Source of the DNA: Chiloscyllium plagiosum
Taxonomy: Eukaryota
Direction of reading: 5' to 3'
Length of the DNA: 64,000 bases
Assembly: GCF_004010195.1 (NCBI RefSeq)
Contig: NC_057718.1
Location: forward strand, 94,717,350-94,781,349
The notes under the pieces were generated by a model, which ran no database searches, was not told where the DNA came from, and was given only the letters and a program-made list of their open reading frames with translations. How positions within the stretch are numbered: position 1 is the first letter of the stretch; each line of letters starts with the position of its first letter. Both the position numbers and the translations under genes were made by a program. This document shows positions 1 to 64,000 of the stretch, piece after piece.

Positions 1-930
1 TGAGAACATTCTGCACCCTCTCTGAGACATCCTTGATCCTGGCACCAGGGAAACAACACACCATTCTGCTTTTTCTCTTCTGGCCACAGAAACGTCTGTC
101 TGTACCTCTGACTACAGAATCCCCTAACACAATTGATCTCTTGAAAGCCGACGTACCCCTCATTGCATTAGAGCCAGTCTCAATCCCAGAAACTTGGTTG
201 TTCGTGCTACATTCCCTTGAGAATCCACCACCCCATACATTTTCCAAAACAGCATACCTGTTTGAAATGGGTATATCCACAAAAGACTCCTGCCTAGGTG
301 CCGACCCCTCTCACCCTTCCTGGAGTTAACCCATCTATGTGACTGTATCTGAGACTCTCCCCCCTTTCCTATAACTGCCATCCATCACATACTGTTGCTG
401 TTGCAAATTCCTCATCGCTTCTATCTGTCTCTCCAACCGATCCACTCGATCTGATAAGATTCGCATCCAACAGCATTTATGGCAGATATAATCCGCAGTA
501 ACCCTTAAACTCTTTTTAAACTCCCACATCTGACAAGAAGTACATATCACTGCAAAGGCCATTTTTGCTCCTTCACAATCTACAGACCCAGAAAAAAACA
601 TCGTCTTATTCCTCTACAAAACACTGCACCAGATTAAATTAATAGCTATGGTTTATATTTTAAGTTTAATCAAGAGACGTTTCTCCAAAAAAAAAATCAA
701 GAAAGAATCCACTATACTCACTACTGCTGCCTTTATCTTGGACAGACTTAAAACAACGATTAACTTATCTGATTCTGTGCTGTGAACTTCGCCCAACAGT
801 TCCTCCAAGATTAGTTGTGAATTTCACTGTTTGTTAATTTTCCCAGATGCACTCCGATGTCCAGCGATACACGAGTTTAAACAGCAAAGGCGATAACTAT
901 GCAGGTTCTCTCTCTCTCTCCTGCTCTGTC
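1..930 (-). mobile_element. CR1 LINE 5' UTR and ORF1 (zinc finger/coiled coil plus SGNH esterase); runs off the left edge
   Basis: Minus ATG at 562 gives MAFAVICTSCQMWE..YICHKC..ILSDRVDRLERQIEAM (CxxC..CxxC plus coiled coil). After a frameshift near the C-run at ~360, bases 160-1 translate to RSIVLGDSVVRGTDRRFCG..MVCCFPGARIKDVSERV, the GDS esterase block typical of CR1 ORF1. Confidence 0.85.
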
Positions 931-1029
931 CTATATTTGTTTATTGCAAAAGTATTGTATGGGGGAATTCCATGTGGATTTAAGAAGTAAACTGAACAAA
1001 CTGACATATATGGGCAAATAAAAACCGAA

Positions 1030-1132
1030 GGAAACAAAAACAGAAATTGCTAGAAAAACTCAGCAGGTCTGGCAGTATTGTGGAGAGGAATCAGAGTTAA
1101 CGTTTCAGGTTGCGTGACCGATCCTCAGAACT
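1030..1132 (-). mobile_element. PLE-derived element family 2, single arm with hammerhead-like core
   Basis: Matches the arms of the palindromes at 14021 and 18548; minus strand reads CTGAGGA-T-CGGTCACGCAACCT-GAAACGTT. Confidence 0.7.
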
Positions 1133-1489
1133 GGGTGTAAGCTGTCATGTCAACTCAATTTGATTTGTTAATTTGATTTTATGTAAAATAAAGTTCACCT
1201 TTAGCTTTAATAAATACTCACAAACTTGTGATGTAGTCCTTTTGGTTAAAACAAATGTTTGGATTTCTCGTAAATGCTAACAGTCCTAACAGAGTCATAA
1301 CAAATTACCTCCTTTTTTCAGTCCATGATTCATCTGAAGCTGGGACCAAACTGCACTTTTGTGCTGAACATTTTATGGATTATACTTGGGGGAAAAAAGA
1401 ATGGCAATTCCTAGTAGTCCCCTTTAACCAAATCTCTGATTGCAATGACTGCACCACTCAATGCCAAGCGGTGTAAATGACTGGTGTTT

Positions 1490-1745
1490 GATAGTGGCAT
1501 TGCTTTGTCTCTAAGTCTCAAATCCCACTCCAGAAATTTGAGCACATTGACCGAGGTCAACACTTCAATAAGGCAGTGCTGAGCCATCAGAGGATGGATT
1601 AGCTATAAAGCTGCTGCACTTAAATGATCGAAAATACCTCATGAAGCTAGATTCACTGCTACTGTTTACGAGACCTTGCTGCGTATTAGTTGGCAACTGT
1701 GTATTGTTGACATTTGAACAAGACTTACAGTGACAATGAAGTAAT
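1490..1745 (+). mobile_element. Old Deu-domain-type SINE fragment (SacSINE1/AmnSINE-like)
   Basis: aatcccactccagaaatttgagcac head region and a degraded gacttgctgcg..ttggc..acagtgac tail; a related tail lies at 56588-56728. Confidence 0.4.
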
Positions 1746-1918
1746 TTATGTTACCACAAAAGTATAAGTGTCAAATCCAGTCTCAATGTTATATTTCTAT
1801 TCAATTGTGAATCCATGTGTCTAAATTAGCTAATTGTACAATAGCACAAAGTGTTCTTCAAGTCAGCTACAAAGCTGCAAAACATTTTCATATCTATCTC
1901 ATTATATTGAACAAATAC

Positions 1919-2198
1919 TATGGAATGAGCTGCCAGAGGAAGTGGTGGAGGCTGGTACAATTACAACATTTAAAAAGCATCTGGGACAGTAAATGAATGA
2001 GAAGGGTTTGGAGGGATATGGGCCAAATGCTGGCAGGTGGGACTAGATTAATTTTGGGTATCTGGTCTAAATCCTTCCTATTCAAATACCCCTCCAAGTG
2101 CCTTTTAAATGGGACTAGGTTAAGTTAGGATATCTGGTTGGCATGAATGAGTTGGAACAAAGGGATTGTCTCCATGCTGTACATCTCTATGACTCTAT
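1919..2198 (+). mobile_element. CR1 LINE 3' end
   Basis: WNELPEEVVEAGTITTFK coding tail, 3' UTR and tctatgactctat terminal repeat. Confidence 0.85.
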
Positions 2199-2625
2199 GG
2201 CATGGGATGGTATATGGTATTGAGACTGACTGCATATAGGAAAGGATCTCGATCCGGGGCCATTGAGAGGGATTGTGGTGTGGGCATGTTTCCATCAGGA
2301 GCCGTTGCACATATATTTGAAAAGAAAATATTTCCAAGATGAAAGGAAATGAGTGAAATGGTGATAGTAGTTGGTAGCTCTTCCTTGGACCCTGCACATA
2401 GGCACAATGATCTCCTGATCTCACTGCTCATTGCAGGAGGAACACTTGGGCTTTGACTGGGATCAAGGCTGGAGTGTGCATTCAAGTTTGTAAGAAAACT
2501 CTCCAGAGACACTACAGGGGGATGAGAGATGGGAAGGGTGTGAGGGATTGGTGAGTGTTGAGCCAGAATCAGATGAGCTTGATGTACTAGGCCTGATATC
2601 CTTTTCCTCAGCCCCTCAGCACTGT

Positions 2626-2943
2626 GGGCAGCATGGTGGCACAGTGGCACAGTGGTTAGCACTGCTGCCTCACAGCGCCAGAGACCCGGGTTCAATTCCC
2701 GCCTCAGGCGACTGACTGAGTGGAGTTTGCACGTTCTCCCCATGTCTGCGTGGGTTTCCTTCGGGTGCTCCGGTTTCCTCCCACAGTCCAAAGATGTGCA
2801 GGTCAGGTGAATTGGCCGTGCTAAATTGCCAGTAGTGTTAGATAAGGGGTAAATGTTGGGGTATGGATGGGTTGCGCTTCGGCAGGTCGGTGTGGACTTG
2901 AAGAGCCTGTTTCCACACTGTAATGTAATCTAAAAATCTAATC
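2626..2943 (+). mobile_element. HE1-type V-SINE, full length
   Basis: tRNA-like head (tggcacagtgg A box, ggttcaattcc B box), V-domain gggtttcct..ggtgctccggtttcctcccac, tail gcctgtttccacactgt plus aatct repeats. Confidence 0.9.
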
Positions 2944-3199
2944 AAATGCAGTGCCACAACAAGGATTATGATTTGGATGCAGCCTTCCTCATATCCTTTT
3001 CCCTTCCGGGTGTTGCAAGGCCTGCAAAACCTGGTTGATGTTAATTGAGAGTGAAAAGCAGCCTCCTGAAATGCTGTTATTAATTAACCTGCCTCTTGAG
3101 TATGGCTTTCGCACATGTCATTTGACCTAACGCCCCCATCGCCTCCTCGCCCCCAACCCCTTCCATCACAACCATAACCAGGCAGGATCAAGACACTTT

Positions 3200-3415
3200 G
3201 GAGAAAGTGAGCACTGCAGATGTTGGAGATCAGAGTCGAAGAGTGTGGTGCTAAAAAAGCACAGCAGGTCAGGCAGCTTCCGAGGAGCAGGAAAATCAAC
3301 GTTTCGAGCAAAAGTCTCATTCCTGATGAAGGGCTTATGCTCAAAACGTCAATTCTCCTGCTCCTTGGACGCTGCCTGATGGGCTGTGCTTTTTTAGCAC
3401 CACACTCTTCGACTC
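3200..3415. mobile_element. Palindromic PLE-derived element family 1 with hammerhead core
   Basis: Left arm is the reverse complement of the right arm; CTGATGA at 3323; duplication tcaagaca(c/g)tttggag at 3188-3203 and 3414-3429. Confidence 0.85.
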
Positions 3416-4194
3416 AAGACAGTTTGGAGTCAGGTTTGAAATTTCTAAATCTTTGTCTTCTCACGCAACTAAAATCCATCATTTTCAGGGAGTTAAGAAC
3501 ACAACCAACTAAATCCAATGCCCTAATTTTGTTGCCAAAGACTTTGGTGGGAAAGTGGATTCATGTATACCCTATGTCGAAAGTTTTCTCAAATAGCATT
3601 CAAAAATTCATGCTCAATGCTGTTTCTATGTCAACATTGGACGATGGAGAGTATACAAACATTGTCAGTGAATTTGGTTGATAATTAATGATTCTCATAG
3701 TCTCTGTATTACATAAATGTTCGTTTTGTAATCAGTGATTGCAATTTCCAAATATAGCTTTCTCCTTGCATGGCTTGGTGTCAAACTTTGTTTGATAATA
3801 ATCACTCCATTGAGAGCGTTGGATATTTCACAAAATTAAAGGCCTGATTGTTGAATTTCTTGTTTATTGCGAAATCACAATGGCACAGAATTCCAATTTT
3901 GTCATAATTTCTGAGTATGTTGTTGGAAGAAGTGAAGCATCATTGGCTGAGATTTGGTTAACATTCCGCTGCTAGAGCTGGACAAACGAGAACTGAAGTA
4001 TCCATACAGCATATACAGAGGTACCATGATGAATAAGTTAAAAGATAGGTTCATAACTCATTGTTCAGAAAGCTAGCTTCTCCTGGGGTTAAGCATAAAA
4101 ACCCAGGTTCTGCTGCAGTAATAGTGGTGAAAATGTTAGTGCCCTCCATCATCACTTCACTGAAACTAATAGTCACTTGAGGACACTATACCCA

Positions 4195-4471
4195 GAATAG
4201 AATCCTTACAGTGCAGGAATTTGACCCATTAAGTCTGCACTTACTCTCAGAAGAGCATTTAATCCAGACCCCACCTCATATTTCCCATGGCTAATCCTAC
4301 TAGCATGCATATCCCTGAACACAATGGAGCAATTTAGCATGGCCAATCCACCTAACCTGCACACCTTTGGGCTGTGGGAGGAAACACACACAGATATGTT
4401 ATGGGTGTGCAAACTCCACACAGACAGTCACCCGAGGCAGGAATCAAACCCTTGTCCCTGGCTAACCACGG
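4195..4471 (-). mobile_element. HE1-related V-SINE, diverged
   Basis: Reverse complement of the V-domain and tail (aatttagcatggccaat, aaactccacacagacagtc). Confidence 0.8.
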
Positions 4472-4649
4472 ATCCACAGCGTTGCCCTAATATGCAGAAT
4501 CACATGGAACGCCATAAGTGAATCAATCCTGTACTATTGGGTTCACATACTGTTGAGATACCACAGATTTTATTCCCCACTAACAGTGTGAATTGATAAA
4601 AAGTTCCATTCCAGCACTGCTAGTCTAACTGTAAAAGATCATAGAGAAG

Positions 4650-4810
4650 TTCCCTCATTAGACAGATATAACTGGTAATGGTTTAACCTCAGGGTCACCA
4701 TGCCTCAGGCAAAGGAAGAACAGTCCTTCATTGTAACGTCAGCCAGTGCGAGAATTGAACCCATGCTGTTAGCATCACTCTGAATTGCAAACCAGGTAAC
4801 TGGGCTGATC
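4650..4810 (-). mobile_element. tRNA-derived SINE family C
   Basis: ggtttaacctcagggtcacca..gaattgaaccc is the reverse complement of the copies at 9063 and 16864. Confidence 0.65.
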
Positions 4811-5134
4811 AACCCTTATAACATAAGAGCTCTTGCAAAAAATAAACACCATCAAATGAAGAGTAATTGAATTTTTAATCTTACCAATTACTCTTAAACA
4901 CCCGGCTCTGAAACTGCATACTAGTGAACTGCCAAATTTCCACAAAGTTGAATGAAAATAAGTGCGCACCTACAAAGCCTTAATTGTTTGTTCATTTTAA
5001 CTTCTATGTCAATCCAATCAAACTAACATTTTCACTACCTGAAGATTTAAACTAAAACTGAAAAGTATTAACTGCTCTGAATTTCCTGGACTGTGGTGCA
5101 CACCAACATATCCCCTGGCCTTGGCTCTGGGTTT

Positions 5135-5480
5135 GGGTGGCACTGTGGTTCAGTGGTTAGCACTGCTGCCCTGCAGTGCCAGGGACCCAGGCTTCCATTC
5201 CATCCTTGGGCGACTGTCTGTGTGGAATTTGTATATTATCCCTGTGTCTGCGCAGGTTTCCTCTGGGTACCCTGCTTTCCTCCTACAGTCCAAAGATGTG
5301 CAAGGTGGATTGGCCATGCCAAATTGCCCATAATGAGCAGGATAGATGGGTTAGCAGTGGGAAATTCAGGGTTACAGGGATAGGATAGAGAGGGGGGTCT
5401 GGATGGAATGCTCCTTGGGGGGATTGGTGTGGACTGGATGGGCCAAATGGACTGCATCCATACTGTAAGGATTCTATGAT
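5135..5480 (+). mobile_element. HE1-related V-SINE
   Basis: tRNA head, V-domain and ggattctatga tail. Confidence 0.85.
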
Positions 5481-6156
5481 TTAAACTGCTGGCAAGAAAA
5501 GGGCAGAGCCAAGGTATTAAGATTGTTAAGTTTTGGGGGGTAAAATCTGGACTAAAAGGAAATAAACGCACTTTAATAATGACAGCTCTTAAACTGTCTA
5601 CTTGTTCTTAAACACTTCTGACACAAAATTGCACGAAAGCTGTGAAAGAGAGTGATGACCAAGTGTTAATTCTGACAGGCTTCAGATTCCGCCTCAATCT
5701 TGCACATATATCTATGATACTGGGATTTCTGATAGCACTCATTGGCACTTTTCCATTGACAGGGTTTGTCAACAGTTACCATCACAGTGATGGAAGTTAA
5801 CTCCATTTGTGAAATATCAATAAACTGTCACATTAAGTTCATGAACTCCACAACACAAAGCATATCCAATGAGCATTTAAAGTGTCACTAGCAAACCAAT
5901 GCCCAGGCTGGCCAATTATTTAAATTTTCTCCTTAGGTTTCATGAGGCTTAACCAAATTCTAATATTAAATCATTTCTTATCAAGGCAAATTGCCGGTCT
6001 ATTCAGGAAATATTGCATCTGATGTAAGTTCTGATGGGTTTTAGACTTCAACTCTCTTATTGCTCATGACATAAATGTATATATAAATCAAGCATGTTTA
6101 GTTTTAAAGGAGATATTCTTTGGATTGAAGCACTGGAAATTATTTGGATAGAATTA

Positions 6157-6609
6157 CCGTATATACTCAAGTAACAGTCAAAATTGTTTTGACTACTTTT
6201 TGAAGTTAGATTTCTGGGGTTGATTATTACATGGATACTACTTTTGAGGGGCTGAAATTCATGCCTGTCAAAATTCAAACCGCATTGTTAGCAGAAGCCC
6301 AACTGATCTCGAAACGAGGATCTCGAAACTAGTAAAGAGAAAGAAATAAGTTATGGTAATTCTGAAAACCTAGAGTGGAACGCAACAGCCAATGGACTGG
6401 AAGACCAGGAGCAGTGTGGAACAACCGGCAGACTGGACAGCTAGAGCAGGACATGACGGCCGGCACACTGACTCATAAACATTGATCTGTTATCTGTGAA
6501 GAACTAGGCTTGACTTTTACACAAGATATATGGAAAACCCCAGGCTACTTTGGGCAAAAATAGGGGGCCAACTTTTACATGAGATCAACTATTGCTCGAG
6601 TATATACAG
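6157..6609. mobile_element. Non-autonomous Tc1/mariner-superfamily (pogo/Tc2-like) MITE
   Basis: Left TIR ccgtatatactcaagtaacagtcaa versus reverse-complemented right TIR ctgtatatactcgagcaatagttga; TA on both flanks (6155-6156, 6610-6611). Confidence 0.8.
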
Positions 6610-6661
6610 TATAATGAAAGGGTATGGGAAGAAAGCAAGAGGTTGGCACTAGGTAATGATG

Positions 6662-6786
6662 GAGGAGAAAGTGAGGTCTGCAGATGCTGGAGATCAGAGC
6701 TGAAAATGTGTTGCTGGAAAAGCGCAGCAGGTCAGGCAGCATCCAGGCAACAGGAGAATCGACGTTTCGGGCATAAGCCCTTCTTG
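6662..6786 (-). mobile_element. PLE-derived family 1, single arm
   Basis: ggagaaagtgagg..gacgtttcgggcataagcccttc matches the left arm of the element at 3200. Confidence 0.8.
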
Positions 6787-6867
6787 ATGCTCATTTGATT
6801 ACCCGATACAGTCATTATGGACTGAAAAGCTTCCTTCTACACTGATTCTGTGACAATGCAGAAAGCA

Positions 6868-7405
6868 TATAGTCCTACAGCACAGAAGCAGACCCTTTGG
6901 TCCAACTTGTCCATGCTGACCAGACATATCAATCTGAGTTGGTCGCATTTGCCAACACTTGACTCATATTCCTCTTAACCCTTCCGATTCACATGCCCAT
7001 CCAGATGCCTTTTAAACGATATAATTGTACCAGCCTCCACCATTTCCTCTAGCAGCTCCTTCCATACACGCACCACCTTCTGCGTGAAAAAGTTACCCCT
7101 CAGGTTTTTCACTAAATCTTTCCCCCTCACCTTAAACCTATGCCCTCGAGATTTGGACACCCCACCCCAGGAAAAAGACCTTGGCTATTCACCCTATCTA
7201 TGTCCCTCATCATCATTTGATAAACTTCAATAAGGTCACCGCAGCAGCCTTTGATGCTCCAGGGTCAAAAAACCCCAGCCTATTCAGTCTTGCCCTTTAG
7301 CTCATCTTCAGTCCTGGCAACATCCTCATAACACTTTTCTGCACCCTCTCAAGTTCAAGAACATTCTTCCTATAGAATAGCGACCAGAATTGTATGCAAT
7401 GTCCT
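6868..7405 (-). mobile_element. CR1 LINE 3' fragment
   Basis: SRGHRFKVRGKD..RGNFFTQKVVRVWKEL (ORF 6975-7160) plus 3' UTR. Confidence 0.85.
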
Positions 7406-9062
7406 ATTTGTGCTTGTATGCAGTATATTTTGAAGAGACATGCTCATCATACAATCATCGTAACACGTGGCTTGAGGGTGTCAAGGTCATAGTTTTCAGT
7501 TTCACTGAGGCCACTTGAAGCGTGAGATGCTGCTGGAAGCATAAGGCTGTTTGTATTTGAATAGTGTAATTTGAAGCCGACACTCTGTGTCTGCAGTTCT
7601 AATGCTTGTGAAGCTGGAATAAACATTCTGGTGGATTCTTCAGTATCACATTACCCGTGTCCTACTTTCTTATGACATGAGGGATTTATTTCCCATCCCT
7701 GACCATTGCTTCGCTCATTTGGATGGATGGCTGGTTTGCAATGTAGACTGATGCCAACAGGGCTGACATTACTACATTTCTCACCTGAGATGTGGACACC
7801 CTCAGTTTAAACTCACCACTGGTTGTCGTTCTCTCTAATGAGGGAAGGGTCCTATGCTCCTCTGGTGATTTTATTTGCTGATTGCCCCTTGCTCCTTGAG
7901 AGGGTAGTAGGGAGCTGTCTTTTTGAACGACTTGGTATAGGACTGCAAATAGTGATATTGGAGAGGGAGCTTCAGCCTGTATTCCGTGCAGGCAAACTGC
8001 ATCTCACTCACCAGTTAAACATTGTACAGGCAAGTGAGGGAAGCACTCAGTAGAGTTTAATTGCTTTGGCTGCTTCAGATAGTGGGAAATATATCTTAAA
8101 TAAGTTGATTTTTTTTTAAGTTAAGCATGTCTTGCAGCATTCTTAGAAACCTGGCTTAAAAAAGTGCTCATAAAAGCATCTTTACTTCCCTTGGGGGAAT
8201 CATATCAAGAAGCCTCCATCATTCCCTCACGGAGATGAGCAACACAACCGTTGCAGGAAATCACCCATTTCTCCATCATCCCCTGCTTGGTTTACGACAG
8301 TGTGAGGATTCTTACAGTGCTCAGCCTCCAAGGGGTGACACTCACTTAGTGAGTCAGCCAGTACCTCCCCACTCCAGCCCCGTCTAGACATTCTGGCTGC
8401 ATCGGATTACTTTCCTCTCTTTGTCTCGTTTCATCCTCAGGGTGTCTCAAGTCAGACGCTGAAGAAGTTCAATCGAAGTTTAATCTAAGGATTTGCTTAT
8501 CATCAGCAGTTGACAATGTTTACTTGGAAAGTACTGCCCTAGAACTAGCCCTGCAATGAGGGAAGACAATGAAGGGCATTAGCGTCTATGGCAAATACAC
8601 TTCCTGAGTTGGCCAACCCTGCTGGTGCAGTTCAAAGCCAACAGCCATGAGGACAGACATCAACCTTGAGATACAGCCTCCACTGATGCCAAGGGAAAAG
8701 GGATGGCATGTCATTAATTCTTGCATTTGCCTGTTTTCTATGACTAGACATGAGGGCCTAAAGTTTAATGGAGAAAGGAGGGCATCCATATGACATAGAT
8801 AATGGGCATGAAAATCTGCATTTCATTGTGTTTTTAAGCTTCATGCTGTTCTCAGGCCAGTGTTGAGGGGGGTGGATATCTAAAATGTCAACCCAGCAGT
8901 GGCTAAATCACATTCAGCCTCGCTAAAGGAATATTTCCTCTTAGTTTTCTCAGTAGAGGGTCAAAAATACAAGCAGTACACGGGAACTTAGAATTTCAGC
9001 AACGTTGCTGTATTTTATAAAACCTATGATTTAATGTAGCTAATTGGATTCTGGCTAGAGAA

Positions 9063-9235
9063 AGGGGTTTGGTTCGCTCAGTTGGTTGGATAGCCAAGTT
9101 TGTTATGGCAGACTGATGCCAGCAGTGTGGGTTCAACTCCTGCTCTCAACCTTACCCCTTGCCTGAGGCATGGTGACTCTCAGGTTAAACCACCAGCAGT
9201 CATCTCTCTCTAATGAGAATGTAGTCTGGCAAAAC
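9063..9235 (+). mobile_element. tRNA-derived SINE family C
   Basis: gctcagttgg A box, ggttcaactcc B box, then gtgactctcaggttaaaccaccag; other copies at ~7713-7870 and 16864-17085, and on the minus strand at 32635-32805 and 52510-52572. Confidence 0.7.
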
Positions 9236-9609
9236 AGTGAGGAATTCGCCTTTATACACAGTTATAAAGAGATGGCATACAATTCTACTAAAGATAACTC
9301 TAAAACCCCTTGTAAACACCGCTTGTCTTCTACAGACAGGAAAATATAAATGGGAGACAAATATGGGTGGAGTGAAAGCTAAAAAAATGTCCTGTAGTAT
9401 TTGGATCAGCAAGAACTAACCCAACAGATCTCACGAACAAAGTTTCCCCTCAAGCTCCCTATTTCTGAATGTTCCCACTAGTTTGTGGGAGGCACAGGGT
9501 GGCTGACTCACTTACAAACAATTTCTGACTTACCTATTCAGAGTCACAACTTACAGCATCTGCTGAGGGAAGATACATGGGCCTTTCTTTATGTTTAAAG
9601 TGGCTTACC

Positions 9610-10191
9610 TGTGACAATGCTGCTCCTTTAACAAGATTATGTTGTCCTTGGCTTTTTGTTTTCAGACGGGTCGTAAACGCAGAGGTTCTGCTACGTCTGG
9701 GTTTATCTACTTGAAGAAGTTAAAAAAAACCACTTATACAAAGAAAGGGGAGTGGCCAGCTCAGCTTCTCTCTGGTTTGTTTTGGTTTTAGCAGTCTGGC
9801 TCTTCAGGGCTGCTGGTCAACTTAAGCTGTGGAATTGAAATAAACAGCTACAATGGAAAAAGGTCCCATGCTAAATCTCTAACATCTCTCCTGTAAGAAC
9901 CTGTGTTTGATTTTATCTTCTTCTTGACAACAGGGTTATGTTGCAAGTATTTGGAAGAGCATCATTAAGGTGCAGTAGCGTTGACTGGGTTTTCAGATAA
10001 ATAATGTTAATCTATATTCTGCTCTCCTTTGTTTGTGTGTAAATAAATTCTGTTTTGTTTAAAACTGAATGGTTGGACCTTCTGTATCCCTCCTGGAATA
10101 TCCACTCTACACCTGCTTAAAGCAACAGGAAACATTAGGGTCTGGATTACCTTTTTGAAATGTTTTGAGGGATGTGGCCTGGTCCATAACA
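9610..10191 (+). mobile_element. Probable solo LTR (Gypsy-like)
   Basis: Begins TGT and ends ACA; AATAAA near 10042; flanks tacc/tact resemble a 4-bp TSD with one mismatch. Confidence 0.55.
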
Positions 10192-10935
10192 TACTGCAGA
10201 GAACTGCATGAGAGACAGAGAGACTTTTTGCCTTCTACAGACCAGCTGGCTTCTCTTCTGGTCTGAACCCACACTGTTCAATTATCTGATGATCAATCAC
10301 ATAGTCATTGGCATGCAGAGGACTTTTGTCATTGGTAATTGATCCCTAGTCCACACCAATCAGTTTCAGTTGTGAACAACCACTCAACTCCAGTTCATCT
10401 GCATAATACTGGTACCCACAGTCACACAAATAGGATTTACAATGGGTGTCAGATTCCTTCCTTTCAAATCATGCAACCAAGTTACAAAACAGTTATATCT
10501 CATCTCTCAGTTTTAAAAGGTACAAAAATAAATAGATATACTCCTTACATTGGGAGGTGCTGGGGGATTGCTGTTCAATGGTTTGGAGAGCTGGTGTGGA
10601 CCAGATTGGTATCAACATGAAGTTTGACCCCTGTTCTGGCTGATAGGTTTCAGGACCAAAACAAGACCCGCTTGATCTTTGATAAACACAGCAAAGCTGC
10701 AAGTGGAACCTATTCTCGGGTAGAGAATTGAAAGAGATGATGTAAACACTGAACATCAACTTACAATGGCTTGTTACTTGGTGAATAGAGCAGTACATGT
10801 CATCCTTTGTCTTGTTTGTTTACCTATCACTGATAAAACATTATTAATAAGAAGATGGTACATTATTATATATGGGCCACGTGAGAATTCAGTCATATTT
10901 TATGGATCAGTGCATTAAAATGGTAATTGTTTCAG

Positions 10936-11170
10936 TTAGAGTCACAGAAGTCAGCAGAATGGAAACAGGCCCTTCAGCCCAACTTGTTCATGCCTCCCAG
11001 TTTTCACAATTAATCTAATCCCATTTGCCTATGTTTGCTCCATATCCCTCCACACCCATCCCATCCATATACCTGTCCAAATATTTGTTAAATAACGATA
11101 TTGTACACGTCTCCACCACTACCTCTGCCAGCCCAAAGGTAGTGATGGAAGCGAATACAATTCAATATTT
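10936..11170 (-). mobile_element. CR1 LINE 3' fragment with short inverted piece
   Basis: gagtca..ggaaacaggcccttc tail on the minus strand; 11135-11170 is the same region on the plus strand. Confidence 0.7.
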
Positions 11171-11187
11171 AAAATTAATTGCAAATG

Positions 11188-11405
11188 CAGGCAGTCGCCG
11201 TGTAGTGAACAAGCTCCACTCTGGTGTCCATTAGCAAGTTGATTTGTACACAAATCAGAGTCCAGTGGAGAACAATGGAAAGGAGCTGTTTGTAAGCACA
11301 GGAAATGTTCATATGTTAGCTCTATAAAGTTACACCCCGGTCTGGGATCACATTTGTATGTATGAGCATTCGTAAGTCGGACATGGAGAAATTGGAGACA
11401 CCCTG
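11188..11405. mobile_element. Degraded Tigger/pogo-like MITE
   Basis: Ends caggcagtcgcc and gtaagtcgga..ggagacaccctg; internal sequence shared with 59125-59260. Confidence 0.5.
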
Positions 11406-11720
11406 CACTAAAAATATCTGGGTAAATTAGATGGACTAAATATAATTAACTGCATCTGATTTAAATGGCATTGTAACGTTACTAATGAAAATACTTACTG
11501 GAACGATATCAAGACCTGCTTGATCCTCTTACTCAAAAATATCAAGAGGATTTTGAAAGTTTGGGAATTGGCTGCCAGTCAAAATTGTATTTTCTTAATT
11601 AGCAGAATTGTATGATACAGTATGGAATGTTTCTAAAAATATGTAACAGAATGATGTATCCCTGTTATAATGTAACCAGTCTTAGCTCAGTGCAGTTCTT
11701 CTTTCTGTAAGCTACCTTCA

Positions 11721-12052
11721 TCATAGAATCTCTACAGTGTGGAAGGAGGCCATTCGGCCCATCGAGTCAACACTGCCCCTCTGGAGAGCATCCCATCCAT
11801 ATCCACCCCTCCTATCCTATTCCTGTAACCCTGCATTTCCCATGGCTAATCCACTTAACCTACACACCCCTGGACACTATGGGTAATTTAGCATGGCCAA
11901 TCCACCCTACCTGGACTGTGGGAGGAAACTGGAGTAAACCCACACAGACTGGGGGAGAATGTGCAAACTCCACACAGACAGTCACCTGAGAATGGAATTG
12001 AATCTAAGGCCCTGGTGATGTGAGGCAGCAGTGCTAACCACTGAGCCACTGT
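11721..12052 (-). mobile_element. HE1-related V-SINE, full length
   Basis: Reverse-complemented head (gcagcagtgctaaccactgagccac), V-domain and tail. Confidence 0.85.
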
Positions 12053-12329
12053 GACCTCTTTGCAGGATTTCTGTACTGGGCACCACCAGGTAAGTCCTCC
12101 TCCAATCTACACACCATGGGTGTACCCAGTCCCCATAGACTGCACTGGGTGTACCTAGTCCGCATGGACTGCAACAATCCAAGAAGACAGCTCACCACCA
12201 CCTTCTCAAGGGATACGAGGGAGAGACAATAAATATTGGCCCAACCAGCAAAGTCCATGTCTCTTGAAGGAATAGAGAAAAATAGGCACGTAGAAAAAGT
12301 ACAATAGGAGAAGGATACTAACACTCCCC

Positions 12330-12592
12330 TTTTGAGACAGAAATGAAGAGGAATTTCTTCTCATGTGGGGTAATGAATCTGTAACAACTCTTTATCGCAG
12401 AGGGCTGCACATTCTAGGTCATTAATTATACTCAAAGCTGAGACAGACAGATCTTTAATCAGTAAGGGAGTCAAGGGTAATGGAGAAAAGATAGATTTCC
12501 GGATTATCAGATCAGCCATGTCTCATTGAATAGCAGAGCAGACTCAATGGGCTGAATGGCTTGCTTCTGTTCCTACGTCTAATGGTCATATG
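12330..12592 (+). mobile_element. CR1 LINE 3' fragment
   Basis: gacagaaatgaagaggaatttcttctc.. and gggctgaatggc tail. Confidence 0.75.
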
Positions 12593-12859
12593 ACCCTATG
12601 TGTAAAGAATTGAAGTAAACAAGGCACATCCGGTGTTAACTTCATGATTTTTTCCCTACCATTTGACTTCTTGTCTCAATGAGCTTCATAACCTACACTT
12701 CTCCATAATTTTCCCCTAACTGATTATTGCAACCTCCTTAAAACTTGACCTCCACCTGAACATCTGTTGCTCTAACTCTGGTCCACTACCTATCCATCCC
12801 CTCCCCTCTCAATTTTCCCACTGTTTGTCTCTAAGCTTTAAACTGGTATTAACTTAGGT

Positions 12860-13610
12860 AGAAACACAAAGTAGGAGCAGGAGTAGGCTATTTGGCTCAT
12901 CTAGTCTGTTCTGCCATCCAATACAATCCAAGCTGACCCTCTGTCTCAATGTCATTCTCCTGCTCTCTCACCATAACCCTTGAAACCTTTAGTCTCCAGC
13001 CAAGTATTCATTTCTTTCTTAAATATATTCAGCGATATGGCTTCCATAGTTCTATAGGTTCACCACCGTCCAGTGTTTATTGCCCATTGCCAGAGGACAG
13101 TTAAGAGTCAACCACATTGCTGTGGGTCTGGACCAGACCAGGTAAGGATGATGGTTTCCATTCCTGAAGGGCATTAGTGAACTGGAATGAAGAAATTTCT
13201 CCTCATCTGAGTCTGAAATGGTCTACCCCCATATCCTGAGAATACGGCTCCATTTATTGGAATCATAGCCCAGGGGAAACACCATTCCTGCATCCAGCCT
13301 CTCCAGTCCCGTCAGAACTTTACACATGTCAATAAGATCCTCTCTCATTCTTTTAAACTCGTGAACAGAAGCCCAGTCAAGCTGATCCCTCCTCATGTGA
13401 CAAACGTGTTATCGCAGGGTTTAATATGGTGAACCTTCACTGCACTCCCTCTGAGACAAGTCTAACTGTTCTTAGATAAGGAGACCAAATCTGCAAACGA
13501 TACTCCAGGTCTCACCAAGGTCCTTTACAACTGCGATGAGAATCCCTAGCCCCTCTACTCTCAAAACAAAGACCAACTTATCAATTGCCTCCCTGCCTGC
13601 TTACTGCAGA
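12860..13610 (-). mobile_element. CR1 LINE 3' fragment with a SINE-B piece inserted at ~13075-13185
   Basis: gtaggagcaggagtaggc tail; ggagaccaaatctgca..tactccag is the minus strand of the LEYCVQFWSP block. Confidence 0.75.
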
Positions 13611-14020
13611 GCAAGGCTAGGGGGACAATGAGAGGAATTAGCAGCATAGACTGGAGTAGAAACTGAAACTGACTGAATGGAGGTAAGAGTGTCAGATTGA
13701 ATTGATGGCAGGATGAGAGAGAGAGGAGAGAAGTGCCAATATCAAACTAAAAGATGAAGAAACAGGAAGTGTCTCGCAAAAGGATAAAGTTCTATCACTA
13801 CAGGGTCCTGGAAGGCTAGTAAGCATGTCTGAATTGTGTTCACACTGGGAAGATCAATTAGGTTGAGCTTTAGTGAAGTGATGCTCAGATTTACGTGTTC
13901 AAACCCAAAATGTCAACATCAATTTCATTTTGATTTTATGAAGAAATGATTCATTTTGAACACAATGTCAAAAATGAAGCACTCAGGTATAAAATAAATA
14001 CTCAACACTTGTGTATCCCG

Positions 14021-14253
14021 AAACCAAAGAACTGTGGGTGCTGGAAATCGGAACCAAAAACAGAAATTGCAGGAAAAACTCAGCAGGTCTGGCAGCGTTT
14101 GTGAAGAAAGGAATGGAGTTAACATTTCAGGTTCAATAACCCTTTTTCAGGATGCTACTGGTGAAGAGTAACTGGACCTAAAACATTAACTCTGCATTCT
14201 CTCCACAGATGCTGTCAGAACTGCTGAGTCTCTCCAGTAATTTCTGTTTCTGT
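14021..14253. mobile_element. Palindromic PLE-derived element family 2
   Basis: Arms cagaaattgc..gttaac and ttaactc..aatttctg are inverted; TSD acttgt(g/c)tatc at 14007-14017 and 14254-14264. Confidence 0.8.
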
Positions 14254-14711
14254 ACTTGTCTATCACTTCAATTTAAAGTCACCAAGTCGGTGTCACTATG
14301 GGGGGAGCCGTAGTTGCTTAGTGGGAAGTAGGAGGATGAGCTGGAAATGTGTGGTCAGCTAAGTCTGGTCCCCGCCCTGTGTGTGTGCCAAATGAAATGA
14401 TTTGCAGTCAATTTGCGGCTGCCTGATAGGAAACCAAACAATAATATCTGCAATAGAATCTTGCCTCCAGACCACAAACACTTCCACAAGCTTGATCCCT
14501 TCCAAGTTTGTAATTAGAATGAAACACAGTTTCAAATACCTGTTATCAAAGCCATAATATCTTGTGACTTGAGTCAATGTCATACCTAATTTGGTGTTGG
14601 CTTTTTGCATCAGCTACATTCACACTATAACATGAGCAACACCTCAGCGTAAAGGCTCTGAGGATTAGCCCTGCTGATTGCGAAGTCGGAGGTGGTAAAT
14701 ACTGCAACAAG

Positions 14712-15025
14712 GAGGTGATGGCCTAATGGTATTATCACTGGACTGTTAATCCAGAGACAACAGTATAGTGCTGGAAACGCACAGCAGGTCAGAGACCCAG
14801 GTAATGTTCTGGATTCAAATCTTGCCATGGCAGATGGTAGAATTCGAATTCAATAGAAGTCTGCAATTAAGAGTCTAATAATAAGTCCATTGTCAGGAAA
14901 AACCCATCAGTTCACGAATGCCCTTCAGGGAAAGAAACTGCCATCTTTACCTGGTCTAGCCTACATATGACTCCAGACCCATAGCTAAGTGGTCAAGTCT
15001 TAACTGGGTAATAAGAGATGATTTT
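14712..15025 (+). mobile_element. tRNA-derived SINE family B
   Basis: gatggcctaatggtattatcactggac..gattcaaatc..catggcagatgg..ccatctttacctggtc; other copies at 29548-29876, 50585-50945 and 58515-58710, and on the minus strand at 17600-17840 and 21030-21340. Confidence 0.8.
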
Positions 15026-15406
15026 TTTAAAAAATGTTGCAGAAAGGATCTGAAGCTGATGGTGGGCCCACTATTTGCATACTTCAAGAGTTTAACCTGA
15101 GAATGTTTGATTGCTTGCCTCACCCATGTCATATTGAGTCAAATTTATTTTACCTCTTAAACTGCTCAACCATCTTGCACTTGGTCACTTGGCATCAGTC
15201 CAGTTTTCCAAATACTCTCCTTTAGTCTGCTACATCCAGAAACAAAAGGAAAGAGGAAGATTTTCCCCCAATGTATTGTTCCCAAGTGGATTTAATCATC
15301 AGAAAGTTTTCAAGGTTGAATTTGGCTGTGAGGCAGTAAAAGAGTGTGATTTATATTCAGTTCTCCTGGGCAACTATTGTAGGGAATATTGAAAATAATG
15401 TTGATT

Positions 15407-15967
15407 ATGACGTGGAGGTGCCAGTTTTGGACTGGGTTGGACAAGGTCAAAAATCGCACAATGCCAGGTTATAGTCCAACGGATATATTTGAAAGCACTA
15501 GCTTTCAGAGCGCTGCCCCGTCGTCAGGTGCTAGTGAGAGAGGAAGACCTGAGGCACAGAAGTTCTAAGGAAAAGATCAAAGGGTCATACAACTCATGCG
15601 AACAAATTAAACACACTTAAGATGGCTCTTAAATCTTTAATCAGTTAGAATGGAGGTGCAGGTTTTGAATGATTGATAAAACCTCAAGATGTCTTGGGGC
15701 AGTGACTTGAAAGAAATTCTGGGATTTGCATATTAACCAGTCGAAACCTGCCCCTCAATTCTAACTGATCAAAGATTTAAGAGCCATCTTAGGTGTGTTT
15801 AATTCATTTGCATGAGTTATATAACCCCTTGATCTTTTCCTTCTAAATTTTGTGCCTAACATCTTCCTCTCTCACTAGCACCTGATGAAGGAGCTGTGCT
15901 CCGAAACCTAGTGTTTTCAAATAAACCCATTGGACTATAGCCTAGCGTTGTGTGATTTCTGACCTTG
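15407..15967. mobile_element. Long palindromic PLE-derived element family 3 with hammerhead cores in both arms
   Basis: 15443-15678 is inverted to 15731-15967; cores CTGACGA..GAAAGCTA (minus) and CTGATGA..GAAACCTA (plus); flanks ttgatt/ttgatt. Confidence 0.85.
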
Positions 15968-16863
15968 ATTGACTCTATTTAAAATAAAAACATAAAACTC
16001 AGAGGACTCCCTCTACACACTCAGGCACCACATGATACCGTAAACCTGACACCGTCAACTGATCCAACACCACCCCACTCCCCCCGACTTTTCCTAGTCT
16101 TTTAATGCCCCCTCCTCCCGCCCCTTGTCTACAGGGAAGATCTGATCTTGGGGTATGTAATTCCACAGTTTCTTAACCTTGTATACAGGTTTACTGTTTC
16201 TGATATAAATCCCTGCCAATAATGTGAAACCTATAGCCTCATGTGAATCAGTGTGAAATTTCCAAGGTGAAATGAACACTTTGATATGAGGCTGTAGTAA
16301 CATGAATGCAGTGAGGGGGAAACTGTGCAGTATCGAGTGAGTTTAGACAATTTCTAAAGAAGGTAATGATATTACCCCACCAGAAAATTAAATGCGTGCT
16401 GTGATCTGTTTCTTTTTTCAAATCTATAATCACAGGCAGCAGCTAGAATAACAGTCATGAAGCACATTATTAAAACAAGTCATTGTTTTTCAGTTCCAGG
16501 CTTAGATGAGGAAGGGATGTCAAGGACACGAAGCAAGGATTCATTACAGCCCAAGAAGGTGAGTAATCCATTGTTTCATTCTGAGGAACTCTGCACAGAT
16601 AAATCAATATCTTGATTTTGACTGGAATGAGCAGGCCATAAGGGTCATGGTACCTAAGGGAACAGGCGAACGACTCAATAGTGAGGAAAAGAGTTCTCAT
16701 CTTGTGAAACATTAGAAACAAAAACCTTTTCTAAACTGTGGGCAGGAGTTTCCTGTCCAGCATCGCAGCCTTTGGAAATATGATGGGATTGAGTCTCTGT
16801 CCTTCTGCTATTTGAAATGCTAAATGCTGCCAGATAGGCTGGGGTTTGTACTATTCAAGGGAA

Positions 16864-17085
16864 GGGGCGCTATTGGTTAGTTCTGTTGGCTGGACAGCTG
16901 CTTTGTGATGCAGAGTTGATGCCAACAGCGTGGGTTCGATTCCCCCACCTACTGAGGTTACCATGAAGGCCTCTCTTTCTCAACCTCTCCCCTCGTCCGA
17001 AGCACAGTGACCCTCAGGTTAAACCATCACCAGCCATTGACCTTTCATGAGAGAGAGCTACTTCTTCTGATGTCTATGGCATTGC
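16864..17085 (+). mobile_element. tRNA-derived SINE family C
   Basis: B box ggttcgattcc; gaccctcaggttaaacc body. Confidence 0.7.
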
Positions 17086-18489
17086 TTACTCATAATGGGC
17101 AGACACCTTAGCAGCATTAGATGAAAGCTGTATATACCAAAGGGTATGAATTACATTCGTTGGACAGGTTTGTTGAGACTTAAAAGGGGGAGGCAGGTGG
17201 CTAATATAAAAGTCGTCTAGTTTGGTAAGGCTATTGGGTGGTGGCAGTTGGGCAAATTGAACATCGAACTCCATCCCACTTGTGTTTTGGTGGGAAGGAC
17301 TCTGGGTGTGGAGGGAGTGCATCGATACTTAACGATCCTTGCAGAACACCTGAGGAGAGAAAATACAGCTGGACATATCACCTCAGGAGCCCACTAAGGA
17401 TGCTTTAGTAGGAACAAGATCTGGAGGGCAATGAGGGCTGATCACTGAGCCTTCGCTCTCAGAGAAGTTAGAGACTAGCTTCAAGTTAATGTGGTCCCAT
17501 CTTCTAACACCCCCCTCCCTACCCTCATAACCATGGGAACTGATTTCAGTGGAAAGTGGGACTGTGATGGAGGTCTCTAACAGAACAGACGATGAGTCCT
17601 GATTTTAATTCAGGGACACGAGTAGGTTAGGACAGTGATTTCCTTCCCTACAGGACATTAGTGAAACATGTGGATTCTTCCCCAACAACTGTCACCAGTT
17701 TCAACGTCACCATTAGACCCTTAGTCACAGATACTCATTGAATTCAGATCCCACTATCTACCTTGGCAAGCTTTGAACCTGGGTCCCCAGAACATTACCT
17801 GGGTCTCGGGGTTAATAGTCTAGTGACAATAGTACTAAGTAATCAACTTGTGGAACACTTCTTACAAGATTCACATTAGGAACAGCATTACAATAAAAAG
17901 GAACGGGACATAATTTCAAATACTTTGTCTCTATGCCTGAATTTAGCAGGCTTTTTGTCACAGACCTTCTAAAGGGAAAGATGCTCTGTCTGTTCCTTGT
18001 TTATATTTTGATTTTTATATCAGCCACATGCCTCCTCATTTTAAGTCTCCCAAAACCTCTCTGAGGAGTGCAATTCTTTCCCATTGGTAGATTTTTAATT
18101 TAAATACAGCTTTCACCTGATACTGCCAAAGTATCTGTCTGTTGCGTGTGATTAACATCAAGAGACATCAGAAGAAGTTGTTATTCTGGCAAACAAGCAT
18201 ATTTGCGATTTCACTGGAAATAGGGATTTGATGAAAACTTTCTACTGTGTTTGTCAAGTTGCCAGCAGATAATAGCCACACTATATCAAGTGCTTCATAT
18301 ATTATTGGTATTTTGTTTCTATCTGATTTGTGTTGTGTAAGGTAATGGTTCTAAAGGAGTTAATATTCATGGTATGTTGACTCTACCTACTTTACTGCTG
18401 GTCTATAGGTGAAGATTAGGAAGACTACTCCAGCTGTCAAAGGGAGCAAATGTATCTGGACCAGCTCCCTGAGGTCTTCATCATTATAA

Positions 18490-18775
18490 AGGCAAACTTT
18501 GGCTGATGCCGGAATGCTGAAACAAACATAGAGAATGCTGGAACAAATCAGAAATTGCTGGGAAAATTTCTCAGCAGGTCTGGCAGCACCTGTGGAGAGA
18601 AAGCAGAGTTAATGTTTAGGGTCCAGTGACCCTTCCTCAGAACTGGACCTGAAACGTTAGCTCTGTTTCTCTCTGCACAGATGTTGCCAGGCCTGCTGAG
18701 TTTCTCCAGCAATTTCTGATTTTGTTTCTGATTTCCAGCAGCTGCAGTTCTTTGTATGCTGGGGAAACTGAACAG
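18490..18775. mobile_element. Palindromic family-2 PLE element (18548-18753) nested in an older family-2 arm
   Basis: Inverted arms meet at cctcagaactggacctgaaacgtt; atgctgg is repeated on both flanks. Confidence 0.75.
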
Positions 18776-20551
18776 ATCCTGTCATCATGCCTGGCCAAAT
18801 GTAGTTCTATCTATTGCTGTCATGCAATAAATGTCCTTGTTATCAAAAGGCAGAGAACCTCTTCTGTAGAGATTTTATGGGGGTGTATCCTCTGTTAAGA
18901 CCCACTAGGTAGGCCCAAGATAAAGCAAAGACAGGGGAAGATTGGCGGCAATGAACTATCGCCAACACCTCTTACCCAGCACCATATGTTGGTAGAGGAG
19001 GTAAGGTACCAGGAGTGGTTGTTTGGGAAACACTACGATTCATTCACTGGTAATTCACCCTTTTTTCCCCATTTGTGCTCATTAGGTGAGCTGTTACACA
19101 GCAGCAGTTGGCATTCTAGGCTCACATTTGGGTTGGGGGAGGGCATAGAGTCAGGGAGCATGCTCACAGACAGGTGTACCCATTCATACCACTGATGGCC
19201 CAGCTTCGTCATCCAACCAGTGCAAACCCTCACAGAGGCAACATGGGAGGCAGCAACAAGGTCAAATGCCTGGTAGCTGGTTGACCACCTCATAGACCTT
19301 CTCAAGGCCACTTGTCAGAGACCATGCGGAATTTTCTAGTTGGGTTCTCTAGTTTGCTGATGGTGTCAGGAAGCAGCGTACATGCCAGGGTATGGCCTCA
19401 AAGCAGCCCTGGGGGTGGGGGAAAGGGGTTTACGGTGGAGAGGGAGTGAAGGCACAGCTCAAGGTTTAGTGCCCCTGGCTTTAGGTAGACTCACTTTGCA
19501 AAGGACTCACTTTACCTCCTCCACAATGTCAACCTGGATCTGGACCATTTTTCCCTTTATTTAGACCTGAATAAATTAGAGAAAGAGGGCATCTTAAAAG
19601 GAGCCTCACCCCTCTCTTATTTTCTTCAGTGTGGCTAATCTTTGAACACTTAACCCACTCCTACTGGCTACCAAGCTTTGAAAACCTGTCTGCCATCCTT
19701 AATTGATGCCTTGAATCCCTAGCCATCAATGAGCAGAGTCATGGAAAATCACTTCCCTGAGACTGTTCCCTCAAAATTTACAAATCTCTGATCCCTGTTG
19801 GACTAGACTAGGGACACTTTCTAAAGTCTATGAGAAACAAAATCTCCCCCACGTTTCCCTCATTGAGAATCACCACAAAATCTCCTGCTTCCTGTCCCGT
19901 GCTGTATCAACCAGTGTGGCCTGTTCAGGTAACATCTCACTCTAACCCTATCACTGGGTCCAAACCCTAGAATCCCCTTCCTCAGGGCATTGTAAGTCAT
20001 TTGGACTATAGTGGTTCAAAAATACAGCTCACCAGTGCCTTCACAAGGGCAACTAGGGACAGGCAATAAATGTTGGCCCAGCTCACATCCCACAAGCGAT
20101 TTTTGGTTTTGATTTATTTCTTGTCACGTGTATTTATTACAACTACAGTGAAAAGTGTTGTTGTCCCCGATGGCATCTTAAACACAGAAAATAAATCAAA
20201 ACACACAATATTAAGCCAGAAAAATAAAACAATGAAGTTAGGTGGTCTTTGGAACAACTCTCACTTCTAGCTTAGCCATCGGCCTAGATCCAGGCACCTC
20301 CAGTCATCACAGAGTAGTTGAGGGTGAGGGGTTTTGCTGGATATGCCATACACATTTTGTGTCCCTTCACTGCGCATGATGTTGTGGGACTCTGTAATCC
20401 ACAGAATGCTAAATGTTAACAGACACAGTATGAAAAGCTGCACAGGCTATTTATTCCAGTGACTATCCCACAGGATTAAATAGAATGATCCACAAAATGG
20501 CTTTCCTTGGGGAATACTGCTGAAGGAAATCTTTGAACATTTGTTATTAAT

Positions 20552-21535
20552 AACATAGGACCAGGGGTAGGCCATTCAGCCCCTCAAGCCTGTTCCACCA
20601 TTTAATGAGATCATGGCTGATCTGTGGTCTAACTCCATATACCTAACCGGCCCATTTCCCTTAATGCCTTTGCTTAACATATATTTATGTAGAACAATAC
20701 AGCATAGTACAGCTCCTTGATGTTGTGCCAATCTTTTATCTTACTCTAATATCAAACTAACCTACATACCTTACATTTTACTATCAACCATGTGCCTATC
20801 CAAGAGTTGCTTTAATGTCCTTAATGTATCTGACTCTACTACATTTCATGACCCACCACTCTCTGCGTAAAGAACCTACCTCTGACATCTCCCTGAAACC
20901 TTTGGCAAATCACCTTAAAATTATGCCCCCTCATGATAACAGAAATGTAGCTATTTCAGATTTAAAGTTAACAACCGGCCCAGGATAAACTGCTGTCTAT
21001 GGAAGAAAGTTCCTAACCTCTACCACCCTTTTTATTCAATTTATTTACAGAACGAAGGCATCACTGGCTAGGTCAGTACTAATTGCCAAGAGAGGAGTTC
21101 AGAGTCAACCATATTGCTGTGGGTCTTGAATCACATGTAGACCAGAATGGCAGCTTTCCTTCACTAAAGAACATTGATGGTTCTTCCCCAACAATCAATT
21201 CACAGTCATCATTAGACCCTTAATTCCAGGTTTTTATTGAATTCCAATTCCAACATCTGCCATGGTAGGATTTGAACCCAGAACATTACGTGGATCTTTG
21301 ACTTAATAACCCAGCAATAATACCCCTATGCCATCACCTTCACTGTGTGTATAGAAGCAATTCCTATCAACTCTCCTGAATGGTCTGGCCTAATATTTTG
21401 ACTATGCCTCCTTGTCCTAGAATCTCCAATCAGTGGAAATAATTTATCTTTATCTACCCTTTCTTTTCCTGTTATTATCTTGAAGACTTTGATCCGATCA
21501 CCCGTTAACCTCGTAAATTACAGAGAAAAAAAACT
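20552..21535 (-). mobile_element. Nested CR1 3' fragments with a SINE-B insert (21030-21340)
   Basis: Two different CR1 tails (cataggaccaggggtaggccattcagcc; tagaacaatacagc) and a reverse-complemented SINE B. Confidence 0.7.
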
Positions 21536-22028
21536 AACCAAGGATTTATTTTGGAAATCCGCCCAAAGCTTTCTTACTCACTAAAAACATTAATGAGAAA
21601 GAAAAATGATTTTAACAGGTAATGAGGTAATTCAGTGGGGCAGTTTAGGGGCTAATGGTGTTGTTATTTGGATGGTGTGAAAGTTCTCTTAACCCAGTAG
21701 TGTTCCACATGGACTATACTTCCACAGATCCATAGTTAAGGGAGATAGATTCTGTGCTGCAAATGACAGAAGCTGATTATAACAAGTGCAGCACAAGAAG
21801 AGCTAATGGAGAAAGAGAGACAGCAGGAACAGGATTTACTTCCATGCTGAACATATGTTTTGATTTTCAGCTCACAGACTACCTCATGAATGCCTTTTTC
21901 CAGTTCAGGTTAATATTGATTTCAGCCTGTGAAAGGTTTGCTCTGTAAGCATATAGTACAGATGGAGACCATTCACCCCATGTCAACTTATTGAAAGAAT
22001 TATCTGAAGGATTCCACTCCTTTCCCCT

Positions 22029-22235
22029 TTGCACATTCTCCCCATGTCTGCATGGGTGTGCTCTGGTTTCCTCCCATAGTCCAAAGAAGTGCAGCTCAGG
22101 TGAATTGGCCATGCTAAATTGCCTGTAGTGTTAGGTGCATTAGTCAGAGGGAAAATGGGTCTAGGTGGGTTACTGTTCAGAGGGTTGATGTGGACTGGTT
22201 GGGCTGAAGAGCCTGTTTCCACACTGTAGGGAATC
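22029..22235 (+). mobile_element. HE1 V-SINE, 5'-truncated
   Basis: V-domain and gcctgtttccacactgtagg tail. Confidence 0.85.
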
Positions 22236-22447
22236 TTATCATTCTTACGAGCAAAGTGAATTACTTCATGCCTTCCCATATTATGCTCCATCAGCTACTT
22301 TGTTGCCCAGTCACCAAACGGGACTTTACCTCTTTGCTGAACCTCTGTGTCCTCCTCCCATCTTGGGGCATTCCTGCACAGTATTGATTCATCACCAAAC
22401 TTAGATGCAGTGCTTTCTCTCCCTCTTTATCGAAATCAATCCTTCCA

Positions 22448-22795
22448 GAGCCCTGTCCCTCCTGATCCCTGCAATCTCCTCCAATCTTCTGAGATATCTG
22501 CATCTTTTAGTGCATTCCCAGTTATATTTGGCCTAACATTGTTGTCTGTGCTTTCAGTGGTCTATGGCCCAAGCTCTCAACCTATCAACCCCTCTTCCAC
22601 CCTATGTCTCTGTACCTCACTTTCCTCCTTTAAGACATTCCTTACAACCTCACTTTGACCAAGGTTTTGGACAGCTAAACAAAACTCTTCTCTTGTGGTG
22701 AGATGCCATATTTTCTTTCATCATATTCCTGTGAAGCGTCTTGAAAGGTTTAATTAGATCAAGGGTGCTATATAAATTTAAGTTGTTGCTGTTGA
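22448..22795 (+). mobile_element. L2 LINE 3' end
   Basis: tcctttaagacattcctta..tttgaccaaggttttgg and gtgctatataaatttaagttgttgctgttg terminus, typical of L2 tails. Confidence 0.65.
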
Positions 22796-23667
22796 TTAAA
22801 TGTAGATTGGTGGGCACTTACTCGATGCCTGTACAGGATCATGAGAGAAAATTAGACTAATAGAGAGCAAAATGAGGAGAAAACTGGCGTAGCAGATCTA
22901 CAGATAATGTTCTAACTATTTCTGCCCATCAAATCATCCACAACGATTTCGATAAGCTACCACAATCTACAATTGAATAACATTTCCAGCAACTCTGCCT
23001 GTTTATTGTAAAAATGAAGGAACCCCAAGTAAATAGTGAGCCAGAAATAGAAAGAGATTGTGGAAATGATTTATCATTAATGAATCAAAGCACAGCATTA
23101 AGTAATACTCAGTTGCTTTCTGTTAATTAATCTTTAATAGTATAATGTACATTTCCACCCATTATTGAAGTGGTTTTTATCACAGCAAATATCCACTTTA
23201 ACAATGGGCCAATTTCAGAATCACACTTTAACAAGTTAATAAAACAAACTATTAATCTTGTCAAGGCATTCAGAATTTCCCAATTATTTAATATCGACAA
23301 ACAACCTTTGCAGCAATTGCTGTTTAGAAAATCTCTCATTCAGAGCAGCACAGCAAGTGTAATTGTTGACCATTGACAAAAAATTACAGTGATTTATTAC
23401 TATACTTGATCCAGTGAACCCAGATCAATGAGTGAGGTATCGCATGCATCAGCTACATTGTTACCCACGAGTATCGTTCTATGCTCTGCTGCACCTATGT
23501 GTCCTCCTATCTTGCATTCCTATACGGTATTGAATCATCAGCAAACTTAGATTGAGGTACTCTCTACCTCTTTGTCTAAAAAGTCAATCCTCTCAAGCCC
23601 CTATCCCTCCCAATCCCTGCAATCGCCTCCAGCTGCACAACCCTCTAAGATATATATGTTCTAATTC

Positions 23668-24411
23668 GGGATGGGACCATTCACCACAGCAGATTCACCG
23701 CCGATGATTAGCCACTGCCCTTTGACCACCCAGGACGCTTAGCCACCGCCCATTGGCCACTGAAGACGATTTGCCACCGCAGGTAAGTCATATATTTTGA
23801 ATATTGGTGGTAGTGTTTACTTGTTTTAATAACCATTTATTTTTGTTAGTAGAATTTTTTTTAATGTTTAAGAAAAGTATGCATAGACGTATTGCTGCAG
23901 TTGGAGCAACTCGTCAATACAACACCGATCCTGATTATGCTTTAAAAGCAAAAATGATCATTGCTTTGGCTTTTGTGCCACTGACTGACATTGATACCTC
24001 CGTTGAAGCTCGCAGGTTTTTTTGCCTCAAGAACTACAACCAATACTAGATTGGAACATCTGAGAGGAATAGCGCATAACTATCAAATGAACTGAAATTT
24101 CATTGTTTAGTATTAATGTGAGATTTTACTGCCATTATAAAGATTTTGAAAATATATTTCCTTTTTCTGGTTAAAGTTTGTAACTCATTTTTATATATAA
24201 ACCAATAAAATGATATTTATTTTACCTCTTTTTTTTATCAATATGTAGTTGTATAAATAAAGGGGACTGAGAAGTATGATAGAACAGGCGGGAGGGAAAA
24301 CAATCAGTACATATATATATATTTCTGGTGGTGAACAGTCTCCAGAGGTAAATGACTGGCAGTGGCTAATCATTGGCGGTGAATCTGCCGTGGAGAATCA
24401 TCAACAACCAG
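23668..24411 (+). mobile_element. Mutator-like (MULE) DNA transposon deletion derivative
   Basis: About 50-bp TIRs (attcaccacagcagattcaccgccgatgattagccactgcc versus the reverse complement at 24358-24400); gccaccgc subterminal repeats; internal FKKSMHRRIAAVG..YNTDPDYALKAKMIIALAFVP resembles the MULE transposase segment after CxxH; degenerate 9-bp TSD ttctaattc/ctataattc. Confidence 0.75.
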
Positions 24412-24798
24412 CTATAATTCTAGCCTCTCCATGTTATGTTTACTCCGTCATTGTTGTCTGCGTGACTCACAAGTTTCACAAATAGAAAGTGCACAGTTTC
24501 ATAAATGATCAGTAGGAAATTCTGCCTGACCGCTGCAACAAACAAATCTTCAATTGATTTTCCATCTTCAACATTGAAGAAGTTGGGCATATAAATGTTA
24601 GCTTGAATATTTCTAAGAAAGGCTCAGTTTTCAAAGTTTTTAGCCTTGCACTCATCCTGACAACTCACAAGAGTACCAATTCAAGGGGAAGCCCAGTATA
24701 AGAGGAGAATGTTGATTGGTTGTCAAATGGACCCTGATGGGTAGAGTCCACTTGCCAACCAGTCAGCAACCTCCTCTCTTACTATAAATGTTAAATCC

Positions 24799-25363
24799 CA
24801 CACAACACCAGGTTATAGTCCAACGGATTTATTTGTAAGTACAAGCTTTCAGAGTGCTGCTTCTTCGTCAGATAGTGAGTGGGACAGGATCATAGAACAC
24901 AGAATTTATAGTAAAAGATCAAAGTGTCATACAACTGATGCGATGTATTGAACAAACTAAGATTGCTGTTTATCAGCTAGAATGGGGATGCAGGTTTCAG
25001 TTCATTAATATGTAAATCCCAGAACTTCGTTCAAGTCACTGTCCCAAGATAATTTAAGGTTTTATAAAAAAAAGGTGACATCTCAGCTCAAACAATTCAT
25101 TAAAGGTGTGAGGTTACAGTCTGTCTGTATCCCAAACTTGAGTCAGACTGGTTCTATCTCCAAAGTAGGAATTTATAAAGTGTCACATGGACTGACTGCC
25201 GACACATTGCGCATTTTTTGAACAAAATAGAAGGTACCTGCAAATACAAATCTGTAAATGCAAATTCACCCCATAGACTTATGTGTATGTGTGTATGCAC
25301 ATGAGAGAGAGAGAGAGAGACAGTGTGTGTGTGAGTGTATGTGTGTATGCACATGAGAGAGAG
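24799..25363 (-). mobile_element. PLE family 3, longer 3' region ending in a microsatellite at the gap
   Basis: Aligns with the left arm of the element at 15407; minus core CTGACGA-A-GAAGCAGCACTCT-GAAAGCTT; TG/AG repeats at 25281-25363. Confidence 0.75.
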
Positions 25364-25863
25364 NNNNNNNNNNNNNNNNNNNNNNNNNNNNNNNNNNNNN
25401 NNNNNNNNNNNNNNNNNNNNNNNNNNNNNNNNNNNNNNNNNNNNNNNNNNNNNNNNNNNNNNNNNNNNNNNNNNNNNNNNNNNNNNNNNNNNNNNNNNNN
25501 NNNNNNNNNNNNNNNNNNNNNNNNNNNNNNNNNNNNNNNNNNNNNNNNNNNNNNNNNNNNNNNNNNNNNNNNNNNNNNNNNNNNNNNNNNNNNNNNNNNN
25601 NNNNNNNNNNNNNNNNNNNNNNNNNNNNNNNNNNNNNNNNNNNNNNNNNNNNNNNNNNNNNNNNNNNNNNNNNNNNNNNNNNNNNNNNNNNNNNNNNNNN
25701 NNNNNNNNNNNNNNNNNNNNNNNNNNNNNNNNNNNNNNNNNNNNNNNNNNNNNNNNNNNNNNNNNNNNNNNNNNNNNNNNNNNNNNNNNNNNNNNNNNNN
25801 NNNNNNNNNNNNNNNNNNNNNNNNNNNNNNNNNNNNNNNNNNNNNNNNNNNNNNNNNNNNNNN
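25364..25863. other. Assembly gap (500 N)
   Basis: Run of n. Confidence 1.
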
Positions 25864-26002
25864 CTATCTAATCATATTTATCAAATCAATTAGTCTCTAA
25901 TCACTACCAATGTTAACATTTAATTGCCACACGAGTGGATTTTTACATTTGTTAGACCCTTTCTATTTCCCTGGAGAAAATATCTCAGCTGCATATTATA
26001 TG

Positions 26003-26560
26003 GAGTCATAGAATCATACAACTCAGAAATAGGCCCTTCGGCCCAACTCATCTATGCCAATCAGATATCCCTAACAAAGCTAGTCCCATTTGCCTGAGTT
26101 TGGCCCACATCCTTTTAGATCTTTCCTATCCATGTACTTGTCCAAACGTCTATGAAAAGTTGTAATTGTACCCGTCTCTACCACTTCTTCTGACTGCTCG
26201 GTTCATATACGCACCACCCTTTGTGTGAAAAAGTTGCCCCTCAGAATCCTTTTAAATCTTGCACATCTCACCTTCAACCTATGCCCTCTAGTTTTGGACT
26301 TCCCTACCCCGGGGAAAAGACTCCTCTACCTTTGGCTATGCCCCTCATGATTTTCCAAACTTCTATAAAGTCATCCCTCAGGTTCCTACCCTTCGGGAAG
26401 AAAAGTTCCAGCCTATTCAGCCTCATTATAACTCAAAACTTCCAGTCTTGGTACCATGCCTGTCAATCGTTTTTGCACTCCTTCCAATTTAATAACATCT
26501 TTCCATTAGCAGGGTGACTAGAATTGTACACAGCGCTCCAAACGTGGCCTTACCAATATC
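26003..26560 (-). mobile_element. CR1 LINE 3' fragment
   Basis: gagtcatagaatcata tail and reverse-complemented ORF2 C-terminus. Confidence 0.85.
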
Positions 26561-26774
26561 TCTTGTAGTTCATATAACATGGACATCTTGACTGTAATGT
26601 TAGAATCCCTGCCTCTGATTGAGAAGCCTTGGGTTCAGGAAACACTCCAGGACTAGAGGGCCATGGGGGATGTATTCATACTGGGGCCTCCACCAGTTGG
26701 CCATCAACCTGAAACTCCATCCAATACATCCATGACAAGGAGTGAAGAGCAGGCATTATTCCTGGTCAGCTATA

Positions 26775-27582
26775 GGGGTACTGAAAAGGGCTTTTGGTAC
26801 AATTGTCTTCATTGGCCAGTGCATCATGTACAGGAGTTAGGATGTCATGCTGTGGCAGTACCTTGCCTAGACTACTGCATTCATTTCTGGTCTCCCTGCT
26901 ACAGGAAAAATGCTGTTAATCTTGAAAGAGTTCAGGAAAGATTTATAAAGATGTTGCCAGCAGTTATACAGAGAGGCTAAATAGGCTGGAGCATCAGAGG
27001 CTGAGGGGCATGGATAGGGTGAATAACCAAAGTCTTTTCTTGCCAGGGTAGGGGAGTCCAAAATTAGACGGCATAGGTGTAGGGTGAGAGGGGAAAGATT
27101 TAAAAGGGATGTAATGGGCAACTTTTTCATGCAAAGGGTGGTACGTGTATGGAATGAGCTGCCAGTGGAAGTGGTGAAGGCTGGAACAATTACAGCATTT
27201 AAAAGGCATTTGGATGGGTACAAGAATAGGAAGGATTTAGAGGGATATGGGCCAAATGCTGGTAAATGGGACTAGATTAATTTCGGATATCTGGTCAGCA
27301 TGGACAAGTTGGACCAAAGGGTCTGTTTCCGTGCTGTACTTAGAGTCATAGAAATGTACAGCACAGAAACAGACCCTTCGGTCCAACTCACCCATGCTGA
27401 CCAGATATCCTAAATTAATCCAGTCCCATTTGCCAGCACTTGGCCCATTCCCTCTTGTACAGCCGCAACATGACTTCCCAACTCTTAGACTCAATGCTCT
27501 GACCAATAAAGGAAAGCATACTAAATGCCTTCTTTACAATCCTATCTACCTGAGATCCCATTTTAAAGTCTTTATGACTCTA
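26775..27582 (+). mobile_element. CR1 LINE 3' fragment (plus) with a minus-strand CR1 piece in its tail (27342-27565)
   Basis: PCLDYCIHFWSPCYRKNAVNLERVQERFIKMLP and GNFFMQRVVRVWNELP; tail-to-tail junction near 27340. Confidence 0.8.
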
Positions 27583-28339
27583 GCTATATTTAATTCAGAG
27601 TGGTGTCTCTCAAACTATAGATTGTGTGCCCAGTTCCAGAATAAAAATAAATAAAGGAAACATGTATTTCATTAGCCTGTTGATGTGGAAAGAGAACTGA
27701 AAGAAATTGTGTACAATTCAGATAAGGAATTTATTCTGCAGCTTAACACGAGGCTATTGCTGGGACCTTACTTCCCCGAGAGATAATCCCTGTAAACCAT
27801 CTTTCGATTTATCACATTTATAATATAATGGGGAATAAAAGGACATTGAAACGCTGGAGGAAATTCTTATCACAGGATACAAAACAGAACATTTATTTTT
27901 AAATCTGGTACAGCATGATGTCCCTTTCATGATGAATATTTTTGAGGATTTTTTTAGAACAATTATTTACAGCTATTTCTAAGTTTGAGTTTTTTAGACC
28001 TTGGATTGATTATAATCTTCTGTGCTGCTTTTGAACATATTAATCCATTTTTGGTCAATTTTGCTTTTTTAAGCCTTATTTGCCAATTGTTATTTTCCAG
28101 GCGTATGTTTGAAGATTTTTGTCTTCTATTTTTTGATGATAAATATTTTTCGAGGCACAAATACCCTCTGGGTGTTTTCTTAACCAGTTACCAGTTGTTT
28201 CTCTGAGAAGAGATTATCAAAGACTTCCTCCCAGTGATGTTCTGCCAAAACTTATGGTGGCCAATGAGAACAAGTTTCAAGAAGATTTCCTATTTAAAAA
28301 AAACCCTATTTAAAATTTAAATTCCCTATTTAAAAAAGA

Positions 28340-29130
28340 CGTGGAAAATAGTGCAATGAGAACAACCTAGCTCTCAATGCTGGCAAAACCAAGGAACTCA
28401 TTATTGACCTTCGGTGGGATGTTACTCATGCGCCCCCCCAACACACACACACACACACATCAATAGTACAAAGGTGCAATGGGTGGAGAGTGTCAAGCTC
28501 CTGGGAGTGGTCATCAACAACAAGCTTCCTTGGACTCTTCATGTAGTCATGGGTTACAAAGGCACAACAATGACTCTTCTTCCTCAGGCAGCTGAGGAGA
28601 TTTGGCATGACGCCGAATACCCTTGCCAACTTTTATAAGTGCGCCATCGAGAGCATTCTGTCTGGATGTATCACTACCTGGTATGGCAACTGTACCCCCA
28701 TTCAAGATCGGAGACGGTTAGAGAGAGTGGTGAACTCGGCCCGGACAATCACAAAGGCCAACCTCCCATCTATAGAATCCAACTACCAGGCCCACTGTCA
28801 AGGAAAGGCCGCCAGCATTCTCAAAGATCCATCTCAAAGATCCAATGTTTTTCTACAACCTCTACCATCAGGGAGAAGGTATAGAAGTCTGAACACACAC
28901 ACACACACACCAGCCGGTTTCAAAACAGTTTCTATCCTACTGTTGTTAGAATACTGAATGGACTTACAAAAATGTAACATTTACCTGTACCTATGTCTTT
29001 GTTTTTGCCACTGTTTACCTATTATTTACTTATCTATACTACTTAACTCTGTAGTATAGATCTGCCAATATTGCTCACAAGACAAAGCTTTTCACTGGGA
29101 CTCGGTACACGTGACAATAAATTCAATTTA
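28340..29130 (+). mobile_element. Rex1/Babar-clade LINE, 3' part (RT C-terminus), frameshifted
   Basis: NNLALNAGKTKELIID..VESVKLLGV..FLRQLRRFGM..FYKCAIESILSGCITTWYGNC..LPSGRRYRSL..RFQNSFYP; tail gtgacaataaattcaatt. Confidence 0.85.
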
Positions 29131-29391
29131 AGTCAAAAAATAATTTTGAGCTCTCTACTAGTCAAAGATTTTTGTTTTAACCTAAAGAAAATTAAGTGGC
29201 TAAAGTAACATTGATCTCAAAAGTAAAATGTTGCTAATCATATTTACATGGCATTGTGGCAGCATTGAAATTCAAATACCACGTGAGATAGGCAAAATGA
29301 GTCAAATAATCTCCCACTGTAGCTGTTCACAATAAGCAGAATATAGATGTGCTCGCACTTACAAAGCTCCAGAACAGAACGTTGCTTATTA

Positions 29392-30370
29392 AAGTGACAT
29401 TGCAGGTAGACATAGTGGTGAAGAAGGTGTTTGGTATGTTTACCTTCATTGGTCAGAACATTGAGTATTGGAGTTGTGATGTCAAACTGTGGCTGTAAAA
29501 GACATTGGTGAGGCCATTTTGGGAATACTGCAGTTAGTTCACCACTAGGAGATGGCTTAGTGGTAGTATCACTGAACTCTGAAACCAGAAACCCAGGTAA
29601 TGTTCTGGGGGCCCAGGTTCAAATCCTGCCATGGCAGATGGTGGAATTTGAATTCAATAAATATCAAGAATCTATGATGACCAGGCATCCATTGTTGGGA
29701 AAACTTATCTGGCATCACTAATGCCTTTTAGGGAAGGAAATGGCCATCCTTACCTAGTCTGGCCTACATATGACCCCTGACCCACAGCAATGTGTTTAAG
29801 TCTTAGCTACCCTATGGGTAATAAATGCTGGCCTAGCCAGTGATGCCCTCACCCAATGGATGAATAATAAATAAAATTCGGGTCTTCTTGCTATCAGAAG
29901 GATGTTGTGAAACTGGGAAAGGGTTCAGGAAAAAAATTTATAAGCATGTTTTTGCCAGGGTTGGAGGGTTTGAGCTATAAGGAGGGGCTGAATAGGCTTG
30001 GGACTATTTTCACTGGAGGCTTATAGAGGTTTATATAATCATGAGGGGCATGGATAGGATGAGTAGATAAGTTATTTTTCCCAGGGTTGGGGAGTCGAAA
30101 ACTAGAGGATTTGGGTCTAAGGTGAGAGGGGCAAATTTTAAAAGGAAGCTAAGGGGCAACATTTTCATGCAGAGGGTGGTGCGTGTGGAGTGTGCTGCCA
30201 GAGGAAGTGGTAGAGGCTGGTACAATTCCAACATTTAAAAGACATTTGGATAGCTATATGAATAGGGAGGGCTTAGAAGGATATGAGCAAGTACAGGGAC
30301 ATAGGACACCTGACCAGAAGAACGAGTTGACCCGAAGGATCTGGTTCCATGCCATGTGACTCTTGATTCT
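29392..30370 (+). mobile_element. CR1 LINE 3' fragment interrupted by SINE B (29548-29876)
   Basis: VDIVVKKVFGM..KTLVRP..EYC block, followed by ORF2 C-terminus and tail. Confidence 0.8.
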
Positions 30371-30382
30371 AAATGAGATTTT

Positions 30383-30588
30383 CTACTTGGACAGCATTTA
30401 CTGAGAAATCCCAAATGTGCTCAGATCCACCTTATCAATCAATTTAAGACAACCAGTCAAACTCGGGCGGCACGGTGGCACAGTGGTTAGCACTGCTGCC
30501 TCGCAGCTACTTGGACAGCATTTACTGAGAAATCCCAAATGTGCTCAGATCCACCTTATCAATCAATTTAAGACAACCAGTCAAACTC
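30383..30588 (+). repeat. Perfect 82-bp direct repeat flanking a 42-bp HE1 SINE 5' end
   Basis: 30383-30464 equals 30507-30588; the middle is gggcggcacggtggcacagtggttagcactgctgcctcgcag. Confidence 0.9.
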
Positions 30589-32080
30589 TGTTACTAAAAG
30601 TGACATACATTCATACGCAGGGACCTATTCTCAACAAGCAAAAGGAATATCTTCAAGCTATGTTTCTTTCCTTCTAAATTACCCAGAATTGCTGGAAGCC
30701 TATCATTCCCTGTTGCTTTCCACATGGTAAGATATTAGCCAATTGCTGTTGACTTTGTTTAATTCACTTAAGAGACGTGGGCATCACTGGGTAGGTTCAG
30801 CATTTATTGCTCCTCCCTTTTTGCCCTTGAGATGGTAATGATGAGCTGCCTCCTTAAAGTGCCACAGTCCATCTGCTGTAGGTAGATCTATATTCTCATT
30901 AGGGAGACTTGCCCACCATTTAACGCCCTTTTTCTCCTGCAATATACATTCTTGCATTTACAGCTGATGAGTGCAAGCTGGAAGCTTCAGCGTCAAATAT
31001 CTTCTTTTCAAAAACAACCAAGCTCTGCAATTCCATCTGTTTTATGCCTGAACATTCATTCTTTGGTTTTAAATCATGTCATGCAGTATGACCAAAAACC
31101 ATGGTAATTCACCAAGGGAGGCCCAATCACACACCTCCGATGACAAAATGCTCCCATTCCTGCCTCCCTCCTCCATTGAGATAATTATGAACACTTTCTT
31201 TCTGCCCTATCACCTTCTTCCTCTCCTCATGGCCCCATTCCACCACCACTCTTTTCCACACCTCCCCTTTACCCTTGCTCCTGACCGGGCTTTTCATAGA
31301 ATCCCTACAGTGTGGAACCAGGCCGTTCAGCTTATCAAGTCCATACTGACACTCCAAAGAGGGCATGGTCCAACCTCTCTCCAACCTTGTAGACCTGAAT
31401 TCTGCCTTAATAAATCTAATACCTCACCCAGGGGCAACAATCTCACAAACCCACACACTTTCACAATTACACTCAGAGACAATTTCACTCATACAGCCAC
31501 ACACAATCTCGCTCTCTCTTCCTCTCTCTGTCTCTCACTCTCACATACACACACACACACGTGCATACACACACCCTTCACAGGCATCGCTACCTCTGCT
31601 CTCCAACACATCACTTCACCCCCACACACATTCCCCCTCACAGGCATTTCCCCCTGTCCAGTAGGCATCTCCTCTCACCCACCACACCCCTAATACTTTT
31701 ACCTCCCCTCCCCCACACCCTCTCTCTCCAACCACTCCATTTTCAAAGGCATAACCACCGTCCCCTAGTCCCACAGAGGAATTTTCCTCTTGCCCTCACG
31801 CTCACAATTATGGGGTCTTAGCAATTGCTGAGTATCAAAAAATGGGGCAACAATGGGGGAAAAGCTTGGGAAGCACATCCTCTACTGCCACAAAGGATAG
31901 TTTGAGGCCTTCCTCAATCTGGGTCTGCTGCAGTTGAATGGGAAACTTCCCCATTGAGGCCCCAGCCAATGTGTAATTGGGATCCTACTGATGTAAAGTG
32001 GTTTCAACTGGCATAAAAAAGTCATGCCACCTGCCTTACTCAACCAACTTAACCATACCAGGAATTTTCTCCATTAAAAG

Positions 32081-32478
32081 ACCATAAGACAAAGGAGCAG
32101 ACATTAGGCTATTCAGCCCATCAAGTCTGCTCCACCATTCAGTCATGGCTGATAGGTTTCTCAACCCCATTCTCTCACTTTCTCCCCGTAAACCTTAATC
32201 CCGTTGATACTCAAGAACCTATCTATCTCAGTCTTAAATATCCTCAATGACCTGGCCTCCACAGCCTTCTGTGCCAATGAGTTCCATAGATTCCCCACTC
32301 TCTGGCTGACGAAGTTTCTCCATATCTCCGTTCTAAAAGGTCTTCCCTTTACTCTAAGGCTGTGCCCTCGGGTTCTGGTCTCTCTTACCAAGGGGGACAT
32401 CTTCCCAACATCCACGCTGTCCAGGCCATTCAATATTCTTTAAGTTTCAATTAGATTCCTCCCTCAGCCTTCTAAACT
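32081..32478 (-). mobile_element. CR1 LINE 3' fragment
   Basis: ETRTRGHSLRVKGRPFRTEIWRNFVSQRVGNLWNSL. Confidence 0.9.
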
Positions 32479-33669
32479 GATTGGGATTCAAAAATTGGAT
32501 GGAAACATAGAAGTTCAGTTGCAAACTGAGTAAGCAACCAGCTCATTGTTTTAACTATCCACTTGTTCAGTCACCCTAAGGAGGTTAAAATTAAAATCAA
32601 TCGCTTTGCATTTAAAAAAAAGGTAAAGATTAAGTCACCATAATCTTACCAGTCTGTAGTGTTACTGTCTCCTTAGATAAACACAATTGGTGATGGCTTA
32701 ACCTGAGGATCACCCAGAGAACAGGAAGGAGCATCCTTCATGGTAACCTTAGCCAATGTTGGGAATTGAACCCACACTGTTAGTGTTACTCTGCATTACA
32801 AACCAATGGACACCAATAGACCCCCTTTTCCTTTGCTTTAGCACAATTCCCAATCCCAGAGCTCACTATCAGCAGCATAAAAGCATTAGATTCGTGGAAT
32901 GATACAGTGCTGAAAGATGCCATTGGCCCATTCCCTCCTATGCCAGTTCCCAGAGTGAACTATCCAATTCATTTCACTCCTGGGCTCATCCTCCTAACCA
33001 TGGAAAATCTTCCATTTTTATTTACTTCAATCTTTTTTGCCAGTTCATGTTGGATCAACATCTGCCACTTTTCCAGGGAGTTTCTGGTACACTTCACAGC
33101 ATTTAAAAATCCCCTCACCTCACCTCAATTTTGCCAATAGCTATAAATTGTAAACTCTGCCAGTGTTTTCCTGCACAACAACGAAGGACAAGTCTCTATG
33201 GACAGGGAGAGCCAGTTGTCCTAAAGCCAAGAAACGGCATGCCTGCATTTGCGGAAACTGGGATTAACGCAGGATGTGGAGCAATGTAAATTTGATGGCA
33301 AGTCACTCAGTGTGTTATCAGATGAAAGTGCAGTCAGCAGGAAGCTGCCGCATTGAGTAATGCACATTCCACTGTGAGGGAGAGACGGCAAGATTATCAC
33401 CAATCTCGGAGAAAGTCAAGATTGGACTAGCTCGATGCAGTCCCGGAGAGGGAGTGGTCAAGGACCATTCGAATGCCAAATGGAGCAACTATTCACGAAT
33501 TGAATAGAACTGGAGGTGGTGCAGCCAAAGAAGTCAGCCTGAACTTTGGGAGCCAGTTGGCCTGTTGCAAAGAGGCTCCTGAACGAGAGCGAAACAAAGC
33601 AGAACCCGGCCGAGGATTCCAATAACCCAAAGTCCTGAAGGGAGCAGGCTGCACGAGAAAGGAACAGCC

Positions 33670-34035
33670 TTATTGAGGTTTATAAAACCATGAGGAACAC
33701 AGATATGGTGAATAGTTGAGGTCTTTTTTAACAGGGTGGGGGTGTCAAAATCCAGAGGCTTAGGTTTAAGGTGAGAAGGGGAAGATTTAAAAGAGACCTA
33801 AGGGCAAACTTCTCACCCAAAAGGTGGTGCATGTATAGAATGAGCTGCCAGAGGAAGTGTTGAAGACTGGTACAACTACAGGATTTAAAAGGCATCTGGA
33901 TGGGCATATGAATAGGAAGGGTTTAGAGGGATATGGAACAAATGCTGGCAAATGGAACTAGATGAATTTCAGATATCTGGTCAGCATGAATGAGTTGGTC
34001 CCAAGGGTCTGTTTCGGTGCTGTATGATCAATGAA
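33670..34035 (+). mobile_element. CR1 LINE 3' fragment
   Basis: LIEVYKTMR block, ORF2 C-terminus and tail. Confidence 0.85.
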
Positions 34036-34111
34036 GCTGAGGTTCAATGATGGGGAAGACATGTTTTGAAATGTGCTGCATTTATAGGTTGTATATGAAA
34101 AAGGATATAAA

Positions 34112-34306
34112 GGTGCTGGAAAAGCACAGTAGATCAGGCAGCATCCAAGGAGCACGAGAATCGATGTTTCGGGCATGAGCCCTTCATCAGAAATGTCCGA
34201 AACATTGACTCTCCTGCTCCTTGGATGCTGCCTGACCCGCTGTGCTTTTTCTTGTGCCACACTTTTCGACTCTGACTCTCCAGCATCTGCAGCCCTCACT
34301 TTCTCC
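34112..34306. mobile_element. Palindromic PLE-derived element family 1
   Basis: Inverted arms; minus core CTGATGA-A-GGGCTCATGCCC-GAAACATC at 34190-34163; another arm at 34408-34486. Confidence 0.85.
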
Positions 34307-34939
34307 TATGGAAGAAGGTAGTCAATCTTATTTGATGGACTTGGAAAGACCCTCTGCAGCACATAGTATCTTTCTGAAGTGATTGCTTGATTCCCTTGTC
34401 TGGCTAATGCCCGAGACGTTGACTCTCCTGCTCCTTGGATACTGCCTGGCCTGCTGTGCTTTTCCAGTGCCACACTTTTCGACTCTGCATTATTCCAGCC
34501 CTGCTTTAAAGTTTGGTCACATACCATGTGGAAAAGGTGCACCATAGCCTAGCCATTGTCACGGGGATTCGGCCTGTTCTACTTTGAGGACGTCATCTTG
34601 TACACAGGCAGCCTGAAGCCTGCTCATTGACCAAGTGTTCTGAGGGAGCTTGGGACAATTCAATAAATCAGCTCAACTTTCTCAAAGTCTAGGAGAGCAG
34701 GAGGAGTGATTTATAAAGCACTTCTGTTCCTCCTGACCCCACAAAAATAAAACTTTGCTCTTTGGGTTGGTTCTTCAGTGACATTCAGTGAGTCCCTGGA
34801 GATTAGTAAATTGAATAGTTCGTGGATCATTGGATCTGCTGCTCATAAGCTGCTATTCAATTCAGTTGCTCTGAGATGTTCCAAGAACTCCTTTGCATAA
34901 ATGCATGATCATTGCTGCAATTGTCTGTAAAAATGGTGT

Positions 34940-35715
34940 ACTCTTTGGAAAACAGAAGAATGAGAGGCAACCTTAATAAAGCATCAAAGATCCTTAGGGA
35001 GACCTGACAGGATTGTTATGAAAATTTGTTTCTCCTTCCTGCTGTGCTTTTCCCATGCTATACCTTTCGACTCTGATCTCCAGCATCTGCAGTCCTCACT
35101 TTCCCCTTGTGGGGGAGTCTAATGTAGTGATTGGAACACAGTCAGCCAGGTGGAAGTCGTAGAATGAGTTCACTGACTGGACCAGGTTAAGAGCCCCAAT
35201 TATGGAGCCCTGGCTGACAGATATAACCAGGAGTGTCAGAGGTTCTACTCAATCTGAGAGCAGGCTCTGAGGAAGCCAGACCAGTTTTGAATAGAATTGC
35301 ATTGAATTTATTGTCACGAGTACCAAGGCACAGTGAAAGTTTTGTCAAGTACTGTGTCAAGTATTGTGTACGTGTAAATAAAGGTGACGGGGTTCCAGCC
35401 TCTGTGGAGTTACTTTGTCAAGGACCTGAGACTATAATCTCAGAATAAAGAGTTGCACATTTAAGACGGCGATGAGGAGGAAATTCTTCTCTCAGAATCT
35501 GTGGAATTCTTTACCGCAGAGGGCTGTCAAGGCTGGGGGTTCGTTAAGTATACTCGAGACTGACATAGACAGATTGTGAATCAATGAGGGTGATAGGAAA
35601 AATAAAAGACAGCAAAGTGGAGTTGAAGATTCTCAGATTAACCATGGTCTCGTTGAAAGTTAGAACAGATTCAATGGGCTGAATGGCTTATTTATGCTCC
35701 TACATCTTATAGTCT
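34940..35715 (+). mobile_element. CR1 3' fragment with nested inserts (PLE tail 35038-35105; LTR-like 35123-35417 carrying a Rex1 tail)
   Basis: CR1 RRMRGNL.. sequence resumes after 35418; the insert starts TGTAGT with AATAAA near 35377; 35285-35345 is the reverse complement of the Rex1 tail at 29081-29130. Confidence 0.6.
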
Positions 35716-35913
35716 AATTGTGGCAACCAATTTGCAAACAGCAAACCACCTTTTTACAATCCAGGTTTTTACAGATTTCAAGTTTTGCTATCTGCCATGA
35801 TATGATTCACACAAATGTCTCCAGAACATGGTGCTTTTGAGTGATTAGTCTAGTGACATTACCACTATGCTCCTGCTCTGCTACATAATGTCTGATAATG
35901 TTACTAATCTTAA

Positions 35914-36475
35914 GCCATAAGACATAGGAGCGGAAGTAAGGCCATTCGGCCCATCGAGTCCACTCCGCCATTCAATCATGGCTGATGGGCATTTCAACTC
36001 CACTTACCCGCATTCTCCCCGTAGTCCTTAATTCCTTGTGACATCAAGAATTTATCAATCTCTGCCTTGAAGACATTTAGCGTCCCGGCCTCCACTGCAT
36101 TCACAGGCCCACCACTCTCTGGCTGAAGAAATGTCTCCGCATTTCTGTTCTGATTTGACCTCCTCTAATTCTAAGGCTGTGTCCACGGGTCCTAGTCTCC
36201 TCGCCTAACGGAAACAATTTCCTAGTGTCCACCCTTTCCAAGCCATGTATTATCTTGTAAGTTTCTATTAGATCTCCCCTTAATCTTCTAAACTCCAATG
36301 AATACAATCCCAGGATCCTCAGCCATTCCTCGTATGTTAGACCTACCATTCCAGGGATCATCCGTGTGAATCTCCGCTGGACACGCTCCAATGCCAGTAT
36401 GTCCTTCCTGAGGTGTGGGGACCAAAACTGGACACAGTACTCCAAATGGGGACTAACCAGAGCTTTATAAAGTCT
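35914..36475 (-). mobile_element. CR1 LINE 3' fragment, little diverged
   Basis: LEYCVQFWSPHLRKDILALERVQRRFTRMIPG..RRLRGDLIETYKI..RRHFFSQRVV. Confidence 0.92.
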
Positions 36476-36952
36476 AAAACATTAGCTAGGTCTCTGGATT
36501 AGCAATCCAGTGATAATACCACTGCTTTTACATTGCCCCACTTCTCCAGTGGAGATAAAGAGATTTTCTTTGACTGCATTGCCTGGGAAGTATCACCTAA
36601 CAACCACTGGAATTAAAATTGGGTGAGTTCTATTTCAGTTGGAATGATATGTCCACCAGAAAACTGTCCAGGTATAAAATGTAAAATTCAAGCCAACATG
36701 CACTTCTGCGGGAAGGGAATAAAATTTAATGAATGAGTTCATGGTCTAGTGTTGTTAACGCTCACAATTTTGTTAGCACTGACTTCTTTTTATATTATTT
36801 ATGGCCCATGTTTTTCACTCTGTAGTAGAGGATAGTGCTCAACACTAATTTTGAGAAAAGGTGCCCACATTCAATTATCTGAAGTGAAGTCTATAAGTTG
36901 AAATGTCAGACTAATATTACTAAACTAATCAATAGTTTCTTCATGCTCAATA

Positions 36953-38215
36953 GAGGTGGTGATGGCTCAATGGTAATGTCATTGGGTTAGTAATATTCAG
37001 GAGCCTTAGGTTTAAGTCCTGCTATAGTAAGTGGTGAAATTAGAATTCCTTTTTTTAATAAAGCCATTGTTGATTTTTATAAAACCATCTGGTTTACTAT
37101 CACCTCTTTGGAGAGGCAATTTGCAATTGGCCCCTCATTTTCAAGTGCAAAGTTCAAATATTCCTCTCAGAGAATGAAACACTCCAATTGTGAAATTAGT
37201 TTGTCAAGGCCAGAGAGTCTACTCTCAGATAATTGTGACCTATCGTTTATGTTGCTAAAATCTGTTACGTTTGGCTGAAAAAGCTCACCATTTTCTTGAG
37301 GTTGTAACAGTAAAAAAACACAATTTGAAGCTTATCATAAATCAATGATCCTGCACTGATTGCCTTCTGCAAAGGCCGCAACTGTGCACCCTTGGAAGAG
37401 CAGGGTTTCAGCTTCTTGATATGTGCATTAAACTGGATATCAGCAAGAAACTGGACATTGCTTTCAATTTCAGGGAAGAGATGACAGTAAATGTTGACAT
37501 CAGTACAAATGCATTATTGTTTTAGTAAAGTGATTTCCAAAACTAAGTGAAGTTTTTTTTCTCTTTCTCTCTCTCTCCCACCTAACCCACTAAGCTGTGC
37601 GTATTATTGTAAACTGTTACTGAAAATTTTCAATTGCATTTTAGTTGTGGCAAAAATAAGATATAAGGATATTTTTTCCCAACTCGAAAAGCTGGAGTAC
37701 TGGAATTATCCAGACACTATAAACCCATTATATCGGCATGTTTTAGTCTCAAATTGGTTGTAGACATCGCTGAAAAATGAGTTGCTGGAAAAACGCAGCA
37801 GGTCAGGCAGCATCCGAGGAGCAGGAGAATCGACATTTCGGGCATAAGCCCTTCTTCAAGAATGAGGAGGGTGTGCCAAGCAGGCGCAAGTTTTGCATTT
37901 CTTGTGGTTGCAGGGGAAGGTGCCAGGAGACATCGCTGGTAAAGCCTATATTTGTTGCCCACCCCTAATTGCACCATCTTGGCCATTTCAGAAGACAGCT
38001 AGGTGTCAACCACATTGCTATGGACTAGATCAGGCCAACTGCAAATTTCCTCTCCAAAGAGGTGATAGTAAACCAGATGGTTTTATAAAAATCAACAATG
38101 GCTTTATTTTAAAAAAAAGGAATTTTAACTTCACCACTTGCTATAGCAGGATTGGAACCAATGGCTTCTGAACATTACTAGCCCAATGACTTTACCACTA
38201 AGCCACTACCTCCTC
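36953..38215. repeat. Inverted pair of SINE-B derivatives sharing private changes
   Basis: 36953-37132 versus 38033-38215; 37057-37116 is the exact reverse complement of 38049-38108. Confidence 0.8.
37773..37927 (-). mobile_element. PLE family-1 arm inserted in a SINE-B tail
   Basis: Arm sequence as at 6662; 11-bp duplication agacatcgctg at 37762-37772 and 37928-37938. Confidence 0.75.
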
Positions 38216-39140
38216 CATTACCAAGTGCACGCGTCACACAATAATTGTGTTGTGCTTGAGGTACAAAAGTTTTGTTTTTCTTAGGTAATGCATGTTGCCC
38301 AATTGCTCACGTTTGCAAATATTTATCAATTACACTTAGAATTCAATCTATAGCAATAATGCCAATTTGGAGCTGGTGAAGATTGAAGAAAGCTTAATTG
38401 TATTCTTTGCAGTTTTTTGATTGTTTCCTCCTCATTGCCTCTGCAGTGGCTTTCTGTCCTGCATCATTGCTTTCTGTAAGACAATCAGATAACCTGCTCC
38501 CAAATCCATGCCAACGAAAACAGCTCCTGAAGAATGGTTGAGGTTAACTCACTTCCCCTCTTCCTTTCCATCCATATAGGAAAAGGTTCAGCCTCCCAAA
38601 TGGCAAAGTTCATGAATTTTGCAGAAAGGAACTATTCCCAGATACATTGGCAGAGGATATTGGACTCCCTGAAGCATCCAATCACACGTTACCCAAAATA
38701 AACCGTCAAAAAGGCACATTGAAGAAAACAAACAGCAGTGATTCCCGTACCCATTGAGTGATTGGGTCATTTCGCACCTATCCAGCACGTTCCAGCTGAA
38801 CACCTAGAAACACCTTGCCTTCACAAAACAAGATGCTTTGATGAGGAATCTTTACCAAACCACGGGAGGAGAGTGAAAAAATAGGGGAAGGGGAAATCAG
38901 GTGGCAGAAGCAATGGTGGGCTAAAACTCCACCTCTGCAACCGACACTCAAGTTCAGTTAAGACTGTTGAGATCAAAGTCTGTTCACTGTAAGGACACTG
39001 TGATAAACATGGCCAGTCTCCATTTATAGTAACAGCATCCAGCAGCATTGACATTGTGGATTCATTGATGGCCAACTGGCGAGCAACATATGCTGGCAGC
39101 AAAGACAGTGAGTAAAATGGTCATCTTGTAGGGCCTTTGA

Positions 39141-39430
39141 GGGAGGCATGGTGGTTCGAGGGCCAGCACTGCAACCTCACAGAACCAGGGACTTGGCCGA
39201 CTGTCTGTGTAGAGTTTGCATGCTTCCCCAACCCCCTCACCCCTCCGACTGTGTGGGTTTCCTCCCACAGTTCAAAGATGTGCAGGTACAGTGGCTTGGC
39301 CATGTTAAGTTGCCCAAAGTGTCCAGGGATGTGCAGGCTAGGTGTGTTAGCCATGGGAAATACAGGGTTACAGGTACAGGGAGTGGGTCTGGGTGGACTC
39401 GATGCTTCCACATTGTAGGGGTTCTATGAT
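39141..39430 (+). mobile_element. HE1-related V-SINE, diverged
   Basis: Head, V-domain remnant gggtttcctcccacag and gttctatga tail. Confidence 0.75.
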
Positions 39431-40254
39431 GTGAACATGATATACTGCCTCAACTTATTAAGCAAGCACCAGCCATTTGCTCATTAAATCTAAATTTGGA
39501 TTCTTCCAAGTCAAAGGAATGAAAGAAACATCTTTGTAACTTTAGGACTGTGTTCTTTGTGCCTGGAGTACTAAATATCATCAAACTAATGCTGAAACTG
39601 GGAACTTTAAAGCCAGCACTCAAACAAACAGAGTTGTGTTCTCTGCCAAATATCACATGTACAGCTGTGCATATTCTTTCAAAGCAAGAACAATATACGG
39701 AACTAGGGGAAAAAATAAAATCACACAATGTACTCTGCAATTTTATGGAACAAACAACATTACATTGTGGAGGCTACTGTTCACTGCACAGTCAATAATC
39801 CTTTCAGAAGCTCAATTTTGCAGTGAAAATGTTTAGATCACAAATGAATATGCTTTTCCATCTGTTCCTCCTGCCTCTATGCTGCAACGTTTTTTATTAA
39901 AAGGCTTCAATTCTAAATATATTTAGTGCGAGTCCTCATTGGTGATCAATGGCACTCTTGCAGCTCTATGCCTGGTGTAGAATGTGCACAACCTCTATGC
40001 CTGGTGTAGAATGTCCAACAATAATACCACAAGGCAATCCTCTCCAATTTAAATGGACACAGTGGTTTGCACATCAGAAAGTCATACATATCCCAACATT
40101 AATTGCGGAGGTCCTTTCAGATCAGGGCAGGGCAGAACTTAGATCTACCAGTACATCATTTACGCATTTGTTGCCTCTAATGGGAAGGCAAGTGAATTTG
40201 CTTCCAACTATCTCCATCCTTCCAGTCTTCACCATGATGCTCATTATCATCCTG

Positions 40255-41592
40255 ATATCGAGGCAGCATTAGTGCCACAGAACATTGAGGTCAATGGGGA
40301 ATGATTCCAGAACCTAGTAGAAAGGAAAATGATTGTGATCATTGAAAGACCATCACCTCACACTCAGATATTCTTCAGGGTAGATATTATAATTCACCTC
40401 TGGAACAGGTGGGATTTGAACCTAGGTCTCCTAGCTACAATGTATAGACACTGCCACAATGCTATGAGAGCCCCTCCATTCCTCAGGGGATTGTCCTTGG
40501 TCCAATCATACTTAGGTGTTTCATTAATGACTGTCCATCCTAAGTAAGGCCAGAAGCGGGGGAATTGTTATTCGTTTCATCGAACTCAATTCTATTCTGT
40601 GGCGGAGCCGGTGTTGGACTGTGATGGACAAAGTTAAAAATCACACAACACCAGGTTATAGTCCAAAAGGTTTATTTGGAAGCACTAGCTTTTGGAGCGC
40701 TGCTCCTTCTGATGAAGTTACCTGATGAAGGAGCAGTGCTCTGAAAGCTCGTGCTTCCAAATAAATTTGTTGGACTATAATCTAGTGTTGTGTGAAATTT
40801 AACACAATTCCATTAAAAAGCCTTGAGGTAATGATGAAACCTGCAGCACATGGAGTAACATCAGGAACAACCTATCAGCTGGGGCGGGTAATGGCAAGTA
40901 ATTTTCATGCCAGACACATGCCATACAATGACTATCTCCAACAAGAGAGAATCTAACCATCACCCTTTGACACTCAATAACATTACCATCCCTGGATACC
41001 CCACCCTCAAAATTGTGCAAGTTAATGTTGTGGACCAGTCATATAAACAGTGTGGCAACAAGAGTGGATCTTGTGGAGTTTGAGTAAGTGACTTCCCGAA
41101 TCCCCAAAGCTTGTCCTCCATCTGTAAGACACAGTGAGAAGTCTGCTTGAATACGCTCCATTTGCAGCTCCAACAACACTTAAGAAACTCAACATCATCC
41201 AGGTTAAAGCAACGTGCTTGGTTGGCACCACATCCACCAACTTCAATATTCACTCCCTTCATCAGCAGTGCACAGTGGCAGCAGTGTGTACCATCTACAC
41301 TGCAGCAAACACAAAGCTTCTTTTAACAGTACCTTTTAAACCCATGTCTACCATCTAGAAAGACCAAGGGCCTGAAATGCATAGGAACACCACGACTTTC
41401 AGTATCCCTGCAAGCCATATTCCACCTGACTTGGAACAACACATTATTATTCCTTCACTCTCATTGGGATTCCTTTGGTCATAGCACTGTGGGTTTACCT
41501 ACACCCAAGGACTACACTGTAGCAAGAAGGCACCTTCTCCAAAGCAAATGGGGAGAGGCAATAAATGCTGAGCCAGCCAGCAACACCCATGG
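40255..41592 (+). mobile_element. L2/CR1-group LINE RT and 3' end, degraded, with inserts
   Basis: PQGIVLGP..CFIND block; VRSLLEY..IQVKATCLVG..SLHQQCTVAAVCTIY; tail ggcaataaatgctg. The same tail family occurs at 12100-12275, 19940-20095, 49635-49785 and 59325-59460. Confidence 0.75.
40597..40803. mobile_element. Palindromic PLE-derived element family 3 (short)
   Basis: Inverted arms; plus core CTGATGA-A-GGAGCAGTGCTCT-GAAAGCTC at 40722-40750; TSD caatt(ct/cc)att at 40587-40596 and 40805-40814. Confidence 0.85.
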
Positions 41593-42159
41593 TCTACGTA
41601 TCTAGATTTCACCTGTAGTGCTCCTACATTTCAAGCCTCCATGTCTTCAGCCTAAAAGATTCAAGTAATCTAGTTGCACATTTCATTATATATGCACCCA
41701 AATTAATTATGGCTGCATGTTGAGGATTGTTTGCATCTACACATTATTTGGACATTGATTGAAACCTTTTCCTTCTACTCTGTCTGCAGAATACAGTGCC
41801 TAACAAGTAGAACAGGATATTAGCCCTTGTGGAGCAACCAGATGGGAAGCTTTGAGGGTTGCTGTTAGGTCAGAGGTCATGATAGCCCTTTGCCGCTCTA
41901 CCTTCTCCACCGTTCACTTATTGACAATAAAGTGGAGATACATTTCAGTCTTCTTCCATTTAATGAATTGCACATTGACGGCATCATTATAAATTCTTTT
42001 CATCTTCTCTAACTCCATTTGTGACATGATACAGGGTTTCATTGTTATGAGGGTGCCTTAGCCATCTCACTCAGCTATAGCCAAGTTGACAGACCGCTTG
42101 GCAGCAGAAATGTGTTTGGAACAGCCATAGATGGTATCAACTCTCAGGATAGTAACACA

Positions 42160-43840
42160 CAGAGAAAAGGATAGCACTGAAGGAAGCCATTTGGCCCATC
42201 GTGTCTATATCAACTCTTTCACAGAACAATCCAGTTGATCAAGCTCCTCAGATTTTTGTAGTTCCTTTACTCATTCAACACTTACTCATTAACCTTTTGA
42301 AAGCAACTGTTGAACTTTTATTCACCAACAACAAGCAGTAAACCATAACAAATCATTGAATACAATGTTATCTCTCATCCCATGTTTGCCTGTTTTACCA
42401 AATACATGCAATCTGGTGGTCCTCCATTACTATTGGTACTAGCATTCATTCTATCCAAACAATGCTTATAAACACCTCTACCACATCTCCTCATAACCAT
42501 CACTTTCCTCTCTGTTACATCATTAAAGTTAGCAAGTTAGTCAAACACAACATGTCACGTCAGTGCCCGCTCTCCTTTATCACTTCACGTTTTTCCAAAT
42601 GACAGTTTAATCCTGGATTATTATTTCAAAAAGCTTCCCCATCACCGATCTTAAACTGACTGACCTCGTTGTCATATGTATCCATCTCAGCTTAATTGAA
42701 TAGATGTGCGCTGTTTATAAACCTCTTGCCCCTTGGCAGTGCCCCAGCATTGGCAGACTAGTGCAAAAGTTTGACCAGTAACTTGGCAGTTTCAACACCT
42801 GCTTCTCTAAGACATCATCTGGGTCTTGGTGTTTTACCTACTTTAAGTATTGCCAGCTTTTCTACTAGCTCCTCTTTACCTACTTTCTGTTTCACCCTGC
42901 AACTTTTTCATTTAATGGTAGCTTGGCAAAAACGTGTTCCTTATTGAAAAATGATGCAAGATATTCATTTAGCACCTCAGCAATGTTTTGTGCCTCAATT
43001 AGTCCATTCCGAAACTTAATCAGCTCCATTGACCTTTGACATCCCTCATTCTCTTAATATAAACAGGGGACATTTGGATTTCCTTTTAATTTAACCACCA
43101 ATATCCTTACACTGTCACTTTGTCCTTATTACTTACTTTTTCACATTTCCTGTGTTCTTCTTTACATTCTTCCTGAGTCTCCCTCCGGCTGACATCTAGA
43201 ACAGCACCCATTCTCCTGCTTCGTCCTACTCTCCAACCCTTTCATCATCCGGGGAGTTCCAGATTTGGTCTGTTTGCCCCTTGTGGCAAAGTATCTTGAC
43301 TGTACCCAAACCTTCCACTCCTTATAGTGCCCAGCCCACACACTTGTTCCATTATATTTCTGTCTCTGTGGTATACATTCCAATTGCACTGGGTCAGGCC
43401 ATTCAGAAATTCACTGAAAGTAACCCTCCTTCTATTTTCACTCATAATGATTTTTTGACCTTCTCTATCATGAGCTTAACCTTACAGAATTGAGATCACT
43501 ATTCCCAATATGCTCCCCCACCATGACAACGTCCACATGACCCACTTTATTCCCCGGAACTCAATTCAGCTTCTTCATCAAGCAGAAAACATACTCTCAG
43601 AGAATTCTATTCAGCACATTTCAGAAATTCTTTTCTCTCCTGCTCTTAACCCATCTACTATCGATTTAACCTTGGGAAGGTTAATGTCTCTTATTGCCAT
43701 TAACCTACAGCTCCTGCACCCTTCAGTGATTCACTGCCAAGTCTGCCCCTTTGTCAGCTTCGCGTTATTTGGTCTTCATACAATACAGCAGATGTTGTAA
43801 TAGTTCTTTCTTATCATTGTTTCTGAACTCCAAAACAATT
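42160..43840 (-). mobile_element. Highly degraded CR1 ORF2 (endonuclease, linker, RT start) and tail
   Basis: Minus-strand remnants of GNSDHN (~43500), PVSL..VMGKL (~42650) and CLTNL (~42540); CR1-like tail near 42180. Confidence 0.55.
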
Positions 43841-43852
43841 TCTGTCTGTCTT

Positions 43853-44340
43853 TAGTCATAGAGTTATAGAGTCATAGAGATGTACAGCATGGAAACAGAC
43901 CCTTCGGTCCAACCCGTCCATGCCGACCAAATATCCCAACCCAATCTAGTCCCACTTGCCAGCACCCAGTCCATATCCCTCCAAACCCTTCCTATTCATA
44001 TACCCATCCAGATGCCTTGCAAATGTTGCAATTGCAACAGTATCTACCACTTCCTCTAGCAGCTCATTCCATACACGTACCACCCTCTGTGTGAAAAAGT
44101 TGCCCCTTAGGTCTCTTTTATATCTTTCCCCTCTCACCCTAAACCTATGCCCTCTAGTTCTGGACTCCCCCACCCCAGGGTAAAGATTTTGTCTATTTAT
44201 ACTATCCGTGCCCCTTATAATTTTGTAAACCTCTATAAGGTCAACCCTCAGCCTCTGCGCTCCAGGGAAAACAATCCCAGCCTGTCCAGCCTCTCCCTAT
44301 AACTCAAATCCTCCAACCCTGCCAACATCCTTGTAAATGA
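43853..44340 (-). mobile_element. CR1 LINE 3' fragment
   Basis: GESRTRGHRFRVRGERYKRDLRGNFFTQRVVRVWNEL; gagtcata-type terminal repeats. Confidence 0.92.
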
Positions 44341-45344
44341 ACATTTTTCTCTTAGCATGGTAATAAAGCTGCAACCTCTTCCTCCACTTTTTGCTTTCCC
44401 AATATTGCCTGAATTTCCATACCCAGGAATAATAAATATTCAATCCTCTCTATTCCCATTTGGCTCTTTGCATCTGGCACAAATGTATTCCCATCTGTTC
44501 ACGCGTATCTGGGTCCTTCCAAAGTGCCCTGCAACATCTGATCATGCAGAAGGAAGCTTGCAGGGCCAGAGGAGATAGAATTTGTAGAATGCCCATTTCT
44601 AAATTCAGTTGCTCAAAGCTTCCAAGCAACTGTTTATATTGATAACAATAGAGGGATTTGGCCTCCTCACTTCTTGTTTCTACTTGGTTGAAGCAGAAGA
44701 TTAGAAGGCAAACCAATCAATGTTGTACTCCCAGCAGGGTGTTATGTACAAAGAAAACATGAGTCTTTGAAATGGGGCTGCAAATACAGTCATCCTGTCT
44801 TCCAGTTGCATTTACCTCGATCTTCCTCATTAGGAGCACAGATTGTAAATCATCCCTCAGTTTTGAAAGTACATACATCACTATACAGTCACCATGGAAA
44901 CAAACAACAGCTTCTCAAACATATGGCACTTCATTAAAAAATCTGGTTGCATTGACGTCGTTGCGTGTACAAACAGTGCCCTTGGAGAGGTTCAGGAAAT
45001 GGTTTCATCAAAATGGCATATTTTCAAGATTTGTCTACTGCGTCAAAGGTTACAATTAGTCAAGGTGAAAGCAGGACCGTCAACACAGAAGACACATTGC
45101 CATAACAATAAGAGAAAGTGCCAGAACTATCCAGGAGGTCAGGCAGTATCTGTCAAGAGAGGAACAGGGTTTCAGGTTGGGGCATGACCTTCCATCAGAA
45201 ATGGGAAAAATGTTAGAGATGGTTTTGAGCGAGGGGCAAGATGGGACAAGAATAAAGGAAGACCTGCAAGACGGAGGAAATCAGGAGAAATTGAAAGGCA
45301 GAAAGGATGGAGCAAGAAAAGAAATAACGATGCTGCTTGGCCTT

Positions 45345-46069
45345 TTTTTAATTCGTTCACGGCATGTGGGTGTCACTGCCTGGCAGCATTTATTGCTCAT
45401 CCCTAGTGGTCCTTGTGAAGGTGGGGGTGAGCAGCCTTCTTGAACCACTGCAGTCCACCTGCTGTAGGTTGACCCATCATGCCATTTGGGAGGGAATTCC
45501 AGGATTTTGACCCAGCAATAGTAAGGGGATGGCAATATATTTCCAAGTCATGATGGCAAGTGGCTTGGAGGGGAACTTGTAGGGAATGATGTTCCCATTA
45601 TCTCATCCCCTTGTCCTTCTAGATGGAACTGGTTGTGGGTTTGGCAGGTGCTATCTGAGGATCTTTGGTGAATTTCTGCAGTGCATCTTGTAGATAGTAC
45701 ATACAACTGCTACTGAGCATCGCTGGTGGAGGGAATAGATGCTTGTGGATATTGTGCTAATCAAGCGCGTTGTTTTGTCCTGGATGATGTCAAGTTTCGA
45801 GAGTGTTGTTAGAACTGCACCCATCCAGGCAAGAGGGAGTATTCCATCACACTTCTGAATTGTAGATGATGGACAGGCAAGTAGTCTTGATTTGGAGCCT
45901 TACCAGGTTAGCCCCTCATTCTTAGGTATGCCTGATGTTGCTCCTGGCATGCCCTCCTGCACTCTCCATTGAACCAGGGTTGATCCCCTGGCTTGATGGC
46001 AGTGCTTGAGTGGGGGATATGCCAGGCCACGAGGTTACAGATTACGTTGTAATACAATTCTGCTGCTCC
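45345..46069 (-). mobile_element. L2/CR1-group LINE 3' fragment
   Basis: Reverse complement of the family at 40255-41592 (gcatttattgc..cttcttgaaccactgcagtcc). Confidence 0.8.
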
Positions 46070-46169
46070 TTATGAGGGGGGAGTGAGGAAGGGGGGTTGG
46101 GGTTCTTAGGTTGACAGTCAGAGGGTGGGGAGGTAGGCGTCAGGTCATGTCCAATGTGAGAGGTAGTGG

Positions 46170-46771
46170 TTGTTGTGATTCTGTTCGCCGAGCTGGAAGT
46201 TTTTGTTGCAAACGTTTCGTCCCCTGGCTAGGCGACATCATCAGTGCTTGGGAGCCTCCTGCGAAGCGCTTCTTTGATGTTTCCTCCGGTGTTTATAGTG
46301 GTCTGTCCCTGCCGCTTCCGGTTGTCAGTTTCAGCTGTCCGCTGTAGTGGTTGGTATATTGGGTCCAGGTTGATGTGTTTGTTGATGGAGTTTGTGGATG
46401 AATGCCATGCCTCTCGGAATTCATGAATTCGACTGGGACAACACTACTATCATAGGGCAAGCCAGACAGAGAACAGCCAGGGAATTCCTAGAGGCATGGC
46501 ATTCATCCACAAACTCCATCAACAAACACATCGACCTGGACCCAATATACCAACCACTACAGCGGACAGCTGAAACTGACAACCGGAAGCGGCAGGGACA
46601 GACCACTATAAACACCGGAGGAAACATCAAAGAAGCGCTTCGCAGGAGGCTCCCAAGCACTGATGATGTCGCCTAGCCAGGGGACGAAACGTTTGCAACA
46701 AAAACTTCCAGCTCGGCAAACAGAACCACAACAAGGAGCACCCAAGCTACAAATCTTTGCACAAACTTTGA
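46170..46771. mobile_element. Young inverted Penelope/Poseidon-type PLE 3' end (family 4) with two intact hammerhead cores
   Basis: 46170-46422 is inverted to 46482-46734 with about 4 mismatches; encodes HEFDWDNTTIIGQARQRTAREFLEAWH..SINKHIDLDPIY; 14-bp TSD aggtagtggttgtt at 46161-46174 and 46772-46785. Confidence 0.92.
46657..46696 (+). ncRNA. Minimal type I hammerhead ribozyme motif
   Basis: GCA-CTGATGA-T-GTCGCCT-AGCC-AGGGGAC-GAAACGTT-TGC: stem I GCA/TGC, stem II with 6 of 7 pairs, palindromic ACGT in place of stem III; mirror copy at 46247-46208. Activity is not demonstrated. Confidence 0.75.
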
Positions 46772-48635
46772 AGGTAGTGGTTGTTAGGCCAAGTCCATTG
46801 ATGGGGTGGGGTGAAGATGAGGGCATATCGAATGGGTTCCAGGAGCAAGTGGGTCAGGTCCATTTTGGTTGGGCGCTGACATGTGGAAGTCGGTTCAATT
46901 CCTGGGAGCAGAGGGTTTGGGTCAGGTTTGGTGGGATATTAGTGATCTGGATGAGTTACAAATTTGAAATTGGAGAACTCAATGTTGAGTCCTCCGGGCC
47001 CTCACCTCCATCCAGGGCCCCAAACAGTCCTTCCAGGTGAGACAGAAGTTCACCTGCCTCTCCTCCAATCTAGTTTACTGTATCCGGTGCTCCCGATGTG
47101 GTCTTCTCTACATCGAGGAGACCAAATGTAATTGCATTTCACAAAGCAACTCAGCCGGGCCTGCAGGGGCTGACCTGACCTCTCAGTTACCACCCATTTT
47201 AATTCCCCTTCCCACTCCCTTTCTGACATGACCATCCTTGGCATCCTCTATTAGACACAATGAATCAGGCATCAAATTGGAGGAACAATGCCTCATCTTC
47301 CACCTGGCCAGCCTACAGTCCAACATTGAATTCTTCAATTTCAAATAACCTCCTTTCCTATCACCGACTCCCTTCCCAGCCCCTCCTTCTCCCTTTCATT
47401 CCTCTGATCCACCCTTCCTTCCAGCTACCAACCGGATTCATTCCTCCCATCAGCCAACCAGGTCGTACCCTGTGCTCACCTATCCCCACTTCACCACCCT
47501 TCCTCCCCCATCTCTTTTACATGCAGCTCCCCTTAACCTACCCCCAGTCCTAAAGAAGGGTTATACCCAAAACGTCGACTTCCCCACCTCCTGATGTTGT
47601 CTGGACTGCTGTGTTCTTCCAGCCTCCTGCTTGTCTACATCAGTAGAAGAGTTTTGTAGTCTATGAAGCTTCCAAGCCAGGAGAATTCAGATCGAAGTCC
47701 TCAAGCTGTTAGAATGGAGAAGTTTTAGGCCAGCAAAATTGCAAACAAGTTATTGATTTCAGACTTGAAAAAGAATCATAAAGTTGCCTGTCCAGTTGAA
47801 GGAAGAGAAACTGGAGACTATTAGTTCAGCAAGTTTCAAAACATAAAGTTGAAGTAATATCTCTTTGAAATTGAGTCCCTGTAACAAATGGTATTAGGAA
47901 ATAGATTAAAACTTAGTTTTCAGGTTATGTGCGTGTGTGTTGGCGAACATCTGCTGGTTCATGTGGATATGTTCTAGTGTCTAACATCATGTTGACCACA
48001 GACAAAAAGATTAAATGTATGATCTTTTAAGCCTGGTTTCATCCTGGGACATCAGTTGTCCAATATTATCATGAACTGGAACAATAGTAAATGCAACTGA
48101 GTACCATGGTTGCAAAATCTAGCCTCTAATAAAATTGGGATAGCAACTGGATAAAGACCAAAACAAATATATTAAAACAACCTGGTGCAGAATGTAAAAG
48201 AAAGAGACTACAAGTCAAATCCAGTTCAGAAAGTGGTTGGCACAGGGTATGAAAAATAAAACAGACACAGAGATATGATGAGACAGGCTAATGAAGAACA
48301 AGACAGACAGATTTATTTTCCATTCCAGAAGCAAAAGTTAATGGAGATGAGCCTTGACAGGTTAAGAAGCACTGTTCCAGCCTGTTAATCATTTGAGGTT
48401 TACACTATTAGGTTTTATTTTCAATGTAAACTTGGGTTTAATGATATTGAACATGTTGTAATATTGCAAAGCAACCCTAGTTTGTACATGCAGAAAGATA
48501 TACAGTACTTATTGTCACTAGAGTCACACTTCTAACAAAAAAAGCAGACAACACGCACAGATATAAGAATAATCTCAGACCGGAGAAGACTCACTTGTCC
48601 ACCCAGCTGCAAAGCTAGAAATATCATGTGTGGCC

Positions 48636-50372
48636 ATTGGTCTGCCAAGCATGGAGGAGTTCTCTGTGTAGTTTCTCCATTCTATTTGCAACTTGACATT
48701 CTTACAATGAATGTGTTTCTTGGAGACTGTTACCAGGCTGACAATTCACAGTTTTGAGGTAGCTGACCTGACATTGCTGTAACCAGCACCCGATTGTATT
48801 GATAACAAAGTTGCAGGCACATTAACTAACCTTGAGATCTGAACGAGACAGGAGTGTTTAACTACATCCCCCTGCATATCACCACATGTATAAGAGGAAT
48901 ATTTAATTAAGTCACATCACAACTAATAAATCCAGTCCCCACCCCAGGTGAACATATGTCAGTAATACTCAACCATCAAATGTGATAATGCCCAAGCCCT
49001 TTGTAGATTAGGAGTTATTGTAAACACCACCATATTAATGAATTACAAAAATTCCATGCAAGATCCAATAAGCCTGGTTCCATTCTGGAACCTGATTTTT
49101 TCTGTATCAATTCTGTTCTCACTTCTGTTCCATATCGGCCTGTAAACCAAGAAACTCAATATGCACATGGATGTAACCAAATACACCTATAGAATTCAAA
49201 ATCTCCAAATTTATTTGTTGAATCGAGGTGTAGGGTCTTAAAGATCGAGTGGAGTCAGAAATGTGATGGAAAACCAGGATGAGGACAACTCCAATAATGC
49301 TCAGATATCTCAACACAATCCAGGATAATGCATTCCACACGATCAGCATCCCATCCATATTTTGTGAGGAATAAAAGCTTCCAGATCCAGCTTCAAGACC
49401 CCAGCAACTGCTGCTGAAAGCTAAAACTAAAAAAAGATCCGGGGTCTGTGGAAGCTTGACCCGACCCATTCAGGCTGCTTCTATTGTTCCATCTTGTAAA
49501 CAAAAACAAGGCCTCACAAGCTGTTTACTTTGTTGGCTTTGGAGCAGTTTGCTCGATACCTCTGTCTCAATTTTTCATCATAAAAAAGGATTAAATATAC
49601 ATCTTAAAGCCATAGTATTGTCACAATATGGATGTTCTGGAACTCCCTAACAGTTCTGGAGGTATACCTGCACCGGGTAGGCTTCAGTAGGTAAGAAGGC
49701 AGCTCCTAACAAATTCTCAGGGGCAATTAGGGCTAGGCAGTAAATGCTGGCTTATCCACAATGCTCACATCACATGAAAGAATTTTAAAAATCACGTGGC
49801 TCACTGAACAGACAAATAAGGCTTCATTTCTGTCTTTCATGTCTCTGGCAGTGAAATTGAGTTGGAAAGTAAGTTCAGATTTTTTTTTTTCCCCAGTAAC
49901 ATAAAATATTAAATTGTCATAGTAATTTTTAAAATTCTGTCAGGAAGTGAAGTTCTAACAGTAATTTCCAGTCTTATCATTTCCATTCTAAAAGGATGAA
50001 ACTTTATGATTATCTTGGCATGGAGCTTACTTGGTTTATTACAAGTTCAAAAAAGGCAATTTTCTAGAGTGAAAACAGTGCGACGTGACTTAACTTAAAT
50101 ATTCCTCTTATGCATGAGGTGATATGCAGAGGGATGTCATTGAACACTCCTGTCTAGTTCAGCTCTCAAGGTTAATTAACTTGCCTGCAACTTTGGCATC
50201 AATACAATCGGGTGTTGGTTACAGCACTGCCAGGTCAGCAAGACGATTCTCAAAACTGTGAATTGTCAGGCTGATAACAGTCTCCAAGAAACACACTCTT
50301 TGTAAGAAATGTCAAGTTGCAAATAGAATGTAGAAACTACACGGAGAACTCCTACATGCTCGGCAGACCAAT
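48636..50372. repeat. Inverted repeat, ~290-bp arms, ~1157-bp spacer, unclassified
   Basis: 48636-48921 versus 50079-50372, about 85% identical by eye. Confidence 0.85.
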
Positions 50373-51414
50373 TTCTACATGCAGTAATGTAAACGTTGAC
50401 ACAATCTCATTTATTTCTTTACAGTAACATAGCTGAAGGATTCAAATGGGTGCTGGCATCGACATTTCAATCCTGCTGTTATATCCTCAATAAACCAAAC
50501 TGCAAATTAAAAGCAATTAATTGTCTATAAAGCACAGTGACACAGTCAATGATCGCAAAATGTACAACATATTTAGCAGTAGACAGTGATGCGATTGTAT
50601 TGTCACTGCACGAGTAACCCAGAAGCCTCAAATTAAAGCTCTGGGGACTGAGTTCAAATCCTGCTATAGTAGACAGTGGAATTCAAAAACAATTGACCTA
50701 AAATTGATTGGTAGTCTCACTAATGTTGGCCATATCATTATTTATCACAAAACACTGTGTTCACTAATGCTTTCCAGAAAAGGAAGTCTGCTGACCTCAT
50801 CTGAACTGATCCCTGTGTGATTCAGACTCATAGCAATATGCTTGACTCTTTCCTGTCCGCTGAAGTGTCCTGTAATCCACTCAGTTCATGGACAATTGGG
50901 GGTGGGCAACCTTGTCAGCAATACTCACATTCCAAGAGAGAATAAGGAGATGAAATGCAAGGGTGTCTTTCCAATAAGCATTAAGTTTCACATAGAACAT
51001 CATCTCAGTGAAAGATGTAGCGTTGTATGTAATAGGAGTCATGGCAAGTATCAGAAGAGCGAATCTCAAAGTGCCCTCAATCACATTGCCCATTGAGAGA
51101 CTGCAATGAAACAAAAGCTGAAATTTAGATGAGGAGTCTGTACAACTCAAAGGAATTTGGCTCCTCTCTCCAATGGGATTTCCATTGGTCTTTTCTACCA
51201 CGTTCATCTGCCTTCCTTCTCGTTCTTAGTGTTTACATCCCTTCACAACCGACTGGTCACTTGGATTCCTATAGTCCCTCCTGCCCTCTGCTCCAAAACA
51301 GACCTTCCCTTTTGTTCTCTTCCTCACCCTGTACCCTTTCACTTGCTCAACCTCTGCCTGTTCCCAGTTCTGAGAAAAGGCCACAGAGTCAATTGGCACT
51401 CTCTTCCATCATCT

Positions 51415-51800
51415 TCATGCATTGAATCCCTTCACCACCAACACACAGTGCGTACCATTTACAAGATATGCTAAAGCAACTCTGACTGCTCCTTCCAACC
51501 CCACAATACCTATCACCCAGAGAGGCAAAGGGCAGAAGATGCATGGGAACACCATCATCCAGAAGGCTCCCCCCTCCATGATTTGGAATGATATCACCAT
51601 GCCCTTCACTGTCGTTGAACTAAAATCCTGGAACTTCCTTCCCAACAGCACAGTGGATGCACCTATACTTTCCCCATCATGACCACCATCATCAGAACAG
51701 TAACCACTCAAGAAGTAACCATCACCCTTTCCCAGGACATTTCAGGATGGGCAATAGATATTAGCTTAGCTAGTGATACTCACACCCCAAGAAGAATGGA
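51415..51800 (+). mobile_element. L2/CR1-group LINE 3' end
   Basis: SLHHQHTVRTIYK block, cctggaacttccttcccaacagc and gggcaata tail. Confidence 0.75.
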
Positions 51801-52577
51801 ATGAAACTGCAGAGTGCTGTCCACTTGGGTAAATATGCTTGCCGCCATATTGTAGACATTTCGCAGTAAGTTGCCAATGGTTATGGAGCACAGAGTCTGG
51901 AGATGACTGATAAAGCTGTGCCATCTGACACTAAAATGTTCCACCCCACCTTAAACATGGAAGCATTTCTGTCAGTGATCACCAAAACGAAGGTGGGTTT
52001 CATTTATATCGTGCCTCCACCATCTTGCAATCCAGTGGAAATGTACCTGCTGTGTCTAATCTAGCAAAAAAAGGCAATTGATGCACATTATTCAGCAAGG
52101 CTGCACAGGAACTGCAGCACAGTGCATGTGTCTCTTTCACAGGGTCACAAGTTTGCTAAAGGTTTGAAGGGTATGCGATTGCAACCATGGGGCCTTTAAT
52201 ACCCTGAATGCAATGCCGTTATGTGCACTGTGCAGTCCTTTCTCCTCCACCTCACCAGAAATGATGGAAAATTGCTAATTGCCAAGATCAATATAATGCA
52301 TTCAGAAGCAAATAGGCAATATCAAACCTTTTCCATATCATTTGTTACAATATAATATTGCATCTAGTTTAGGGGACACTGTTTTAGTGATAGCCAATAG
52401 CAGTTGTTGACGAGCCACAGACATGTACCAACATTAATAGGTGAAGGACAGACTTGGCAAAGGGATACCTTGACAACAAGGCTTTATTGTAAGTAGCAAC
52501 TATAAACCATAGACTTACCATAGACTTATCAGTCCATAGGGCTGCTCTCCCATCACAAAGGTGGTGGTTCAACTACC

Positions 52578-52883
52578 AGGGGTGGCTCAGTGGTTAGCAC
52601 TGCTGCCTCACAGGGACCTAGGTTTGATTCCCACCTCAGATCTCTGGCTGTGTGGAGTTTGCACATTCTCCCCATGTCTGTGTGGGTTTTCTCTGGGTAC
52701 TCTGGTTTCGTCCCACAATCCAAAGATGTGCAGGTGAATTGGCCATGCTAAAATTGCCCATAGTGTCAGGGGTAAATGTGGGGTAGGGGAATGGGTCTGG
52801 GTGGGTTGCTCTTCAGAAGGTTGGTGTGGATTTGATGGGCCGAAGAGCCTGTTTCCATATTGTAGGTAATCTAATCTAATCTA
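52578..52883 (+). mobile_element. HE1 V-SINE inserted in a SINE-C copy
   Basis: Head, V-domain and aatct-repeat tail. Confidence 0.9.
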
Positions 52884-53261
52884 AATAACCTAAGGGGAGA
52901 GTTTGAAAATGAGGATCCTTGGTTGTGTCATATTGATGACAACTCAAGGATTAGAAGTCATGATTGCATCCATCCACAACTCCCAGAACTACCTTCAATA
53001 CTATCCAAGGGGAGTATGTTTCTATGTCAAAGTGGGTGGAGCTTCAAATTAATCCTTCTATATCAGTCTCTTCATACAGCACCTGTAGATTTACTCAGAA
53101 AACATCCAGCATAGTTCAGCTTTACCCTCCCTCTCCTTCACCACAGTTTGGAATTTTACACAAAGTTATCAGAGAGAAGCCCACCTTAGTCCAGTCTCTA
53201 GGTTTTTCTCCAGTGTTTACAAGAGATACTCACACTGAGCATGTGCATAAGGAACTACATC

Positions 53262-55410
53262 GTAGAACATAGAACATTACATCGCAGTACAGGCCTTTGA
53301 TGCTGTGAAACCAATCTGAAGCCTATCTAACGTACACAATTCCATTTTCTTCAATATGACTATCCATTGACCATTTAAATGCCCTTAAAGTTGGTGAGTC
53401 TACTACTGTTGCAGGGAGTGTGTTCCATGTCCCTACTACTCTCTGAGTAAAGAAACTACTTCTGACATCTGTCCTATATCAATCACCCCTCAATTTAAAG
53501 CTATGCCCCCTAATGCTAGTCATCACCATCTGAGGAAATGGGCTTTCACTGTGCACCTTACCTAACCCTCTGATTACCTTATATGTCTCAATTAAGTCAT
53601 CTCTCAACCTCTTCTCTCCAATGAAAACAGCCTCAAGTCCCTCAGCCTTTACTCATTAGGCCTTCCCTCCATACCTGGCAACATCCTAATAAATCTCCTC
53701 TGAATCCTTTCCAAAGCTTCCACATACTTCCTATAATGCGGTGACCAGAACTGTACACAATACTCCAAGTATGGCCACAACAGAGTTTTGTACAGCTCCA
53801 GCATGACCTCGTGGCTCCGAAACTCAATCCCTCTACAAATAAAAGCTAACACACTGTATGCCTTCTTAACAATTGTGGGCGGCACAGTGGCACAGTGGTT
53901 AGCACTGCTGCCTCACAGCGCCAGAGACCTGGGTTCAATACCCGCCTCAGGCGACTGACTGTGTGGGACTGTGTGGAGTTTGCACGTTCTCCCCGTGTCT
54001 GTGTGGGTTTCCTCCAGGTGCTCCGGTTTCCTCCCACAGTCCAAAGATGTGCAGGTCAGGTGAATTGGCCATGCTAAATTGCCCGTAGTGTTAGGTAAGG
54101 GGTAAATGTAGGGGTATGGATGGGTTGGACTTGTTGGGCCGAAGGGCCTGTTTCCACACTGTAAGTAATCTAATCTAATCTAAAACCCTATCAACCTGGA
54201 TGGCAACTTTCAGGGATCTATGTACCTGGACACCGAGATCTCTCTGCTCATCTGCACTCATCAGTACTCTGCACTCCTGTTGCTCCTTCCAAAGTGAATC
54301 ACCTCACACTTTTCTGCATCAAACTCCATTGCCACCTCTCAGCCCAGTTCTGCAGCTTATGTATGTCCCTCTGTAACCTACAACATCTTTGGCACGATCC
54401 ACAAATGTACCGACTTTAGTGTCTTCTGCAAATTTACTAACCCAGCCTTCTATGCCCTCATCCAGGTCGTTTATAAAAATGACAAACAGCAGTAGACCCG
54501 AAACATATCCTTGCAATTCACCACTAGGTAACTGAACTCCAGGATGCACATTTCCCATCAACCACCACCCTCTGTTTTCTTTCAGCTAGCCAATTTCTGA
54601 TCCAAACCGCTAAATCACCCTCAATCCCATGCCTCCATATTTTTGTGCAATAGCCTACTGTGGGGAACCTTATCAAACACCTTACTGAAACCCATATACA
54701 CCACATCAACTGTTTGACCCTCATCCACCTGTTTGGTCACCTCTCAAATAACTCAATAAGGTTTGTGAGGTACGACCTAGCCTTCACAAAACTGTGCTGA
54801 CTGTCCCTAAACAACATTTTCCTTTCCCGATGATTATAAATCCTATCTCTTATAACCTTTCCCAACACTTTACTCACAACCAAAGTAAGACTCACTGGTC
54901 TATAATTTCCAGGGTTGTCTCTACTCCCCTTCTTGAACAAGGGAACAACATTTGCTATCCTTCAGTCTTCTGGCATTATTCCTGTAGACAATGACGACAT
55001 AAAGATCAAAGCCAAAGGCTTGGCAATCCCCTCCCTGGCTTCCCAGAGAATCCTAGGATAAATCCCATCCAACCCAGGGGATTTATCTATTTTCACACTT
55101 TCCAGAATTGCTAACCCCTCATCCTTGTGAACCTCAATCCTGTCTAGTCGAGTAGCCTGTATCGCAGTATTGTCCTTGACAACATTGTCTTGTTTGAGTG
55201 TGAATACTGATGAAAAATATTCATTTAGCACTTCCCCTATCTCCTCAGATTCCACGCACAACTTCCCACTACTGTCCTCAATTGGCCCTAATCTTACTCT
55301 AGTCATTCTTTCATTTCTGATATACCTGTAGGAAGCCTTAGAGTTTTCCTTGATCCTATCCGCCAACGACTTCTCATGTCCCCTCCTGGTTCTTCTTAAT
55401 TTTTGTTTTA
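53262..55410 (-). mobile_element. CR1 LINE ORF2 (RT domain) and 3' end, 5'-truncated and frameshifted
   Basis: DKSPGLDGIYPRIL..FKKGSRDNPGNYRPVSLT..SQHSF..LTNLIE..LLFVIFINDLDEG..SKFAEDTKV..LEYCVQFWSP. Confidence 0.93.
53877..54182 (+). mobile_element. HE1 V-SINE, young, inserted in CR1
   Basis: Closely matches 2626-2943; small internal duplication gactgtgtgg. Confidence 0.92.
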
Positions 55411-55589
55411 GGTCTTTATGTCAGAACGAGATGAAACTGGGATTGATATGTAAGTTCTCAGACAGGTGCACTGTGTTTAATAAAACCAATTACCTGTACC
55501 GTTCACTCACCAGAGTTTAGGCTTCACATTACTACAGTCTGTCCTAATCACCTTCCAGATCCTCTTTGGTACTCTCCTTACATGCTCCA

Positions 55590-56230
55590 TTTGCCTTTAT
55601 ATCCAAATGCTGCCCAACTCTCCACCCAAACACTCCTCACTACCCTCCTTATAGACCCCGCTACCCCACCCTCAACCCAAATGCTCCTCCCNNNNNNNNN
55701 NNNNNNNNNNNNNNNNNNNNNNNNNNNNNNNNNNNNNNNNNNNNNNNNNNNNNNNNNNNNNNNNNNNNNNNNNNNNNNNNNNNNNNNNNNNNNNNNNNNN
55801 NNNNNNNNNNNNNNNNNNNNNNNNNNNNNNNNNNNNNNNNNNNNNNNNNNNNNNNNNNNNNNNNNNNNNNNNNNNNNNNNNNNNNNNNNNNNNNNNNNNN
55901 NNNNNNNNNNNNNNNNNNNNNNNNACCCCTCCCCACGCTCCTTGCAGACTCCCTCCCTCACCCCTGCATCTAAATACCCTTTAATCCCATCCAAACACAC
56001 TCCTACCCTCCTTACAGCACACTGCCCACGCACTCTCCATTCACATTGCACCCTGACTCTCTCTAAAGACTCCCTCTCCATCCAGACTTGCCCTTGAACT
56101 CTCTTTCCAGACCCCCACCCCACTCTCTATTCAGAAGCTACCACTCGCATTCTCTTTCCCAACTCTCCATCTCGACACGTTCTTCTTAACCTTCTTAACA
56201 GACCCTATTCCCCAATCTCCATCCAAACAT
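55590..56230. repeat. C-rich low-complexity region containing an assembly gap (55692-55924)
   Basis: C-rich tracts flanking 233 N. Confidence 0.8.
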
Positions 56231-56587
56231 ACAACACTCACTGCCATTTGGTTCTGTTTATTACTTTCAGGGTTCACTCTCTTCTCTTGCTCTGTGACAG
56301 TATTGTCATCGCTAGAGTTCCACTTGGCATACCCTGTTTCCATTGTACCGCACATCGTTTTAAATAAACAGCAAGGAAAGGACACACTGAGCCATCACCC
56401 TGCACTCACACAGTTTGTTTTCGCCTCACCAATTTCCAAATAACAACTAAAGTGGAAAGCTCACATGAGAACATGCATTTTGAGATCACCTGGCCAATAA
56501 AAGTGAGCATTCCTCATCTTTTACTTACTAATCAAAAATACAACTATCCACATCTGGCTTCCCAAAAAAGCACATGACATGATTTGG

Positions 56588-56728
56588 AATTGTTGCTTGT
56601 GGGAACTTACTGCGTGCAAATTGGCTGCATTTCTTACATTATGACAGTGACCTCGAATGTAATTCATTGGCTGTAAAGTTCCCATGGTATGCAATGGTCA
56701 TTATAGAAATGTCAGGCTTTCTTTCTTT
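56588..56728 (+). mobile_element. Deu-SINE/L2-type 3' tail
   Basis: attgttgcttgtggga..caaattggctgc..attcattggctgtaaag..atagaaatg..ctttcttt. Confidence 0.5.
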
Positions 56729-57350
56729 ATACTCTAATGAATCTATTATAGAGTGTGCTGTCGTTCTTAACATGATTTTCATTGATTTTAATTCAGTTTA
56801 CTCCCAGGCGGAAGACTAGACATTTATTGAGCAAACTTATCATCAGTAATAAACCAATTTTTAGCTGTATGAAATAAATTGTACCAGATTACTACTCTTA
56901 AATGCATCAAGCAATACATTTCAGTGCGAACATCAAAAGGAATTTTTTGTTCTATTACATTGTTGCACGGTGTCAGTTTGTTACATATTTTATATTTGTG
57001 TCTACTCAAATAGATTTTTTCAAAATTGCAATCTAACCAACACAATGTTGGTTGAATTTTGGATTCATTTTCCCATCTCCACTCAAATCCTGAATCTCTA
57101 CTCCATGCTCTGTTTTAATTGAAGCTTCCTAAGGGAATACTCGCAGAGTCGGATTTTATACCGGTTTAATTTTCCATTGAATTTAAATTCAAAATTATCC
57201 CCCTTGCTTTTGTCGCTAGCTTGATCCATATCCATACAGTCGAGTGCCTGGTGTGATAGATAACCTCTGCAGTACTCTGGCAGGATTCAGGAGGGCTAAA
57301 GCTTCATAACAGTACAGTCTTCATTTGGACAGATGAAAAGAAACAAAAGC

Positions 57351-57565
57351 GTGATGCTGGAAAAGCACACCAGGTCAGGCAGCTTCCGAGGAGCAGGAGA
57401 ATCAACATTTCGGGCATAAGACCATCATCTGGAACCTTCCTGACGAAGGGCTTAAGCCCGAAAAGTCGATTGTCCTGCTCCTCAGAAGCTGCCTGACCTG
57501 CTGTGCTTTTCCAGCACCACACTCTCGACTCTGATCTCCAGCATCTGCAATCCTCACTTCCTCCT
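57351..57565. mobile_element. Palindromic PLE-derived element family 1
   Basis: Inverted arms; plus core CTGACGA-A-GGGCTTAAGCCC-GAAAAGTC at 57440-57467; agatgaaaa repeated at 57331 and 57566. Confidence 0.85.
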
Positions 57566-58119
57566 AGATGAAAAACAAACTTTTTTCCTCTGTTGTAGTC
57601 AATTTGTACATGTTACTGAGCAGCAAATGATACGACTCTCTAATAATCCAACTTTTGGAGGAGAAAAAACATTCACTGACAGATTTTTAAATGGACCTCT
57701 TTAATGTTAATGTTGATCTCTTTCTGCACCTTCTCGGCAGCTGTGACACTGTATCCTACACTCTGTTCTGTCACCCTGATGCATTTATATAGTATGATCT
57801 GCCTGTAAAGCATGTAAGCACTTTCCCCTGTAACCTGTGAGAGTAATAAAACAAATCAAATCATCTGCTCTGTCCAGTTGAGTAGTGAACAGTCCATGGA
57901 CAGAAATAGCAGAAGAGCAAAGCGTTCAGACAAAAGCTGTAATTATTGTTGTTTCTGCATCTCTTGCCTCCCCATGAGCTTGTCTTCATCCTCTAAAGCA
58001 TTCAACAACACAGGAACACTTCACTCTTAAAATGGTACATTTAACGGCAGAACAATATTGGAGGAGAGTTTTTAGCTGCTAAAATGTACAGAGTAAAATT
58101 CAATTAAAAAAAGGCAATA

Positions 58120-58325
58120 AAAATGCAGAAATATCAAAATGCCCTGAATGTCTGCAACTGCAGAGAAGAAAAACAGGGCTAACAATTCGATTACTAAGCT
58201 GTTCTGAAGAAGAGTTATATCAGACTCAAAACATTAACTGTTTCTCTCTCAGATGCTGCAAGACCTGCTGAGTTTCTCCAGCCTTCTCTTTGTTTCAAAT
58301 TTCCAGCATCTGCACGATTTTGCTG
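58120..58325. mobile_element. Degraded family-2 PLE palindrome
   Basis: Right arm ttctgaagaagag..aaaacattaac..cctgctgagtttctccagc; left arm heavily decayed. Confidence 0.6.
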
Positions 58326-59124
58326 ATAAGCTGTCACGTCTCTTAAGGAGTCTAGATTAGAGTGGTGCTGGAAAAGCACAGCAAGTCAGGCCTACGTCTC
58401 TTAAGGAGCCCATACAAATCAAGATAATTATAGGATCAAGGTGTGCAGTGTATGGTGGAGCTCAAGTAAAGTTGCAAAGGTTAGGCATTGGGGCTAACAT
58501 TACTTTCCGTGAATGTAATGTAACGTACTGCTAATTAGTAATCCAGAAACCTAGGTTAAGATTCTGAGGACACAGGTTCAAATCCAACCGTGTCACTGGG
58601 TGGAATTTAGATTCAATTAATTACTTCAATTCTTTTGGAAAGCTAACCCAATGCTGATCGCACAAACCCATTCGGTTTATTAATGATCCTATGGGAAGAA
58701 ATCTGCATTAGCTAGATTAGAGGTGGGAACACAAGTTCTTGATCACACCACTGCCCAGGGCTGGCTGAGGAAGAACCAGCTCAGGTTGCTGGCACTACAA
58801 GGACTGCCTTAGGCCAAGCACCTGCTGAGTCCCAGGGCAGGAGACAACTTCAGGGTATCTGAGATTAAAATCATCATTGAAGTGTACAAGCAGCAGGTAG
58901 GTTGTCCAAGGCACTGGGAAAAATGACACAAAGGTTGTAGGACTGAAAGTACACCTTTGGCACCTTGCTGACTTAGGCATGCAGGCATCTAGCTGCCCCA
59001 ATGGACAAGTTGGCAGCTGCTATGGAGATCATCCAGATCCAGCACTCTCAGCATCTACACGATTTATGCACCAATCTGCACTCCACTGCACTAGCCGTTG
59101 AGGTTCAGCACCAACAGTAAGGTG

Positions 59125-59260
59125 TTGCAAATCAGAATACAATGTTAGACAACATAAATGAGCCATGTATGTCGGGTCTGTAAAATCACACCCCTGTTTG
59201 AGATCATGTTCACAGGTATGAGCATTCATAAGTCAGACTTTCATAGTCTGGGGATTCCTG
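59125..59260 (+). mobile_element. Tigger/pogo-like MITE right end
   Basis: Ends ggggattcctg followed by TA; shares cacccc..gatca..gtatgagcattc.taagtc with 11330-11380. Confidence 0.5.
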
Positions 59261-60186
59261 TACCAGCCTACTATGGAATTATATTGTCTCCATATATCGA
59301 TATATATAAAACTATATATCCTTCACAAAATCCTGGACCTCTCTTCCTAACAGCAATATAGTGCACCTGTACCAAATGGCCTGCAGCAGTTCAATAAGGC
59401 AGCTCACTTTCACCTTCACCAGGAAAATTAGGAATGGGTGAAATGTCCACTTCCCAAAAAAAGCATTAAAAAACGATTTTTTTAACTTCTGACGACTATT
59501 CCCAAGATCTCCTGGTCATACTTCCATTTTCAATTTTTTATTTGCCCATCCAAAATGTTTCTGCCCATATCCCAACTCACATAATATCTCATCTCTTCAG
59601 TGACGTACACTGGTTCCCAGCTGACCAGTGCCTCAAGTAGTCCTTTAGCTTATTTTGAAAGCAGTGACAAAGCAAAGCCACAACAAGTGGGTTATTTTCT
59701 GCAGAAGCAAACAGACATGTAGCAAGATCAATCATCACTCCTCCAGTCTTCTCCCTTCCCCATTGAAGACGTTGTTCCCTCCTGCCATGTATTTTTTACA
59801 CAATGATGCTGTCAGCCTTTCTCAGGGGACCACTCTGTAGGTGTCGAAAGAAATGAGCTGCTGTTTACTGTTTCTGTTTCAAACAATAAGTAATAGAGAA
59901 GGTAAATGGAGCCTCCATGAAGAGCAACTTTATTAGCTTTGTAGAGCACTCTATCACCTTGTGTTCCAAGTGTGTGACCTGTTTAAGTTATGGATCCGAG
60001 AGGCTAACATTAGGAACAACAGTGCTGACCATTTACAGATAAAAACACTGATTATAAATTGGGCTTCTTTCTGGAATGAGAAATGAAACATTTTCTTGAA
60101 TTAAACATAATGTTGTCCATGAAGTGTAATTACTAAGCAATAAAATATACATTATTTTGCCTTGATAAACGTCCAAAATTATTTTC

Positions 60187-60307
60187 AGAAGTCACATGAC
60201 ACCAAATTTATTTGAAATTACAAGCTTTCAGAGCGCTGCTCCTTCTTATAACCTGGTGGCATGTGACTTTGCCCACCCCAGTCCAACACTGGCACCTCCA
60301 CATCATT
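60187..60307. mobile_element. Collapsed family-3 PLE palindrome
   Basis: Perfect 12-bp TSD aaaattattttc at 60175-60186 and 60308-60319; arms agtcacatg and catgtgact. Confidence 0.8.
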
Positions 60308-60985
60308 AAAATTATTTTCTTATTGATGTACTTTCGGTTAAATAAGAAATAATAATACAGATTTATCTTAAGCCAACCTAAACCAAATTAAACATTAAAT
60401 AAATTTAAGCGTAGCGGTTGTTGGATATCTGAAATAAAACCAGAAAGTGCTGGGGAAACTCAGCAGGTCTGGCAATATTCATGAAGACAAAGACAGAACC
60501 AACGTTTCAAATTGACTTGCTCAGAACCTTATTTTGTTGCACTTAGAATTATTCAAATATTGAGTTAGAAGGAGAAGGAAGCAGAAAATAAGTGAGCAAA
60601 CATTGTCTACTTGCAACACATCAAACTGAAGGATGTTGCCATTCACATGTAGATGAATCAGGAGAGCATGGGAGGGCTAAGAGCTAATCTGTACTCAACA
60701 ATTGCTAAAATCAAGCAGAAATTTGTATGTAAGCACTAATTTGTGGTTCAGCATAATTTTCTTCAATTTGTCTTGAGAAACCATTCTTTAAAAGTTACCC
60801 ACTCTCCATTGAATGGCTGGGTTGAATATCCTGTGATTCTCATTACAAACTTGCAAACTCAAGGCAGAATTATGCCATTTAGCCTCCCAGCCTTGTCCGT
60901 CATTCAATAAGATTAAGGTTGAGCTGTTTGTTTTCTAAATTCTACAGTCCCATTTACTCCTCATAACCTGACAAGACTCTATCTA

Positions 60986-61313
60986 TCTTCCAGCTCAGCA
61001 CTGTCTTCGTGACCTGTCCTACCTGACAATCTCCCTTCCCACCTATCCGCTCCACTCTCCCTTCTGACCTATCACCTCCATCCCCACCCCCATTCACCTA
61101 TTGTACTCTTTGCCNNNNNNNNNNNNCAAAAGCCCTATGTACTCTTTGCTACCTTCTCCCAGCTCCCCACCACCCCCCCAATTTATCTCTCCGCCCTTGA
61201 GACTCCCTGCCTCTATTCCTGATGAAGGGCTTTTGCCCGAAACATCGATTTTCCTGCTCCTCAGATGCTGCCTGACCTGCTGGGCTTTTCCAGCACCACT
61301 CTGATCTAAACTA
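60986..61313 (+). mobile_element. PLE family-1 3' UTR with hammerhead core
   Basis: CTGATGA-A-GGGCTTTTGCCC-GAAACATC at 61219-61246; TSD aagactcta(t/c)cta at 60973-60985 and 61314-61326; 12-N gap at 61115-61126. Confidence 0.82.
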
Positions 61314-61507
61314 AAGACTCTACCTACTCCTGCCTTAAAAATATTTAACCAAACCGTGCCCATCACAATCTGAGGCAGAGAGTTCCACAGTCACATGGCT
61401 CTCTGAGAGGAAAGAATGACCCCCATCTCCATCCAGTAATGGTGATCCCTAAATTTTAAAAGTATTCTCTGCTTCAGGATTCAGAACAAGCGTCCTTTGT
61501 GCATCAA

Positions 61508-61626
61508 GGTGGTAAAAACAATGACTGCAGATGCTGGAAACCAGATTCTGGATTAGTGGTGCTGGAAGAGCACAGCAATTCAGGCAGCATCCGAGGACAG
61601 GCAAAATCGATGTTTCGGGCAAAAGC
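61508..61626 (-). mobile_element. PLE family-1 subtype, single arm
   Basis: Perfect 14-bp TSD cctttgtgcatcaa at 61494-61507 and 61627-61640. Confidence 0.85.
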
Positions 61627-62837
61627 CCTTTGTGCATCAACCTTATTAAGGCCAGTTTGGATCTTATAAACTTAAATTAAATCACCTCTTAATCATTTAA
61701 CTCCAGAGGAAACAACCCCAGTCTGTTGACTCTTTTTCATAAGACAACTTGGTCATTCTGGATAATAAACCTACTGAATTGTCCCCAGCGTGTTGACAGC
61801 TTTCCTTAAATATGAAAATTGACACTGCACATCATATTCAACATGTGGTCTCACCAATGCCATGTTAAACTGAAGCATGGCATCTTTACTTTTATTTTCA
61901 ATTCCTGTCACAATCAAGGAAAGCACTCCATTAGCCTTCTTAATCACGTGCGGTATTTGCAATGGGGGTGCAACATTTAAATTAGACATGTTTTCTAATT
62001 CTTTCTGCCAAAATGGATAAATTTACTTCTTCCTCTATCTGCAAAATTTATGCCCACTTACTCAACTGATCTGTGTTCTTGTTACATGATTGTCACAACA
62101 TACTTTCTTACTTAGCTTTGTATCATTTAGCAACTTAGTCACAAGGCCTTTGTTCCCTTCAGCTAATTCATTGAGGTATGATTTTAAACATCGAGGTCCC
62201 AGTACAGATCCAATTTATCATATCCAGAGTTCATCACATTTCAGTCAGGTTAGTTAGTGGGAGATAAACTTCCACCAGGAAGACATGCAGCAGGTCCGTC
62301 AAATACTTCAATTGTTACATCCATAGTGAGAAAAATGCACTGCAAAATTAACCTTAGAAACAGGAGAAGACAGAAGTAAAAGCATGATGTGACAGGTTAT
62401 GGATGAAAATGTGATTTTTGAAGAAGTTGTAAATTTTGCAGAGAAATTATTTATATCTTTTAATGCTCACTTGATGTGCTCAATTCTTTATGATTAAAAA
62501 TGTCATACTTTGATATTATTAACTGACCTTGCACATTTAGTATAATCACATGTCCCAAATGCTGCTTTTCAGTGAATAATAATTCTCACAGTTTCTAACA
62601 AGGGCTTTCTTCCCTCTGGAATAAGTTCTGTCTAATGACTGATCCTAGCTTTGTTGGAGAAAAATTGGAGTCCGTTCCTCACATTTCTGGAAGGTTTTTT
62701 TCAACTAATCTTCTTCAAAAATAGCCTAACAACACAAAGAGTCTTGTTCACACATCACTTCATTGCATTATTATCACCATCCTACTTGATTACACTGTAC
62801 TTGCCAGCTCTTTTTTTTCCACAAAGTGTTTCTTTCC

Positions 62838-63712
62838 CAAAACTTTAAATAATTCTCCCAAGATGGTTAAATTTACGTCTACCCATGTAGAATTAATGGA
62901 ATTCAGCCGTAATAAGCTTAGTTGGAGGTAGCAAGTGTTTGAACCCAAAAAGTGATGACTAAATGAGTTAGATGTGTAAGTTAGGGCCAGGTATTATAGT
63001 TATGAGTCATAGAGACCCATCGGTCCAACTCATCCACACTGACCAGATATCCCAAACTGATTGAGTCCCATTTGCCAACACTTGGGCCATATCCCTCTAA
63101 ACCCTTCCTATTCATATACCCATCCAGATGCCTTTTAAATGTTGTAATTGTACCAGCCTCCATCACTTCCTCTGGCAGCTCATTCCATACACGCATCATC
63201 CTTTACATGAAAAGGTTTTCCCTTTGGCCCTTTTAAATCATTCCCCATTCACCTTAAACCTATGCCATCTAGTTCTGGGCTCCCCTCCCTAGGAAAAAGA
63301 CCTTGGCTGTTCAACCTATCCATGCCCCTCAAGATTGTATGATCCTCTATAAGGTCACCCTCAGCCTTTGATGTTCCAGGGAAAACAGCCCCAGCCTGTT
63401 CAGCCTCTCCCCAAAGCTCAAACCCTCCAACCCTGGCAACGTCCTCATCAATCTTTTCTGCACCCTTTTAAGTTTCACAACATTTCCTATAGCGGGGGAA
63501 TATCTGGTTGGTGTGGATGAGTTGGACCGGTGGGTCTCTATGACTCACAACTATAATACCTGGCCCTAACTTACAGATCTAACTCATTCAGTCATCACTT
63601 TTTGGGTTCAAACACTTGCTACCTCCAACTAAGCTTATTACGGCTGAATTCCATTAATTCTACATGGGTAGACGTAAATTTAACCATCTTGGGAGAATTA
63701 TTTAAAGTTTTG
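62838..63712. repeat. 213-bp inverted duplication of a CR1 3' junction
   Basis: 62838-63050 versus 63500-63712, about 6 mismatches. Confidence 0.92.
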
Positions 63713-63920
63713 TGAATTGAGCACGGCATTCCAAAACTGGCCTAATCAATGTCCTAATCACAGCCTCAACATGACCTCCCAATTCCTATACTTAATGCAC
63801 TGACCAATAAAGGAAAGCATATTAAACACCCTCTTCACTCTCCTATTAACCAGCAACTTCACTTTCAAGCGCCTACACTCCAAGGTCTCTTTGTCCAGCA
63901 ACACTCCCCAGAACCCTATG
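63003..63920 (-). mobile_element. CR1 LINE 3' fragment interrupted at 63500-63712
   Basis: RVWNELPEEVMEAGTITTFKRHLDGYMN; CR1 sequence resumes after 63712. Confidence 0.88.
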
Positions 63921-64000
63921 TTTCACTTTTCCTTGCTTTACAATTTCAGATAATGCAGTTTTCTGGGGAGTAGCACCAAAACCTGAACTCCAGGGTCACT

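Follow-up and report, generated by a model that had tools for sequence, protein, structure and literature searches.

Hammerhead-bearing inverted repeats in a Chiloscyllium plagiosum locus as probable truncated 3′ ends of four PLE lineages

Known hammerhead-bearing elements and the four families of the window

The minimal hammerhead (min-HHR) in the pseudo-LTRs of metazoan Penelope-like elements (PLEs) is built on a core of CUGANGA and GAAA. A9 and G10.1 are separated by a single unpaired base, G10.1 pairs with C11.1, helix I is short, and a palindromic 15.2-16.2 (ACGU or AGCU) stands in place of loop III (PMC4209133). This hammerhead is present in the Neptune, Poseidon and Xena elements of fish, and genomes hold several consensus families that show compensatory changes. 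Single motifs, scattered by the thousands, have been taken as truncated PLEs, and motifs also occur as opposite-strand pairs 100-700 bp apart (PMC4209133). Insertions of endonuclease-bearing (EN+) PLEs are described, in the portion of PMC8557442 available to us, as a partial tandem (pLTR) with an adjacent inverted, 5′-truncated copy, one end bearing a tail of 30-40 bp. Poseidon PAc of the green anole, Anolis carolinensis, has two preferred 3′ ends ~30 nt apart and an ORF start inside the hammerhead; reverse transcription begins 111-118 nt into the ORF, and both DNA strands are cut and extended (PMC11167929). Short, PLE-related repeats that carry hammerheads are termed metazoan non-LTR retrozymes in the accessible part of PMC7229834. 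Retrozyme-type elements with a mean consensus of 363 bp are reported from one cartilaginous fish in the accessible part of a preprint (Li, Clavereau, Pollet 2026 preprint, doi 10.64898/2026.07.22.740005).

We analyzed a 64,000-nt stretch of the C. plagiosum genome (the window). A larger sample, 464 kb around the window, was used for descriptor scans and for the F1 arm and pair statistics. The original prediction of about 20 short elements in four families was borne out, with repeat copies at every predicted position. The four families (F1-F4) comprise 28 arms at 19 places (F1, 12 arms at nine places; F2, seven at five; F3, seven at four; F4, two at one) plus three small F1 scraps. Arms span ~50 to 335 nt. 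Many copies are short as predicted, but the F3 pair at 15407 (arms ~270 nt), the F4 pair (253 and 335 nt) and the single F1 copy at 60986 (~330 nt) are not mini-elements. The elements are as follows (strand in parentheses, with a dot for pairs; TSD, target-site duplication).

3200..3431 (.), F1 tail-out inverted pair: left arm (-) 3200-3325, full tail; right arm (+) from 3318, lacking ~35 nt of tail; TSD AAGACA(C/G)TTTGGAG
6664..6793 (-), F1 single short copy: full tail, 5′ end at hammerhead core
34103..34306 (.), F1 tail-out inverted pair: left arm (-) tail-less; right arm (+) full tail, beginning within stem II
34392..34492 (+), F1 single arm: tail-less, beginning in the 3′ strand of stem II (by eye)
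35038..35107 (+), F1 tail-end fragment
37754..37864 (-), F1 single arm: extends ~25 nt upstream of core, tail-less
57333..57564 (.), F1 tail-out inverted pair: left arm (-) tail-less, right arm (+) full tail; TSD beginning AGATGAAAA
60986..61324 (+), F1 long single copy: C-rich 3′ UTR (~230 nt) followed by the hammerhead and a tail-less end; includes a 12-N run, 61115-61126
61511..61637 (-), F1 single short copy: full tail, begins in stem II; TSD CTTTGTGCATCAA
1031..1129 (-), F2 single short copy
14025..14253 (.), F2 tail-out inverted pair: tail on left arm; TSD ACTTGT(G/C)TATC
18534..18760 (.), F2 tail-out inverted pair: left arm from 3 nt upstream of core, right arm from loop II
58202..58314 (+), F2 single short copy
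60414..60520 (-), F2 single short copy, decayed
15407..15983 (.), F3 tail-out inverted pair: ~45-nt tail on left arm; one hammerhead core per arm, 15503-15527 (-) and 15882-15906 (+)
24787..25008 (-), F3 single long arm: upstream side heads to a 500-N run, 25364-25863
40604..40804 (.), F3 tail-out inverted pair, short arms: hammerhead at 40722 (+) intact
60185..60297 (.), F3 pair of short fragments: TSD AAAATTATTTTC (12/12)
46161..46765 (.), F4 tail-out inverted pair, young: arms 98.4% alike; right arm (+, 335 nt) with C-terminal codons of a GIY-YIG-type ORF, stop in stem II and full tail; left arm (-, 253 nt) lacking ~43 nt of tail; TSD GGTAGTGGTTGTT

Tail-out inverted pairs make up nine of the 19 places (F1 at 3200, 34112 and 57351; F2 at 14021 and 18548; F3 at 15407, 40597 and 60187; F4 at 46170). 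A flanking direct repeat (at least 9 nt, at most two mismatches) was found at eight of the nine, and TSDs are 9 to 16 nt long. The predicted tail-out pairs, TSDs and one-sided tail are thus all present, the tail measuring 30-45 nt.

The hammerhead motif

All four families share the order CUGANGA, an extra base, stem II, GAAA, a 4-nt palindrome and H. The pattern CTGANGA-N8-24-GAAA occurs 15 times in the window against 4.4 expected, a count reached in 0 of 100 shuffles. Across the 464 kb, a strict minimal-hammerhead descriptor matched 13 sites and a relaxed one 25, with zero matches in each of 10 simulated controls; one extra base follows GA in 25/25 matches. The shared motif holds at the family level, but only four window arms pass the relaxed descriptor (15527-, 40722+, 46244-, 46660+) and none the strict one. 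The remaining window arms carry the motif with point mutations. The Rfam search that the original prediction called for returned no match to the hammerhead models, either with the whole window or with 12 chosen 161-nt pieces (E up to 10). Minimum-free-energy folding of monomers and dimers did not return the hammerhead fold.

Stem II covaries between families: pairs 10.2, 10.3 and 10.4 each show at least two compensatory pair types. Stem II had been predicted to differ yet always pair. In the F4 stem (GTCGCCT/AGGGGAC), however, the fourth pair is a G.G mismatch, and therefore stem II does not always pair; the internal mismatch resembles a Drosophila virilis variant (PMC4209133). Helix I is short by eye, with 5 bp in F3, 4 in F2 and 3 in F4, whereas that of F1 (2 bp, a mismatch and 1 bp) is weaker than the published 4-5 bp. 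The core, extra base, palindromic 15.2-16.2 and short helix I are those of the min-HHR PLEs, among which PMC4209133 names no shark. The predicted minimal type-I layout is supported by the shared core layout and the stem II covariation. Judged by sequence, the predicted motif is the known minimal hammerhead of PLE pseudo-LTRs (PMC4209133).

Coding parents

Upstream of the hammerhead, longer copies of all four families continue into PLE coding sequence (RT and GIY-YIG-type proteins), in keeping with the predicted PLE origin. The F4 arm leads upstream into an ORF with a GIY-YIG-type motif and RT-proximal sequence. A 208-aa piece of it is 90% identical to a 463-aa protein with PF00078 and is related to PF00078 proteins of up to 1106 aa. 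The best PDB matches of the F4 model are GIY-YIG nucleases, namely I-TevI (probability 0.99, TM 0.73 on target), T4 EndoII and UvrC, at weak Foldseek E-values (best 0.12). A profile search of PDB sequences gave weak RT matches only (E 0.0014), and Pfam found neither a GIY-YIG nor an RT domain in six translated pieces. Long F1 copies encode a CxxC linker and an IIYCIRC..YTGETGR motif, and match the C-terminal part of the 1106-aa protein in tblastn (E 1.4e-7). The corresponding F2 match has E 1.2e-4, and one of the two long copies among 29 F2 genome loci has the same coding layout. The F3 ORF lies ~590 nt upstream of the hammerhead, with tblastn matches to both the EN part (E 2e-6) and the RT part (E 8e-8); the 17,381 F3 genome candidates include open frames of up to 489 aa. 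Each of the four families thus consists of 3′ ends from endonuclease-bearing PLEs and has coding parents.

Like PAc, the window elements have two preferred 3′ ends and may have an ORF start inside the hammerhead. The F4 frame from an ATG in the core is open for 36 codons (~110 nt), to the tail end, which would be comparable to the 111-118 nt of ORF ahead of the PAc reverse-transcription start (PMC11167929). F1-F3, however, belong not to Poseidon but to the Neptune-like type with a CxxC linker.

Junctions, ends and the origin of the short copies

The original prediction favored a separate class of non-autonomous, retrozyme- or MITE-like hairpin elements, and held that unique centre junctions would point to ordinary truncated PLE insertions. 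The junctions differ in every pair examined: in 15/15 F1 pairs of the 464 kb and, by eye, in the F2 pairs. By that reasoning, these would be ordinary truncated PLE insertions. The partner arm is among the nine closest of 92 arms in 10/15 F1 pairs. F1 3′ ends have two peaks, at model positions 130-133 (42/93 arms) and 101-103 (18/93), and 12/15 pairs join one full-tail arm to one shorter arm. That the palindromes amplify as such is favored by the frequency of inverted pairs with TSDs in the window and by hairpins long enough for sub-threshold matches to miRNA models, but arm and TSD lengths vary, and a copied palindrome would not remake the asymmetric outer ends with varying junctions. We regard this reading as already close to refuted and hardly credible. 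With long copies entering PLE coding sequence, junctions differing and tandems rare, a separate hairpin class is not supported.

A retrozyme reading of the window elements is likewise not supported, since the direct tandems that define such elements are rare: 2/93 F1 arms abut another arm or sit at most 24 nt away. Compared with metazoan retrozymes as described in the accessible sources, the window elements are not tandem, and they carry the minimal PLE motif instead of a canonical type I hammerhead with loop-loop contacts.

A 386-nt tandem unit of the F1 lineage lies 13.5 kb outside the window. It appears to be a non-coding, retrozyme-like derivative, and it fits the description of metazoan retrozymes in the accessible part of the preprint (doi 10.64898/2026.07.22.740005). 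The presence of this non-autonomous derivative in the genome is one point in favor of the original idea, but outside the window.

The 5′ ends of short F1-F3 copies pile up ~3-14 nt upstream of the hammerhead core. Of 106 F1 arms, 45 begin at -10..+4 from C3 of CUGAUGA, 5 at -60 to -11 and 13 beyond -60, with a shoulder at +10..+24, within the motif. In six single F1 copies the TSD adjoins the 5′ end, and these anchored starts spread from -3 to ~-14 with no single base preferred. Among 39 F3 arms, 25 begin at -27..+23 and 11 are long, and none of the 33 F2 arms in the 464 kb is long. F4 shows no pile-up of short copies, as 13/17 arms extend to the 5′ limit of the 320-nt model.

The short single arms (~130 nt, hammerhead to tail) could be a SINE-like, non-autonomous element, self-transcribed and dependent on PLE proteins for copying in trans; the discrete 5′ end would then be its own terminus. 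Short copies do far outnumber long ones (93/106 F1 arms lie within -60), and the F1 lineage does include a true non-autonomous derivative, the 386-nt unit. But this derivative retains ~140 nt past the tail and ~118 nt on the upstream side, and both are missing from the short copies, which end at the reverse-transcription start site; the PAc template must extend past that site (PMC11167929). Copies with loop TTTT and copies with loop TTAT form two F1 subfamilies, each marked by a linked downstream variant, and both subfamilies occur among long (5 and 3) and short (14 and 16) copies alike; therefore, no mini-specific lineage is visible. No internal promoter motif was noticed. We consider such an element quite improbable.

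The pile-up might also mark a reverse transcriptase stop or template switch, e.g., at a bound PLE protein or the folded ribozyme, and not an RNA end. Such a reading is favored by the binding of PAc protein to the initial 172 nt of its ORF region (PMC11167929). The ends are spread over ~10 nt with a shoulder inside the motif, and F4, whose ORF runs into the motif, has no pile-up. However, the main peak falls past the entire motif, on its 5′ (far) side, whereas ends caused by a stem II block would be expected ahead of it. Model positions 2-7 are also where several insertions with multiple units of the 386-nt derivative (L131, L134, L135, L136, L150) begin. TCAKTY, which we take to be an initiator-like word, has its A at -4 in F1a and F2, a weak observation made by eye. 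A stop or switch is unlikely on this evidence, but deserves consideration.

It is highly probable that the four families are 5′-truncated, 3′-terminal copies of four endonuclease-bearing PLE lineages with the known minimal type-I hammerhead. Their inverted pairs likely form de novo with every insertion: reverse transcription would begin within the template RNA, at one of two sites, and both strands of the cut target would serve as primers. By analogy with PAc (PMC11167929), initiation at one or the other site would leave the tail present or absent, and cleavage and extension of both DNA strands would yield two arms that are then joined head to head. More tentatively, the short F1-F3 copies may be run-off cDNAs of a transcript whose 5′ end lies just ahead of the ribozyme, with reverse transcription started at the initiation site nearest that end. 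The F4 family has no pile-up, and therefore the run-off model is not general.

It had been suggested that the recurrence of this architecture in four lineages at one shark locus may be poorly described. Several min-HHR families per genome, opposite-strand motifs 100-700 bp apart, an inverted 5′-truncated copy and a tail are all published (PMC4209133, PMC11167929, and the accessible part of PMC8557442). With EN+ PLE insertions, as that part describes them, the window elements share tail-out pairs, a tail on one arm (12/15 F1 pairs), heavy 5′ truncation and a hammerhead near the 3′ end. Most insertions here differ in their shortness: with arms of ~90-130 nt, nothing but the two ends remains. That part does not mention a 5′-end pile-up at the ribozyme. 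Short F1-F3 copies would lack both the sequence downstream of the start site and an upstream promoter, and would therefore be dead on arrival, with the hammerhead a passenger. As the known motif lies in truncated ends of ordinary PLEs, whose mirror halves probably arise separately with every insertion, the window elements belong to a known kind of element and are not a new class.

Copies in the window and their coding parents

The original prediction of short elements in four sequence families, each carrying a hammerhead motif (F1 to F4), holds. Reading of the coordinates and BLAST searches of the window (G000:C9:94717350-94781349; genome size 3.56 Gb) with one representative from each family confirmed four real repeat families. 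Profile searches found a total of 28 arms, an arm being one copy or one half of an inverted pair, at 19 places. Copies are 75-94% identical in F1, F2, and F3 and 98-100% identical in F4. The young lineages are F4 and the F1b copies, which have ~97% identity.

Arms of the four families found by profile search in the window
F1: 12 arms at 9 places
F2: 7 arms at 5 places
F3: 7 arms at 4 places
F4: 2 arms at 1 place

At nine of these places the arms form inverted pairs with their tail ends (the last ~30-45 nt) facing outward, and a flanking direct repeat of at least 9 nt with at most two mismatches is present at 8/9 of these tail-out pairs. A larger sample, the window plus 200 kb on each side (464 kb), was used for further counts, which are thus independent of the 64 kb.

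In F4, the right arm (46426-46760) encodes the C-terminal end of an ORF, with the stop codon inside stem II of the hammerhead. The best 40 of 2168 candidate genome copies are 98-99% alike, and in other genomic copies the ORF extends upstream via a VVYKIPC..C..YIGQTGR motif and beyond. A 208-aa piece of this ORF shares 90% identity with a predicted Chiloscyllium punctatum protein of 463 aa that has PF00078, and other relatives with this domain reach 1106 aa. In 10 aligned relatives, the columns V, Y, C, C, Y, T, G, R, E, and H are invariant. The structure model of the piece has a mean pLDDT of 71, and above 88 for residues 71-150 (by 10-residue block, means of ~72-95 for residues 70-160 and >90 for residues 71-140). 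The best PDB folds to the model are GIY-YIG nucleases, i.e., I-TevI (probability 0.99, TM 0.73 on the target), T4 EndoII, and the UvrC N-domain, with weak E-values of at least 0.12. A profile of the 10 relatives gave only weak reverse transcriptase (RT) matches against PDB sequences, and Pfam returned nothing relevant on six translated local pieces.

Long arms were counted for the other families in the 464 kb sample. In F1 (13/106 arms, each with more than 60 nt of upstream sequence) a C-rich 3′ UTR leads to frames that contain a CxxC linker and have the end IIYCIRC..YTGETGR...LGTLQPHGINVDF. The F2 family has none among 33 arms; among its best 29 genome loci, two have 317 nt of upstream sequence in common, and one has the same linker and motif as F1. 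In F3 (11/39 arms) the ORF ends ~590 nt upstream of the hammerhead. A 77-aa piece of the F3 ORF has 17,381 genome candidates with open frames of up to 489 aa, and two long-ORF loci contain a CxxCxxC linker, a GIY-YIG-type motif, and RT-side sequence. The GIY-YIG-type motif in the F1, F2, and F3 ORFs was read by eye. BLASTP among the ORF pieces of these three families was uninformative because the old copies are frame-broken, and was replaced by tblastn with database proteins. The endonuclease-side parts matched in F1 (E 1.4e-7, with the 1106-aa protein), F2 (E 1.2e-4), and a long F3 copy (E 2e-6; RT part, E 8e-8). Matches of F1 and F2 are on the endonuclease side only; the RT part is matched for F3 and in the longer relatives of F4. 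Since longer copies run into ORFs of RT and GIY-YIG type, all four families are the 3′ ends of endonuclease-bearing Penelope-like elements (PLEs), with the upstream stretches of several loci reading N. F1, F2, and F3 are CxxC-linker PLEs, and F4 is without that linker, which is named as a mark of Neptune and Nematis (PMC8557442).

N runs, which are either assembly gaps or withheld sequence, occur in the window at 25364-25863, 55692-55924, and 61115-61126, directly upstream of PLE 3′ ends. Long N runs are also found upstream of F4 copies (loci L003, L004, L007, L016, L020, and L029). They sit where the RT-coding sequence is expected and limit the proof of full-length parents.

The hammerhead motif

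The core pattern (CUGANGA ... GAAA, type-I order) occurs 15 times in the window vs. 4.4 expected, a count reached by 0/100 shuffles. A strict descriptor demanded the core (one extra base being allowed), a stem II of 4-8 bp without mismatches and with G-C as its closing pair, GAAA, and A-N-N′-U with N and N′ pairing, followed by H (not G). This descriptor matched 13 sites in the 464 kb sample and a relaxed form matched 25; each of 10 simulated controls gave zero. The predicted layout (CTGANGA, an extra base, stem II, GAAA, a 4-nt palindrome, and H) is borne out at the level of the families, and the extra base lies between A9 and G10.1 in 25/25 relaxed matches. All 13 strict matches have G-C at 10.1-11.1. 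The 12 other relaxed matches have G.U at this pair (eight) or G-C with an internal stem mismatch (four, F4a and F4b). The 15.2-16.2 palindrome in descriptor matches is ACGU, AUGU, or AGCU, followed by C, U, or A at H17. Point mutations are present in most window copies; the relaxed descriptor accepts four arms and the strict one accepts none.

Stem II was also predicted to differ between families and yet always pair. The families do have different forms (GGGC/GCCC, GGGT/ACCC, GGGTC/GACCC, GGAGC/GCTCC, GTCGCCT/AGGGGAC, and GTTACCT/AGGTAAT), with at least two double changes across families at each of positions 10.2, 10.3, and 10.4. Pairing holds in general, but GTCGCCT/AGGGGAC of F4 has a G.G mismatch at the fourth pair; the related form GTTACCT/AGGTAAT is fully paired. 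The changes are likely to be compensatory and to keep stem II, a feature of the minimal PLE-type hammerhead. The same minimal motif has been published with the extra base, G10.1-C11.1, palindromic 15.2-16.2, and a short helix I, and genomes can hold several covarying families of it (PMC4209133). In copies with upstream sequence we read helix I by eye as 5 bp in F3, 4 bp in F2, and 3 bp in F4, and in F1 as 2 bp, a mismatch, and 1 more bp; the published minimal type has ~4-5 bp (PMC4209133). The 5′ strand of helix I is absent from those short copies whose start lies at the core or within it. Minimum-free-energy folds of monomers and dimers contain stem II in some cases and never returned the three-way junction, and are uninformative on cleavage.

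The Rfam hammerhead search proposed along with the original prediction found nothing. The models had no match on the window, at the gathering score or at E up to 10, or on 12 segments of 161 nt selected to surround the best copies, again at E up to 10. The only Rfam matches are sub-threshold ones to miRNA hairpin models, as the elements are palindromes. A ~100-nt hairpin at 27297-27398 on the minus strand has such a sub-threshold match to mir-1468 (41 bits at E 1.2e-4; the gathering score is 95). A section of the hairpin (..GACCCTTTGGTCCAAC..) is found again near 6880-6930, and the hairpin is thus probably another repeat family.

Construction of the copies and their class

The build of F1 copies was analyzed in 93 arms with a score of at least 40 in the 464 kb sample, which fall into 15 tail-out pairs, one tail-in pair, and 63 single arms. 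Their 3′ ends are two-peaked: 42 arms end with a full tail at model positions 130-133, and 18 end at 101-103. One full tail and one shorter arm are found in 12/15 tail-out pairs; one pair has two tails and two pairs have none. The partner arm is among the 9 closest of 92 arms in 10/15 pairs, against a background mean identity of 0.75. A comparison of the pair junctions had been suggested for deciding whether the palindrome itself is amplified. All 15 junction positions are different, which speaks against amplification of the palindrome and favors palindromes made anew at each insertion.

The insertions have the layout of endonuclease-bearing PLEs, with an inverted 5′-truncated copy, a tail at one end, and a target-site duplication (TSD). 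PMC8557442 describes the same PLE layout, in which an inverted 5′-truncated copy is adjacent and only one end has a tail, of 30-40 bp. Scattered single motifs have been taken as truncated PLEs, and opposite-strand pairs lie 100-700 bp apart (PMC4209133). In the Poseidon element of Anolis carolinensis (PAc), reverse transcription starts at two internal sites that bound the tail, and the protein cuts and extends both DNA strands (PMC11167929). Taking these papers together, the pairs would form from two cDNAs primed from the two target strands and joined head to head. In one tail-in case outside of the window (window-relative -131374..-131136), two F1 arms have their 3′ ends facing, 6 nt apart. 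This may be two insertions at one target.

The original prediction was correct in seeing PLE-derived tail-out palindromes with TSDs. It went further and proposed a separate non-autonomous class similar to retrozymes or MITEs, and this part is not supported. Non-LTR retrozymes are head-to-tail tandems of short non-coding units that each have a hammerhead. The 93 F1 arms include seven same-strand neighbors within 400 nt and no tandem arrays; one pair abuts and one more is 24 nt apart. As only 2/93 arms adjoin another or lie that close, the elements are not retrozymes. MITEs, which derive from DNA transposons, have fixed terminal inverted repeats and a TSD of fixed length and are copied as whole units. 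Nor are the elements MITEs, since junctions and arm lengths vary, the outer ends are asymmetric, and the TSDs are 9-16 nt. The window elements are PLE end fragments with minimal hammerhead motifs, in which self-cleavage, as a dimer, is predicted from the motif. For cleavage, PAc needed protein.

The tandem feature of non-LTR retrozymes is found only in a related 386-nt family outside of the window. It was seen at window-relative 77505-77955 (L032:3505-3955), 13.5 kb past the window end, as one insertion with a 14-nt TSD. A 5′-cut arm with a tail is followed by a 257-nt spacer and a second arm in the same direction. The spacer consists of ~140 nt after the tail, which continue in another copy as a 251-codon open frame, and the last ~118 nt of the 3′ UTR of coding copies of the F1b subfamily. 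A 126-nt probe across the spacer joint had 1286 genome candidates, of which the best 40 were scored. Among these, the joint is spanned at 27 other places with 80-100% identity; the remaining matches start at or after the joint, 11/12 of them exactly there (query 54-126). The direct arm-spacer-arm order is present at 12/28 distinct places, sometimes with more than two units (loci including L125-L154; best 40 of 1286). The 386-nt family derives from the F1b PLE lineage, is non-autonomous and in part tandem, and is retrozyme-like. It is close to the non-LTR retrozyme (PMC7229834). It also agrees with a 2026 preprint that reports such elements, with 363 bp as the mean consensus length, from one cartilaginous fish (doi 10.64898/2026.07.22.740005).

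Copies that begin at the hammerhead

The 5′ ends of F1 copies were placed with a longer profile in 106 arms of the 464 kb sample, counted from C3 of CUGAUGA.

Positions of F1 5′ ends relative to C3 of CUGAUGA (106 arms)
Beyond -60 (long arms): 13
-60 to -11: 5
-10 to +4: 45
+5 to +59: 43

The TSD adjoins the 5′ end in six F1 single copies, which start ~3-14 nt upstream of the core, so the 5′ boundary is real and not an alignment edge. In F3, 25/39 arms of the same sample have 5′ ends at -27..+23, and single copies of F2 have only (A)GTT in common ahead of the core. F4 is without such a pattern (13/17 arms extend to the start of the 320-nt model). The two F1 subfamilies, marked by loop TTTT with GATTTT.. 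vs. loop TTAT with GATTCTCC, both occur among long copies (5 and 3) and short full-core copies (14 and 16). The short copies thus do not resemble a separate lineage.

We prefer, tentatively and as somewhat short of probable, a run-off reading of these ends. The template RNA would begin just before the ribozyme, no more than ~10 nt from where the hammerhead starts. The RT would start inside this RNA, often at the initiation site nearest the 5′ end, and run off after ~130 nt. Run-off products, dead on arrival, would then make up most of the PLE-derived insertions in this genome. The main rival explanation for the same pile-up of 5′ ends is that the RT stops at that place, which would not be an RNA end. 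A splice acceptor (CTTCAG|G, ~20 nt upstream in F1b) was rejected as the source of the boundary because copies end at -3..-14 and not there. A word at -4, read by eye, resembles an initiator motif and is a weak hint. The 386-nt derivative keeps exactly the two parts that the short stubs lack, one ahead of the hammerhead and the other past the RT start site, and for this reason we take the stubs as dead on arrival.

A run of single-cell poly(A) RNA gave 253 reads on an F4 copy, and a second run of the same sample gave zero reads on it. As 77 in 100 of the reads continue into unlike flanks, they are mostly read-through from host transcripts. Neither the starts nor the ends of the reads pile up; since its priming is by oligo-dT, the library cannot show where transcripts start and cannot decide on the run-off reading. 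In F4 (window 46660-46700; L005:1489-1600), the core contains ATG ATG, from which the next frame opens and runs for 36 codons (~110 nt) to the tail end. Reverse transcription of PAc starts 111-118 nt into the ORF (PMC11167929). With the stop in stem II and ATG ATG in the core, F4 in tandem form would have almost no untranslated spacer.

Two other features were seen in copies of F1 and F2. In an F1 single copy at window-relative -167578, outside of the window, TTCCTGA and TTCCTGATGA are repeated at the 5′ end directly after the TSD, which looks like a short re-copy or template slip at the cDNA end. F1 and F2 share a conserved stretch, GATGCTGCC(T/A)GACCTGCTG(T/A)G..TT(T/C)TCCAGC, e.g., at 57490-57520 and 18690-18715 in the window. 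From its ATG it reads MLPDLLCFSS and MLPGLLSFSS, and it may be a true ORF start or a protein-binding RNA site.

The resemblance to MITEs and retrozymes is misleading. The hairpins are by-products of ordinary PLE insertion and should be annotated as PLE. Only the 5′-end pile-up and the quantitative footprints merit follow-up. Three features are in vivo traces of an internal-initiation, two-strand mechanism that is so far described in vitro only, for one lizard element: 3′ ends with two peaks, the rule of one tail per pair, and, in three lineages, 5′ ends that pile up at the ribozyme. The 386-nt derivative shows the parts that a non-autonomous PLE must keep. If the run-off reading is true, the ribozyme would lie at the extreme 5′ end of the messenger and its cleavage would remove the cap-bearing leader, giving this PLE motif a testable role.

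Follow-up and report, generated by a model that had tools for sequence, protein, structure and literature searches.

A well-preserved inverted Penelope-like element stub in a shark genome, possibly built from two target-primed cDNAs

The hairpin at 46161..46785 (625 bases, both flanking target copies included) of the analysed stretch of Chiloscyllium plagiosum DNA (64,000 nt, hereafter the window) is almost certainly an insertion of a Penelope-like element (PLE). Judged from their sequence, both arms of the hairpin derive from the end of a Penelope/Poseidon element of sharks of the bamboo/epaulette type and are truncated at the 5' side. The original prediction of a single PLE insertion with an inverted arm, a tail, a target-site duplication (TSD) and twin hammerheads is supported by our analysis. 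To explain this structure, we lean towards a mechanism in which two target-primed cDNAs were joined head to head in one event. As a protein gene the locus is dead, and it is an ordinary, well-preserved retroelement stub.

Results

The features of the locus are collected in Table 1. The inverted arms (46170-46422 and 46482-46734) measure 253 nt each, lie 59 nt apart and are 98.4% alike, and their four mismatches (46415/46489, 46371/46533, 46186/46718 and 46178/46726) reflect changes on both arms. An exact 14-nt direct repeat brackets them, while a common 14-mer in two 35-nt windows 600 nt apart arose in only 6 of 20,000 random draws. The near-perfect 253-bp hairpin with about four arm differences, the 14-bp TSD and the extra tail of about 37 nt on the right arm had each been predicted, and all are present, the tail on the right side only. 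The last bases of the left TSD copy double as the end of the left arm, an overlap of 5 nt, or of 6 nt when the family majority sequence is used. On the right, the first A of the TSD copy may be the last base of the element, since 1,314 raw reads exit after 46772 and 390 after 46771, and the TSD may accordingly be 13 or 14 bp long. Each TSD copy adjoins a 3' end of the element, so that both strands are antisense when read outward from the target. The target has a GC content of 43%, and the nearest run of N is more than 8 kb from the locus.

Table 1. Features of the inverted PLE insertion, in window coordinates.
Feature	Position	Strand	Evidence
Left TSD copy; last 5 nt also match the left-arm end	46161..46174	+	repeat search, family read ends
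Left inverted arm: PLE end, 5'-truncated and tail-less, that stops at the inner family end (~+64 to +70 from ATG)	46170..46422	-	arm alignment, reads
Mirror copy of endonuclease C-terminal frame	46228..46422	-	tblastn, 62/64 identical
Mirror minimal hammerhead	46208..46247	-	pattern match, identity to right copy
14-bp palindrome across inversion junction; only C at 46422 common to both arms	46417..46430	.	read ends before 46422
Right unit, 350 nt: PLE end, 5'-truncated, tail present	46422..46771	+	alignment, reads
59-nt unpaired spacer = 5' excess length of right unit	46423..46481	+	arm alignment
C-terminal 84 codons of GIY-YIG endonuclease + stop	46422..46676	+	protein comparison
Minimal type I hammerhead, predicted cut 3' of 46693	46657..46696	+	pattern match; features as in the available part of PMC4209133
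ATG within hammerhead + first 35 codons of next tandem ORF	46666..46771	+	28/35 identical to shark RT protein P0064
37-nt tail bounded by both family ends	46735..46771	+	390 + 1,314 raw reads exit after 46771/46772
Right TSD copy	46772..46785	+	repeat search, reads

The target also resembles the element itself. Positions 46163-46172 and 46774-46783 match the complement of the element interior at 46551-46560 over a perfect 10-mer (12 of 13 nt). Matches of this kind occur for 53 of 20,835 14-mers of the window (0.25%) and for none of the 268 14-mers of the flanks. Whether it reflects chance or RNA-aided target choice, the match is unexplained. An origin of the target flank as an old antisense copy of the same family was rejected, as the alignment scores equal those of shuffles (80-298 of 300 shuffles reach the score in 12 tests, as do 71 of 560 window controls).

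Three shark proteins share 83-86% identity, at their endonuclease C-terminus, with the open frame at 46422-46673 (84 codons). Among 666 candidate proteins the frame gave 10 matches, seven of which come from Chiloscyllium punctatum or Hemiscyllium ocellatum and show 78-90% identity. In the longer relatives an RT is followed by a GIY-YIG domain, at Pfam scores below the curated cut-offs; this order is found in both P0001 and P0003, which are 86% and 85% identical over the locus piece. The 84-aa piece itself yielded no Pfam family. Truncation has removed the GIY/YIG motifs and the RT from the frame, and the endonuclease is retained only from its last His onward. The shark relatives carry two cysteines between the motifs GIY and YIG and a downstream His, the DKG motif is present in P0064, and none of the four aligned shark proteins has a Zn-finger-like CX2-5CxxC cluster just before the endonuclease. 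As far as the accessible text of PMC8557442 goes, the Penelope/Poseidon clade is defined by the DKG motif and by a CCHH motif whose two cysteines lie between GIY and YIG, and a CX2-5CxxC linker between RT and endonuclease occurs in Neptune and Nematis. By these motifs the element is placed in the Penelope/Poseidon clade.

The ATG at 46666 lies in another frame, and the 35 codons that it opens match the N-terminal part of P0064. The unit has the layout of a pLTR, with an ORF end, a hammerhead and the opening codons of a following ORF. One ORF thus passes at its end into the start of another, an arrangement that would require a tandem or circular template. Among 101 longer relatives only P0064 is labelled a shark protein, and its sequence stops short of the endonuclease; a full-length shark RT-plus-endonuclease protein was not found among the 101. 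Two predicted Chiloscyllium isoforms, P0004 and P0007 (a 5'-nucleotidase domain protein and MAP3K7), end in the endonuclease sequence of the element, which may be due to exonisation or to an annotation artefact.

A hammerhead pattern matches the window six times, twice at the locus, once per strand. The predicted twin hammerheads are two identical copies, as the stretch 46650-46705 and its mirror agree over all 56 nt. The right copy consists of a 3-bp helix I, a CUGAUGA core, an extra U before a bulged 6-bp helix II, GAAA and a loopless palindromic helix III, whose segment self-pairs at a computed -7.7 kcal/mol. It thus carries the marks of the minimal type I class: the core CUGANGA/GAAA/UH, an extra base after position 9, the pair G10.1-C11.1 and a palindromic helix III. 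The family is split about 50:50 at 46664 and its mirror 46240, which is position 7 of the hammerhead core, a position that is free to vary. According to the original prediction, a complete hammerhead directly follows the GIY-YIG frame. The hammerhead is indeed found in both arms; it does not follow the frame directly, however, because the endonuclease stop (46674-46676) lies within helix II and frame and ribozyme overlap. The predicted cut follows +28 from the ATG.

Retrozymes are non-autonomous elements with tandem direct hammerhead repeats and circular RNA. A retrozyme was ruled out here, since retrozymes are non-coding with hammerheads in direct tandem, whereas the hammerheads of the locus are on opposite strands and in PLE coding sequence. 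Folding of the two-copy RNA without constraints did not give the catalytic fold, and a stable stem-loop in the tail was not supported (z = +1.17). Rfam returned six matches at E<=1 over the 64-kb window, all of them miRNA models elsewhere and none a hammerhead. In the available part of PMC4209133, metazoan PLE hammerheads of the minimal type I share with the locus the extra base between positions 9 and 10.1, the G10.1-C11.1 pair, the long bulged helix II and the loopless palindromic 15.2-16.2, and differ in their helix I of 4-5 bp, against 3 bp here. The same text reports that a single minimal motif is inactive and dimers are weak, and it already describes opposite-strand hammerhead pairs 100-700 bp apart. 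By analogy, the hammerheads of the locus would be passengers, and cutting would need a partner copy or a protein.

Other copies of the family were surveyed by aligning four of 21 sequencing runs (X1, X5, X16 and X19) to 45700-47200 at 90% likeness. The raw reads of X19 reach a summed depth of ~7,350 over the two hammerheads. With a genome of ~4 Gb, a size taken from the accessible part of PMC10587355, the family would have roughly 15,000 copies, which is of the order of 10^4. Most aligned family reads are 90-95% alike to the locus. Their ends are concentrated at two places: 439 raw reads exit before 46169, the mirror of 46735, and the reads on the right exit after 46771/46772 (Table 1), in both cases into diverse, AT-rich flanks. 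The two family ends, at +70 and +106/107 from the ATG, bound the 37-nt tail. Three letters of the tail differ from 91-93% of the family reads and may mark a minority subfamily, as an X1 unitig with two of the three letters still breaks at the family end. At the two family markers that are split about 50:50, 46552 and 46240/46664, both arms carry the same state.

Among the joints listed we distinguished 12 antisense-to-sense joints of other copies (two rows at 46330/46602-3 were merged). Eight of the 12 are offset by 28-197 nt, in either direction, and nine carry letters between the two sides. Four lie within 10 nt of symmetric, against ~7% expected (p ~0.008, in a non-random subset). The junction of the locus is not one of the 12 listed. 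Joints at so many different positions indicate that the hairpins formed anew at each insertion.

At the inversion junction of the locus, 4,689 raw reads extend past 46422 on its upstream side; there they agree on one sequence (agreement 0.91), which is unlike the left arm. Since the reads continue with other letters, 46422 is a truncation point, and the C at this position is all that the arms have in common there. Both the palindrome across the junction and the recurrence of GAATTC at 46482, its third occurrence, are present as had been predicted. Only 92 of 66,822 simulated junctions (0.14%) had a palindrome of at least 14 nt. The palindrome plausibly fits a short snap-back before the switch, for what is one site picked after the fact.

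The proposed microhomology-guided template switching at GAATTC needs revision. Plain annealing of GAATTC to GAATTC was rejected as the way of joining, because it predicts a single GAATTC where two are present, and the overlap at the junction is 1 base. A switch would therefore need an extra step, a 5-nt snap-back on the longer cDNA that offers GAATTC to the other end, and the unusual palindrome fits this addition. Such a snap-back followed by a join resembles synthesis-dependent end joining.

A fold-back made by the assembly is a very improbable source of the hairpin, even though no read or contig among the records listed from the four runs bridges the hairpin centre or the left junction, and though X1 and X16, two contig runs of organism A, have zero depth at 46108-46158 (their records may be filtered). 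The arms are unequal at both ends, differ at four positions with changes on both sides and are enclosed by an exact 14-bp duplication, which together make an assembly fold-back unlikely. In addition, an X1 contig that starts at 46743 crosses the right junction and runs to 46947 with one other letter. On the element side it spans 29 nt, which falls 2 below the bridging threshold, and its start would be where a 31-mer unitig begins at the family end. Like X16, it differs from the window at 46855, and it may represent another haplotype. In organism B the alignment of a contig (X5) begins at its letter 81 and covers 46772-46947, opening precisely at the TSD start, and the left-flank bin 46108-46158 is covered by X5 alone, at a depth of 31.5 compared with 30.5 on the right. 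Organism B thus likely has the empty site, the joint itself being absent from the rows listed. Insertion polymorphism was not found, where X16 has no listed record across either junction and X19 offers only ~0.5x single-copy depth, and the window contains no paralogous empty site. The X5 contig ends at 46947, and the X1 contig departs there with another ~800 letters, while X16 still matches up to 46973; a structural polymorphism may lie here, 160 nt to the right of the insertion.

Assuming that the arms were identical at the start, their 4 differences in 253 nt correspond to 1.1e7 generations (Poisson 3.1e6-2.9e7) at 7e-10 per generation, the mutation rate of the epaulette shark in the available part of PMC10587355. 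Without the two CpG changes the estimate is 5.7e6 generations (0.7e6-2.0e7). An age based on the arms would be inflated by RT errors or two templates and lowered by gene conversion. In the flank, organism B differs by 5 letters and 1 gap in 176 (2.8-3.4%), compared with 1.6% between the arms. As the flank divergence exceeds that of the arms, an insertion after the split from organism B fits the data. The prediction of a recent insertion from a recently active family holds in part. The insertion is young for this genome, and 'recent' may mean millions of shark generations; present activity is not supported by arms ~1.1e7 generations apart, with no polymorphism and no intact master found among the 101 longer relatives.

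Of the ten local hairpins that we examined, the locus is the best preserved, and it is the youngest such copy in the window, as had been claimed. None of the other nine, which were hand-picked from pattern matches, matches the family of the locus by BLAST. Five of them have a TSD candidate scoring at least 8 together with 29-43 extra nt on one side, and four do not, whereas 2 of 59 random sites do (60 were drawn and one was dropped for N). Older hairpins of other hammerhead-type families, 73-85% self-complementary, are located at 3233-3415, 14055-14252, 15442-15967, 18545-18722, 34120-34249, 40633-40803 and 57348-57523, and TSD candidates with a one-sided extension occur in five of the older hairpins.

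A PLE of a different family, older and decayed, occupies 46962-47640 directly right of the insertion. It has an inversion junction of its own near 46999/47000 and retains remnants of GIY-YIG at 47008-47346 as well as a hammerhead, likewise decayed, near 47550. It is likely of the Neptune/Nematis type, because the upstream family letters read as a Cys-x-x-Cys motif. On the other side, the minus strand of 45300-46075 holds a decayed LINE with peptide remnants, which we take to be of the CR1/L2 type. Positions 62834-63053 and 63497-63716 form a 220-nt inverted duplication (96%) without a hammerhead pattern. It combines ~180 nt of flank with the initial 40 nt of a dispersed repeat, which fills the 443-nt middle. 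A related repeat forms a head-to-head hairpin at 27239-27455.

Discussion

In the mechanism to which we lean, the endonuclease of the element would nick both target strands 13-14 bases apart, and each nick would prime its own cDNA from element RNA. The template would be a tandem or circular transcript, as suggested by the ORF end that runs into an ORF start. The top-strand nick would prime at the inner start (+64 to +70) and yield the tail-less arm, and the bottom-strand nick would prime at the outer start (+106/107) and yield the arm with the tail. Both cDNAs would have stopped early, 60 nt apart, and their unfinished ends would have been joined over 1 common base, perhaps after a templated snap-back that made the palindrome.

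Several observations argue for two primers. The TSD copies adjoin the 3' ends of the element, antisense outward on both strands, and the family reads end at the same two places with diverse flanks. Eight of the 12 joints listed are offset and nine have intervening letters, as two independent truncations predict. By analogy, the mechanism would also agree with the PAc protein of Anolis, which in the accessible part of PMC11167929 nicks and extends both strands from two starts. On the other hand, the rare junction palindrome and the 5-nt overlap of target and left arm fit a fold-back at least as well, and four of the 12 joints listed are near-symmetric against ~7% expected. The arms copy the same segment, which would require that one RNA was copied twice or that there were two templates. 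The target has 43% GC, while the family flanks and, in the available text, the PAc targets are AT-rich, and no record listed bridges the hairpin centre.

The most serious competitor, which we regard as possible and less probable, is a single target-primed cDNA, begun at the tail end, that bent back on itself at CATG, moved across 57 nt from one GAATTC site to another, was then copied towards its start and joined the other target end through 5-6 nt of microhomology, a course close to the self-priming of Arkhipova et al. (2013). A folded cDNA explains the palindrome and both GAATTC sites together and accounts for the 5-6 nt overlap at the left end. It also agrees with the excess of near-symmetric joints (four of the 12 listed) and with the two ~50:50 markers that the arms share, and the available part of PMC3846280 calls junction palindromes common in PLEs and reads them as self-priming. 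It leaves unexplained, however, the fixed inner end of the family, which corresponds to an RT start site of the Anolis protein in the accessible PMC11167929 text, and it requires an extra cut. The fold at CATG leaves a loop of 2 nt, and eight of the 12 joints listed are strongly asymmetric.

Two further explanations have little to recommend them. A fixed non-autonomous unit that is copied whole, similar to a MITE, would suit a compact, TSD-bounded sequence with very high family depth; it is very doubtful in view of reads that continue at 46422 as linear family sequence, of other copies whose joints lie at 12 different places, none listed being the junction of the locus, and of a window that holds no second copy. 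Still less probable is the fusion of two separate insertions in opposite orientation by later deletion or recombination: among ~10^4 copies such neighbours occur, but both arms sit within a single exact duplication, they are 98.4% alike when most family reads reach 90-95%, and the same anatomy recurs in other local hairpins.

The two-primer mechanism has a relative in the twin priming of L1, in which both nicks prime cDNA and an inversion arises within one TSD, and in which the parts are adjacent, non-overlapping pieces of one RNA. Two nicks and an inversion in one TSD would be common to both, and the locus differs in that both arms copy the same segment.

Canonical EN+ PLE insertions, as described in the accessible parts of PMC3846280 and PMC8557442, consist of an inverted 5'-truncated copy with a 30-40 nt tail at one end, a TSD and junction palindromes. 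The locus resembles them in its inverted arm, one-sided tail, TSD, head-to-head arrangement, junction palindrome and pLTR with the first ORF codons. It differs from them in its arms, two short stubs that enclose no full ORF, and in its TSD of 13-14 bp compared with 8-10 bp in rotifer PLEs (PMC3846280; PMC8557442). As far as the available literature goes, PLEs are thus already known to carry an inverted pLTR, a tail, a TSD, a junction palindrome and hammerheads on opposite strands. This anatomy is the published norm for PLEs and so not surprising in itself.

The closest biochemical counterpart is Poseidon of Anolis carolinensis. The available part of PMC11167929 reports that purified PAc, a predicted dimer, nicks both strands and extends them without a strand difference. 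In the same text its RT starts at two internal sites, which bound the tail, and primes without homology; the ORF begins in stem II of the hammerhead, 26 nt before the cut, and the targets are AT-rich. The locus is similar in its ORF start in stem II, its cut ~27 nt downstream, the two AC-rich ends that bound the tail and the C-terminal GIY-YIG of its relatives. In contrast, its outer end lies at +106/107, compared with +111-118 in PAc, and 5-6 nt of its target, which is not AT-rich, coincide with the arm end, unlike in the PAc text (PMC11167929).

In the literature covered, which was partial and makes absence weak evidence, we found no published description of a shark PLE and no explicit two-primer model for PLEs, and the available portion of the hammerhead survey PMC4209133 does not mention sharks. 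How PLEs make their inverted repeats and tails is named as an open question in the accessible parts of PMC8557442 and PMC11167929. One locus cannot settle this question, for which the insertion described here is a clean example, and it connects two RT starts and two-strand extension in vitro to a genomic product. For PLEs in general, we consider the chances evenly balanced that the inverted pLTR and one-sided tail stem from dual target-primed reverse transcription, in which a dimer would nick both strands, each nick would copy the same RNA segment from one of two fixed starts, and host end-joining would fuse the cDNAs and leave snap-back palindromes. Shark genomes with ~10^4 stubs per family would hold enough copies to test dual priming statistically by means of subfamily markers in the arms.
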